The notes under the pieces are model-generated. The model saw only the letters and a program-made list of their open reading frames with translations. It did not search any database and was not told where the DNA came from. A DNA stretch of 64,000 bases from Cetorhinus maximus (Eukaryota): positions 23,312,001 through 23,376,000 of the forward strand of contig NC_135906.1 in NCBI RefSeq assembly GCF_964194155.1, in the 5' to 3' direction. Positions 1-64,000 of this stretch are shown piece by piece (the first letter of the stretch is position 1; each line of letters starts with the position of its first letter). Position numbers and translations under genes: made by a program.

Positions 1-19
1 TGTAGTAAGGGGTTGAGCG

Positions 20-180
20 TAATCCTGGAACTCCCTTCCCAACAGCACAGTGGGTGAATCTACAGCACATGGACCACAGCGGTTCAAGAAGGTGACTCAC
101 CACCACCTTCTCAAGGGCAACTGGGGATGGGCAATAAATGCTGGCCCAGCCAGCGAAGCCCACATTCCGTGAATGAATGA
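20..180 (+). mobile_element. LINE 3' tail (same family; other copies at about 23440-23930, 39060-39225 and 49115-49310, all minus strand)
   Basis: CCCAACAGCACAGTGGGTG...CAAGGGCAACTGGGGATGGGCAATAAATGCTGGCC...TGAATGAAT. Confidence 0.75.
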
Positions 181-248
181 AAAAATAATAATTGCATTTA
201 AGGGGACACTGGCTAAACACATGAGGGAGAAAGTAATAGAAAGACATA

Positions 249-838
249 GGGGAGAATTTTCTCCCCGTCAGTGGGGGAGCTGAGCGGGAGCGGGCAGGCG
301 CACTGCCGATTGCCGCCTGCGAACGGCTGTGCACCACCATTTTACATGGGCGGGGCCAATTAAGGCCCGCCCAGTGTGATGCGCACCCGGAAGCGCTGAG
401 CGCTCCCTGTGCGGGCCGGGGAGGGGGGAGGAGGGAGGGTTGGGGCCTGCGAAATCTCTCTGAGGCATGGAGAGCTGCCTCAGGGAGATTATTTTCATTA
501 TTAAAACTTCAAAAAAAAATGGGAAAAAATTATTCAGCCATGTCCCCTCCTGTGACAGTGTCACATGGAGCTGGGACTTGTCAGTAAATTTTAATAAAAA
601 ATTTTATTGGATTTATAAACACTTCATGAAACCTCAGCCCACCCGTGGATGAGGTTTCATGATAAATGCGAAGGCCGCCTGGGCTCTTCGCCTGCCCCCC
701 CCCCGCCAACCTTAAGGTTGGATGGGCAGCCCAGACAATTAGTTCAATAATGACCTTAATAGGCCTTTGACAGTTCAGCGGGCGTGCGGAACTGAAGATC
801 AGAATGACACGTGGTGACATCAGGACGCACGCCCGACA
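249..838. mobile_element. GC-rich non-autonomous element with internal palindromes, inserted in a CR1 tail
   Basis: Starts GGGGAGAATTTTCTCCCC (self-complementary); internal hairpin CATGAAACCTCA...TGAGGTTTCATG (625-661). The CR1 tail is split at about 248/840. A similar element lies at about 4000-4610. Confidence 0.5.
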
Positions 839-1299
839 ATAAGGTTAGATAAAACAGGATGGGAGAATGTTGGTGTGCAGCATATACCAGTATGGACCAG
901 TTGAGCTGAATGGCCCATTTCTGTGCTATACATTCTATGTAATTCTAAGTAACCTCGCACATTATTCTGCTGCCCCACTACATTTCTGCCTGAAGATCTG
1001 AAGTATGAATGCTGCATCAATTTTGACTGCCCTTGAAACTTAGTAAGCCTGTTACAATCCAGCAGACACACCTTCTAGCCTCTTAACTTAAGGCATTGCT
1101 CAACAATTCGGTTAAACTGTTTCCCACCCCTTTCCATCCTGCTGGTTTATCTATTAGCTCTCATAACATAAAAGATGACATATTTTGCTTCCTCCAACTC
1201 TAGGTATGATGATCTTGACAAAACAAACACTCCTCCCTTTGAACCATTCTATTTTGCCAGCATGAACAATGTATAATATTAAACTTGGCAGTTTGTTGG

Positions 1300-1728
1300 C
1301 TTTTTTTTAATTCATTCACGGGATGTTTGCTTTGCTGGCTGGACCAGCATTTATTGCCCATCCCTAGTTGCCCTTGAGGAGGTGGTGGTGAGCTGCCTTC
1401 TTGAACCGCTGCAGTCCATGTGGTGTAGGCACACCCACAGTGCTGTCAGGGAGAGAGTTCCAGGATTTTGACCCAGCGACAGTGAAGGAATAAACCATAA
1501 AAATACCGTGGCTGCAAGAGCAGGTCAGAGGCTGGGAATTCTGTGGCGAGTTATTCATCTTCTGATTCCCCAAAGCCTATCCACCATCTACAAAGCACAA
1601 GCCAGGAGTGTGATGGAATATTCTCCACTTGCCTGGATAAGTGCAGCTCCAACAACACTCAACAGGCTCAACTCCATCCAGGACAAAGCAACCCACTTGA
1701 CTGGCACCCCATCCACCACCATCAATAA
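1300..1728. mobile_element. LINE insertion with 5' inversion
   Basis: Tail on the minus strand (about 1308-1490) fused to an RT segment on plus (IYKAQARSVMEYSPLAW, about 1500-1725). Degenerate TSD GCAGTTTGTTGG / GCATTTAGTTGG. Confidence 0.65.
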
Positions 1729-2893
1729 GCATTTAGTTGGGGTTCCACATTAGTACACAAGGGAAAATTGTACTCAAAAGATGAATATTTAAATCCAAAC
1801 ATTTCAATGAGCACTGGGCATTTGAAACAAACTTAACTGTCCCTCTTTGTTTTCAGAAATGGGTGGCCTTTCAAAACAATGCCTGGTGACATGGAAAAGT
1901 TCAATGCAGAGTTCAGCCTTTTACCAAAATCATCACATTGAATCTCAGCAATATATATCAGCACCGGTCACAGTCATCCCAGTTGGTATTATTTGAACAC
2001 CTTTTACCTCAGGCCTGAATGTGCATCGTTGACTCCCGACGCAGAACGTTTCAGAACTTCTGCACACTACCCAAGTACAAGGAAAGCACCAACGGATGCG
2101 ACACGGTCAGCTGCCACTCCTCACAGTGAAACCAAATCAAAATTCAGTGGTGATGTAGTAAATTATCATAAGCAACACCCACGAGTAAATTCTACTTAAT
2201 ACAACACTGAGGCATGACTTCACAAGCAAGCCTTTTCGACTGCTCTCTAAAGAGGGGAAAATATATATGCATTTATATGGTGCCTTTTATGACCTTGGGA
2301 TGTGCCAAAGCGCTTGACAGCTAATGAAATACTTTAATAGTGTAATCGTTATTGTAATGTAGGAACCGCAACAGCCAATTTGTGCACAGCAAGCTCCCAG
2401 AAACAGCAATCTGATAACGGCTAGATAACCTGTTTTTGTGATGTTGATCAAGGGATAAATATTGTCCCAGGACACCAGGGAGAACGATATATAGGATCCA
2501 CAAGGAGGGTTTCCGTGACTGCCTGCCACTCTTCCCGAGCCTTGTGTACACCTAGCGACACTGGAGAGAGATCCACTGGCATGCACGAAGCCTCTCATGA
2601 TTGATGGTGGACACGTTCAAAACCAAATCACAAGTTAATTGCAGACGTTTCATTTATACCAGCTGGCGCCTGCCTCAAAACTTGTAGTGGTATTTTGTCC
2701 TGCTGGCATTGAGTAAGCCCAGTGCTACTTTAATAGTCTAAAACTCAGAATAGACCTAAGTCCTGGTTCGATCAAGTCTTTATTCACTGTATTATCTTCC
2801 CTGCTCTCATCACTTTTTTAAAGGACGAAGTACAAATTACTCTTGGGTGTTAATGTATATGGTATCACGTTGGTTGCCTGTTATACTCACTGC

Positions 2894-3330
2894 AGCTCAG
2901 TTAGTAGCACTCTTGCTGCTGATTTCACAAGGTTCTAAGTTCAAGTCCTACTCCAGGACTTGAGCACAAAAATCAAGGCTGACAGTGCAGTGCAGTGTTG
3001 AGGGTGTGGTGCACTGTCAGGGGGTGCTGTCTTTCAGTTGAAACGTTAAACTGAGGCCTCCAGCAATGTGCTTGTGTGGATGAAAAAGATTTCATCGAAT
3101 GGGGGAGTTCTCCCCAGTGCCCTGGCTAACATTTATCCCTCAGTCAACATCACAAAGAAACAGATTTTCCGGTCACTACCACTTTGCTGTTTGTGGGAGC
3201 TTGCTGTGCACAAATTGGCTGCAGCATTTGCTACATTACAACAGTGACTACATTTCAAAAGTACTTCATTGGCTGTAAAGCACTTTGAGACATCCAGTGG
3301 TCATGAAAAGTGCTATATCAATGCAAATCT
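2894..3330 (+). mobile_element. Deu-domain SINE (SacSINE1/AmnSINE1-like); more than 12 further copies or fragments in the window (e.g. 2260-2480, 4785-5095, 20545-20940, 38528-38860, 42100-42815, 48318-48910, 54275-54625, 60268-60670)
   Basis: tRNA-like head (AGCTCAGTTAGTAGC...GTTCAAGTCC) and a central domain resembling GATGAGACGTTAAACCGAGG...GATCCCATGGCAC...GGGAGTTCTCCCCGGTGTCCTGGCCAA, recalled as the Deu-domain. Confidence 0.7.
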
Positions 3331-6300
3331 TTCTTCCTTTTCCCCACATGAGGCTTTGTTTTGTCTTCATGGGCTTGGCAAACACATTATATAAACTTTT
3401 AACAGGTGCAGAGAGGTATGGCAGATCACAGTTAAAGAGCCTAAGTCCAACACTAATGTGGAAAAAACGGGACTTTCCTCCTCTCTGAAACCTGTTTGCC
3501 CAGTATTCCTTTTCGGGAAGCCAGCTCCCCTTTAAATGAAAATTAAATCAATACAAAGGAAAAAGATTGTGCACATAAAGGCTAATTGTTTTATGACTGT
3601 TTACCTTCAAAAGAAGCATTCTTGGTGAAACTTTGAAGGCTTAAGACAGATGCAATGAATTTACCATGTTATCTTGTGACAGATATACAGACACACCCTC
3701 GGGTGTTGTTCTACTACTATCAGTATATAGCTGTTCTTCCTTATTACAACATGCCAAGAATATGCCATTGCTCTTATCTATGGGACCCTGCAAGAGGTGT
3801 CATAAGTCAGGCTTAACTGAAACAGCACATTCAAACAAGACACCTTTATAAAAATATTGTATATTTAGCCTGTAATGCGGTTTTACAGGAGCTACAGGGA
3901 ATTTTTGCAGGTACTTTACTGGTCCTGGGATATATTCCATGCATCCTTTGCAGCTCCAAAATGGAGCTAACAAATGGTCAACGTCATGACTGTTCATATT
4001 GGGTGGAATCTTCTGCTTTTAGGCTCTGTAGTGAGCCTGGACCATTTCCAGGTTCCAACCCTGCTCCGCCTGTCAGGGCGCCCACCCGCCACATCTTCCC
4101 AGAGACAGCCAGGTCCGCTGTCCTATTAAGGGTGGAAAGCGAGTTCCCTAAGGCTGCAGGCTCAATCAGAGGATATGAAGAATGGCAGCCCCACTGGCAG
4201 AGCCGCCACTACCGGAGTTGTGTGTCGGGGGGGGGGGGGATTGGAATGCGAGGTGCCTCCAACTCGAGGTGCCCTCTGAAGAAGGTTTCTGCTTCACTTA
4301 AATAAATGGTAGCCACAGCAGTAAGGCCACCTCAGTAAAGGGGGAATCCCTCCCTAGGATGGCTGACAGCAGCATTCTGCCAATGGCTGATGGAGGAGTT
4401 GGTGTTGGAGGCCTCATGAGCCCCCTCATGACCAGCCACCTCCAGGCACCTGCAAGGCCTAAGTTGGGGGACCGGATATGCCAGGAAAATCCTGGTGGCA
4501 GCCTCTGGCAACCCACAAATGGACAATTAATTATGTCGATTGGCTAACCAGTGCTGCCAGGCGGGTAGACCCTTCAGCTGCAGATTTCCCCGGGATAGGA
4601 AAGTGTCGGCCCACTGACCCAACCTGTATTTCTCATCAATTCCTCCCCATTGGGTTTAAGCAGGGATTTAAAGAAGGAGAGGAGTGCGCGCATTACTTGC
4701 ACATTTCTAGCAGTGAGCCACACAAGACCCCTGTTCCACAGGTAAGGGTCTCCCTCTGGAACCTGGCTCAAGGCCTTTTTGACGTCCAGTGCAGTATTGA
4801 GGGAATGCTGGACTGTCAGGGGTACCACCTTTTGGATGAGACATTAAACCATCTGCCTGCTCAGAAGTGCAGGGGAGTTCTCCCCGGTGTCCTGGCCAAC
4901 ATTTATCCCTCAATCAACATCACTAAAAAAAAAACAGATTATCTGGTCATTATTACATTGTTGTTTGTTGGAACTTGCTTTATGCAAAATGGCTGCTGTG
5001 TTTCCAAATTACAACAGTGACTACACTTCAAAAGTACTTCATTGGCTTTGAGAAGTCTGATGATCATGAAAGACACTAATCAGTGCAAGTATTTCTTTTT
5101 TCATGTTTTCTCATGACAACATGTTCAATATTTGGCCACACTAGGGGAAAGTGAGACTCTTAGCCAAATATGACTATATCTTCATCCAACAGACACACAC
5201 CACAATGGTGCAATAATAACAAACATAAACCCTGGCAGATAATTTCCCCTTTCTAACAGAGGCCATTTGTAGTGGTCCCCATCACCCTTCCAGCCAAGGT
5301 CTGCTAGTTCAGCAAATTCCAATAATTGAGTCTCAAGAGTTTTCTGGTTTGCATGGTTCAATATAAAAATAAAGGCTTTTGCTGTTTTTTTAAAAAAAAA
5401 TAAGTATCTGATGTGAAACTTAGGTTTGAGAAGCTGAAAAAAATCTGCTGAGAACTATGTAGTACAAACACACTTAAAAAAACAAATACAGTCATTACAA
5501 TTGGGAAACGTCATATAGTTTTTCCGCACCCAACAACACAACCTAGTCTGATTTTATCTGTATGTTACGGGAAGGAAAGACATAATGAAGAAAATCGCCC
5601 ACTTATCCATGGGCAAGGCAGTGCAAATTTCTCATGTCAGATTGCTTGCCTCAGGTTTTCAAAGAACAAGGTTCAGGACTCCAAGTATGCGTAAGAGTAT
5701 TTCTTCAGTTCTTTGCGTGAAGCCAGTCCCGGCCCACAGCACCACAGCTTCTACCATGGGTAGGGCAAGGAGGCAGATCCTGAATCCACCCCAGTTAAAA
5801 TGGAGAATCAAACCTATGCTGTTGGCACCAACCTGACTCACACTGTTGCCTAGCCAACTGAGCCAACTGCACTCCACCTCGCCACCAACCTCCCCCTACC
5901 CCTACCCCTACCCCACCAAGGAGTCCAAGTTGCTGGGGCAACATACACTTTTATAAGCATGCTGTAGTCCAGAGCTATGAATAGTGATGGTAGAGCTCCA
6001 ATTTTCTTTCTATCACACGGATGACCAGGAATCTCTTCTACTTTTACTGCCAGCCATTGGCGTGTGTTGGAAGGATTTTCAGGTTGGCACTCAAGCTGTG
6101 TCATAAATACACCTTCCTGACTTAGAGGCAGGGTTGCAACCCCCTGAGCCACAAGACTTCTCTGGAGTTTAATTATTTAAAATCAGTCTATTTACTAGTG
6201 GGTTCCCTGTTGTTCATTCAGCTTGGATCACACAGCCCATTAGGAGAAGAAATCCCACCACCTCATCCCCTATGTCGAGTCTATCTCTGCAGGTTCCATT

Positions 6301-6429
6301 AATAAACTAGGTTAGCTGTTCAATAGCACCATAGGATATTGTCTAGTCTATGAAAGCATGTTCTCAATTCCAATCTCTCCATTGTTAGATGATAACCTTG
6401 GAGACAAAGTGGCCCACAAGGACCCCGCT

Positions 6430-6700
6430 AGTGTCTCTCTCTCTCCCCTATCATCCATCTTCTCTGCCACTCTTTCCTCACTACCCACCTCCTGCTCTCT
6501 CCCTTCCCTCACTGCCCCCCTCCTTTTTCTCTCTGCCACCACCCACCCACTCTCTCTCTCTCCACCACCCTCTCATCACACTCTACCACCTTCTCCCTCT
6601 TGCTTCCCAGCTCTCTCTATCACCCACACTCTTTCTCTCCCATTCTCACGCCAGCATCCAACTCCCACACTCTCTTCACCTCCCTCCCCCACCGAGCCAC
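6430..6700. repeat. Pyrimidine-rich (CT) low-complexity tract upstream of the peroxiredoxin promoter
   Basis: Almost G-free plus strand. Confidence 0.8.
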
Positions 6701-6843
6701 TCTTCTCAGGAAGTGGCTAATTATTAAAGTACTAACTATTAAAGTTGCATCATGATGAATGGATCTTGAAACTCTAAAGTCATGCTGACGTTGTCCATAC
6801 TGTGCCTGCCCCTTTAAATGGCTGGAGTGGGATTTTTTTTTTT

Positions 6844-6910
6844 TGCTGAGTCATTCTGGACGCAAGCTGCCTGAGATGTTTAAACCTCGCGAGTTCTGCT
6901 TCATTATAAA
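6844..6910 (+). promoter_or_regulatory. Peroxiredoxin proximal promoter: ARE/MARE (TGCTGAGTCAT, 6844-6854) and TATA box (TATAAA, 6905-6910)
   Basis: TGCTGAGTCAT is the reverse complement of ATGACTCAGCA, a full NRF2/sMaf antioxidant response element with an embedded AP-1 site, preceded by a T-run. TATAAA lies about 30 nt before an Inr-like CAGT (6934-6937). Local CpG enrichment. Confidence 0.75.
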
Positions 6911-6934
6911 GAGAAGCGGCAAGGCGGAGTGAAC

Positions 6935-6965
6935 AGTAGCTGCAGGAGCAAAGTGTGGAACCTGT
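6935..6965 (+). other. Putative non-coding exon 1 of the peroxiredoxin gene
   Basis: Follows the TATA box and ends at a strong donor CCTGT|GTAAGT (GT at 6966). PRDX1/2 genes have a non-coding first exon. The TSS is estimated. Confidence 0.65.
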
Positions 6966-8241
6966 GTAAGTATGGCAAAACATTTTTTTTTAAACAAAAG
7001 AGAGAGAGAGAGAGAGAGGGAGGTGCTTCTGTGCTGGAAGCAAACTTAGTAATGGGTTGTCTATTTCTGCTAGCGTGTAATTGCGTTTGCACGATTGTTT
7101 AATTTTTAAAGCTTTTGTTTTTAAAAGGTCGGTGGACTTGTTTCATTTTTGCAAAACAAAAAATAGTGTAATTACAGAGTCGAGCAGGGATCCTTTGTAA
7201 GTGCTGTGGCAGAGTTTGGAGTTTTGGTGGAGGGTGGGTTGAATGGTCTAGGAGCTGGAGCAAAAACACAAAGGACACTGTGTGTGTGTGTGACGCAAAT
7301 CCTCTTTGTTAAAGACATGTCGAAGCTTTTGTTTCCCCCCCCCCCCCCCCAACTTGACTAGGGGGAAGGGAGCTAGACCCTAGCTCAATTTTTAATAACT
7401 TTAGTAACGTTTTTATAAATTTAAAATATGGATGATTTGGGTCTTAAAGTATCTGTCCTACAAGATCCACTGGTTATCGACAACACGTCCTCCATTCATT
7501 TAAAGCAACTTCAGTATTAATTAAGGTATCACCCTAATGTCTATGTATCCGTAGCGGCCGAGGTATACCACATGGATTTAAAGCTAGCCATCCTGCAACG
7601 TTTAACTTTAAATGTTGCCAAACGATTTTTTTTAAAAAAAAAGCAGTTCTGTCTGGAAGCTTAGCGATGGAAGCTCTTATATTGTTAAAAATCAGGTCCT
7701 GGAATGTTTCCCTTGGTTAATGTAACTTGCTGAATTGTTTCAATTCGTGTTAGCACGTGTTGACCTTTGTGCAATTTCACTCTTTCGTGTGTTTGTCGTT
7801 CTGGAGAGTTGAGAGGACATGATACTTCCTCTTCAAACTTCTGCAATAACTAAACCCATCACGGTGATGGAAATGATATCTTAAAATAACTTCGCTGGTC
7901 AGTATTTCCTTGAGCTAGTATCATTGGACTCGTGAGCACCCTCCCTCTGCAGTTTCAGGGGGGAAATGAGGCTGTTATAAACGCAAAGTAATTAAATGGC
8001 TGCCATTAATGTCAGTGCCTACCTGCAGTGCAAATGAGGGAGAGAACTTATTGGCAGTTATTCCAACGTCAGGGTATTATGATTAATCCCAAATCTTTCA
8101 GAGCCTCAAGATTTCAGCTGCTCACTAACAGGAGGGAATCTTGCTCTTGAACAAAATATAAGGATTGATTTTAAAATGACATTGAAGTAAATACACATTC
8201 TCTGGCAAGTGCTGCTGTAGTCAAACGTTTAACTTGCTTGC

Positions 8242-8242
<1 letters not shown>

Positions 8243-8276
<34 letters not shown>
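8243..8276. repeat. (TG)n microsatellite
   Basis: Direct reading; about 17 units. Confidence 0.95.
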
Positions 8277-8277
<1 letters not shown>

Positions 8278-8367
8278 TCTTAAGTCTGGCTGCACCACTT
8301 CCAGTGGGAATTGAAGAACAGGTCTGATTTTTTTTCCCCCCTGCATACCAGTGTATGATGTTTACTT

Positions 8368-8704
8368 AGATAAAAGCAAAAAACTGTGGGTGCTGGAAAT
8401 CCAAAACAAAAATACCTGGAAAAACTCAGCAGGTCTGACAGCATCTGCAGAGAGGAACACAGTTAACATTTTGAGTCTGTACGACTCTTCAACAGAACTA
8501 AGGAAAAATAAAGAGGTGAAATATAAGCTGGTAAAATATAATATAAAAATAAATATAAGCCTCCCCTTAAACCAGCTTATATTTCACCTCTTTTCTATTT
8601 TTCCTTAGTTCTGTTGAAGAGTCATACAGACTCAAAACGTCAACTGTGTTCCCCTCAGCAGATGCTGTCAGACCTGCTGAGTTTTTCCAGGTACTAATGT
8701 TTTT
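8368..8704. mobile_element. Miniature palindromic Penelope pLTR insertion (two inverted hammerhead-bearing tails) in peroxiredoxin intron 1
   Basis: Inverted copies of the pLTR tail. 10-bp TSD ATGTTTACTT at 8358-8367 and 8705-8714. Confidence 0.85.
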
Positions 8705-9591
8705 ATGTTTACTTCACTGTTCCATGTCAATGATCCTAATCTCTAAGGGGGCTAATTTACATTTTTTTAGGTTACTGACAATGCTTTAACTAGGAGGTTG
8801 AATCTATTTGCTGGTTGGCCTTTTTTTTTTACCTACCTAGTAAAGTAAATGGGTGGTGATGAAGACTCCCTATGCCCAAGAACCATGGTTGTAGGAAATG
8901 CACAATAACTCTTTGTTGATCTAAAACAAGACCAGTGTACAAAACAAATTAGTTCTTCTGCAAATTTGAGCCTCAAACTGGGTGGGTTTATGTTTTGTAA
9001 CTTCTGCCACTGACTCTGCTGACTTTTACCTGGAAAGGCAGCCCTGTAGTGCCTTCTGAGAGTAAGGCCAGATATGAGCATTGACAGGCTATCCTGCTGC
9101 AGAGGACACCAGAATTGGGTCAATGAACACCCTTGGAGCAGGGTTCATTGCATAGAATAGATTAGAAATCCTGGCAGTAGTCCCTGCATAAAGTCAACAA
9201 TGTTTCCATTTCTGAGAATACTTGTTCCCAGCCCAGGCTGGGAGGCCAACTCCATGCTAAGTGTAAAGGAAGAAAATATTTTAACTATACTTCCTTGCAT
9301 GTGACTTTTTTTAAAATTTGAGCATAGTCTGTTACTCAGAACTTAGCTGCTGCAGCATTTAGTATGAGGTTTGGATCTGTTGGACTTTGGGCCAGGTCCT
9401 CTTGGGTTACTTAAAGCTGTAAATGTGTAATCCGACCTATGGGGCACCATAAACTGGTATGAATTCTTTCATAAGATGTCCAGGAGTGCCTGTTACAGTA
9501 ACTACTGTCCATCCCAGTGACTTAAATGCTGACTTTGCCTTGAATAACTCTCTCTCGCCTTCTCTTTTTCCCCATAAAGTAACTATTCAAA

Positions 9592-9697
9592 ATGGCAGCT
9601 GGAAATGCTAAAATTGGTCACCCTGCACCTGATTTCACTGCCAAGGCAGTGATGCCAAATGGAGAATTCCAGGACCTGACCCTCTCCAGTTACAAAG
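9592..9697 (+). CDS. prdx2: Peroxiredoxin coding exon (exon 2)
   Basis: Polypyrimidine tract and AG at 9578-9579; ATG at 9592; [15 protein letters not shown]...SSYK; donor G|GTAAAA. Confidence 0.93.
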
Positions 9698-12600
9698 GTA
9701 AAAACAATTGAGATACTGATTTATTTTTTTTTCTAGAGCCCCTTTTAAATGTTAACACTGTTTGCTGTATTGATTGTGGAGAAGTTTTTGCTTCAGTGTA
9801 TTGAATTGCAGTAATCTCTGAACCTGAACAGTACTTTGTCCTAATGCTGGAATCTGTGCAGAACAACTTTGTAGTAAATTGAAATACAAAGTCTGCTTTG
9901 GCTCTGAAGGCTGTACAGATCAGGTTGCTATTCTTTCCAGTATATATGATTAAGGGTGATCTAATTGTTTAAAACTGAAGATTTTGATTGGGTAGAAACT
10001 TTTTTTTGTGTGGGTTGGGAAGGTGCTGGCAAAATTGCAGACGTACCTCATATGCAATAATGACAGTTATAAAACTGCTTCCCTCCTGGCTGTAGAGGGT
10101 GGGGACAGTTGCTGAGTGGTTAGTTCTGCCATGAAAGCCTAAGTGATGGTGTTAATGGTTTCTGGCCAGTCAGGTGTGCACCTTTCGTAGGATAAACAAA
10201 GTGGTAGGATAGAGCCAGAAGCAAAGAATGAAGCTCTCTAATGGAGTTAATTTTAGACTGTTCTGTTTGTATATTGCAGCAGAGGCCATTTTATTAATTG
10301 CACCTGCACCAACTCTTGAAGGAGCAATCCAATTAGACCTGCCTATCCCTGGCCTTGTCCCATAGGTTTTGCAAAACCACCTGCTTCCACCACCTTTTCA
10401 GATGGTGCACTCTGGATCACAGCTTTGTTAATTTATTTAAAATTAAACACTTCTTACTGGAGAGTATTGGGTATGACTCTAGGTTCTTTTGGCATAGTAG
10501 CCTGCACCTTGGGATGAGCAGGGCTGCAGGGAATCAGATCCCTCTTTCTTTCAGTACAGGAAACCATTTGGCCAATCTTGTACAAGTTAAGTTGGAGTAA
10601 AAACTGTATTTTCCCCATAGTCCTATGTCTTGGCACAATTTTCCAAGGTTGATGCTGTTTCAGTCACATGCTATGGTAAAGTATTCCATGTTTCCAATAA
10701 GATGTCTTGTCCCTCCCTTTTTTGCTAGAAATTGTAAATTGACTCTCCAATAAGAAGTGAGCATGGAAATTATTTTAACAACTAAACCTCCACTTGGCTT
10801 TCTCAAATTTTGTGGAATAAATTGTTTTAGATGGCCTTAATCAGTATCTGAAGCTTAAACTGATCTTTCTCTTTCGTCCTGTCTCAGTTTATAAAATCAA
10901 ATTACAATTGACCATGAGGCTTTATTTACTTGGTGATTTTTGAGGCTTTTGATCCCTCTTTCAGTTCTCTTCCATGTTAAATTGCATTTGCCATCAATTT
11001 CATTTTTGATCACCTACCGAATATATTTTTAAGTTTTTGACAATTAGTTGTTTGGTAGTACAGAAGAGTATTGCTGAAGAGACACATCTAAGCTTTCTGG
11101 TACTCATCAGGACACTAGCAAGAATACTAATATAAAGGGGAAAGCCTTTTATATGGTGTGTGAAGTGATTGGTTGGCAAGTGGTATTGCCATGGAGAATG
11201 CACCACTGGTGACTGACAGTTAACTGCCAAGCCCATTGTTTGAAATTTAAACCAGGCAGCTTGGCCCTGATTGGTCAAGGCATTGATCTGAGGAATGAGT
11301 CAGCAAATGGCTGTCACTTTGAGCCTGTTTCAGCTAAACAAAATATGTACATGTTCCTTTCTGTGCAAAGAACAGGGCCCTGTGTATTAATATATGTAGT
11401 TTCCAGTACATGCAAATGCACCACACAGCAAGCCCAACTGGTAGTCTTAAATTGGTTGCCAGCATAATTCTTAGCACATTGGACAACATTTGCTAAATAA
11501 CTCTGAATCGCATCTAATGGTGGAGGCTGTTTTGCAAGTATGGGCTGGTTGGGTACAGTCTGTGCCCAGACTGTGAACTGTGGCTGGAGCATTCTTTTTG
11601 ATGCAATCTGCCAGTTTTTGGGATGTACAGCCTACACACCTAGCATTGCGCTGAAATTCATAGACCACATTACTCATGAGGCAGAACACCTTTTTTGGCT
11701 TGACAGCAGCATCCTGTTGGTGGTGACTGCCACTTGTGTTACTACTGCATATGAGCAGCATGGAACAGCTAGCTTCACCTGTTGCTCAAATTGGCAATAC
11801 CTTGCCTTTCCAGGGTAATCTGAGGTGGTCTCAGCACTTTTCAAGGCTGAAAGTGATGGCCTTAAACCCATTTGAGTTTACATGATGATATACTGTGTGA
11901 AATGATTGGTTATCCTGCAGGATGCCTTTATGCCCTATTTTGGCATCAAGCTTGCGTGGTATGAAAATGGCTCGGCCTTATTTACAAAGGTCCCAATATT
12001 TAATCATTCATGGGATGTGGGTGTCATTGGCCAGGCCAGCATTTATTGCCCTTATTCAGAGGGCATTTAAGAGTCAACCACATGTAAGCCATACCAGGTA
12101 AGGACAGTAGATTTCCTTCCCTAAAGGACAGGTGGATTTTTACCATCTCATATATATTGACCAGTGAAGGTGGACCATGGTAGAGAATCCTCTGGCAGAA
12201 TTCTCATTAATATGTCAAGGGAGGGGAGTTCATTTGACTGCTCCATTCATAAGTGAATTTGAGTGCAGGATGGAGCCCTTCAAGGCATGTAAGGAAAACT
12301 GTTACATGCAGCTGTGGTTTAAGCAAACATATCATCCACATATCAAGGGGTAGGAAGTTAGATGTCATTCCATCAAGGACACATTTCTCATGGAACCCAA
12401 CAAAGATGTTTGCAAGAGCTGGGCATAGAGGGGATCCCATGGCAACACCATTTATTTGGGCATACATGGTATCATTAAAACTGAACTCCCTGCATGAGTT
12501 GCTGAGTTTATAGTTCAATAAATACTAATTCACACAATGGTGGTGGGTCTAGATCAGCATGATATAGTGCTGCAGTGCAACTATATCCTTGACTTCCTTA

Positions 12601-15355
12601 AGTGGAACAATGGCAATGTCAAATGAGCACATGGACACAGCATTGTTATTGATATGTAAGTTCTGTATGGCCTTTGCGAATGTGAAGGAGTCTTCACTGT
12701 TTGTGGGAAAACTTGATCAAACCTGGTTGTAACAATTCACCAACCATTTAGCCAATTTGTGTACAACCAGTCCTAGATAGGGTGTAGAGGGACATTTGTC
12801 TTGGGCAGCCCATACACATGCAGATGTATCAAGCAGAAGATGAACCCTGTCATATATATCTCTCAGTAACTCATTGCTCTTACACAAGTCCGGCAAGTGT
12901 TTTGGTTTACTTTCGAGCAAGGCTGTTCAGTCATGTTGAGTAGTAGGCCCAATGGATATGAATTTGGACTTGCCATTTAAAAAATCGTGTGCATTTTAAT
13001 CCATCACCGCTTGTGGTTGTTACCCATTATCTTGTCCATTGATGACCCAAGGCTGCAACTAGCTGAGTGAATTGGGTAAAAATGCATGTCAATGTCGTCT
13101 TACCAACTTTTTCAAACTCTAGGAAAGTATGTCGTGTTTTTCTTCTACCCCCTGGATTTCACCTTTGTCTGCCCAACGGAGATCATTGCATTCAGTGACC
13201 GAGCTGCTGACTTTCGCAAGATCAACTGTGAAGTAATCGGTGCTTCCACAGATTCTCACTTCAGCCACTTTGCCTGGTAAGAATTCTGTACTTTCCATTG
13301 GCAATGGGGCTTCTTGATAGCAAGCAGTTTAAGACAGTATTTAAGACCAAACTCCCTTTGGCTTGTTGCTAGCTGTTGACATTATTTGATATTTCATGGT
13401 GAATGACTATTCCTGCCTGTCTCACAGTTTTTGCCCTCCTGCAGCTTTGTCCTGGGCTAATTATCTACTGGATACAGTACAGAACTTTTGGATCTAGAAT
13501 AGATTGGCTGCTTAGGAAATTAAGTCTCCACACCTAGCACTGACATTTAAGATTACCAAATCATTATGGAGCTGAGTTATTAACTTGGTAATTTAGCAGT
13601 GGCACCTTTAAAACTTCAGATCACTTCTTCCTAGAAGGTGGGGAGTGGTAAATGAACTCCATTAGAACAATTAATAGACTTTTCTACTGAGCTCTATTCT
13701 TGAGTTGTGCTGAAAATCTTCTACTTGTAAAGAGATATTGTTTGGACTTGATTTTTGATTTAGGGTGGTGAGATTAATTGCCTTCTGCCAATAAAGGGAG
13801 AAACAACTCCTAGTTAAGTAAACTTGAGTTACAGCTGTACCTCCTCCACCTGTGGGACTGATCATCTTTTGGGCCCCAAATAGATCAACTGCTTTAAACT
13901 GGCCCTGCCAGTTTGTAGCCTGTGAATAGTATGTTAGCTGCCTGAGTATAAACCATTAACATCTAAAAGGAGGTTTCAAAAAAGCATAGTGCATGTTGTC
14001 TCTTAATGACCATGAGTTTGGTGAGTTTGCTTATTTGGGAATTGAGTATTCAATATATCCACATTTTCTTGAATGCAATGAAAGTAGCTTGGCAAAGTAA
14101 GCTGAAACCTGTTGACCGTAGTTGATCTGTTACACCTTTTTCAGGACCAAGACTCCTCGTAAACAGGGTGGTATTGGCCAAATGGATATCCCACTGGTTG
14201 CTGACCTGAATCAGTTAATTTCCAAAGACTATGGTATTCTGAAGGAGGATGAAGGAATTGCTTACAGGTTGGTACAGCACAGACTGGGATCTGGGGTCTC
14301 TAGGCTCCACATTACTTGTAAATTGCCCCCATTGATGTTCCTTGGGCTATTATCTGTTCAGAAACAGAAATGGTCAGTTCTGAAGATTACTGATTGGGAT
14401 TTTAGTGAAGTGTAATAAGCCAGTAAGTTTTTTTTTCATGATGTGCAGAATATCCAAATGAAAAACCCTCCTGTCTTTCATATTTGGTGGTGGTCATACA
14501 GTTTGATTCCAGTGAGGTTTTAAAATGAGGGAAGATATCTCCATTGCCTCAATTCATGTTGAGAAATAGTGGCCAGTGGACTTGAGGGATATTCAAAATT
14601 GAACAGTATTTTTGGGGTGAGCTTTCAGATAAATAACCTAGTAACTTTGTTTCTTTCCCCTATTCAGAGGACTCTTTATTATTGATGATAAAGGAATCCT
14701 GCGGCAGATTACAATCAATGACCTTCCAGTTGGCCGTTCAGTGGATGAGACTCTAAGGCTGGTGCAGGCGTTTCAGTTCACTGACAAACATGGAGAAGGT
14801 GATTTGTATCCCATTACTTGTTCAGACTACTTCATATCACAGATGTTCCATCTTTAATGACTAAATGAAAACTACCAGTTGTACTAGCTGCTGTCTGGCC
14901 TTTGCCATCTCTGCATTTGTGAACTTCAAAAATTTCCACTTGCAAGAATAGTTGCTAGCCAGCTACCTTGCAATGCAACACCTTGCTGATGGTAGCTTTT
15001 GATAAAGTTGTACTTTGATCTAAAACTGGATGTTAATATTTAATTTAGCATGTTCTTGTAGTTGAATGACTTCTTGGCACCTATCATTTTAAGACCTGCT
15101 GAAGTGAAATTGGCCAGAAGGTTCATTTTTAAGGGTGTGGGTGCACATAAATTGATAAAGGGACCTTGGCTGGTAGCCTAGTGACAGTAGTAAGCAGACA
15201 CTACTAGGCTTTGAAATGAAAGGGTCATTTTCATTGGATGAAACTAACATGTTCTCTTGTCATTTCTAGTTTGCCCTGCTGGTTGGAAGCCTGGCCAGGA
15301 CACCATCAAACCTAATTTGAATGACAGCAAAAAGTTTTTCGAGAAACAGTCCTAG
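9592..15355 (+). CDS. prdx2: Typical 2-Cys peroxiredoxin (PRDX1/PRDX2 subfamily), 199 aa; join(9592..9697,13123..13276,14145..14267,14668..14798,15270..15355)
   Basis: Spliced translation [199 protein letters not shown]. Has the peroxidatic FTFVCPTE and resolving EVCPAGW motifs. All introns are GT-AG; exons 106+154+123+131+86=600 nt. The symbol prdx2 rests on synteny with junB; the sequence alone resembles PRDX1. Confidence 0.93.
11050..12990 (-). mobile_element. Degraded Penelope-like element of a second family in peroxiredoxin intron 2
   Basis: Fragments [24 protein letters not shown] (RT) and NVVYEFQ...[13 protein letters not shown] (GIY-YIG-like), with frameshifts. Interrupted by a SINE at about 12000-12140. 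Confidence 0.75.
13123..13276 (+). CDS. prdx2: Peroxiredoxin coding exon (exon 3, peroxidatic Cys)
   Basis: CTCTAG|GA acceptor; [22 protein letters not shown]...HFAW; donor TG|GTAAG. Confidence 0.95.
14145..14267 (+). CDS. prdx2: Peroxiredoxin coding exon (exon 4)
   Basis: TTTTTCAG|G acceptor; [20 protein letters not shown]...EGIAYR; donor AG|GTTGG. Confidence 0.93.
14668..14798 (+). CDS. prdx2: Peroxiredoxin coding exon (exon 5)
   Basis: TATTCAG|A acceptor; [43 protein letters not shown]; donor G|GTGAT. Confidence 0.95.
15270..15355 (+). CDS. prdx2: Peroxiredoxin last coding exon (exon 6, resolving Cys)
   Basis: TTTCTAG|TT acceptor; [28 protein letters not shown] followed by TAG. Confidence 0.95.
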
Positions 15356-15538
15356 ATGTTTGATCCAATCCTAGTTATGGAGGATTAAATAATGAAAACA
15401 TTGTATTTTTGTTATGTGGGCACTTATGAAGACCTAATGTAGATTGCACACCAAGATGTTGAATTACCAGTATTTCTTCTGTGCTCAAAGTGACGAGGTC
15501 CAGTCATGTTCTTGTAAAATGTTTTTTTACTGTGCCAG

Positions 15539-15544
15539 AATAAA
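15539..15544 (+). terminator. Candidate polyadenylation signal of the peroxiredoxin (AATAAA; alternative ATTAAA at 15384-15389)
   Basis: First canonical AATAAA downstream of the stop codon. Confidence 0.5.
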
Positions 15545-18330
15545 ACTTGGGATTGAAGTGCAGAACTGCCTTTGGATCTAATGCTTGGCTCAATTGGAGC
15601 CTGGTTTGCAGGCAGCACCCTGTAGCTAATTGAATGTATTAAAATAATTACTTTAATGGCAGAGCCAATATTGGATCACTTATACCACCAGGTCACAGTA
15701 CATATGTTGGAACTTAATCTTCCACACAAGCTAACAATTCTACATCAGCGATTGAGGCATTCTTGGGTACGCAGTGCCACAGTAGTGAGGACATGATGAC
15801 TAGTGAAATTGAGCCAAGGTGGCTCTGCATTGACTTTCCCTAGAACTCGACCTAGATGAGCACTTGAAACACCATCAGCATTCAGGGCTACAGGCCAAAT
15901 GCTGGAAAAAGGGATTAAAATAGCTGGCACAGACATGATGGGCTGAAGGGCCTGTTTCTGTGCTGTATGACTCTGGCTAACTCCAGGAAACTTGATCAGC
16001 CATCTTTAATGCAACTAAGGATAAAGTTCCTGGTGATCCTAAGTGTTCAGGAAAGACTCTACAGGTCCATCGGCAGCTAGAGGGTGGACATTTCAAGTCC
16101 AATATGCCTGAGTCTGAGGAGTCCTACTGGATTTGAAACATTCATTCTTTTCTCTCGCTCCAGCTCTGAAGTTCCTATGCTAGCAGCAGATAGCCCTGAA
16201 AGTCAATGCCTTGGTGCAAAGGTCAGCGACCTTTCAGAAGTGGTATGCTAAGTCTTCATTTATTCACTGTAAGGATTTTGCATGCCAGTAATAGACCTCA
16301 AATTTATACGGTCTCATCAAAACAAAGGGTGCCAATCTTGCCACAAATTAGCCAGGTTTGCTGTTGTGAAATACAATGTCATAAGCACTGCCCATCTCTT
16401 CTAGCAATCCTTAAAGCTGAGAGTCAAAGCAGATCGAGTAAGAAGGAAATTCACGTCACTGGATTCATTACATTAATTCTGAATTGAAATTTTAGCGCAC
16501 AGGCTTTCTTAATAGATAGTCAAATTTGACTGTTGGGTTGCTGATTTTTGATCTTCAAGTAACTTTAAATCCCCTGATGGCAGGAGTACCATCTGGTGCC
16601 CCACACTTTCTGATATCAACACTTCATTCTTCAAAGTGGCTTAACAAAAGTTTCCACTGTATACTCCCACCCCCACCCTCCCCAAGCCCCCTTGTGCCAT
16701 GCGAGAGTTTTGGGCAACGAACTTCCTTTTGGGCAACAAACTTCCTTTCATGAGAAGCACAATATTTTGCAACAGCTGTCAAACCTGGAATGTAATTTAT
16801 ATCCACGCTCTCATTACTAACCACAGTCTATTAACAGTTGTCTGCTTTTGTTAACGTTCTTGCCACTCCACTTAAGGGTGTCTCAATGGTTTTCAGATGG
16901 GCAGTTTTTATTCTCAGTATGATTGCCTTTATTTGGCAAATTATTCAATATAACCTCTTTCCTAACTGCTGAGGAAAGGCTTTTATAATTCCCCATCTGT
17001 AAATGGCTTTTTTGCTATGCAATGCACTGCAATTTTGTAATTTCCTTGTTTCCTTCTGTGACTTGGTTTTTTTTAAAAATTGCTTTGATCTTTTTGAATG
17101 ATTCAGTCGTGTCCACTTCAAGAAAGGGTTTTTTTGTGCTTTGTTTGAAGGTAGTGCTGAACATTTGACATGCAACAAACAATCCTTTCGTGACAGACCG
17201 TCCTTATAAATAAATCCAAGTTTGTCTGAGAAGGCTGAAGTGAACAGACATCTAACTTTGCTTTCTTAGAAACTGATATTTTGTCAAATGTGCCCCTCCA
17301 ATTTACAGTGGAAAGTTCACAACCAGTGACATCACAACATCAAACACACCACACTCCTCCTTGCTACACGATACTGATGTAAGCAGGAAATTGGGACTTT
17401 AAAATATCCCAGTAATGAATAAAACACAGCAATTACTATTTAAACTCTATACATCTTTTATCAATGCATATACCTTCTTGTGATGAGTAAATGACAATTA
17501 ATTTTTAGAACTTTTTGTGTGCACTCCTTTAGTACATGTGCTGTAGATTGTGAGCCTCTGCCTTAATGGCTAGTTGATTCCAGCTACAAAAGTACTACAA
17601 CCCCCCAGCTATGTACTTAATGTATAGCTCTGCTAGCCTCAACCTAACCTCCTTGGACCCATAAGTGGAGTGTTCAGTTTGTATTGCAGATACAGTTCTA
17701 CAAGGGTAGGTTTACACCTTGAAAGTTTGGTGCCAGATTAAGTGAGTTCAATGTCGTGAGCACTCAACGCATTGAACGGTGCTCAACTTCTGAAATCCAG
17801 AATGCAGTGACAAAGAATAAGACGTTGGTCAGTTTTACTTCGTTACATTGGACATTTTGCCACCTGCAACTGAAAATGGGACACCATACCTTCAGTCATA
17901 CTTAAGTAAGCATTAAAAATGCCATGAGAACTAGACTAGTAGGTAGGCATAGCTCAGTGCTATTGGGTGACCTTTTTCACAGGTGTAGACAACATTAACT
18001 AGTGGCAGGCAGTTTGCCAACAAGATTAAAACTTGGGAGCCTAAAGTCACTTGTGCCATCACTCCACTCAAGTAGGCAGTTACCTGTAGAGTTCTGTCAG
18101 GATAGAGATGGGGGGAGGGGAGAGAAGAAACAAGAAATTCCAGAGTTTGCTACACTTCAGTCTGGTTGGTCATCACCAGAGTTTTCTTGAAGGCAAGGCA
18201 TCTTGTTTTCAATCAGATCACACGATAAGCAAGGCGGCTTTCGTGAATTTCAGCTGCTGTATGTAATATGCAAATAATTTCTATTGGAACACTGTTGCTA
18301 TGGAAACAAATCTGTTCAAGGGATTGTTCA

Positions 18331-20065
18331 AAGATAAAAACAAAAAACTGCGGATGCTGGAAATCCAAAACAAAAACAGAAATAACTGGAAAAACTCTGC
18401 AGGTCTGACAGCATCGGCGGAGAAGAGCAAAGTTCTTCAACAGAACTAAGTAGAAATACTTAGGGGTGAAATATAAGCTGGTTTAAGGCGGGGGGGGGGA
18501 GAGAAGAGGGGGGTTGTTGGGACAAGCAAGCAGTGATAGGAGGAGATAACCAAAAGATGTCACAGACAAAAGAACAAAGGTGATGATATTATCTAAAAGA
18601 ATGTGCTAATTAAGAGTGGAGAGCAGGACAAGCAAGGTAGCTCTAGTGGGGGTGGGGTGAAATAAACGATGGGTGGAATACATTTAAAAATAATGGAAAT
18701 AGGTGGGAAAAGAAAAATCTATATAAATTATTGGAAAAAACAAAAAGGAGGGGGAAGAAACGGAAAGGGGGTAGGGATGGAGGAGGGAGTTCAAGATCTA
18801 AAGTTGTTGAACTCAATATTCAATCCGGAAGGCTCTAAAGTGCCTAGTCGGAAGATGAGGTGCTGTTCCTCCAGTTTGCGTTGAGCTTCACTGGAACAAT
18901 GCAGCAAGCCAAGGACAGACATGTGGGCATGAGAGCAGGGTGGAGTGTTAAAATGGCAAGCGACAGGGAGGTCTGGGTAATGCTTGTGGACAGACCGAAG
19001 GTGTTCTGCAAAGCGGTCACTCAGTCTGCATTTGGTCTCTCCAATGTAGAGGAAACCGCATTGGGAGCAACGAATGCAGTAGACCAAGTTGGGGGAAATG
19101 CAAGTGAAATGCTGCTTCACTGGAAAGGAGAGTTTGGGCCCTTGGACAGTGAGGAGAGAGGAAGTGAAGGGGCAGGTGTTGCATATTCTGTGTTTGTATG
19201 GGGAGGTGCTGTAGGAGGGGGTTGAGGAGTAGGGGGTGATGGAGGAGTGGACCAGGGTGTCACGGAGGGAACGATCCCTACGGAATGCATTTCCCCCAAC
19301 TTAGTCTACTGCATTCGCTGCTCCCAATGCGGTTTCCTTTACATTGGAGAGACCAAATGCAGACTGGGTGACCGCTTTGCAGAACACCTTCGGTCTGTCC
19401 GCAAGCATTATCCAGACCTCCCTGTCGCTTGCCATTTTAACACTCCACCCTGCTCTCTTGCCCACATGTCTGTCCTTGGCTTGCTGCATTGTTCCAGTGA
19501 AGCTCAACGCAAACTGGAGGAACAGCACCTCATCTTCCGACTAGGCACTTTACAGCCTTCCGGACTGAATATTGAGTTCAACAACTTTAGATCTTGAACT
19601 TCCTCCTCCATCCCCACCCCCTTTCCGTTCCTTCCCCCTCCTTTTTGTTTTTTCCAATAATTTATATAGATTTTTCTTTTCCCACCTATTTCCATTATTT
19701 TTAAATGTATTCCACCCATCGTTTATTTCACCCCACTCCCACTAGAGCTACCTTGCTTGTCCTGCTCTCCACTCTTAATTAGCACATTCTTTTAGATAAT
19801 ATCACCACCTTCAACACCTCTTTGTCCTTTTGTCTGTGACATCTTTTGGTTATCTCCTCCTATCACTGCTTGCTTGTCCCAACAACCCCCCACCCCCCTT
19901 CTCTTCCCCCATCCACCCCCCCCTCTTAAACCAGCTTATATTTCACCCTTTTCCTATTTCTACTTAGTTCTGTTGAAGGGTCATGAGGACTCGAAACGTC
20001 AACTTTGCTCTTCTCCGCCGATGCTGCCAGACCTGCTGAGTTTTTCCAGGTATTTCTGTTTTTGT
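18331..20065. mobile_element. Palindromic Penelope-like insertion (inverted GIY-YIG 3' end plus pLTR on both arms)
   Basis: Arms at about 18360-19102 (-) and 19286-20065 (+) encode the same GIY-YIG peptide. 13-bp TSD AAGGGATTGTTCA at 18318-18330 and 20066-20078. Confidence 0.92.
19966..20004 (+). ncRNA. Minimal hammerhead ribozyme motif, CUGUUGA core variant
   Basis: AGTT-CTGTTGA-A-GGGTC-ATGAG-GACTC-GAAACGTC-AACT. Confidence 0.6.
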
Positions 20066-20705
20066 AAGGGATTGTTCATGTCTGCTGGAGGAGATTTTAT
20101 TTCTCCCTAAGCTATAGCTTTTTGAAACCAGGGTCTGAGGGGTTAAAAATATCAACTTTCTGTCTGTTATCTCCCATGCCCAGCCACTCCAATGCTCCCT
20201 TGGCTAACCTCCCACTTTTTAACCTCCATAAACTTGAGCTCATCCTAACACTCACCAAGTGCAATTCATCTATCACCCCTGTGCCCACTGATCTACATTT
20301 CCAATCCTCGTTTTGGAATCCCTCCATGGCCTCATCCCTCCCCATCTCTCTAATCTCCTACAGTCCTTGGATCTCTGGGCTCTCTTAGATCCCTGCTTCC
20401 AGAGTCTGCTTGAGCCTGAGCAAGTAGCCAGAGAAAGAGATAGAGTCTGTGACATGAGAGTGGAATTTGTGACAGGAGCCTTAAACATTTAACTGTTCAC
20501 TTCCCAACATGCAGTTGGAGGAAAAGTGCAACAAAAAAAAAATAACTTGCATTTCCATAGCATCTTTCACATCCACAGGTTGTCCCAAAGCCCCTTACAG
20601 CCAAATAGCACATTTGAAATGTAGCCACTTACAGGTTTCATGGCAGCCAAATTGTGCACAACAAGCTCCCACAAACGATAATGACCAGATAATGTTTTTT
20701 GTGTT

Positions 20706-20837
20706 AAAAGCAAAAAAACTGCGGATGCTGGAAATCCAAAACAAAAATAAAAATACCTGGAAAAACTCAGCAGGTCTGACAGCATCTGCGGAGAGGAACA
20801 CAGTTAACGTTTTGAGTCTGTGTGACTCTTCAACAGA
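20706..20837 (-). mobile_element. Penelope pLTR tail fragment (hammerhead motif plus tail) inserted in a DeuSINE
   Basis: Same tail as the other copies. 9-bp TSD TTTTGTGTT at 20697-20705 and 20838-20846. Confidence 0.8.
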
Positions 20838-21499
20838 TTTTGTGTTGTTGGTTAAGGGCCAGGACACCAGGGAGAACTATCCTGTCTTCTTCAAAATAGT
20901 GCCATGGAATTGTTTATATTCATCAGAGAGGGCAGACGGGGCCACAGAAGCTGTGACCTAACCATGACTGACGGTGTGGAGGTGATTGTGGAGTCAAGGG
21001 AGGTGATGGTCAGGTTGAGTCAAGTGGTGCCATCACCGTATCAGTGGAAGCTGACTCTAGACCTAATGGATCAGTGGGTAGTGGCAGAGCCCAGAAGAAG
21101 AGGCTGCAGACGGTGCCAAACATGGGCCCGGGGGGGCTAGACGGGGCCAGGCTAGGTGTTACAATTGGGGTCCTCAAGTTTTGCACATGCAGCAGCCAGA
21201 GATGTAGACCTGGAAGACAGGGTTTAACAAAATATCGGAACTATCAGCCTGAAGGTTCGATTTTTTTAAAGCTGGTCTGTCAGGTCAGTTTCACTAGTTA
21301 CTGCGTTGCTGCTTCTGATCTTTGTGCAGCTTTGCGGTTCCCTTTTTTTTTTTAGTTTTTGAAAAGCCCACCAGAAAACCACAAAGCTGCCTGTAGGTCA
21401 TTAGCAGAGCAGCAACTGTCTGGAGAATGCTCTCAGTTAAAAAATGCTAAGTGAACTCCATTGTAATTTTACAACCAAATGGATGCTGTGTGTATGTGT

Positions 21500-21817
21500 G
21501 GGGTGGGGAGGAGAAGGTTGGGGGGAGGTTGAAGGGATGGAGGTTGGTGGGTGGGGGGATGGGGGTGGTTGAAGGGGGCGCAGGGGCGTTTGGAGGGGTT
21601 GCGGGAACTGAAAGGGGGCTATTGGGGGAGGTAGGAGGGCGTTTGGGGAGGTTGGAGGGGTTGCGGGGAGGTTAGAGGGGTGGAGTGGAGGTTGGGGGGG
21701 TCGGTGGGAGATTGAGGGGGGAGGGGGTGGGGGTAGGTTGGGGGAAGGGGGTAGGTGGTGGGGAAAGGTTGAGGTTTTGGGGGGAGGTTGGAGGGGAGTT
21801 GAGGGTGGGAGGGGGGG
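21500..21817. repeat. G-rich low-complexity tract (G-quadruplex prone)
   Basis: Dozens of G3-G7 runs with short loops. Confidence 0.8.
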
Positions 21818-24800
21818 TTCACTTTTAAGGATTAGTGCCACAAAATTAAATACTGTACACTTCTCAAATGTTTCTTTCAAATTTAAACCAGCATATATAC
21901 TGCAGTCTAAATTTTTACTATGCCCTAAAGTAGTCACAATTCTGATGAAATGCTGTGTTAATGTACCAGAGGCTTGAGAAGCTTGGGCCTCATCAAAATA
22001 AATGTAAGAAACTAAAATTTGGGAGCGATGCAAAACAGGGTGTTGACTGCCTGTCGCCCATTTTATTACTCTTGGAAAATTTGGGAATGAAATCCCTATT
22101 TATCACTAGGAGATTGCTTAAAGGAAGGTTTTTCAAATCTCTACTCCATTCTAGGTTCACCCCACCCTGCACCATTCTGTTTATAATCGAGCAGAAGGTG
22201 GTCACACTGTGGGACTAAAATTTCTCTTGGGGGGGTGGGGGGGCAAGGATTTCTGAGCATCCCTTGTAATTTTTGCAAAAAAAAAAATTCATTGAAGTCT
22301 CAGAGAAACAGCATGAAGGGCTTTTACCATAAGGGGTCTTTATAGAAACCCAATCCTATGACTTAAGTGCTTATAGAAATGTTTTCTCTCAGGATTTTGC
22401 TGTCACACTCTTTTTCTGCTGTTGGAGTTCCTTATTTACATTTACATTTGATTTTTAATTACATTTTTTCACTTAAATTGCCTGTTTCCCTCACACCTCA
22501 AACAATTAGAATTATTTTAAATGCTATTTGCACATTTATTTAACACAAATATAATTCAACATCATATGAAATCTGTGGATAGGCCATAAATTCACAGTGT
22601 ACAGTGGGTTGGCACCAGAGAAGCCTGAATGGTAAGGTTGTATTATCTACAGAGTTGAATTGTTTCATAAATGTAGTGATTTCTTTGTAGCTACTTTCCT
22701 AACATCAGTTAATTGCTCTGTGATTAATTATCCCTTAGAGACTCAGCATTAGGCCTCCAATTTCACCATTTCTACAGTCACTCTGCCTACTTCATGTAGG
22801 TGTAATGAAAGAAATACAAAACCTACATTTATACAACACCTTTCACAATGTCCCAAATCGCATTACAGTCAATTAAGTACTTTTGAGTTGTAGTCACTGG
22901 TATAATGTAGGCAATGTTACCAAATGGCAGAGTAGGCTCGAGGCACCGAATGGCCTACTCCTCATCCAAACATGTATGTTTGTATGTCATTATGGGATGG
23001 ATGAGATGAACTGGGTGAGATAGCCTTTGTCATCCATAATTATCTTGCGAACGGAGGATGGAATCATGGCTGGAGTTCTGTTTATTTTGTTGCTAATGGA
23101 AGCTCAGTGTGAGCGGGCTTTGTGGGGTGAAATTGCCAGGGCAGGAGTGCATAATGGGCTCATAGTGAATCAGTAACCTGTTTTACACTGCACATGATTC
23201 TCAAGAGTGTTTTTCATTAACTTCAATTTTGTCCTTTTGTCTACTTATCTATTATCCCACTCTATCTTGGTGCTTTTGTGAATTTTTTGATGTACTGAAA
23301 TACCGTGATAAAGTTGAGTTGCATAAATTTGCAAATATATTGTAGTGAGAAGCAGCAATCAGCAGAGCCCTCAGACTTGCTGATCAAGAAAACACCAATA
23401 CAACTGTGTACCATTCAGTCTTTGTCCTCTGGCCTCTTTTTTTTATTTTGTCATGGAACATGGATGTTACTGGTTAGGCCAGCATTTATTGTCCATCCCT
23501 AATTGCCCTTGAGAAGGTGGTGATGAGCTGCTTTCTTGAACCACTGCAGTCCATGTGGTGTAGGTACACCCACAGTGCTGTTTGGAAGGGAGTTCCAAGA
23601 TTTTGTCCCAGCGACAGTGGAGGAACGGCAATATAGTTCCAAGTCAGGATGGTGTGTAGCATGGATGGGTACTTGAAGGTGGTGGTGTTCCCATGTATCT
23701 GCTGCCCATGTCAATATAGGTAGTAGAGGTTGCTGGTTTGGAAGGTGCTTTCGAAGGACCCTCGTTGAGTTGCTCCAGTGCATCTTGTAGATGGTACACA
23801 CTGCTACCACTGTGTGTCAGTGGTGAAGAAAGTGGATGTTGAAGGTGGTGGATGAAGTACTAATCAAATGGGCTGCTTTGTCCTAGACAGTATCCAGTGT
23901 TGTTGGAGCTGCACTCATCCAGGCAAGTCAATGTGTTGTGTCACACAGAGACACCTGAGGGCTCCAGCACTTCTCGCTGATAGTGAAGACCTATGTTGTT
24001 CAATCATTCCACTCTGCTGCTCAGAAGTCATGTGATCTTTCTACCCTATTAGATTACTGATAAAATAGAATCCAACTGCACCCCTGTATGAAATAATTAG
24101 ATTAAATAATATCATGCACCGAGGCAGAAGGAAGTCTTCTTCTACTTCTACAGAATGGAAAAGATCTTGTGCAGATTTTCTAGTTGCAAGTCTTGAATCT
24201 TTCCCCAAATATGAATTTACTGTCACTGTTTGCATATGGTGCAATGTACAGAACATGTTAATGAGGGCTGATACAGTCACTGAAATCAATGTTATCATCT
24301 GCACAGTGTTATAAATAAGCAGTGGGATATTTTCCTGTCAAATTAACAATATTGCATGATGCTGTTAAAGTAAAATTTGTATTCTCTGGTTTGTTTAATA
24401 GTCATGGTAGGACCATCTATAGGGTGCACCCAAACTAACACTGCATTGCATTGTTGCTGCTCTTAATATTAATGACCCATGTTGCATATGTATATTGGAC
24501 GATATTTGTAACCAGGTGCCAACAATGGACGTTATCATTTTACCAGGACCTTTCTCTGATTGTTTGGTGAGTCTTGAAAGGGGAAAAAGTATCATGTATG
24601 ATTACAGGGGATGGTTAAAGTTGTGGGGCGGGGGGGGTGGGGAATAAGGGGCCCGGAAACAGGAGAAGCACTGGGGCCCATGATTTCTCTCCTTGGCCCT
24701 GGGTAGTGATATTGTGCCTGGGCCATAAGGAACAAGATCCCAAATTCTATTCCTGTTTTGTGTTGCATCAATTGAGGGCAGTGGGAACACAAAAATGGCC

Positions 24801-25952
24801 TGAGTGTTCCTGGGCTAAGCAAAGAGCAAATTACCCAGGCTCTCAGCTGATTGTTATTCAGCGATCTGTGCTGGGAAGTAGATATTAGGTCAGGATAAAA
24901 TTTGGTTCTCAGGGGCTCTTCCTACCCTAATTGTTAACATTAATGAGTTAATTAAAACTACCAAAGACCAGCAAAACATTTGCCATAAGATTAGTATCTT
25001 TTTTGCAAGGGTCCTTCCCATCCCATCACTCTCATGCCGTACCCATCCCATTCCTATCATCTCTCTCATATTCCCAGCCCATTTTTTCCCTTCTTCCTAT
25101 GACATCCTTATCTCCCATGCCAACCTTCCCATGCCATCCCAAACTCATCTCCCATTCTATCCCTGCCATTCCACCGCTCCATGCTGCCCCCATCTTCTGC
25201 TGCCATCAGCCATTGGCAACCGGAGATGCGTCATGCACCCCAGTCCTCCGTGAGTCCCACATACACCGGACTCAGCCCACCAAATGAACCCACTGACCAA
25301 TCAGGATCACACAATGGTTACAGCACAGAAGGAGGCCATTCAGCCCAATGTCCATGTCTGCTTTTTGCAACTGCCACTCAGCTAGTCCCGTTCTCTGCCT
25401 TTTTCTCGCAGCCCTGCAAGGTTATTTGTCTTCAGATAATTATCCAATTCCTTTTTGAAAGCCACAATTACACCGAAGTTATCTTGTCTCAACAATGCAG
25501 GCAAGATAAAATATTATCACAATAGATTATAATACATTTTTTCAGAAACACAGTGGATGAAACCACATGAAGAGCGGAAATCAATTAGGTTAATTCTTCC
25601 CCTCCTCTTCCTGAAAGCACTTCCTCATGCCAGGGCTGATCATCCTCACCACACTAGCATTCTTCATGTCTAAGTCTTAATGGTGAAGAATAAGAGGAAT
25701 TGCTTGTATAAAGCACCCTTCATGCTACCAGTACCTGTCAAAGTGCTTCAAGCCAACAAGGTTCCTTTGAAGTATAGCCACTGTTTACTATTCACTGGCA
25801 GCAGCCAGCTTACAAACATCAATGAGATGAATGGGCAAGTAATTTGGCCAGAACATGTGGGGATAACTCCTCTGCTCTTTATCACATAGTTGCTGTGGGA
25901 TCTTTGGCATCCATCTGAGGACAGATGAGGCTTTGGTTTAACATCTCTTCTG

Positions 25953-27768
25953 CGTTGTGAGAAAGATACATATCTTAACATTGAGAGCGGAGGTCAGGAA
26001 GTTCAACTCCCGATGAACCTTGGAGCTTTTGCGCATTTGCATATCAGGAGCGGGCTGCACATGCACAGATCAGCATTTTTACGTTCTTTGGTCTCAGAGT
26101 GCCTGTGCATAAAGAAAAAATGGTGCAAAAACCTGGGTCACGTGACCAAGAGCAGAGTGCCATGGAAGACTAGAGTTCCAATCAGGAGATAGGGAGAGGT
26201 CCTAAAGGGGAGAGGAGACAGGGAGAGGTCCCAAAGGGGAGAGGGGACAGTGAGAGGTCCCAAAGGGGAGAGGGGACAGGGAGAGGTCCCAAAGGGGAGA
26301 GGGGACAGGGAGAGGTCCCAAAGCGGAGCGAGGACAAGGAGACGTACTAAAGGGGAGAGGAGACAGTGAGAGGTCCCAAAGGGGAGAGGGGACAGGGAGA
26401 GGTCCCAAAGGGGAGAGGGGACAGGGAGAGGTCCCAAAGCGGAGCGAGGACAAGGAGACGTTCTAAAGGGGAGAGGGGACAGGGAAAGGTCCCCAAAGGA
26501 GGGAGAGGTCCTAAAGGGGAGAAGGGACAGGGAGAGATCCTAAAGGGGAGTGGGGACAGGGAGAGGTCCTAAAGGGGAGAGGGGACAGGGAGAGGTCCCA
26601 AAGGGGAGAGGGGACAGGGAGAGGTCCCAAAGCGGAGCGAGGACAAGGAGACGTTCTAAAGGGAAGAGGAGACAGTGAGAGGTCCCAAAGGGGAGAGGGG
26701 ACAGGGAGAGGTCCCAAAGGGGAGAGGGGACAGGGAGAGGTCCCAAAGCGGAGCGAGGACAAGGAGACGTTCTAAAGGGGAGAGGGGACAGGGAAAGGTC
26801 CCCAAAGGAGGGAGAGGTCCTAAAGGGGAGAAGGGACAGGGAGAGATCCTAAAGGGGAGTGGGGACAGGGAGAGGTCCTAAAGGGGAGAGGGGACAGGGA
26901 GAGGTCCCAAAGGGGGGAGGGGACAGGGAAAGGTCCTAAAGGGAAGAGGGGACAGGGAGAGGTTCCAAAGCAGAGAGGGGACAAGGAGAGGTCCAAAAAA
27001 AGAGTCCCAGAGAGAGGATAGGGACAGGAAAAATGTCCCCGTTCAGTTAAAAAAGAGAGAAGGAGAGAAACAGGCTTCAAACAGGAAAATGGCTGCAGGA
27101 AGCAGGCCTTAGTGAAGAAGGCAGCCAAAGTTTGGTGATTCCATGCTGTGGGCCACTGGGGCAAAGGTACCTCTTTGGGCCAGTCGTGCTCTGCTTAGCC
27201 TGCCCAAAGAGCTGATGTTGTGCTTGTGGGTTGACGCTTGAGTGCACACTTGGGAATCCAGGGGAACAGAATCTCAGGAGAAGAGATTGAAACCTTGCAA
27301 GGTGGGCTGTTGTTGATGCTGTCCGGGTTGGAGCCACTTTTGGAGGGTATTCCCAGATCTTCAAAGGTGATGGCTGGAATTCCTCATGAGAGACACAGGG
27401 ATTCCGTGAAATTGATCGACTCGCAGTGTTTACTGTCGTCTAGGTGGAGAAATCCATGGACTCTGCCTTGGTCGCATCTGCCACTTATTGTGTAGTGTGA
27501 TGTATTTGACCACAGCTTTCTTGTTAATTCACATGTACCTCATATTGACCATGAATGTTGAGTATAAGATACATATTATAAATTGTTTTATCTTTCTGAC
27601 CTTGGATAGTAAACTTTATTTTTGTTTGTTCAAAACCCATGCAATCTTGTGGCTTTATTCACTGAACAAGTGTCTTAAATCTCAAATGCTGTGCACTTTA
27701 AACAAAATGTTATTGGTCCCTAACCTAACCTTACCAAAACATTTGGGGTCTGGTCAAGGATCATAACA
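25953..27768 (+). mobile_element. Probable solo LTR (Gypsy-like) containing a minisatellite, inserted in a DeuSINE
   Basis: Termini CGTTGTGA...TCATAACA (imperfect TG..CA terminal inverted repeat). The flanking minus-strand DeuSINE is interrupted exactly here. AGTAAA poly(A)-like signal at about 27608. Confidence 0.55.
26190..27000. repeat. Purine-rich 29-bp minisatellite (GGGAGAGGTCCCAAAGGGGAGAGGGGACA)n with a 309-bp higher-order repeat
   Basis: About 27 units; identical ORF translations recur at a 309-bp offset (26202/26511, 26366/26675). Confidence 0.92.
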
Positions 27769-27999
27769 GCTGGAAGACAGCACCTCTGACAATGGAGCTC
27801 TTCCTCGTTACTGCCCTGGACTGTCATGTACAAATAGAAGTCCCTAATCCTTAATTTGTTGAGACTTCCAGTCATGTCCTATTCATCTTCCCCTTTTTTT
27901 CTACTAAACAGCACTTTGTAGTCCCCCAAATTGATGGCAGAGTTCAACACTATTGGGTTGAAAACATGGGAAAACAAATTGCAAGTGGCTCAAATGTTG

Positions 28000-30178
28000 T
28001 TCAAACCTCTCCCTGGACCATGACCCCACTACTGAACATCAAGCCATTGTTTCCAGGACTGTCACTGATCTCATCTCCTCTGGAGATCTTCCTTCCACAG
28101 CTTCCAACCTGATAGTCGCCCAACCTCGGACGGCCCGCTTCTACCTCCTACCCAAAATCCACAAACAGGACTGTCCCGGCAGACCGATCGTGTCAGCCTG
28201 TTCCTGTCCCACGGGACTCAGTTCTCGCTATCTTGACTCCCTTCTCTCTCCCCTTGTCCAGTCCCTTCCCACCTACATCCGTGATTCCTCTGACACCTTA
28301 CGTCACATCAGCAATTTCCAGTTCGCTGGCCCCAACTGCCTCCTCTTCACCATGGACGTCCAATCCCTCTGCACCTCCATCCCCCACCGGGATGGTCTGA
28401 GGGCTCTCTGCTTCTTCCTTGAACAGAGGCCCGAACAATCCCCATCCACCACTACTCTCCTCCGTCTGGCTGAACTTGTTCTCACACTGAACAATTTCTC
28501 CTTTAACTCCTCTCACTTCCTCCAAATAAAAGGTGTGGCTATGGGTACCCGCATGGGCCCCAGTTATGCCTGTCTCTTTATGGGGTATGTGGAACATTCC
28601 TTGTTCCAGTCCTACTCCGGCCCCCTCTCACAACTCTTTCTCCGGTACATTGATGATTACTTCGGTGCTGCTTTATGCTCTCGTCGGGACCTGGAAAAAT
28701 TTATTAATTTTGCTTCCAGTCTCCACCCCTCCATCATTTTCACATGGTCCATCTCTGACACTTCCTTTCCCTTCCTTGACCTCTCTGTCTCAATTTCTGG
28801 TGATAGACTGTCCACCAATATCCATTACAAGCCCACCAACTCCCACAGCTACCTCGACTACAGCTCCTCACACCCCGCTTCCTGTAAGGACTCCATCCCA
28901 TTCTCTCAGTTCCTTCGCCTCCGTCGCATCTGTTCTGATGATGCCACTTTCAAAAACAGTTCCTCTGACATGTCCTCCTTCTTCCTTAACTGAGGTTTTC
29001 CACCCACGGTAGTGGACAGGGCCCTCAACCGTGTCCGGCCCATCTCCCGCGCATCCGCCCTCATGCCTTCTCCTCCCTCCCAGAAACATAATAGGGTCCC
29101 CCTTGTCCTCACTTATCACCCCACCAGCCTCCGCATTCAAAGGATCATCCTCCGCCATTTCCGCCAACTCCAGCATGATGCCACCACCAAACACATCTTC
29201 CCTTCACCCCCACTGGCAGCATTCCGTAGGGATCGTTCCCTCCGTGACACCCTGGTCCACTCCTCCATCACCCCCTACTCCTCCTCCCACGGCACCTCCC
29301 CATGCAAACGCAGAAGATGCAACACCCGCCCCTTCACTTCCTTTCTCCTCACCGTCCAAGGGCCCAAACACTCCTTTCAAGTGAAGCAGCATTTCACTTG
29401 CACTTCCCCCAACTTAGTCTACTGCATTCGTTGCTCCCAATGCGGTTTCCTCTACACTGGAGAGACCAAACGCAGACGGGGTGACCGCTTTGCAGAACAC
29501 CTTCGGTCTATCCGCAAGCATGACCCAAACCTCCCTGTCGCTTGCCATTTCAACACTCCACCCTGCTCTCTTGCCCACATGTCTGTCCTTGGCTTGCTGC
29601 ATTGTTCCAGTGAAGCTCAACGCAAACTGGAGGAACAGCACCTCATCTTCCGACTAGGCACTTTACAGCCTTCCGGACTGAATATTGAGTTCGACAATTT
29701 TAGATGTTGAACTCTCTCATCCATCCCCACCCCCTTCCCATTTCTTCCCCCTCCTTTTTATTTTTTCCAATAATTTATATAGATTTTTTCTTTTCCCACC
29801 CATTTCCATTATTTTTAAATGTATTTCCACCATTGTTTATTTCTACCTTTTAGTATTCCCCCACCCCCACTAGAGCTATCTGTACCTTATCTGTCCTGTC
29901 TTATACTCTTAATTAGCACATTCCTTTAGATAATATCACCACCTTCAGAGACCTCTTTGGTCTTTTGTCTGTGACAGCTTTTGGTTATCTCTTCCTATCA
30001 CTGGCTGCTTGTCCCAACAAACCCCCCCCCCCTTAAACCAGCTTATATTTCACCCCTTTCCTATTTTTACTTAGTTCTGTTGAAGGGTCATGAGGACTCG
30101 AAACGTCATCTGTACTCTTCTCCGCCGATGCTGCCAGACCTGCTGAGTTTTTCCAGGTATTTCTGTTTCTGTTTTTGT
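28000..30178 (+). mobile_element. 5'-truncated Penelope-like retroelement (RT + GIY-YIG endonuclease) with 3' pseudo-LTR and hammerhead motif
   Basis: In-frame RFYLLPKIHK...GRPIVSAC, GVAMGTRMGPSYA, LRYIDD, then NLVYCIRCSQCGFLYTGETKR...RFAEH...GLN (GIY-YIG). One in-frame TGA at 28991-28993 (likely CGA decay). 10-bp TSD TCAAATGTTG at 27990-27999 and 30179-30188. Confidence 0.92.
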
Positions 30179-31010
30179 TCAAATGTTGGGCTTGTTTTCA
30201 GACATGGAGGGACTGTGAACCTCAACCAGAAACAACTTTGAAGATCTATCTCATGCAGCAATCAGGAGACAGCAAATTCTCTTCTATCTTAACTGATGTA
30301 GCTGATGTAACTGGAGGGGGCGCATGGTGGGATGTTCTCAGCACTGATGTTTGACCTTTGACATTTGAGTCGTATTAATCTCATTCCACCTTTTTTAAAA
30401 AAATATTATTGCTCATCAGCCATCAGGGATGAATTTGTCAAGGAAACAGGCCCAGTAGTCAACAAAGCATAATTGAGACAGAAAATGCAGGAGGTTATTT
30501 ACAGCAGGGAAATAGGACTGACTGGATTCCAAAGAGACCAGGCATGGGCTTGATGGGCTGATTGGCCACCTTCTGTGCCCTAATGACTCTAAGAGGTTCT
30601 GGCAACATTTATAAAGGGAAAAAGCAGGCTTTCAGTGTAGACTCATTATCTGAACTGAAATTGAGAAGAAGGCCCATCACTAACTGAGAGATTAGGACTT
30701 GCAAGCAACATCCACATCTGGACAATAAACCTAAAACCTAATCAACAAAACGGAGGAGGATGGGAAAGAACATCAATTGCCCAATTAAAGATAATATTTG
30801 ACTTAAAGGCATGCAGCATCACATGTCTATTACTATGGTAACACTAAGCTTTTTTAAAGGTAGTATGGGCACTGACTCATGGTGAATAGGGTTTTATAGA
30901 TTTGCACCTTCCAGGTTTGAGACTACACGTCGATCACCATTTTCACTAAATGACATTTGTATCAGTTGTGGCTCAGTGGTCAACACTTTACCTCTGAGTC
31001 TGAAGGCTGT

Positions 31011-32598
31011 GGGGAAGTGATGGTGTAGTGGTATTGTCGCTGGACTAGTAATCCAAGAGAACCAGGGTAATGCTCCAGGGACCTGGGTTCGAATCCTGCC
31101 ACAGCAGATGGTGGGATTTGAATTCAATGAAAAATCTTGAATTAAAAGTCTAATGATGACCATGGAGCCATTGTTGACTGTTGTAAAAAAACCCATCTGG
31201 TTCACTAATGCCTTGTAGGGAAGGAAATCTGTGGTTCTTACCTACATATGACTCCACACCCACAGCAATGTGGTTGACCCTTGCAAGCCACTCAGTTGTA
31301 ACAAACCACTATAAAGTCACAAAAAAGGAATGAAACTGGATGGACCCCTGGCATTGACCTAGGCACCAGAAATGACAATGGCAATCTCAGCCCTGTTGAC
31401 CCTGCAAAGTCCTCCTTACATCTGGGGGCTAGTGCCAAAATTGGGAGAGCTGTCTCACAGACTAGTCAAGCAACAGCCTGATATAGTCACCCTCATACAT
31501 TACAGATAATGTCCCAGAAACCACCATCACCATCCCTGGGTATGTCCAGGCCCAGCAGAGCTGGTGGCACAGTGGTATACAGTCAGGAGAGAGTTGCCCT
31601 GGGAGTCCTCAACATTGACTCTGGACTCCATGAAGTCTCATGGCATCTGGCCAAACATGGGCAAGGAAACCTCCTGCTGATTAACACCTACAGCCCTCCC
31701 TCAGCTGATGAATCAGTGCTCCTCCATGCTGAACACCACTTGGAGGAAGCACTGAGGGTGACCAGGACACAGAATGTACTCTGGGTGGGACTTCAATGTC
31801 CATCACCAAGAGTGGCTTGGTAGCACCACTACTGGCTGAGTCCTAACTGACATAGCTGCTAGACTGGGTTTGTGGCGGTGGTGAGGGAACCAAAAAGAGG
31901 GAAAAACATACTTGACCTCATCCTCACCAACCTGCCTGCTGCAGATGCATCTGCCCATGACAGTATTGATAGGAGGTCCTTGTGGAAATGAAGTCCCACT
32001 TTCACATTGAGGATACCCTCCATTGGCACTACCACTGTACTTTGAACAGATCTAGCAACTCCAGACTGGGCACCCATGAGGTGCTGTGGGCCATCAGCAG
32101 CAGCAGAATTGTACTCGAACACAATCTATAGCATCATGGCCCAGCAAATCCCTCACTCTACCATTACCATCAGCCTGCTTGATTGACACACACAAACATT
32201 CACTCCTCCACCACCGACGCACAGTAGCAGCAGTTTTTACCATCTGCAAGATGCACTGCAGGAATTCACCAAGGCTCCTTCGACAGAACCTTTCAAACCC
32301 ATGACCACTACCATCTAGAAGGACAAGGGCAGCAGATAAATGGGAACACCATCACTTGGAAGTTCCCCTCCAAGTCACTCACCACCCTGACTTGGAAATA
32401 TATTACTGTTCCTCCACTGTCACTGGGTCAAAATCCTGGAACTCCCTCCCTAACAGCACTGTGGGTGTACCTACACCACATGGACTGCAACGGCTCAAGA
32501 AGGCAGCTCACCATCACCTTCTCAAAGGCAACTAGGGATGGGCAATAAATGCTGGCCCAGTCGGTGAAGTCGTTAATCCCATGAATGAATAAAAAAAA
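31011..32598 (+). mobile_element. Internally deleted LINE (APE endonuclease plus RT C-terminus) with a tRNA-derived head
   Basis: A-box TGGTGTAGTGG (31021-31031), B-box GGTTCGAATCC (31086-31096); IWGLVPKLGELSHRLVKQQPDIV from 31420, GKNILDLILTN at about 31900; RT C-terminal HHRRTVAAVFTICKMHC; tail GGGCAATAAATGCTGGCC...(TGAA)n. Confidence 0.75.
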
Positions 32599-32684
32599 AG
32601 TCCTACTTCATGAGATTTGAGCCTGTAATCCTGGATGGTACTCCAGTGCAGGACTGAGGGAGTGCTGCACAGTTTTTGTTTTTT

Positions 32685-33400
32685 ATTATTCATTCACGGC
32701 TTGTGGGCGTTGCTGGCTAGACCAACCCTAATTGCCCTTGAGAAGGTGAGCTACCTTCTTGAATCATTGCAGTAGGTACACCCACAATGCTATAAAGAAG
32801 GAGTTCCAGGAATTTGACCCAGTAACAGCGAAGGAACGCAATATAGTTCCAAGTCAGGATGGTGTGCGGCTTGGAGGGAACTTGCAGGTGGTGGTATTCC
32901 AATGCATCTGCTGCCCTTGTCCTTCTAGCTGGTAGAGATCGCGGGTTTGGAAGGTGCTGTCGAAGGAACCTTGGAGAGCTGCTGCAGTGCATCTTGTAGA
33001 TGGTGCACACTGCTGCCACTGTCCATCAGTGGTGGAGGGAGTGAATGTTGAAGATGATGAATAGGGTGCCAATCAAGCGGGCTGCTTTGTCCTGGATGGT
33101 GTCAAGCTTCTTGAGTATTGTGGGAGCTGCACTCATCCAGGCAAGTGGAGAGTATTCCATCACACTCTTGGCTTGTGCCTTGTAGATGGTGGACAGGCTT
33201 TGGGGAGTCTGGAGGTGAGTTACTCACTGTAGAATTCCCAACCTCTGACCTGCTCTTGTAGCCACAGTATTTATTTGGCTGGTCCAGTTCAGTTTCTGAT
33301 CAATAGGATGTTGATAATGGGGGATTCAGTGATGGTATTGCCATTGAATGTCAAAGGGCGATGGTTAGATTCTCTCTTGCTGGAGATGGTCACTGCCTGG
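32685..33400 (-). mobile_element. LINE 3' fragment (same family as 31011-32598)
   Basis: RT C-terminal peptide (AAVCTIYKMHC...) and the shared tail. Confidence 0.8.
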
Positions 33401-33750
33401 CGTTGGTGTCGCTTTTTAGATGAGATGTTAAACCAAGGCTCATCTACCTTCTCAGGACATGAAAAGCCATCTGGTCCCAGTCAATATTTATCTCTCAATC
33501 ACCATCACTAAAACAGATGATCTGGACATGTATCCTGTTGCCTCTTGTCGGGCATTGCTGTGCATTAATTGGCTGCAGTGCTTCCTACATTCCAACAGGG
33601 ACTATGGAAGCACTTAGCTGGCTGTAAAGTCCTTTGGTACATCTTATGGTTGTGAAAGGCGCTATATAAATACAATCTTAATTTAGAAAGTGAATGCATC
33701 CAAAGAGTACAGGAACCATGAGGAGTCCATTCCCTCCCTCACCATGTATC

Positions 33751-34105
33751 CCAGTAGGGGGCACTGGTCAACAAGGCTGAACGTTTGGTCTATCTTCATA
33801 CTTCTGTAGCCCTGGGGTGCAGAAGCTGATTAGAAAGCCGCACAAGTCATAGAATCACATAATTGTTACAGGGCAGATTGAGGTCATTTGGCCCATTGTG
33901 TTGGCACCGGCTCTCCGAATGATTGGATGTTGAACCTGGAACCTTGAAATGAATAGTGTGAAATACCGGGAACATAGACAGCAACAGATGTAATGTTCGC
34001 ATTCTTTGATTTAACCTGCAAGAGGTGCTGTCGGACAGGAGAAGCTGTGGTCATGTTTAAAAGCATTAGTTCTCAAATATGCCACTCTTTCCCACCAGAG
34101 GGCAC
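33751..34105 (+). promoter_or_regulatory. Pair of CTCF-like motifs (CCAGTAGGGGGCAC 33751-33764; CCACCAGAGGGCAC 34092-34105)
   Basis: Both match the CTCF core CCASYAGRKGGCRS, are in the same orientation and lie in non-repeat sequence. Confidence 0.5.
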
Positions 34106-34126
34106 TGAAGCAACATAACCATTTTA

Positions 34127-34625
34127 CTATAATAAAAGCAAAATACAGCGAATTCTGGAAATCTGAAACAAAAACAAAAATAGCTGGAAAAACTCAGCAG
34201 GTCTGACAGCATCTGTGGAGAGGAACACAGTTGACATTTCGAGTCCGTATGACTCTTCATCAGAACTAAGGAAATAGAGAAATGAGGTGAAATATAAGCT
34301 GGTAGAGGGGTGTGGGATAGGTAGAGCTGGATAGAGGGCCAGTGATAGGTGGAGGCAAAGAGATTGCCAAAGATGTCATAGACAGAAGGACGAAGGGGTG
34401 TTGACGGTGGTGATATTATCTAAGGGATGTGCTAATTGGGACATTAAGGGTAGCAAGCAGGACAAGCTAGTGGCAGATGGCCCTAGTGGGGGTGGGTGGG
34501 GGGAAGGGCTAAAAGGTGGAGATGAAACAATAGATCAAAGTAAATTTAAAAATAGGTGGGAAAAGAAAAATATATATTTTTTTAATTATAAATTATTGGG
34601 AAAAGGGGGATCGGAAAGGGGGTGG
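34127..34625 (-). mobile_element. Penelope pLTR (3' UTR) copy with canonical CUGAUGA hammerhead core
   Basis: Homologous to 29720-30170. TSD CCATTTTA at 34119-34126 and 34626-34633. Confidence 0.8.
34229..34267 (-). ncRNA. Minimal type I hammerhead ribozyme motif (Penelope pLTR)
   Basis: AGTT-CTGATGA-A-GAGTC-ATACG-GACTC-GAAA-TGTC-AACT: stem I AGTT/AACT, canonical core, 5-bp stem II, GUC triplet. Confidence 0.7.
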
Positions 34626-35366
34626 CCATTTTAAAATGGACTCAAAGCAACCCGTCACTTGCTATCAAAGTGTAAAGACAGAGATTGAGGGATAACTGGG
34701 AATGAGCAATCACACCAACATTTTCTGATCATCTCAGGAAGGATCGTCACCCTCAACAGATTCTATTTACATTTAGAGGCTATCGAGTGGTTTGCAAACT
34801 TCTGGAGCACAAGAGCAAGAAAGGGAACCAGTCAGGCAAGGGGTGCTTGCAAGGTCAAAGTGGGAGAGTGCAAGGTTTCCTTCAGAAAGCTGGGAGAGAG
34901 GTACCAAGGCTGAGATTGGTGAGGGAGGGAGTCCCAGAGGTAGGTAGAGTCACCACAGCTCCTATCTGTGGAATATGGGAGGAGGGATGGAAAAGGGTGC
35001 AGATAAGGAGGAGATAGAGGAGGTGGGGTGAGAGGGAGACAGAGAGATGAGACAAGCTCATGGGAGAATTTGAGGGTAAAGAGAAGAACCTGAACGTCTA
35101 TTCCCTTGAGGAACGAAGAGTCCAGAAGGATGGAAATGAGTTGAACTGGTTATGAGTGTAGGTGAGTAAGTGGACTGTTGTGTTCTGGATAATTCTCTGC
35201 AAACAAATGGAATATGTTCCAGCCTTGTGCCTTTTTGAATTACTGGAGAGCTTAGGGAGATTTAGTTTCCAATTGCTTTCTCCATGCCAACATCTCGGCC
35301 AATCAGTGTCAACTTGTATTGGGAGAGACGTTGGTGTAGTGTCAGTATCAACTTGTATTGGGGGAG

Positions 35367-35670
35367 ATGGTGCTGTAGTGGTAAAGTCACTGAACTAGAT
35401 CTCCAGAGGCCCATGCTAATGATCTGGGGGCACAGGTTCAATTGTTCAGTGTAAACCTAGTCCTAGTAACGGTGACTGTGAAACTATCATCTTGTTATAA
35501 AAACCCTTCTGGTTCACTAATGCCCTTTAGGGAAGGAAATCTGCTGGCTTTACCTGTTCTAGCCCACATGTGACTCCACACCTACAGCAACGTGGTTGAC
35601 TCTTAACTGCCCTCTGAAATGCCATAGCTGGGCAATAAATGTTAGCCTTGCCAACATCCCATGACAGAAT
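35367..35670 (+). mobile_element. tRNA-derived SINE sharing head and tail with the 31011 LINE (other copies at about 12000-12140, 43230-43500 and 50150-50370, minus strand)
   Basis: GGTGCTGTAGTGG head, CTGGTTCACTAATGCCCTTTAGGGAAGGAAATCTG body, GGGCAATAAATG tail. Confidence 0.7.
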
Positions 35671-38600
35671 AAATAAGGACTTGCTGACCAATAAACAGTA
35701 TAAATTGTTGTGATCGATTGAAATTTGGGATTCTTGTGTTTGTCCAGATGAATACAAGTCAAAAAACTTCAGCAAGATGTCTCTCTTGCCAGCAATGTTC
35801 TGGATATCCTGGAGGGTGGGAGGCCAGCAAGGTGTATGTTGGAGGAAAAGAGCCTTGAGGTACTCAAGTTACGGCCTGGAAGTTTGAGGTAGAAGAGAGT
35901 TCGGGGCAACGACGAGAGATGATTTGAAAGTAAAAGAAGATGATCTTGCTGACCATGGGAAGCAGGGATTGACATTAAAGTTGAGCAGAGTTCAAAAACC
36001 TTCTTCAGCAAGTAGTTTAAAATGCAAAATACCTCACTGGCATTTTTCTTCAAATTTATGTGGTTGCTGGCACTCCTGTTTACCACAATAATTATATCCA
36101 AAATGTATATCAAGTATAAAATACAAAAAAAAATTCTCCTTTTGAAGACAGAACAAGTAAGAATTGAACAATTTTAAAAACACATCATGTTGCTCTGTTT
36201 CAAATCACCCCTGGTAAACATTACACTGAGAACAGGCAATGTGGTCTTCACGGAGAATGTTTGGGAGTGACTTTGTTTTGTCACCACAGGGAGCAGCAGC
36301 CAGCGCACTTTGTCTAATTGAGATGCCACAACGTTCACACTGAACAAATCCACAATCACTACAACCTGACTAATCACAGAATCTGTGCAAGTTTGAATGT
36401 CTCACATGAACTGCCAGAGTTAAGATACAAATCGCGCAACTCGCAGGCGAATCATACATGTTGATGAGCTGGAAGATAACTGGGTCCTACATAGCGCTTG
36501 CTTAAGCCCAGGAACCACATGCACCCCATTTCCCCTTCGCATTGGCAAACTTGATGACTCATGTCTCTATGCTTTCACTCATGAAGGCTACCACAGCTGG
36601 GACCTTTTCATAAGAACATAAGAAGTAGTAGCTGAAGTAGGCCTTTTGGCCCTTCAAGCCTGCTCAGCCATTCAACAAGATCATAGCTGATCTTTTACCC
36701 CAACTCCACCTTCCCACACTATCCCTATATCCCTTAATTTGCTTAATACCCAAAAATCTATCAATCTTGGTTTTGAATATATCCACAGTTCTCTGGGGTA
36801 GAGAGTTCCAAAGATTCACAACCTTTTGAGTGAAGAAATTTCTCATCATCTTGAATGGCCAACCCTTTATCCTGAGCTTGTGATCCTGTGTTCTAAATTC
36901 CCCAGCCAGGGGAACCATCTTCCCAGCATCTACCCTGTAGGAATTCCCCTTAGGAATTTTAAATGCTTCAATTCGATCAACTCTCATTCTTCTAAACTCC
37001 AGAGTTATCCTACTACCCTTAGAACAGGTCAAAGATTCCAACATAACTATTGGACAGAGACTTATAATGAATCCATTTGTGGTGAGGTGTTTCCTCTTTC
37101 CCCTTTGATTATGGGGCATTTGGGGTAGTGAAGTGCCTAACCTCCCATAACAACAACACAAACATTTGTATAGCACTTTGCTGAAAAGAGAGACAGGTTG
37201 CTGAAGCTTTATGTTTTGCACTCATCAGACAAACATAAGCATGCCAAATTTCAAACCATCCCAACAATTTATACAACCTTTTTAACATAGTAAAATGCCT
37301 CAAGTAGCTTCACGGAAGAGTTATCAAAGAAAATTTGACACCTACGGAAATATTAGGACAGGAAAGAGGCTGGTTTTAACAAACTTCTTAAAGAGGAGAA
37401 CGAGGTAGAGAAGCAGAGAGGTTTAGGGAGGGAATTCCAGAGCTTAGGGCCTAACAGCTGAAGGGGAATAAAGGCCTTGGCAATGGCCCATAACAGCAAC
37501 TTGAAATCTTATGAAGGCATAAGGCACAGAAGGAGGGAATTGGATAAATACTTGTGAAGGAAAATTTTGTTGGGCAACATTAAAGAGCAAGGGAATGGAA
37601 CTAATTGGACAGTTGTTTCAAAGAGCAGGCATAGGCATGAATGGTCTCCTTCTGTGCAATATTATTCTATGCCTCTATGACTTAATGACTCCTGCTGGAA
37701 TATGAAGGTGGGTTTGGCTTCAATTCCTCTCAGGCTCATAAATGAAGCATAGGCTCAGGGGTAATGTACCAGAGGATAGCTGGGCCTCGTTAAAACGGAT
37801 TCTATGCAAGTGGCAGAAAATGCATAACAAAATCCCTCTTATTAGACAAAGAAAAGCCGTTCCCAATTGCTGATGGTGCAAGGCCTAGGGGACACAGATT
37901 TAAGGCTTTGGGCAAGAGGCGTAAGGGGATTGTGAATGACCTGGAACTGGTGGAATTAGAGACAATTAATGATATCAACAGGAAGTTGGATGGGCACTTG
38001 AAGGAAATAAACCTGTAGGGTTGCAGGGATAGAATGGGGGAAATTGGACTAACTGGATTGCTCTACAGAGAACCAGCATGGACTTGCTGGGTCAAATGGC
38101 CTCCTTCTGTGCCATTATGACTTTATAATGTCATGTGACCCAAGGGCAAAGACCCTAAATTATTATTATCATGCATTTGTACACTATCCACTCACCTAGT
38201 TAATTCCTATTTATCCAACTCATGACTATTTCTTTCCTTGATCTATAAGTTGCAGTTTATGAATGGTTTCATATCTGCCTGATAAAGGTGCAACGATCTC
38301 TCTCAAGTTGCTACTAAGGACACAGGCATTTGCTAGGGTAAAGTGTCACCCATGGAACGTACATCAGCCACATTGTCTTAGTGGCCATTCTAAGTGGAAA
38401 GCTGGTTATCTGAGCCCTTACCCTTATCTGGCAAGATACCTTTCCCTGTGAAGCTGAGAAGTTGGACAGCAATCAGGAGCAGGAATCACACCTCATCTTC
38501 TTCCAATCCCAAATGCACTGGAAGAAAGACTTACATTTATATAGTGCTATTCATGACCTCAGGAAGTGCTTCACAGCCAATGAAATGGAATCACATTGTA

Positions 38601-38989
38601 ATGTAGGATACATGGCAGCCAATTTGCACACAGCCGGCTCTCACAAACAGCAGTGTGATAAATGACCAGATAATCTATTTTAGGTATAGACTGAGGGATA
38701 ATATTGGTCAGGACTCTAGGGAGAACTCCACTGGTCTTCTTCAAAATAGTGTCGTGTGAGCTTTTAGCTGAGGGAGAGAGCAGGCCAGCACACCAGATTT
38801 AACATCTCATACAAAGGTCAGCACCTCTGACAATGGAGCATCCCCTCGGCATGACACTGAGGGTTACTGCTTCATAGCTGGCTATGATCCTAGCCTAAGA
38901 CCAGCTAGTTTAGCACCGACTGGGAAATGAGAGCATCATATTAGGCACTGTATGCAGTCAGGGAGGATAGAATCATAGAATTTCTTTGA

Positions 38990-40260
38990 AAAACAAATAT
39001 TTTATTCATAAAATTTGTAAATGTGCTTCACGTAACAGTTCAAATTTTATATTTTCTTTATTCTTTCTTGGGATGTGGGCATCACTGGCCAGGCCAGCAT
39101 TTATAGCCCATCCCTAGTTGCCCTTGAGAAGGTGGTGATGAGCTGCCTTCTTGAACTGCTGCAGTCCATGTGGTTTAGGTACACCCACAGTGCTGTTAGG
39201 GAGGGAGTGCCAGGATTTTGACCCAGTGTTACATTAAGTGGAATCCAGTTTCTTTCAACACAGTACATGGCATTGTGAGGTGCCTTGCAACACTTATAAT
39301 TACCAGTTGTATTTACAATATACATGTTATGTCAAACATTCTCTGGTGCATCCAGTTCATGGCTTTCAGCCCCTCAGTATACAATGACAGGAGGGCCTTA
39401 GACTATGGCCTTTCCCCATTGAGCCTTTGCAACGGCTGCCCCAAGGTTTATTGACTGGTACTGGACCTTGGAATATGCCAGTCTGCAACACTTGCTGGTC
39501 AACAGCTCTTTGCACTGTGGACCAGCAGGTTTTGGGCAGATCTTTCATTGAGCTGATGGTCCTCCAGCAGCAGCTGATATATGACTCAGGTGTGCCTCCC
39601 TGGGAACAGCCCACAGAGCACAGTGTCCTGTGTTACGGAGCTGCTCGGCGTGAATCTCAACAAAAACTACTCTTTCATTTTCCAGACCTGACTTTGCAAA
39701 GGAACATGCCAGAAGGTGGTGGGCGCACTGCAGCTGCCTTGAGGACAGGTGCGATGGCAGTGAGACTCTGGGCACGCACGAAGGATCTGACGGTGGGGAG
39801 GGGGACCTCTCACCACTTGTTTGAAAGTTCTGGTGATGAAGCATTCTGCCAAATGAATTGGACGTTCTGCTCAGGGAACCAACATCATCCACCATCTCTT
39901 TTCCCCTACAGGGCCTCAAGGATAATATGTGCGGCCCTTTGGCTGATGCACTTATGGTCAAAGGTGTTTTTCTGCACAAACATTTCCATGAGAAATGTGT
40001 GGTATCATACAATCATAGAAACAGCTTTTTTCCCCCCAGAATATACTTACAATCGTAAAATTTGTAAAGGTAGATTACATAACAGGTCAAATCTGACATT
40101 ACAGCAATTGCAATATAGGTCAGTTTCTTTCAATACAGTACATGAGGTGTCTCACTGCATTTACCATAATAGTTTATAGTTACAGTATACATTTACATTT
40201 CTTGTTGCAGTTTTACATGGATTCGAGCCCCTCAGTATAGAATAGCAGGAGGGTCTGAGA
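38990..40260 (-). mobile_element. L1/Tx1-like LINE 3' remnants
   Basis: Frameshifted Cys-rich zf-RVT-like C-terminus (CPQGSCSA...LLACSFAK...VWK) and a duplicated 3' UTR (TTTATTCATAAAATTTGTAA / AATCGTAAAATTTGTAA). Confidence 0.55.
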
Positions 40261-43200
40261 CTGAATCACTGAATAGCATGGCACAGGAGGCCATTCAGTG
40301 CATTAAGTCTGTACTGGCTCTTTCAAAGAGCAATCCAGTTAGTCCTGCGTTAGTGTTTACAAGTGAGGAGGTCCTGCGGTGCGGTGCGTAGCTTGGTCCT
40401 GCTTCCGAGCCAGAAGCTCTGGGTTTAAGTCCCACTCCAGGGGCTTGATGGCCACGAGGTGAGTTCATAACCTGGCCAAACAGGTGGAGTATCATCAGCC
40501 TGCAAATCCTTCCAGCACACGGCAAAGGCAGGTGGTAAGACTGGGAGAGATTGCTGGTCAGTGATGCGATGGAAAGAAACTCGAGCCTCTGCCATCGCTA
40601 TCCACAGCTCCGGACTACAAGATGCACGTAAAAGCAGCTCATATTCCTCGGAGAGCCGGGTGGCTGCTGCGGATTAGATTGGTGCCAGCAGTCTGGCTTT
40701 CAATCCCTGTTCTGGCAGGGATGGATTTGGGGACCTGCCTGTGTTGGCACTTGCCCTTGGGCAGCGAACTGGAGAAGGTCACGGTTCAAACAAAGGGGCA
40801 TTGGGGGGTGGCGGGGGGGACTTTACAGACAGGGCACAGTTAAAATAAGGATTTCACAAAACCAACCAGAACCAGCATTTTTGGACATCTGTAGAATATT
40901 TTTGTACTGCTTGTGGGGGACGAGATGGGTGAATCGGGTGTGTCCTTGTTAATGTCAGAGGTTCTGCCAGAGTTAGCGTAGTGAGTGAGGGAGGGAGGGA
41001 GGAGGGAGGTGGATAGTGGGGGGTGGGGATGAAGCGGAATCGATTAACTCACTGAAACGCCTCCTCCGCCATCACTTTGACGCACATTGGGACAAGCCGA
41101 GGCTGCGAACGATGCAACCTTCAGAGCAGACGCGCTGGGAAAAGGCAGTAACGTCACTGCAAACGCCAACATGTTGAAAGCTCTAGTGGGAGGGAGGAGG
41201 AGAAGAGCTGGTGTGAAGGTTGCTGAAGGGAGGGAGGGGGTGGGGGGAAAGCATGGACGCACAGTCCACCCCGTACGCCCCCACCTCCACCTCCACAACT
41301 GCTCTTAACATTGCCTTTCTTAACGCTTGGCTAAATGTTAATTGCACAGGGCACTGGAGGACGGGAGGGACTCGGTGCGTTTGCAAAGGCAACTGTGGCT
41401 GTTCGATCAGATCCCCGCCCTTCAGCTCATCATATAATTTCCCTGATAGAGCCAAGCATAATAATACCAACAATAATAGCCTCGGGTATTGCAGGCAGCC
41501 CCGCCACAGCAAAAGACAACATTTATGCCGAATTTGCCATTAAAGGGTGAAGGCTTTTAAGGGGTTTTATTTATTTTTTTTGCTTTAAAGGGCTGTCAGA
41601 CTCTGTATTTTCAGCAGTTTATTTATAATCCCCCCCCCCCTGCCATTCCAGATGGGCACTTAACGATTAAGGGCACCTCTGCTCCGGGTTGTTCGACCCC
41701 CCCCATAAAGTGGGCACCCACCAAACCACCAACTCACTCTTTCCCAGGTCCAAAATGGTCACAGGTCTGGAAACGTTATTCCCCGGCAGTGCCCCCCCCC
41801 AATGCTTGTGCTGACCCCGGTGGGCGCTGCATGTTCCTGTTTCCCAGGGTCGCCTGGGGGGCCCAGGTACTTACATCCTGGGAAGAGGGAAAACTAGCCA
41901 GAGATCCCACCCCAGCCTCCGTCCGCCCGAAGATTGGCAATGTGCGCCATACCCGGGCAAAGTGCTCACGTTAAATGTTCCGTCACGCCCCTTAATGGGA
42001 ACCTTTTCAGGCTTCGAAGCCAGTATTTACTTACTCTTCCCACTCCTGCGCCATTTATTTGTAAATGTCAGCCCAGTACACAATAAATTCTAAGCGTCAG
42101 CGGTGGTTCAGCGGGTAGCCCTCTCGCCTCTGAGTCAGAGCGAAGCTGTGGGTTGAAGTCCCCACTGCAGAGACTTGAGCACATAATCCAGGGTGGTGCT
42201 GAGGGAGTGCTGCACTGTCAGGAATGCTGTCCTTTGGGTGAGATGTTAAACCCCCATCTGCCATCTCAAGTGCTGGTAAAAGGACCCCATTTTGGCAGTG
42301 AGCAGGGAAGTTCTGCCTGGCATTCAATGTTAAATCCCTCAACCATTATAACTAAAACACACTACCTGGTTATGATTAGCGATTGCATCATTAACGTCAT
42401 TATTATGAAAGGTGGTGGAGCAACACTTATCTTCCCATCACAGCTGTACGTGGGATTTTGCTGTGCACAAATTAGCTGCAACTTTTCCCGGTTTACAACA
42501 ATTCTTCTTTTGGATGAGATGTTAAACCAAGATCCTGTCTGCCTTCTCAGATGGATGTAAGAGATCCCATGATACCCTTTTGAAGAAGGGCATGGGAGTT
42601 CTCCCCAGTGTCCTGCCCAATATTTATCCCTCAGCCCACATCACCATTAGTTTCTGGTCATTATTGCATTGCTGTTTGTGAGAGCTTGCTGTGCACAAAT
42701 TGGCTGTCTTGTTTCCTACATTACAACAGTGACTCCACTTCAAATGTACTTCATTAGTTGCAAAGTGCTTTGGGAAGCCCTTAGATGTGTAAGGCACTAT
42801 ATAAATGCAAGTTTTTTTCTTCTTTACACAAATTACAGGAATATAAAGACAATGAGAATGAAATGTCAAGTTGCATAGTTAAGAATTGAGGAATCTCAAG
42901 GTAGGATTTAAAGGAACTCAAACCTAGAGCACAATACATTACTCTCCAGTCTTAAATGTCCTTTAGTGCATTTTTAAAAAAACATGGGCTAAGGAATTTG
43001 ACCACGCACACTATGGATGAACACAACATGCATTATTTCTAAAACATGAGGAACCCTAGTAATCTAAAAACTTGACTGTCATAAATAAATCTTGTTTATC
43101 ATTAAAACTGAGAAGCTATTTACCTGGATTCCTGGTAAGCAAAAGGCATTTAATGAAAAATAGACCATTTGTTTCCAGATCTATTGTACTGGATGATCAC

Positions 43201-45499
43201 CCATGGTATTTTTCTTGGTAGGTCTTTTTTTTCATTCATTTACAGGATGTGGACACTGCCAGCATTTGTTGTCCATCCTTAATTGCCCTTGGGAAGGTAG
43301 TGGTGAGCAGTCTTCTTGAATGCAACTGAATGGCTTTCTTGACCATTTCGGGGGGACACCTATGAGTCAATGACACTGCTGTGCATCTGGAGTTACATGT
43401 AGGTGAGACAGGGGAAGGGCGGCAGCTTTCCTTCCCTAAAGGATGTCAGTGAACCAGATGGGTTTTTACAACAAACTGGTAGGTTCATAGTCTCCATTAT
43501 TGATACTAACTTTGTATTCCAGTTTTACTGGCTCCACTGGTTTATCAGGGTGGGGCACTATGATATATAGCCAACAATGTATTACTTGTGCTGCTAATGT
43601 GGATCTGAACTGATTATTTAATGTCACAAGGTTTAATTGCTGTGAGCAGATACACCCTGAGGTCAGTTAGAACATAATTCTTTCTTTGTAGCTTGGCACC
43701 AGTCTGTAGATCCCTGGCTCCTGCACAAGGTCAAAAAGAAAAGTAGGAAATGACTGTCTTTCTGTTTTACACGTTTTTTTTTAAAGATCACTCTCCATTT
43801 GTAACATATTGTGGCATCTAAAGTATGGCGTCTGACCTGTGACATTTGCAGTGTGACACATGAAGTGTGATGTCTTAAGTGTGACATCTGCAATGTGACA
43901 TGTGAAATGCGGCCTCTAAATGATGGATCCTTTCTCAATGCAGGGTTTTTAAATGCAGTGGGTTATAAGAGGTTTTTTTCTAAGTACCATAACCATGCGT
44001 AATCAATAAAAAGTTGGCATTCATATTTTGCATTATTGCAAAGCTGATATTAGTAATCTCCTTCTATCTCATAGATGTACATGACGAGGCTTCACTTTAA
44101 TATACAACCTCATGGGGACGAGAAGCAAAGAAACACACCTTTAAAGCATTAGCAAAGGCTCCTATCCCATCATGGCTCACCCCTGCCCATATATGTAACC
44201 TCCTTCAGCCCTACAGTTCTCCGAGATCTCTGCACTCTTCCAATTCTGGTCTTTTGCGCCTCCTTGATTTCCATCGCACCCCCATTTGTGGCCATGCCAT
44301 CCACTGCCAAGGGCCAAAGTTCTGGAACTCCCATCCTAAATATTTCTGCTTCTGTACATCAGAAGATGCTCCTTAAAATCTATCTCTTTGACAAAGTTTT
44401 TAGGCACCTGCTCTCATATTTCCTTATGTGTCAAAATTTGTGTTTGACAGTGCCCTTGCAGCAGACAATAAACCTCATCAAATGATATTTAGAGCTCACT
44501 GAAGGCCAGCCCTCGTAAACCTTGGGATACCGTGGTAAAGGCACTATACAAATGCAAGTTGTACTTGTTAAGGAAAAAAATGAATACCCAGCAAGTCAGC
44601 ATTCTTGTAGCCGGGAAAAACAGAACTTTCTACCCACGAACAATATTAAACTACAGTATTAAGGAGAGATTAACATTAAGTTTAAAAGCTCCCAGCCCAA
44701 ATTTTTAAGCATGACTTGTGCACCAGACAGTTATAATACAGTTGGCAACAGCTTGCAAGTGAAGCAATTGTGGGGAATTCATTCAGACTCTAGGAGGACA
44801 TTGCAGAAATTACCGGTATATTTTTATTAATTTACGCCAACCCACATGGGCAATTCTCAGATGCAAAATACAGTAGGTTTAAAAATGCTGTTGATGCTGA
44901 TGGTGCTAATTATTTTGCAAACCACGTAAATAGCACTTAATACAGCAGCACACAACAAGCAGAAAAATGCTCTCACTGGGCAAAAGTGCAGGGAATTTTT
45001 ACGACCACGTATCTTTTTCACAGAAACAGCTCGTCGTCAGTGTTTACCTTACAAACAAAACCTGCCGGGAAACTGAAACCACTCAGCATCAACAGACTTG
45101 CAACAACCTACTCCAGGACTTCATGGGTCATGCTCCAGTTGCCTTTAGATCATCTCTTATACCTACCGTCATTTTACTGTAAGAGGACTGGCCTTCAGTA
45201 ACTCTAATTATCATTTGGTAAGGCTTGTTGTCTGTCACATCCCTGCTTGAATAACCACAAAAGCTAAGATCAATTATTGCTGATCTTATCTGGATACTCT
45301 ATTCATAGTCAAGGAAATGATCATTTAGATTAAAAGGGCATAAAATGCTGACTTTGATTTCTATATAGCCCAAGGTGCAAATTTGTAATATGATCAATGA
45401 CAGATAGGAAAAAGCCTTTTAGTCCATCCAGCCTGTTCTATACACATACACTCTCCACCCCACTGAAACCAGGAGATCTTCTGGGAGTGGAGAAAAGCC

Positions 45500-46120
45500 T
45501 CAATGACCTGTTGATCTCGGAGGGGTTTGATTGATCTTATGCAACCTGGTGGGCTCTCTAAGATCATTTAGATCCTGGTAGACTCACTGTGACTCTATTA
45601 GTCCTGGAGAATTTCAATAATCCTATGGATACTGGGGGAGGGTGGGGGTTCAATAATCCTATGGATTCTGGAAGTATCTCAGTGATCCTAGAGGGGGCTC
45701 AATGATCTGATGGATTTTGGAGGGGTCTCAATGATCCTATGGATCCTGGGAGGGGAGATCTCAATGATCCTATGGATTCTGGAAGGGTCTCAATGATCCT
45801 ATGGATGCTGAAATGGATGGGGGGGAGGTCTCAATGATTCTAGAGGAGTCTCAATGATCTTATGGACACTGGAGGTGGGGTCTCAATGATCCTATGGATT
45901 CTGGAAGGGTCTCAATGAGCCTATGGATCCTGAAATGGGTGGGGGGGAGGTCTCAATGACTCTAGAGGAGTCTCAATGATCTTATGGACACTGGAGGTGG
46001 GGTCTCAATGATCTTATGGATTCTGGAAGGGTCTCAATGATCTTATGGATCCTGGGGGCATGGGTGGTCTCAGTGATCCTATGGATCTTGGTGTGCTCCC
46101 AATGATTCTATGGGTCCCTG
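45500..46120. repeat. Degenerate minisatellite of about 30 bp (GGTCTCAATGATCCTATGGATCCTGGAGG)n
   Basis: TCAATGATCCTATGGAT core repeated more than 15 times with variable G-rich spacers. Confidence 0.85.
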
Positions 46121-47590
46121 TGGGCTTTCTAAGATCTAGGGACTTCAGGCTATGGTGACCAATGGTATCTTCCTTTTTGGTTCTCTGCCTGAAGGCAGGT
46201 CCTTGGTGATTATTTGTCAAACAATGGCTAAGTGCCATGATCTTTTACTACGGCTGGGGCAAGGAGGCAGGTCCTAAGTCTACTTCAGCTGGAACAGGGA
46301 TCGAGTCCCATGCAGTTGGCATGAATCTGATCTGTATGTTAGCTAGCTAGCCGACTGAGCTAACCAGCTGCCACAGCCCTCACTCTCCCACCCGAACCAA
46401 TAGTATATGTTCACCAGTAAAAGACAGCAGATACCTGACAGTAGCTGATCCACACTAAACAACAGTCGTGAGACCCGTCACCCCAGTCAGGAGCTGAGGA
46501 GAGAAAAATGAAGCGAAAGAGACTTTGAAAAAAAAACGTCTTTGCAAACTGTAAGGGACCTTGCCTTTACGGGAAAGAATGTGGGACAATATTCTAAACA
46601 CGTTAAACGAACAATAATTCCTTGATGCTACAAACAAATCATTTTGGAACAGTTCAAGTTATTTGATGATCATATAATTATTGTTTCTTTGAAAAGGCAT
46701 GTTGTGGCCCATCCAGCATTCTATGTATTGTGTTACACTGCTGGGAAACAAAGGAAACAAGCCAGCAGCACCTACACATTCTCATTGAAGGGCATGCTCC
46801 AGTTATACAGAGACACTGGGGTTTTTTTTTCTTGTCCCATTTATGCTGCTATTACTTAAAGAGCCTCAGATGATATTCATATCAGTTAGACTCCACACAT
46901 ACAGACCAACGATTACCATATTAGTTACAGTGGTCAAAATAGCTGTACAATACAGCAAAATTACATGGCTCACCATTACTTCCCTCCTTCGGAAGCTGCT
47001 ATCTTTTGCTGCCGGGATGGGCCTGTAGGTGCGGACTGCTCGTTTGGAACCTCAACCAAGTGACCATTCTTCAATGAGCGAGCCGAAACATTAAGGCTGG
47101 GGGTTTGTGATTCTCTCTGGTGTTCCCAAGTCCAGGATCAATTAAAATGGACAAGCGGAAATTTGTGGGCGGGTGAGCACAGAGGCAGAAAGCCTTGGCT
47201 CAAGGGTCATCATGCTATCTGGCTGCAGAGGGCATCACGGGTGAGGAAGTTTCTATCTTTCGTCGGAAGTCCGCACATACATAGGACATACAAAACTCAC
47301 TCTAAACCCACTCACTTATGCAGAGTTAATATTGGGCCCTCATGGTTCCCAGCAGGGCGGACTGGATCAGCAATTGGGGAACCTTAGACAATTGTTCCCA
47401 CCCTGGGCCAGGAGCAGTGAGGCAAACTGTGAGATATGCTAACTCTGCTTCCCTGTAGATGCAATTGAACAGACTTCCAAAGGTAATGCAGGGCAGTGAG
47501 GTTCTGCCTCAGTGCAGTTAAATAGGGCTTGGGTTTTGAGACTTGCTGTGTAAGATCTGAAGGAGCATTTGAGAATGCCTCATATTTCTC

Positions 47591-48288
47591 CTGGGTAAAT
47601 GAAAGTTAAATTTTGACTTCAGCCCTTTCCAGCTTTGTACTGATCAACTTTCTGGTGAAGCACTGAGTCGGAGAGATCAGATTGAGTCCCATTCAGTAGT
47701 GAGTTAGAATCATACAACGGTTATGGGACAGAAGGAGGCCATTTGGTCTGTCATGTCTGTGCTGTCTCTCTATAACTGCTACTCAGATAGTCCCATTCTC
47801 TGCCTTTTCCCCACTGCCCTGAAATGTTTTTCTTCTTCAGATAATTGTCCAATTCCCTTTTGAAAGCCACAACTGAATCAGAAGTTAGCTGGAATCAGGC
47901 GGAGTTAAGGTGAGGTGCGATGATTCATAGTGCAGCCCTGGACTAGAGTGGAGAAAATCAAACAGGGCTCCTGACCCTGATGGGTGGTCCCAACAGGTCT
48001 TGGGATGGAGTAGATTGTGAGTTCGTGCTTTGGATGGGGGTTCCCCATTGGTACACGGCTGGTGTGCACCCCTGGGACTAGCTGAGTAGCAGTTATAGAG
48101 AGACAGCACAGACATGATGGGCCAGATGGCCTCCTTCTATCTTACAACTGTTGTATGATTCTAAGTCATTACTGAATGGGACTCAATCCTTAGAGCTTCC
48201 GATCTCTCCGACTTAGTGATTTGCCAGAAAGATGATCAGATACAAAGCCGGAGAGGGTTGAAGTCAAAATTTAACTGTCGTTTACCTG
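47591..48288. repeat. Inverted duplication of about 200 bp (arms 47591-47794 and 48074-48288)
   Basis: The arms align as reverse complements, including unique sequence and a CR1 tail. Confidence 0.85.
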
Positions 48289-50859
48289 ATTTCATTTAGC
48301 TGATCCATCTCCATCTGCCTTAGCTCAGTGGGTAGCACTCTGCCATCTCTAAGTCAGAAGATTGTGGGTTCAGGTCTCACTTCAGAGACTTGAGCACAAA
48401 AGTTCCAGGCTGCCACCTCAGTGTAGTACGGAGGGAGTACTGCACTGGTACATGAAACCAAGGCCTCCTCTGCCCACTCAGCTGGGCATCAACGATTTCA
48501 TGGCACTATTTGAAAAGGAATGTGGGTGTTCTCCCCAGCATCCTGACCAATACTTATCCCTCACCATCACCATACCAAATTATTTATTCCATTGGCTCTT
48601 GTGGGATCTTGCTGTGCTCAAATCAGCTGCCATGCTCCCCACGTCACAGCAGTGAATACATTTTGAATATTCTTAGATAGTTGTAAAGACTTTTGTGACA
48701 CCCTGAAGGCATGGAAAGCCCTACCTAAATGAAAAAAAAAGCCCAGATTATCTGGTCACATCACATTGCTGTTTGTGGGTACTGGCTGTGTGAATATTGC
48801 CTACCACAATTCCTACATTATAACAGTCACAACACTTCCAAAGTATTTCATTGGCAGTGAAGTACGTTGGGACATTCTGAGGGCATGAAAGACACTACAC
48901 AAATGCAAATTCTATGCATATATTTAAAGCTGTGGTAATGTCAGATATTCCACTCACTTTCTTAAAGACCCATTTTCCCTGTCACTTAACATTTAAGTGT
49001 GAATTGGATTGTGCATTTGAGATTATTGTGAGTTGCCAAGGAGATATGTCAGCAAGTATCATAATACTTTAGCAGCAGACATTGAAGTATTAAGCCAAAT
49101 AAGACTACAATGTTTTTTTCATTCGTTCATGGGATGAGGGCGTTGCTGCCTACGCCAGCATTTATTTCCCATCCCTAATTGCCCCTTGAGAAGGTGGTGG
49201 TGAACTGCCTTCTTGAACTGCTGCAGTCCATGTGGTGTAGGTACACCCACAGTGCTGTTAGGGAGGGAGTTCCAGGATTTTGACCCAGCGACAGTGAAGG
49301 AACGACGATATAGTGTAATTACTCCTTTGCTAATATTCTATAAGGTCTTCTTCACACATTGTGTTCTAATCTTAAAGGAACATTAAGAGATTCTTGGCTA
49401 TTGTGAAAATAGTATTGTTTCTCTGACCTTTACATAATAAGAACATAAGAAATAAGAGCAGGAGCAGGTCATTCAGCTCCTCGAGCCTGCTCTGCCACCC
49501 AAAAAAGATCATGGCTGATCTGAATGTGGCCTTAACTCCACTTTTCTATCTATTCCCCATAACCCTTGACTCCTTTGTTGATCAAAAGTCTAAAGAAATT
49601 AAAGTTCATAAGAATCTGATTTTGGATTTTAGAAGATGCAACTCACGATCGGAAATGCTTGTCTGGTCGCTATGAAGAGAAACTAGCATGTTAACAACAC
49701 TAATTGTAACAACGTATTATGCAATATGGTTACTGAACAGGATATTCCTGGTTTGATGCCTGATCTGAGCTGAGCTGGCTGATCTCGGCCAAACCAGGAG
49801 TTAGCATTGCATGGAAAGTACAGTACAGAAACAGGCCATTCAGTCCAGCTGCTCCACACTGGTGCTTATGCTCCACACAAGCTGCCTCCTGCCCTTCTTC
49901 ATCTCACCCTATCAGCAGATCTTTCCATTCCTTTCTCCCTCATGTGTTTGTCTAATTTTCTCTTCAATGCATCTATGCATTTTTGCCTCAACTACTCCTT
50001 GTGGTGGCAAATTCCACCATTCTTATCATTCTCTGGGTAAAGAGGTTTCTCCTAAATTCACCAGTGGATTTATTAGTAACTCTCTTAGATTTATGGCCTC
50101 TAGTTCTGGTCTCCACAACAAGTGGAAATATCTGCTCTACATCTTTTTTATTCTTTCATGGGATGTGGGTGACGCCAGCATTTGTTGCCCATCCATGATT
50201 GCCATAATTGACTGGCTTGCCAAACCATTTCAGAGGGCAGTTAAGAGTCAACCACATTGCTGTGGGTCTGGAGTCACATGTAGGCCAGACTAGGTAAGGA
50301 TGGCAGATTTCCTTCCCTAAAGGACAATTAGTGAACCAGATGGGTTTTTATGACAATCAATGATATGGTCACCATCTACCCTAGCAAATGCCTTCATAAC
50401 TTTAAAAGCCTAAATCTAGTATCCCCTCAGTCTTAAGAGAAACAGGGTTAACATTACAGGTCAAGGACCTTTGAAATTTTTTGTTCGTTGGTGCTGTTGG
50501 ATAGAGAGGTCAAGTGCGTACGTGTGGTGGTGCATGGCACTGAATGTGGATCGCAGGATGCAGCAAGAAGAGCAGTTCAAGGAATGTTGAATATCCCAGG
50601 GATACCTGTACATATATGAGGATGGAATTTCAGCTAAAATCCAAATGGAATAAGTCAGGGCCGGAGACAGTTGCTGAGGAAGGAGAAGTGGCTGTGAAAG
50701 CGAGATTTGGTAGACACCTTATCAAACACGAGGTTGGAAATGGAAAGCAATGAAGGTGAACAAGGTAAAGAAGACAAGCAGAAATCCTGTCTTAGAGCAG
50801 AGTGGAACTTCTTTAAGGCAAGGCGCTCCTGGAAGAGAAGTGGCAGTGAGTTAAACACT

Positions 50860-50992
50860 AAAATAAAACCAAAATACTATAGATTCTGGAAATCTGAAAT
50901 AAAAAACAGAAAATGCTGGAAAGACTCAGCAGGTCTGGCAGCATCTGTGGAGGGGGAAACAGAGTTAACGATTCAGGTCAAGGACCTTTTCC
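50860..50992 (-). mobile_element. Older Penelope pLTR tail fragment
   Basis: CTCAGCAGGTCTGGCAGCATCTGTGGAG tail with a partial hammerhead (AGGTC-CTT-GACCT stem II). Confidence 0.6.
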
Positions 50993-52552
50993 CACTCAGT
51001 TCTTTTCTAGAGAAAAGAACCCCAGCCTGTTCAGTCTTTCCCGACATGGCATTACAATTGGTCACAATATTTCTTGGGTTAGGAGGAAGAAAGTTGGAAA
51101 AGTTGTATACTATTGCTATACAATGACAGCTGTTGAAAAGCACGTGTGTGTGCGAGTGTGTGTGCTTGCATGCACATATGTGTTTGCAACAGGCCTGGCT
51201 GTGGTATGTCCCTAAAATTCAGTCTAGGCTCACACAACAAACACTTGCATTTATACAGCACCTTTAACATAATACAAGGTACTTCACAGCAGCATTATGA
51301 CATAAAAATTGCCAACAAACCAAAGAAGGAGGCATTAGGTCAGGTAACCAAAAGCTTGGTGCAAGAGACAAGTTTTAATAAGTGCCTTAAACTTAAGAGG
51401 GAAGTGGAAAGGTTTAGGAAGGAAATTCCAGAACTTAGGGACTAGACTGGCCTGGCTGCCAACTGTGGAGCGAAGGAAACTGGGGATGCAGAAAAGGCCA
51501 GATTTATAGGAACACCAAATTTGGACATGTCTGGAGTCACATTCGGGCATTTGGTACTGTAATCCAATTATGAATCAACATCTTCAAGAAAGGAGGGAAA
51601 CTAGGAAAAACAAACTTCTCATGGTACATCAAGGAACCTTTCAGTTTCTACTAGGTGAGTTAGGCCAACTGACATGTCAGCTATTCCTTAAGGCTGGACA
51701 CTGAATAAAGCAGCGCCCTGTTTGTATCCCTGAAAGCGAGCAGTGTCTGTACGTAAACACAGGTACAGCATACAAAGTTCAACCCACATATCAAGTTGTG
51801 GAACTGGAGACATTCCTCAGACTATTTGAAGGGACACTGTTCACTAAGCAATATTTGAGAGATGCTTTTTTCCCCCCCATGTGTTTACAAACAGACAACA
51901 TCATGGCACGAATCACATCAAATCTCACAGTGTGTCATTCACCCCTGACATCATAACAGAAATTATGTCATTTATTTAAGTCACCCCCAAACAAAAAGCC
52001 TTGCCTAACCAAACACAGTCAAAACTGGAAATAAACATTAAAGCTTCACATTAAACTTTCTCTTCACAGATTTGAATCAGGCTTCTTGCGTTTTTCTGAC
52101 AATTTCTGAACCACTAAATGGGGGTAGGAATCTCTTGTATGAGGACAATGAAGAAATGTACAGGGTATGCCTTATCGCATCAACTGAAAATGCTTTTTTC
52201 TCTCTCTCTGGATGAATTACTTTTGGTCTGAGGCGACTGCCGTTCTATCAGCGAGATAGTACCAGCCAGAGTGAGACCTTTAAATGTTCCATCCAACCTT
52301 GGGTTATTTCTAAGGGAACAGGGGGGTCATTTGTCGGCGCTGGCTTGTCAGACATGAAGCCGCGCTGCTGAGAGACGATTTTGCTGTAAAGGCTTTTTTT
52401 TTTTAAAAATACAATTATTTTCGGCCACATTTCACATTTGTTTTTGAGCGTCACTTTTTAAAAATAGATCTATTTGCAAATTGGAGGGTTTTTTTTTTGT
52501 TGTTGTTTTTTTGCTCTCTTTTGAGGATTGTACGCATTTGAAATGCCAGACT

Positions 52553-52711
52553 GGAAACTCCCAGCTGCTCGGGATCGGCACACCTACGAGGGGGTTCCCG
52601 GAAAGCGAGCTGCTCAGACGTCACGCGCCGTTCCGCTTTTGCCCATATTTGGACTTGGTTTCCGCACGTCAGAGCGGAAAGCCCCGGTCACCCGCTAGGC
52701 GTAGCACGTCA
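52553..52711. promoter_or_regulatory. Immediate-early enhancer 3' of junB (NF-kB, STAT GAS, CRE-like sites, CArG/SRE)
   Basis: GGAAACTCCC (52553-52562), TTCCCGGAA (52595-52603), AGACGTCA (52616-52623), CCATATTTGG (52643-52652), CACGTCA (52665-52671, 52705-52711) and GGAAAGCCCC (52676-52685), within a non-repetitive CpG-rich patch. Confidence 0.8.
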
Positions 52712-53054
52712 CGCTGCCAAACACTGTTGCAACTTCACCAAGTTTTTACCCAACTTCAGGGTAGGGCAGGAAACGACTTGTCAGCCTTTGTACCGTCAGC
52801 GGATTTTGCAATAACCTGCCAGCAACAATCTATACGTTCAAATATATGTCAACACAAATTTAAAGTCAATTTTTAAAAAAAAAATCTAAAAAACTTTGAA
52901 TTAAATAACTGAATTTGTAAAGTTCTATCATTCTCCATTTATTAAATGAGACATTAAAAATGCTGATGTTAAATAAAAGGAATGAAGGCAAAGGTTGTTT
53001 TTAATGTATTGACATATATTTAACCTGAACCTCTATGGAGGTAGACAAGAGGTC

Positions 53055-53330
53055 TTGAGGTAAGAAACTCCGGGTTCAAGTCCCACTTCAGGACTTGATG
53101 GCCAAGGAAGATGTGTTCATAAAGTCGCCAATCAGGTTGATCATCAGGACTTAAATACTTGCAATATGCCTGATGGCAGGTGGTAAGAGCAGGAGAGTAT
53201 GGTCAGCCATACTGGAGAAGGCAATGGCAAACCACTGAAGTACTTTGCCAAGCATAATCATGGACCAATCGAATGGAAGGCCATGCTCGTCAACACCCTC
53301 TTTGGGCATGGTGACTGAATGAGGAGGAGG
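53055..53330 (+). mobile_element. tRNA-headed SINE with an RTE/Bov-A-like segment
   Basis: GGGTTCAAGTCCC B-box; CTGGAGAAGGCAATGGCAAACCACTGAAGTACTTTGCC (53212-53249). Related head at 40370-40560. Confidence 0.55.
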
Positions 53331-56300
53331 ATGTAGAGAGCTAGCAAGCGCAAAGTGAAAAGCCAATCTTCCTGTCATGGCATTTAGAAGTGTAATGGGA
53401 AGAAACCATTTTGTCTTGCTTGTGGTTAATCCTAATATTTGACAGCAAATAGTGACTACAGAGGGATTTCCCCCCCGTAACTATTCACCAGCAACAAGGA
53501 AATTCAGTCAGCATTAGTAGGGATTTGTAAACCCATTATCTTCCAAAAGGCACTGGCAGTGGACAAGATTCCTTGTGGCTAGAATGTACTGGAAGCATAT
53601 CAGACTCGTACCCATCCTAAACTTCCCCTGTTAACACTATCCTCTCCCACTGTCTCACCCGACAGCTAGTCTATATATTCACGTGGGAATCGTTAGATGA
53701 AGAAACGTCAAGATCTATCTAGTTTGCCTTCCATCTTCCTGGCAGATGCATGATACAATGAAAATGAAATTGTCGACTAAAATCTGCCAAACGCACTGCA
53801 TAAAGTAAAAACAGCACAACAGACAAAGTTCTATCAAGCAGCAATCCACGCAGAATCGATCGATTCTCCCACACCCTCAATTCACTGGCTTTTCAACTGG
53901 AGATTAAAGTGAAATGGACCGTACAAGCCATTCAATAGATTCCTCTCCCACATTAAAAAATGACACCTTAAATTTCTTCGTGTTCCGTGCTCCCCCCCTC
54001 CCCACTTCCTGACAGAGCACGGCCCTTTGCTGATCTAAACAACAACTTTTTTTGGAACAAAATGTAAATTTGGCAGGTGTAAAATATCCTGCATTGAGGA
54101 AGAGTCATGGAATCATTACAGCACAGAAGAAGGCAATTCGGCCCATCAAGCCTGTGCCAGCTCACTGTAGAGAAATCCAATCAGTTCTTTTCCTCCACTC
54201 TATTCCTGTAAATGTATTTACTTTAATAAGAGACTCTTAATGTACTTTAGCACAAACTATAGGCCGACACTCTATTATAGTACTGAGGGTGTGCTGCACT
54301 GTCAGAGGTGACAGCTATCTTTTGGGTGAGCATTAAACCGAGGCCCCTTCCCCTCTCAGTGGACATAACAGTTCCCGTGTCAGTATTTTGAAGAAGAGCA
54401 GGGTAGTTCTCTCTGGTGTGCTGACCAATACTTATTCCTCAACCAACATGGCTAATATAGTTCATCTTGTCATTATCACATTGCCCTTTATGGGAGCTTG
54501 CTGTTGCACAAATTGGCTGCTGTGTTCCCTACATGACAACAGTGACTACACTTCAGAAGTATTTCATTGACTGTAAAGTGCATTGGGATGCCCAAAGGTT
54601 GTGAAAGGCACATAATAAATGAATTTATTTATTTTTCATTAATGCAAGTTCTTTCTTAGAAGAAAGACATTCATTATTTTTTGGTGATGATGTCAAAGTA
54701 CATTTAGGGGTCAATTATTTGCTGAATTATTCAGCTCCTTACTTAGCCCAGGGTGATTGATGAGTTTAATCCCAGCCCTGTAATGTAAAAATATAGTGCT
54801 GGATTGATTTACAGTCTGTGCTGTCTGTGTTCCTGGTCTCAAGTGGGGTGTTGGCTGAGGTGCTTTAATTGGCCTAACTGGCTCTTGGTTACTGGGCGGA
54901 AGAATAAACCAGGACTTTTTTCTCCACTGGATCACTGTCCAACGACTCCTGCCTAGAAGATGGAGTGTGGGGGTTAGTGGGCGGGAACAGGGTCGATTGA
55001 GGTTGTGATGCTCTCCATAGTTTAGCGTGTTAACATGCCATTTTTCACCCATGGCCAGTTGGACACAAAAGGCTTTTGGGCCACTGGGATTGTAATCCAG
55101 CATGAATAAGTGCTTTCAGTGAGATGGGAAACAAACAGTGGCCAGGCCAAGTGTGAATCTTCCTTTTATCCTGTGATTCAACAAGGCTTTTTTTTCCCAT
55201 TCAGTATACTGCACAAGAACTGGCAGCTAAACACATGGCTTTCATTTCTTTAATGAGCTTATATTATTATTTCCTAACCCTCAAATTATGGACAAATTAT
55301 ATGTTCACGGTTTCATTTTCTTGCAAACTTAGTTATGTCTTTTACAAATGAGTTTCTCGTAAACTGAACTTCTAAAGTTTCATGAGGGAAAGTCTTATAA
55401 TTATTTAGTAAAATAGTGTTTCTTCAGGCTCAATGTGGCTCCAGTAGAGTTTAATTGGTTAACCCTTTGAAGGTGCTCTAAAACAGGTAGGCCACATTGG
55501 GCTTAACTTGTGGGTATATGAGTGCATAGGTGCTTCTTCACTCCTCTCCCCATAATGACTCAGTTTGGGGTCCAATTCTACAGGCACCTGTGTTCCTCTG
55601 ATGGCTATTTTAAGGTGAGAACCTGCGCAACAAGCATTCACTGGTCAATCAAGTAGACAAATATCACAGCTAAGGGCTGATCCTGTGCTCAGCTGATACC
55701 CGTGGCAGCCCTGGCTCATTAGTGCTTGGAATCAGAAGATTGTGAGTTCAGCCCCACTCCAGAGACTTGAGCACAAAATCCCCTACTGCACTGTTAGCTG
55801 AGATACTGAAGCTTGGGCTGCCCTCCCGGGTAGATATAAAAGTGCTACTTGAAGAAGAGCAGGAGTTCTCTTCGTGCCTTGGTCAATATTTATAGCTCAT
55901 AGCTAAAAAAAAATCACCTGGTTACTCCTTACTAATGTTTGTGAGATGTTGATATGTGAAAATCAGGTGCCATCTTCCCTACATTTCAGCAGTGATTACA
56001 CTTCACAAAGTTAATTAATGTCCCAAGGTCATGAAGTACCCAATGGAAATATTTGTTTCTTTTCTTCCCTCTTTCCAGAATGGATCATTTGATAGGGGTC
56101 AGGAGAAGGAATCCTGGCTGAAATTTCACCCTTCCTAGCCCCGAGGATGCCGAGGCTCAATGAAACCTTCACAAGACCTATTTAAAGGTTTCTGTAGATA
56201 AAACAAACTGTGGTCTGGCACCTCTTGGGAGTGTGAGGTCTCCAATGTGGACACCTGTAGCACGTCCAGACAACAACATTCTGTTGCAGCTATTGAATGC

Positions 56301-57644
56301 CAGTAGGCAAACAGACCATGATTCAAGGGACTTTGACTAATCCTTTGTTTAAATATGTTTATCACTGCATCCACAGCTGGTGGACACGTCATTACTGGAC
56401 TTTAAGGAGGCACACATTTTTTTCCTGAAAGAACAAGGATCAGCCAAGGATGGGAAAAGGCCATCTGTCCCATTAAAACTCATCCCTGTAATACCTTCAC
56501 CCCCTCAGCTTCCTATTTTTAATGTCTTGAAATAAGCTATGATGTCTTACCTTGAAGATTGCTCTAAAGATCTATCAGGTGAAGTAATTCATTTGATTAT
56601 GTTTCAAATATACTTGTTTATTTCAATCCTCTGGAGCTAATACTTTGGTTAAGATTCTAGCTTTACCCTTGCTATGCAATTTAATATTTTATACATTTCA
56701 GTGAGGTGCCCTCTCAATTTGTCTCGAGACAGTTCTTGAGTTTCTTTTATTTTCCCTTACATAGAATATACAGCACAGAAAAAGACCATTTGGCCTATCC
56801 AGTCTATGCTGGTGTTTATGCTCCACTCAAGTCTCCCCCCATCTTTCCACATCTAAATCTCAGTGTAACCCTCTATTCCCTTCTCCCTCATATGCTTGTC
56901 TAGCCTCCCTTAAATGCATCTATACTATTCGCCTGTGGTAGCCAGTTCCATATTTTCATCAATATTTGGATAATAAATTTCCTTCTGAATTCCCTATTGG
57001 ATTTCTTGGTGACTATCAAATACTGACGGCCTCTAGTTATTCTCTTCCCCACAAGAGGAAACCCTCTCTCTGTATCCACTCTATTAAAACCTTTCATAAT
57101 CTTAAAGACCTCTATTAGGACACCCCTCAGCCTTCTTCGGCCCATTCCTTTTTGCTCAATGCCTGATTCGTCCTACTCTCCTTCACCAATTTCCTCACCT
57201 CCCCTGCTGAAGAATTGGAATCCTCTAGAGAAACGTTTAAATAAGTCTGCTGGGATGTGAGATGACAGGCATTGGTCTGCCTGTGGTACCTCAGCCAGCT
57301 GTTCTTCAGACAAGTACAGTGTAGACCTCAGATGTGTGGACAGGCTATGTGACCACATGGGGGCATCACAGCCAAGTCCAATCCCACCTTCACCCAATAC
57401 CCACAGCTTTGCTCCTAGGAGAGTCTTGCTGGGTGACAATCAGGAGCAGGAGCCCATTAGGATCTCCCTCTCCGTAACCCAGTGGGCCAACTGTGGCATC
57501 ACTAACCAAACATTGAACTAGCACGGACTACAAATGGGACCCAGGACACGTCTGGGTCCCAATTAAACACTAAGATAAACGTCTGGGTCCCTATGTCTCA
57601 GGGACAACTCTTCTAATTTGCCACAGTCACCTTTCCTCTCCATT

Positions 57645-58304
57645 TTTATTTCTTTTTTACAAATAAGCCTTTTAACCTGGTCCACCATAGCTCCAGGGCG
57701 TTTGTATAAACATCACGACAAGTTTTAATATCAGACCCACTTGTTTTTTTTTTGGCAATTCAAGTTTAGAAGGCTGGATCACGGAAAGTTGGGTGGGATC
57801 AGGGTGGTTGGGATGGCGGGGTGTAGCTGAACTAGGTGGAAAATAATCTATTTGGCAATTTACACTGATTATCCCGAACCTTGAGAGCTCCCATTATTAA
57901 TCCGTTCCCAGGGAAGTCTGGGGTGCCAGGCTGTTAGCACTAACTAACATAAATAAGCTCTGGAAGTCAAAATGGTATCGTCGGGGGTGGGGAACTCGGG
58001 TCAGTTGCTATCTATCCCTTGCGCTTCAAAGAAGAGACCAACAGCGCTGCGAAAGTTCACAGTTCAAAACATTTACTTAAATACTTAAAACATGAACTTG
58101 TCCAAAAAAAAAACACACAACTTTAGCACAGTTTGTTACAAACTAAACCAGGAAATCATTTTAAAAAAAAAACATGATGAAATAATAATTTACAAATTTA
58201 ACTCGTGTGCAGCTTCGAGAGAGACATTTCAGTGTTCCTTTTAGTATGTCAAGTCCATAGAGGGGGGGTGGTGGGTGGGGGGGGGGTAAAAATGACCATT
58301 TATT
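57645..58304 (-). other. junB 3' UTR region with AU-rich elements and candidate poly(A) signals
   Basis: Minus-strand ATTTA/TTATTTAT motifs (about 57948-57956 and 58077-58082); AATAAA at 58299-58304 and 57645-57650; ATTAAA at 57724-57729 followed by GU-rich sequence. Confidence 0.45.
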
Positions 58305-58574
58305 TCCCCCCCTTCCACTTCTGGTGGGAGTTTGTGGTCTGCCCTTGTACACTGGACAGTTCTCTCTGCCTCTGTTTACCCGGTGTACAGGCTTGTAAAG
58401 TTCTGTCGAGATTTAAGTCCCACTTGCAGACCGGACCAGGGAGTTCCAGTGCGATTTACAAAAGCTTCTTTTAACACCCCCACCCCCCCACCCAACCCCA
58501 CCCCAAAACCACCCCCTCCCCTTCTTCCTTCCTTCTGAAGAAAAGCTTCAGTCTTTTTCGCGTTAGTCTGTGTC

Positions 58575-59534
58575 TCAGAAGCCCTGTAGTTTTTGAGTTA
58601 ATACTATTTGGCAGCCACTGCTGATGTGAGTCATGACTTTCTGTTTGAGCTGAGAGACCTGGTCCCTCAAGACGGTGGCGGTGGAGGCCAGGCCGGCGTT
58701 GTCGGATTTCAGCGTCTTCACCTTGTCTTCCAGCCTGGCGATCCGCTCCAGCTTCCTCTTCCTGCACTTGGAGGCGGCCACCCGGTTCCTCATGCGCTTC
58801 CTCTCGGCCTTGATGCGCTCCTGGTTCTCCATGTCGATGGGGGAGAGCGGCGGGGTCTCGCCGCGGCTCTGCACCTCGGGCACGATCTGGGGTTCCTCCT
58901 TGAGGGTCTGCAGGCGGGGGTGGCCCACGGGCACCGCCGGCAGGCTGTAGGCGTGGGGCTGGGGCAGGTAGCTGATGGTGGCGGTGGGGTGGTAGCCGCC
59001 GCCGCCGCCGCCCGCCGAGAGGGGGCTGGAGGTGTTGTAGGCGGTGAGGTTGGTGTAGACGGGGGGCACCTCGGCGGGCACCGAGGAGCCGTAGGCATTG
59101 CTGGGCGCGGCGCTGCAACTCATGCCAGGGTTGGGGATGGACACGTTGGGCGCCACATGGTTGATCTTGTGCAGCTCCTCCAGCGCCTTGACGAAACCGT
59201 CTGCGAACCCTTCCTGCTCGTCTGTGATATTCCTCCCGCAGAAGTATTGCCCGGGGGTGGGCGTGGTGGTGATCACCCCATTGCTGGATTGGATGATCAG
59301 GCGCTCCAGCTCCGGAGAGGCCAGCTTCAGCAGCCCCACGTCCGGGCCACTCAGCAGGTTGTCCTCCACGCCCCGCAGGTGAGGCTTGAGGGACCTGGAC
59401 GGGTCGACCAGGTTGAGGTTGAGGTTCTGCTTCAAGTATTTGGAGCTGTAGTCATGGAGACCGCTCTCTGAACTCGCGTAGCCGGCCAGGAAGGTATCAT
59501 CGTGGTAGAATGGTTGCTCCATTTTTGTAGACAT
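58575..59534 (-). CDS. junb: Transcription factor JunB (AP-1 bZIP), intronless, 319 aa
   Basis: N-terminus [13 protein letters not shown] (JunB signature [13 protein letters not shown]), [49 protein letters not shown], and b[42 protein letters not shown]...KQKVMTH. CpG-island-like composition. Convergent with a peroxiredoxin as in the human JUNB-PRDX2 locus. Confidence 0.93.
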
Positions 59535-59990
59535 AGAAAAGCAACACAAAAATCTGTAGTGCTGGGAGGGAGAGGGATAGAGAGCTGTTCTTAAAGAGTC
59601 CCCTCTTGGGTAAGGACCTGTTCTGGAGAAGGGCAAGTGCAAAGTCCTCTCCCCAGCAGCCAGAATCCGTCCTCCTTATCACCCTCTCTTCACAAATAAC
59701 AACAAACTGTCCGCAGCAGCGACTTCTCCCCTTTCAAGCCAAGGCGTCTTCACAAAATCCGCAAGCGGAGTTGGTAAACACAAGTGTACTTTGTTTTTTT
59801 TTCCTTTCCCCCCTCTACTCCTCCTCCTCCTCTCTCTCTCTCTCTTGTTTTGCTTGTGGATGGATGTTAACTGGTGATGGTGCGAACTGGCAGCCAGTAT
59901 TCTCTGTTCCAGGAAGCGAGCTGGGCGTCTCTGGGTCTGTACTACAGTAACATTCTCCAGTCTAATGCACTTTCTTGTGAAGCCATGACT

Positions 59991-60035
59991 TCTTAAATAG
60001 CCGAGGTGATGTCACTATTCCTGCCCACCCATTGG
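59991..60035 (-). promoter_or_regulatory. junB proximal promoter: CCAAT, GT-box, TGACATCA (ATF/Jun site), CTATTTAAG (TATA/MEF2-like)
   Basis: The minus strand reads CCAATGGGTGGGCAGGAATAGTGACATCACCTCGGCTATTTAAGA, about 460 nt upstream of the ATG. Confidence 0.7.
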
Positions 60036-60062
60036 TTCGGTGTGTGTCTGTGTGTTTCTCTG

Positions 60063-60087
60063 CTCTCTCTCTCTCTCTCTCTCTCTC
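60063..60087. repeat. (CT)n microsatellite immediately upstream of the junB promoter
   Basis: Direct reading. Confidence 0.9.
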
Positions 60088-60424
60088 CTGACTGTAGATG
60101 CCACCAGAGGGCTTCCGACATACTTTTAACCCTCTTCTAGCTGAAGGTCCTTCAGCGAGGATTAAGATATTTTCTACTGCACTCATATTTGTGGGCGCAT
60201 TATGTTTTTTTTTGGGGGGGGGGATGTGTTAAGTACAGAATCACCCGGCTACCATCCCCATATATAAAACTTGCATTTATATAGCCACTTTCATGAACCT
60301 CCCCGAGCACTTGCAGCCAATGGTGCACTCTTATTTTTGAAGTGTGGTCACTGTAGGGAACGCGCGTCAGCCAAATTCGCGCACAGCAGGATCCCACAAG
60401 CGTCAACGTGATAATAACCAGATC

Positions 60425-60609
60425 TAAACAAAAAGCTAAAAGCTAAAAACAAAAAGATAAAAACCTTAAACCAGCTTATATTTCACCCCTCTCCTAACTA
60501 TGCTTCAGTTCTGCCGAAGGGCCGTGAAGGCTCGAAACGTTAACTGATTTCTTCTCCACCGATGCTGCCAGACCTGCTGAGTTTTTCCAGGTAATTCTGT
60601 TTTTGTTTT
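60425..60609 (+). mobile_element. Penelope pLTR tail with hammerhead motif, inserted in a DeuSINE upstream of junB
   Basis: 13-bp TSD TAATAACCAGATC at 60412-60424 and 60610-60622. Confidence 0.85.
60505..60547 (+). ncRNA. Minimal hammerhead ribozyme motif, CUGCCGA core variant
   Basis: TCAGTT-CTGCCGA-A-GGGCC-GTGAA-GGCTC-GAAACGTT-AACTGA; 6-bp stem I and compensatory stem II. Confidence 0.55.
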
Positions 60610-62239
60610 TAATAACCAGATCATCTGTTTTAAGCGCTGTCGGTTGAGGGGGAAATGTTGGCCAGGACATTCCTTCCCTGAGCTGAAATCGTTAAACCAG
60701 GCGAGGCTGGAGGGATAGTGCAAGCCGCACAGATAGATTTCAGGTAATATCCAATCTATAATTGGCGCTCATGCCTATGGACTAGTGGGGCGAGGGGGAA
60801 TGTGTGGGGTTGGTAGTCTAGATTTCTTTCTGACCGACCTGCTTGTAACACTGGCAAGTTAGCCGTCTCGCCTGTGTGTTAAATTATCAATGATCATAAC
60901 GTTTAGATGGTGACCCCATTCCTTGATGGGCAATGCAAGGATTGGGCTGAACTCCGATGCCCTTCACAGTCAAATAGCTGGCCAACATTCAAGTGTCTAG
61001 GCTGACAAGCCTCTCAGATAAGCAGAGCTGGGGGAGCTGAAGGAGATGGGAGATGGTGGTCTCATTTGACCCAGTTAGTTCACAGCTCTGCAGAAAACTG
61101 CTGTCCCATCACAGCATCTAACTGCCTCCACTACCACATTCAATGGACATTCCAGATATTCGTCGCCCTCTGCATGAAAAGGGATCTAGTCTTGGGTTTG
61201 TATTTTTACCAATTTGTACTTATGTCCATCCCTTGTCTTGTAATCCTGATTTGCCAGTGTTTGTGTTTAATCTTTTCCTATTCCAGTTTCATCCTCTCTG
61301 TCTCTACAGCTTTCCATGTTGGTTGAGGGATAAGTTGTCCAGGACACCGGGGAAGGGCTCCTCTGCAGTGCGTTCAAAGAATATCAAAGGATGTGTGACA
61401 TCCCCCTGCTTAAGGTCTCATCGGAAAAACAGGACCTCTGGCAGTGCAGCGCGCCCCCAGTGTCAGCCTAGATTTTCGAATCGGACTTGAGTCCACAACA
61501 TCTTGACTTAGAGGCTAGAGGTCTACCAACTAAGCCTCAGCTGACTCAAGTACTCAATGCAGTACTGAAGGCGTGGCCTGACGAGAGCTCCATACAGCTT
61601 CAGGCTAACTTGTACCTTGCTGATTTGGCAACATAGCCCAGCTCTCTTGTTTGTCTTGTGGGCTGCTGCTCTGATTGTAGTAAGTGTTCAGTCCAGGTCG
61701 CTTTCATCGTCCTCTCTGGCTAGTTTCAGCAACATCACACAAAAAAAAACTGTTATCTGGTCATTATTGCGCTGCTGTTTGTGCGAGTTTGCTGTGCGCA
61801 AGTTGGCTGCCAGGTTTTCTGCATTACAACAGTGACTACACTTCAAAGTGCATTTCATTGGCTGTAAAAAAGCACTACATAAGTGTAAGCCTCTCTGTTT
61901 TTTTTAATTCATTCAGTATGTTATCCATTTTACTTACAGATACATTCAAAATAAAGAATGACCTTTTAGGTGAGGTACTGGAGGGCTTTCGTGCCTGTGG
62001 GAATGTATCCCAGCTGGAGTCAGCTCCTTCGGGAGATTTAGGGGACAAATGGGAGGAAAACTGGAAAAATAACTTGGAGGAGCCGTACTGAGCTCATCAA
62101 CTTGAAGTTACACACTTCCTGTAGTCTAATGGATGATTCAGCAAGCCAAGTTCAAAATGTGACTGCTGGCATTGTATTAAAATCTATACATACATCTTGG
62201 TGTATTGCAGAACCTACAAGTACTCTCAGCCACTTACTG

Positions 62240-62830
62240 AGATGGGGAGAAACGTCTTCACTCAGAGGTTTGAGAATATTCGGAATTCTCTACCCCAGTG
62301 GGTTGTGGATATTCAGTCGTTGAGCATGTTCAAAACTGAGGTTGATGGATTTTTGGATACTAAATGAATCACAGGATGTTGGGATAGAACAGGAAGGTGG
62401 AGTTGAAGATCACCCCATATCTCACTGAAAGGCCTGGATAGAGTGGACGTGGGGAAGATGTTTCCATTGGTAGGAGAGACTCGGACCCGAGGGCACAGCC
62501 TCAGAGTAAAGGGAAGACCTTTTAGAACAGAGATGAGGAGAAACTTCTTTAGCCAGAGAGTGGTGAATCTATGGAATTCATTGCCACAGGAGGCTGTGGA
62601 GGCCAGGTCATTGAGTGTATTTAAGACCGAGATAGACAGCTTCTTGATTGGTAAGGGGATCAAAGGTTACGGGGAGAAGGCGGGAGAATGCGGTTGAGAA
62701 ACTTATCAGCCATGATTGAATGGCGGAGCAGACTCGATGGGCTGAATGGCCTAATTTCTGCTCCTATGTCTTATGGTCTTATAGCACAGCATGCTAGATG
62801 GGCTGAATGGCCTAATCCTACTCCTATTTC
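62240..62830 (+). mobile_element. CR1 LINE 3' ends (stacked/nested); other CR1 fragments at about 36610-37000, 49810-50130 and 56760-57140 (minus strand)
   Basis: KMFPLVGETRTRGHSLRVKGRPFRTEMRRNFFSQRVVNLWNSLP and the tail GATGGGCTGAATGGCCTAATTTCTGCTCCTATGTCTTATG. Confidence 0.85.
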
Positions 62831-64000
62831 TTAATGATTTTATGTTTTTATTCTCCATCTTATCAAGTGATGTGAATCTTACCACTAGGGATGTTCTGTA
62901 GATAGGATGAGGATAAGGGCTGTCACCTCTATAGACTAGATCCAAATTCACCCCATTCAAAATAGAATTGAAGTCTTGCCTATCTGCTGGTGGGAAGTAC
63001 CTTCTATCTCTTACAAACATGCAAAACCAGTTGGCCCATCAAGCCTGTCCCATGATGGTGGAAGCATCATGAGCAGACACTTCCTCCATGCACCCCACCC
63101 CACCCCCCAACTACCCCCACTGCCGCCCTCCCAGTGTTCCAACCCCCAGGAGAAACAGAAGATACCCGGGGCCAATAAAGGAAGAAAATTCCCTGCCACA
63201 TTCCTCTCCGACCACCACCCACCCCCCCCACCCCCCCACCCCAACCCCCTCCGTAAGGTGATCAAAACAAATCCAGAAAATCACATGGACCAGGTCTGGA
63301 CTGCTTGAATTCATTTCCTATATTAGGTATGGCCCAGATCCAAAATCTGCCCTTAGTTGGCAACTGACCTGTTAATCCCAGTCAGACAAGCCAAAGAATG
63401 ACTGGTGCAGTAAATAGCAAAAAGGTCACCTTGGAAGAATAGGAGATGCATCGCTGGGTTTGGACTGAAGCAGAATGTGGAAAGTGTTGAGTTGCATGTA
63501 ATTTTGTGGACCTAACCTGGGAATGCATACTGCTGCAAATGAGGGTCCAGAACAGAATGTCTTCACCACACCCCACTTTCCTCAACTCCTACCACCTCCC
63601 CCCCCCACTCCCTCAACATCCTTCATCTTGATGGATGCAAAAATTCCCAAGAAAAAAGTTAAAAAAAAGAGGGGAGAAATTGGGATCGGCAAATACTTAT
63701 CAAGTTAACTGTAGAAGGTGTGTAGCACAGGCTTTCCTAGAGAGGGGAGACGCAGGTTTATTCCTTGATCTCAAGGCAAGGACCAGTTCTCCATCATAAG
63801 AAAGGAATTAATTCGGGCTGAACCCATGGATGTGTCAGTAGATGGATCTTATTTTTAAAAAAATGAACCCCCAGAGAAAATTAACTGTAAAACGTAGATA
63901 AAACTGAATTTTACATCTTGTCAGTCCTCAACCATATTAAATTGTGGGTTCAAGTCCCTCCACCAAAGACTTGAGCACATGCAGTACTGAGGGAGTGCTG

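Follow-up and report, generated by a model that had tools for sequence, protein, structure and literature searches.

A pyrimidine at core position 6 of minimal Penelope hammerheads in Cetorhinus maximus, and insertion ends at the predicted cut site

Hammerhead copies scattered over a 64,000-nt stretch of Cetorhinus maximus DNA (contig NC_135906.1, positions 23,312,001 to 23,376,000; the whole stretch is called the window below) mostly carry U or C in place of the conserved core A6, which raises the question of whether this substitution reflects decay, the consensus of transposing subfamilies, or a ribozyme that has been attenuated or lost. The association of Penelope elements with hammerheads is already known, while a dominant position-6 pyrimidine is unusual for a minimal Penelope hammerhead. 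According to the sections drawn upon from the study of metazoan Penelope-like elements by Cervera and De la Pena (2014, PMC4209133), their min-HHR shares with the motif described here the type I topology with a 4-bp stem I, the extra nucleotide separating position 9 from 10.1, the G10.1-C11.1 pair, the palindromic 15.2-16.2 replacing stem III, and the presence in both pLTRs alongside thousands of lone copies. It differs in position 6, where the majority of young copies here have U or C; the sole core variant named in those sections of the text is U3-A8, and they report no evidence of cleavage in vivo.

Hammerhead copies in the window and their host element

The motif is, as judged from its sequence, a minimal hammerhead of type I, situated in the pLTR of a Neptune-like Penelope element. 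Hammerheads flank intact RT-GIY-YIG frames at a spacing of ~3.29 kb, and a single 917-aa open reading frame, beginning ~150 nt downstream of the ribozyme, holds the reverse transcriptase, a CX2-5CxxC linker (residue 783) and, at its C terminus, a GIY-YIG domain (RVT_1 E 8e-7, GIY-YIG E 4e-4, each just under the Pfam cut-offs). A tentative placement with the Neptune clade (Craig 2021, PMC8557442) is suggested by domains plus linker, a linker that Nematis has as well. The window contains the following copies and insertions, where S1-S9 denote the subfamily slices introduced below.

8358..8714, unstranded: Penelope insertion with two arms set head to head, containing only pLTR ends; 10-bp TSD (8358-8367, 8705-8714)
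8461..8499, minus strand: U6 hammerhead, decayed at G12 (now A) and in stem III (ATGT); nearest slice S3
8607..8645, plus strand: U6 hammerhead, decayed (G12 to A); slice S3
18318..20078, unstranded: two-armed insertion, endonuclease-domain fragments and two pLTRs; 13-bp TSD (18318-18330, 20066-20078)
18431..18447, minus strand: U6 hammerhead from which 22 nt, stem II through position 17, are missing; 3' breakpoint at the predicted scissile bond, a single case
19966..20004, plus strand: intact U6 hammerhead (CUGUUGA, 5-bp stem II, ACGU palindrome, C17), identical to slice S5; predicted cut between 20000 and 20001
20697..20846, minus strand: short 5'-truncated insertion; 9-bp TSD
20802-20836, minus strand, inside 20697..20846: U6 hammerhead lacking the 5' strand of stem I, G12 to A
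27990..30188, plus strand: 5'-truncated element with 3' pLTR; 10-bp TSD; reverse transcriptase and GIY-YIG coding region at ~28000-29710 with one stop at 28991-28993
30073..30111, plus strand: U6 hammerhead, core intact, one stem I mismatch; slice S4
34119..34633, minus strand: pLTR insertion; 8-bp TSD; slice S2
34229-34267, minus strand, inside 34119..34633: sole A6 hammerhead of the window, stem III decayed to ATGT
50857..50991, minus strand: stub of an older Penelope family with stem II, damaged GAAA and tail, lacking CUGNNGA
60412..60622, plus strand: young insertion with inverted tail; 13-bp TSD; nearest slice S8
60505-60547, plus strand, inside 60412..60622: intact C6 hammerhead (CUGCCGA)

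The original prediction had located these copies, whole or partial, on the correct strands; its partial copy near 50963 is the older-family stub. Its reading of position 6 was accurate (U at 8461, 8607, 18431-18447, 19966, 20802 and 30073, C at 60505, A at 34229), stem II pairing is indeed kept in all window copies, and six insertions carry the clean TSDs it described, each of 8-13 bp. The shared string GAAACGT(C/T)AACT was overstated, being exact in only two of eight copies (19966 and 60505), and the stem III palindrome ACGT/ACGU stands as the family state with decay to ATGT at 8461 and 34229. The comparison with the Rfam hammerhead model suggested at the time gave no match: a scan of the window with an E limit of 5 returned 11 matches, none of them to a hammerhead family. 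As most window copies are decayed, the window alone is unable to tell consensus from decay; the genome-wide copies do tell.

Position 6 across the genome

An exact-pattern search of the 3.99 Gb genome yielded 41,379 matches and the reversed pattern yielded none, hence the motif is not a product of chance. Only 5,602 of these copies carry A6 (13.5%), leaving 86.5% non-A6, of which C6 accounts for 34.8% of all matches (>14,000 copies) and U6 for most of the remainder (~half of all), with G also occurring. In 20 of 20 fetched stretches carrying a 905-924-codon open frame, all ribozymes are C6. The proposal that a non-A position 6 is a subfamily consensus and not decay is thereby supported, and by its sequence the motif is classed as a core variant, not as a canonical hammerhead member. 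CpG decay was rejected as the origin of U6 and C6, since it cannot make a pyrimidine from A and the states follow subfamilies.

For the order of events, nine subfamily slices (S1-S9) were cut by hand, and a FastTree phylogeny was built on 1,023 columns excluding ribozyme and CpG columns. This tree is a ladder along which position 6 runs from A to U to C, while slice divergence drops from 4.0% (A6) to 0.3% (youngest C6); A6 is missing from slices S3-S9 and the youngest elements with an intact ORF are C6. On this phylogeny, one master lineage is read as having swapped its core A6 for U, then C, while still active. The assumption that U6 is the state of the youngest insertions had to be revised, as these carry C6 and the U6 copies of the window belong to middle-aged slices.

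The same core substitution is found in the A6C hammerhead of bacteriophage Bcep176 (Perreault 2011, PMC3088659; Naghdi 2020, PMC7151607), and the core CUGCUGA of a mutant engineered by Naghdi (PMC7151607) is that of the youngest elements here. However, Bcep176 offers one phage sequence and not a dimer-type retroelement ribozyme, whereas more than 14,000 exact C6 copies occur here, along with the U6 half and a dated series starting at A6. A natural A6U hammerhead was not found in our literature search. The natural A6C hammerhead cleaves slowly in Mg (PMC3088659, PMC7151607). A6C activity is rescued by Mn (PMC7151607); in one ribozyme, at 0.3 mM Mg, the A6C penalty was about five orders of magnitude (PMC7151607), and a mutation scan of another hammerhead gave low activity for all single CUGA-turn mutants (PMC9901934).

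Constraint on the core and ends at the predicted scissile bond

After the loss of A6, none of 15 other core sites changed, compared with 99 of 336 UTR sites (Fisher p 0.008). C3 U4 G5, G8 A9, G12 A13 A14 and A15.1-U16.1 are invariant in all nine slices, as are ACGU and the extra A after A9, and H17 is U or C throughout. Change within the motif fell on N7, loop II, H17 (only U/C) and the stems, the positions at which a hammerhead is free to vary. Four stem changes, one double and three one-sided, occurred along one lineage and all preserve pairing, so that the covariation originally described is real but thin; the pairing of 171 of 171 cells of stems I and II in 19 haplotypes is the history of a single lineage, since the haplotype rows are related. 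A U-A to C-G stem change passed via the U.G form, present in 336 copies versus 102 with a C.A mismatch. These data make it quite improbable that the ribozyme has been dead since A6 was lost and merely hitchhikes, with conservation arising by chance over a short lineage: at the rate of the UTR about seven changes should have occurred and none did, each of the four stem changes preserves a pair, copies with the U.G intermediate are more numerous than those with the mismatch, and insertion ends accumulate on the cut site. Such a reading would draw on the small basis of the comparison (15 sites, one lineage, hand-cut slices) and on the good proliferation of Penelope clades without hammerheads (PMC8557442).

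Low change is also found in the neighbouring tail (12 of 65 sites), and for this reason it is by itself no proof of catalysis. In folding with 25-nt flanks, the hammerhead was usually not the predicted fold (S3 was not among the folded slices), and the 4-bp duplex alone is weak (predicted -1.7 kcal/mol). Selection of U6 as an off-switch, through pairing of GUUGA with UCAAC, was dismissed on a register probability of at most 0.06 and is not transferable to C6.

Arm ends were tallied for 89 head-to-head insertions (178 arm ends), which belong to a set of 510 young junctions that stands beside 98 old ones. Of the 178 ends, 26 fall exactly on the predicted scissile bond, with 5 and 3 at the adjacent positions and a null of 0.1-3.8%. 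Corresponding counts are 20 of 166 without a single recurrent junction (P 4e-5), 12 of 76 for arms without microhomology, 19 of 102 in C6 families and only 6 of 60 in U6-era tails. Older A6-rich families gave no peak at the scissile bond (2 of 70 arm ends, with noisy calls), the opposite of the simple expectation. Further peaks at +5 (18) and -8 (10) both lie at palindromes, so the histogram is shaped by junction chemistry, and ends are elevated over +2 to +8. A direct junction count (75 at the site versus 31 at +4) was discarded as evidence because the 30 and 15 junctions inspected were mostly microhomology-joined inversions, and a +6 peak in the tally without the recurrent junction proved to be an artefact of the smaller template set. 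The piling of Penelope insertion ends exactly on the predicted hammerhead cut point is a new observation, and the excess is likely a genomic footprint of cut RNA.

Alternatively, the ribozyme may not cut at all, its fold and core being kept as a signal by which the element's protein binds or primes, and the ends at position 0 would mark either the place where reverse transcriptase stalls, at stem I, or a start of transcription. The raised ends from +2 to +8 overlap stem I, constraint extends to the adjoining tail, in which reverse transcription begins, the peak is absent in older A6-rich families, and insertion in vitro proceeds despite catalytic mutations (PMC11167929), all of which would suit such a signal. 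Nevertheless, the highest count sits precisely on the scissile bond and falls off steeply to either side, in families whose letters at that place differ, several junctions have both arms ending at this bond (one of them, L356, blunt), and the catalytic G8 and G12 as well as the not-G rule at position 17 are retained, so we regard a non-cutting signal as unlikely, if far from negligible.

A probably attenuated ribozyme in a transposing lineage

Between the variant core and the attenuated or dead ribozyme originally proposed, the constraint after A6 loss and the scissile-bond excess speak against a dead one, and attenuation is favoured. We consider it probable, with appreciable room for doubt, that the A6 to U to C variant still cuts its RNA at the normal site, probably slowly and probably only in dimeric form or when assisted by the element's protein. 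The majority of copies show read-through of one or two ribozymes, and insertion 3' ends lie ~62-75 nt (or ~115 nt) beyond the cut site. Reverse transcription would start in the tail and have to cross the ribozyme, so that nothing beyond a dead-end insert of 70-115 nt could come from a cut template. With a slow ribozyme most templates would stay whole, the few cut ones producing the observed ends, and cleavage may be retained since some step needs it, either the definition of the RNA unit or the formation of a circle restoring the tandem layout. When the 5' repeat was compared with the 3' repeat within single young insertions, a shared variant was seen in 6 of 13 pairs and a one-sided change in one; a circle and a template jump would explain shared variants equally well, and these were therefore not used as evidence.

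A fully active variant core, in which position 6 is free and compensation comes from the additional A that follows A9, from a tertiary contact, from a metal (Mn, for example) or from the element's protein, appears improbable, although position 6 changed twice with G also seen, the youngest C6 family shows the clearest peak, Mn rescues A6C (PMC7151607), and loop II position 2 and the upstream TTATATTT are invariant across slices. Against it, A6 is kept in 83 of 85 same-architecture motifs from metagenome contigs having the same extra A, and the read-through of most copies fits slow cutting, even if re-ligated circles would look alike.

Slow cutting can be compared with the Poseidon element PAc of Anolis (Frangieh 2024, PMC11167929), which belongs to a different clade from the element here. 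In PAc, two reverse-transcription starts downstream of the hammerhead define a tail resembling that of the present element, both strands are extended and uncut RNA is the main template, as is probable here, and the hammerhead is protein-assisted. Unlike the present case, the PAc ORF begins within the ribozyme, and no reads start or end at the cut site, where genomic ends do so here. More tentatively, at a confidence somewhat short of even, we propose that the lineage may have kept a pyrimidine-6 hammerhead throughout its recent history, tuned down and firing late inside the ribonucleoprotein, and that the scissile-bond insertions may be a fossil record of germ-line Penelope cleavage.

In the parts of the earlier work considered (PMC4209133, PMC11167929), the Penelope hammerhead is weak in vitro, dispensable for reconstituted insertion and without cut ends in RNA reads. 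This genome provides a dated natural series of A6, U6 and C6 cores within one lineage, and hence the trade-off between cutting and transposing becomes directly assayable. The junction method, in turn, would offer a readout of in vivo cleavage from DNA alone that is applicable to any genome with young Penelope elements. Searches requiring CUGAnGA would overlook most of the young copies here, and may therefore underestimate the number of hammerheads in such genomes.

Hammerhead copies in the window and across the genome

Re-reading of the window copies reproduced the earlier tally of position 6 (six CUGUUGA, one CUGCCGA and one CUGAUGA), and at the eight places of the original prediction, together with the deleted copy at 18431-18447, either the hammerhead motif or merely part of it was recovered. 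Only the copies starting at 19966 and 60505 agree in full with the proposed consensus; G12 is gone in three window copies, the palindrome has decayed in two, and the 5' core is absent from 50963. Target-site duplications of 8-13 bp flank six of the insertions, and an Rfam search of the window returned no hammerhead match. The following features accompany these copies:

18431-18447, minus strand: copy with a 22-nt deletion that stops exactly at the predicted scissile bond, without microhomology; the partner arm, 19966, is intact
26046-27137: 29-bp tandem array
27990-30188: element copy with reverse transcriptase and endonuclease region, interrupted by one stop
45522-46126: degenerate array of ~29-32 and 61 bp units
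50439-50472, minus strand: another stub of an older Penelope family, resembling the stub at 50963
58575-59615, minus strand: Jun-family bZIP gene without introns (Pfam Jun, E 4e-75)
60412-60622: young C6 insertion, ~0.8 kb upstream of the start codon of the Jun-family gene

The deletion at 18431-18447 could have arisen when copying switched template at a cut end, or as a later deletion; no second deletion of this kind was found among the loci fetched.

An exact pattern with fixed core and free positions 6 and 7, which was derived from the window copies and is thus biased towards young families, matched the 3.99 Gb genome 41,379 times versus 0 for the reversed control pattern, with 5,602 A6, 14,394 C6 and 21,383 U or G at position 6. 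The first 100 matches listed, counted by eye, held 52 U, 35 C, 10 A and 3 G. Sampling free of this bias, across 77 stretches of 10 kb, yielded 88 matches; among the 61 that cover position 6, A occurs 32 times, U 15, C 12 and G 2. In the random sample the density of the pLTR end is ~114 per Mb, which extrapolates to ~450,000 copies genome-wide. Using the window reverse transcriptase as query returned many open frames of 924 codons; C6 was present in every ribozyme at 20 fetched places, which had been picked for long frames. At one young locus (L133) both ribozymes carry G12 -> A, in a stretch that includes an assembly gap and may represent a duplication.

Order of subfamilies and constraint after the loss of A6

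Alignment of the 98 of 211 full-motif copies with at least 450 nt of element (1,023 tree columns, ribozyme and CpG sites left out) afforded a ladder-shaped tree with weak support at several backbone nodes, for which an A6/A7 copy was our choice of root, in agreement with divergence. Judged from these sequences, the Penelope family evolves as a single ladder-like lineage. Two long-branch rows were removed and the other 96 were hand-cut into nine slices, along which positions 6-7 pass from AA through AU, UU and CC to CU, while mean divergence drops from 4.0% to 0.3%.

Following the loss of A6, changes were found at 0 of 15 core sites; the UTR gave 99 of 336 (Fisher p 0.008 for this comparison), the tail 12 of 65 and the coding region 45 of 645. 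Within the ribozyme, changes affected N7, three positions of loop II, position 17 (only U or C across slices, G in none) and four sites in the stems, where pairing was maintained throughout. Across 19 recurrent haplotypes, whose rows are kin, 171 of 171 cells were paired. The sole double change, stem II U-A to C-G, dates to the C6 stage, with U.G intermediates in 336 copies versus a C.A mismatch in 102. As a loop variant common to about four-fifths of the listed U.G copies is rare among the mismatches, the wobble form must itself have been a transposing subfamily. Set beside these counts, a ribozyme carried as a dead passenger seems the least credible of the readings considered.

As an outside control, metagenome contigs (80 of 121 loci listed) showed A6 in 83 of 85 same-architecture matches. 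These contigs (L408-L487) hold many minimal hammerheads with a longer, covarying stem II, including one C6 and one U6. In addition, TTATATTT (window 19939-19946) precedes stem I by ~20-30 nt and is unchanged in all nine slices within fast-changing UTR; it is a candidate promoter element or tertiary contact.

Arm ends at the predicted scissile bond

Insertions whose two short arms lie head to head numbered 510 with U6/C6 tails and 46 with the youngest tail; scoring the first 50 of the former and all of the latter gave 89 distinct junctions and 178 arm ends. At the first base after position 17 (position 0), chosen beforehand, 26 of 178 ends were located, with 5 and 3 at the flanking bases and a null expectation of 0.1-3.8% (flat or decaying ends, microhomology weighting). 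The peak was present among arms without microhomology (12/76), with family-matched scoring (26/178) and without a junction recurring at six unrelated loci (20/166, P 4e-5), and at one junction both arms are blunt at the predicted cut site. By tail, position 0 accounted for 19/102 C6, 4/46 U6/C6 transition, 2/14 U6 and 1/16 unassigned ends; roughly estimated, such ends concern ~1% of C6 copies. Further peaks at +5 (18 ends) and -8 (10 ends) show that palindromes shape the histogram, and the elevation throughout 0 to +8 agrees with trimming of cut ends and equally with stalling in stem I. The older A6-rich tail gave just 2/70 ends at position 0 (35 of 98 junctions), old mutations having shortened many of the calls and inspection by eye showing one of the two ends to be a mis-call; we can only guess that fast early cutting might clear A6 RNAs before protein binds. 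Alongside this footprint, a motif retained as a binding signal after cutting was lost is the strongest alternative, albeit an unlikely one.

The 3' ends of young insertions lie 62-75 nt beyond the predicted point of cleavage; where the tail is the longer one, the distance is ~115 nt. Long copies, for their part, run across one or two ribozymes without a break. Most templates were therefore uncut or re-ligated at copying. That the variant is fully active is improbable. Some young insertions (L136, L129, L135) hold two or more tandem units, and rare variants can be common to the 5' and 3' repeats of a single insertion (e.g. L130). Many inversion junctions and older copies (L216, L220, L226, L233, L239, also L158 and L185) start at the stem I 5' strand, ~37 nt 5' of the cut site, which could reflect stem I microhomology or transcription start.

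Known systems and a probably slowed ribozyme

The association of hammerheads with Penelope elements and its architecture are already known (PMC4209133). According to PMC11167929, a Penelope protein activates the ribozyme and initiates reverse transcription at a point beyond the hammerhead on its 3' side, with extension of both strands; cleavage is dispensable in vitro. PMC3088659 and PMC7151607 describe slowed cleavage of A6C in Mg with rescue by Mn, and PMC9901934 low activity for single changes within the CUGA turn. A6C is known from one phage. Literature searches on A6U hammerheads and on hammerheads with these core sequences returned neither a natural A6U nor a Penelope case, though the work of Lunse et al. 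on short-stem-III variants, outside this search, may list such cores; two PMC4209133 supplements held no match, and passages of PMC5737381, PMC12192606 and preprint 10.64898/2026.07.22.740005 nothing further on position 6. New here are the A -> U -> C series, the constraint following loss, the outside control and the cut-site footprint.

Overall, the likeliest reading is a slowed yet working ribozyme. Cleavage would proceed via a dimer with help from the element protein, and some need for it would hold the remaining core sites fixed. Because cutting of the 3' ribozyme would squander template, slow cutting may be cheap for the element, or even advantageous.
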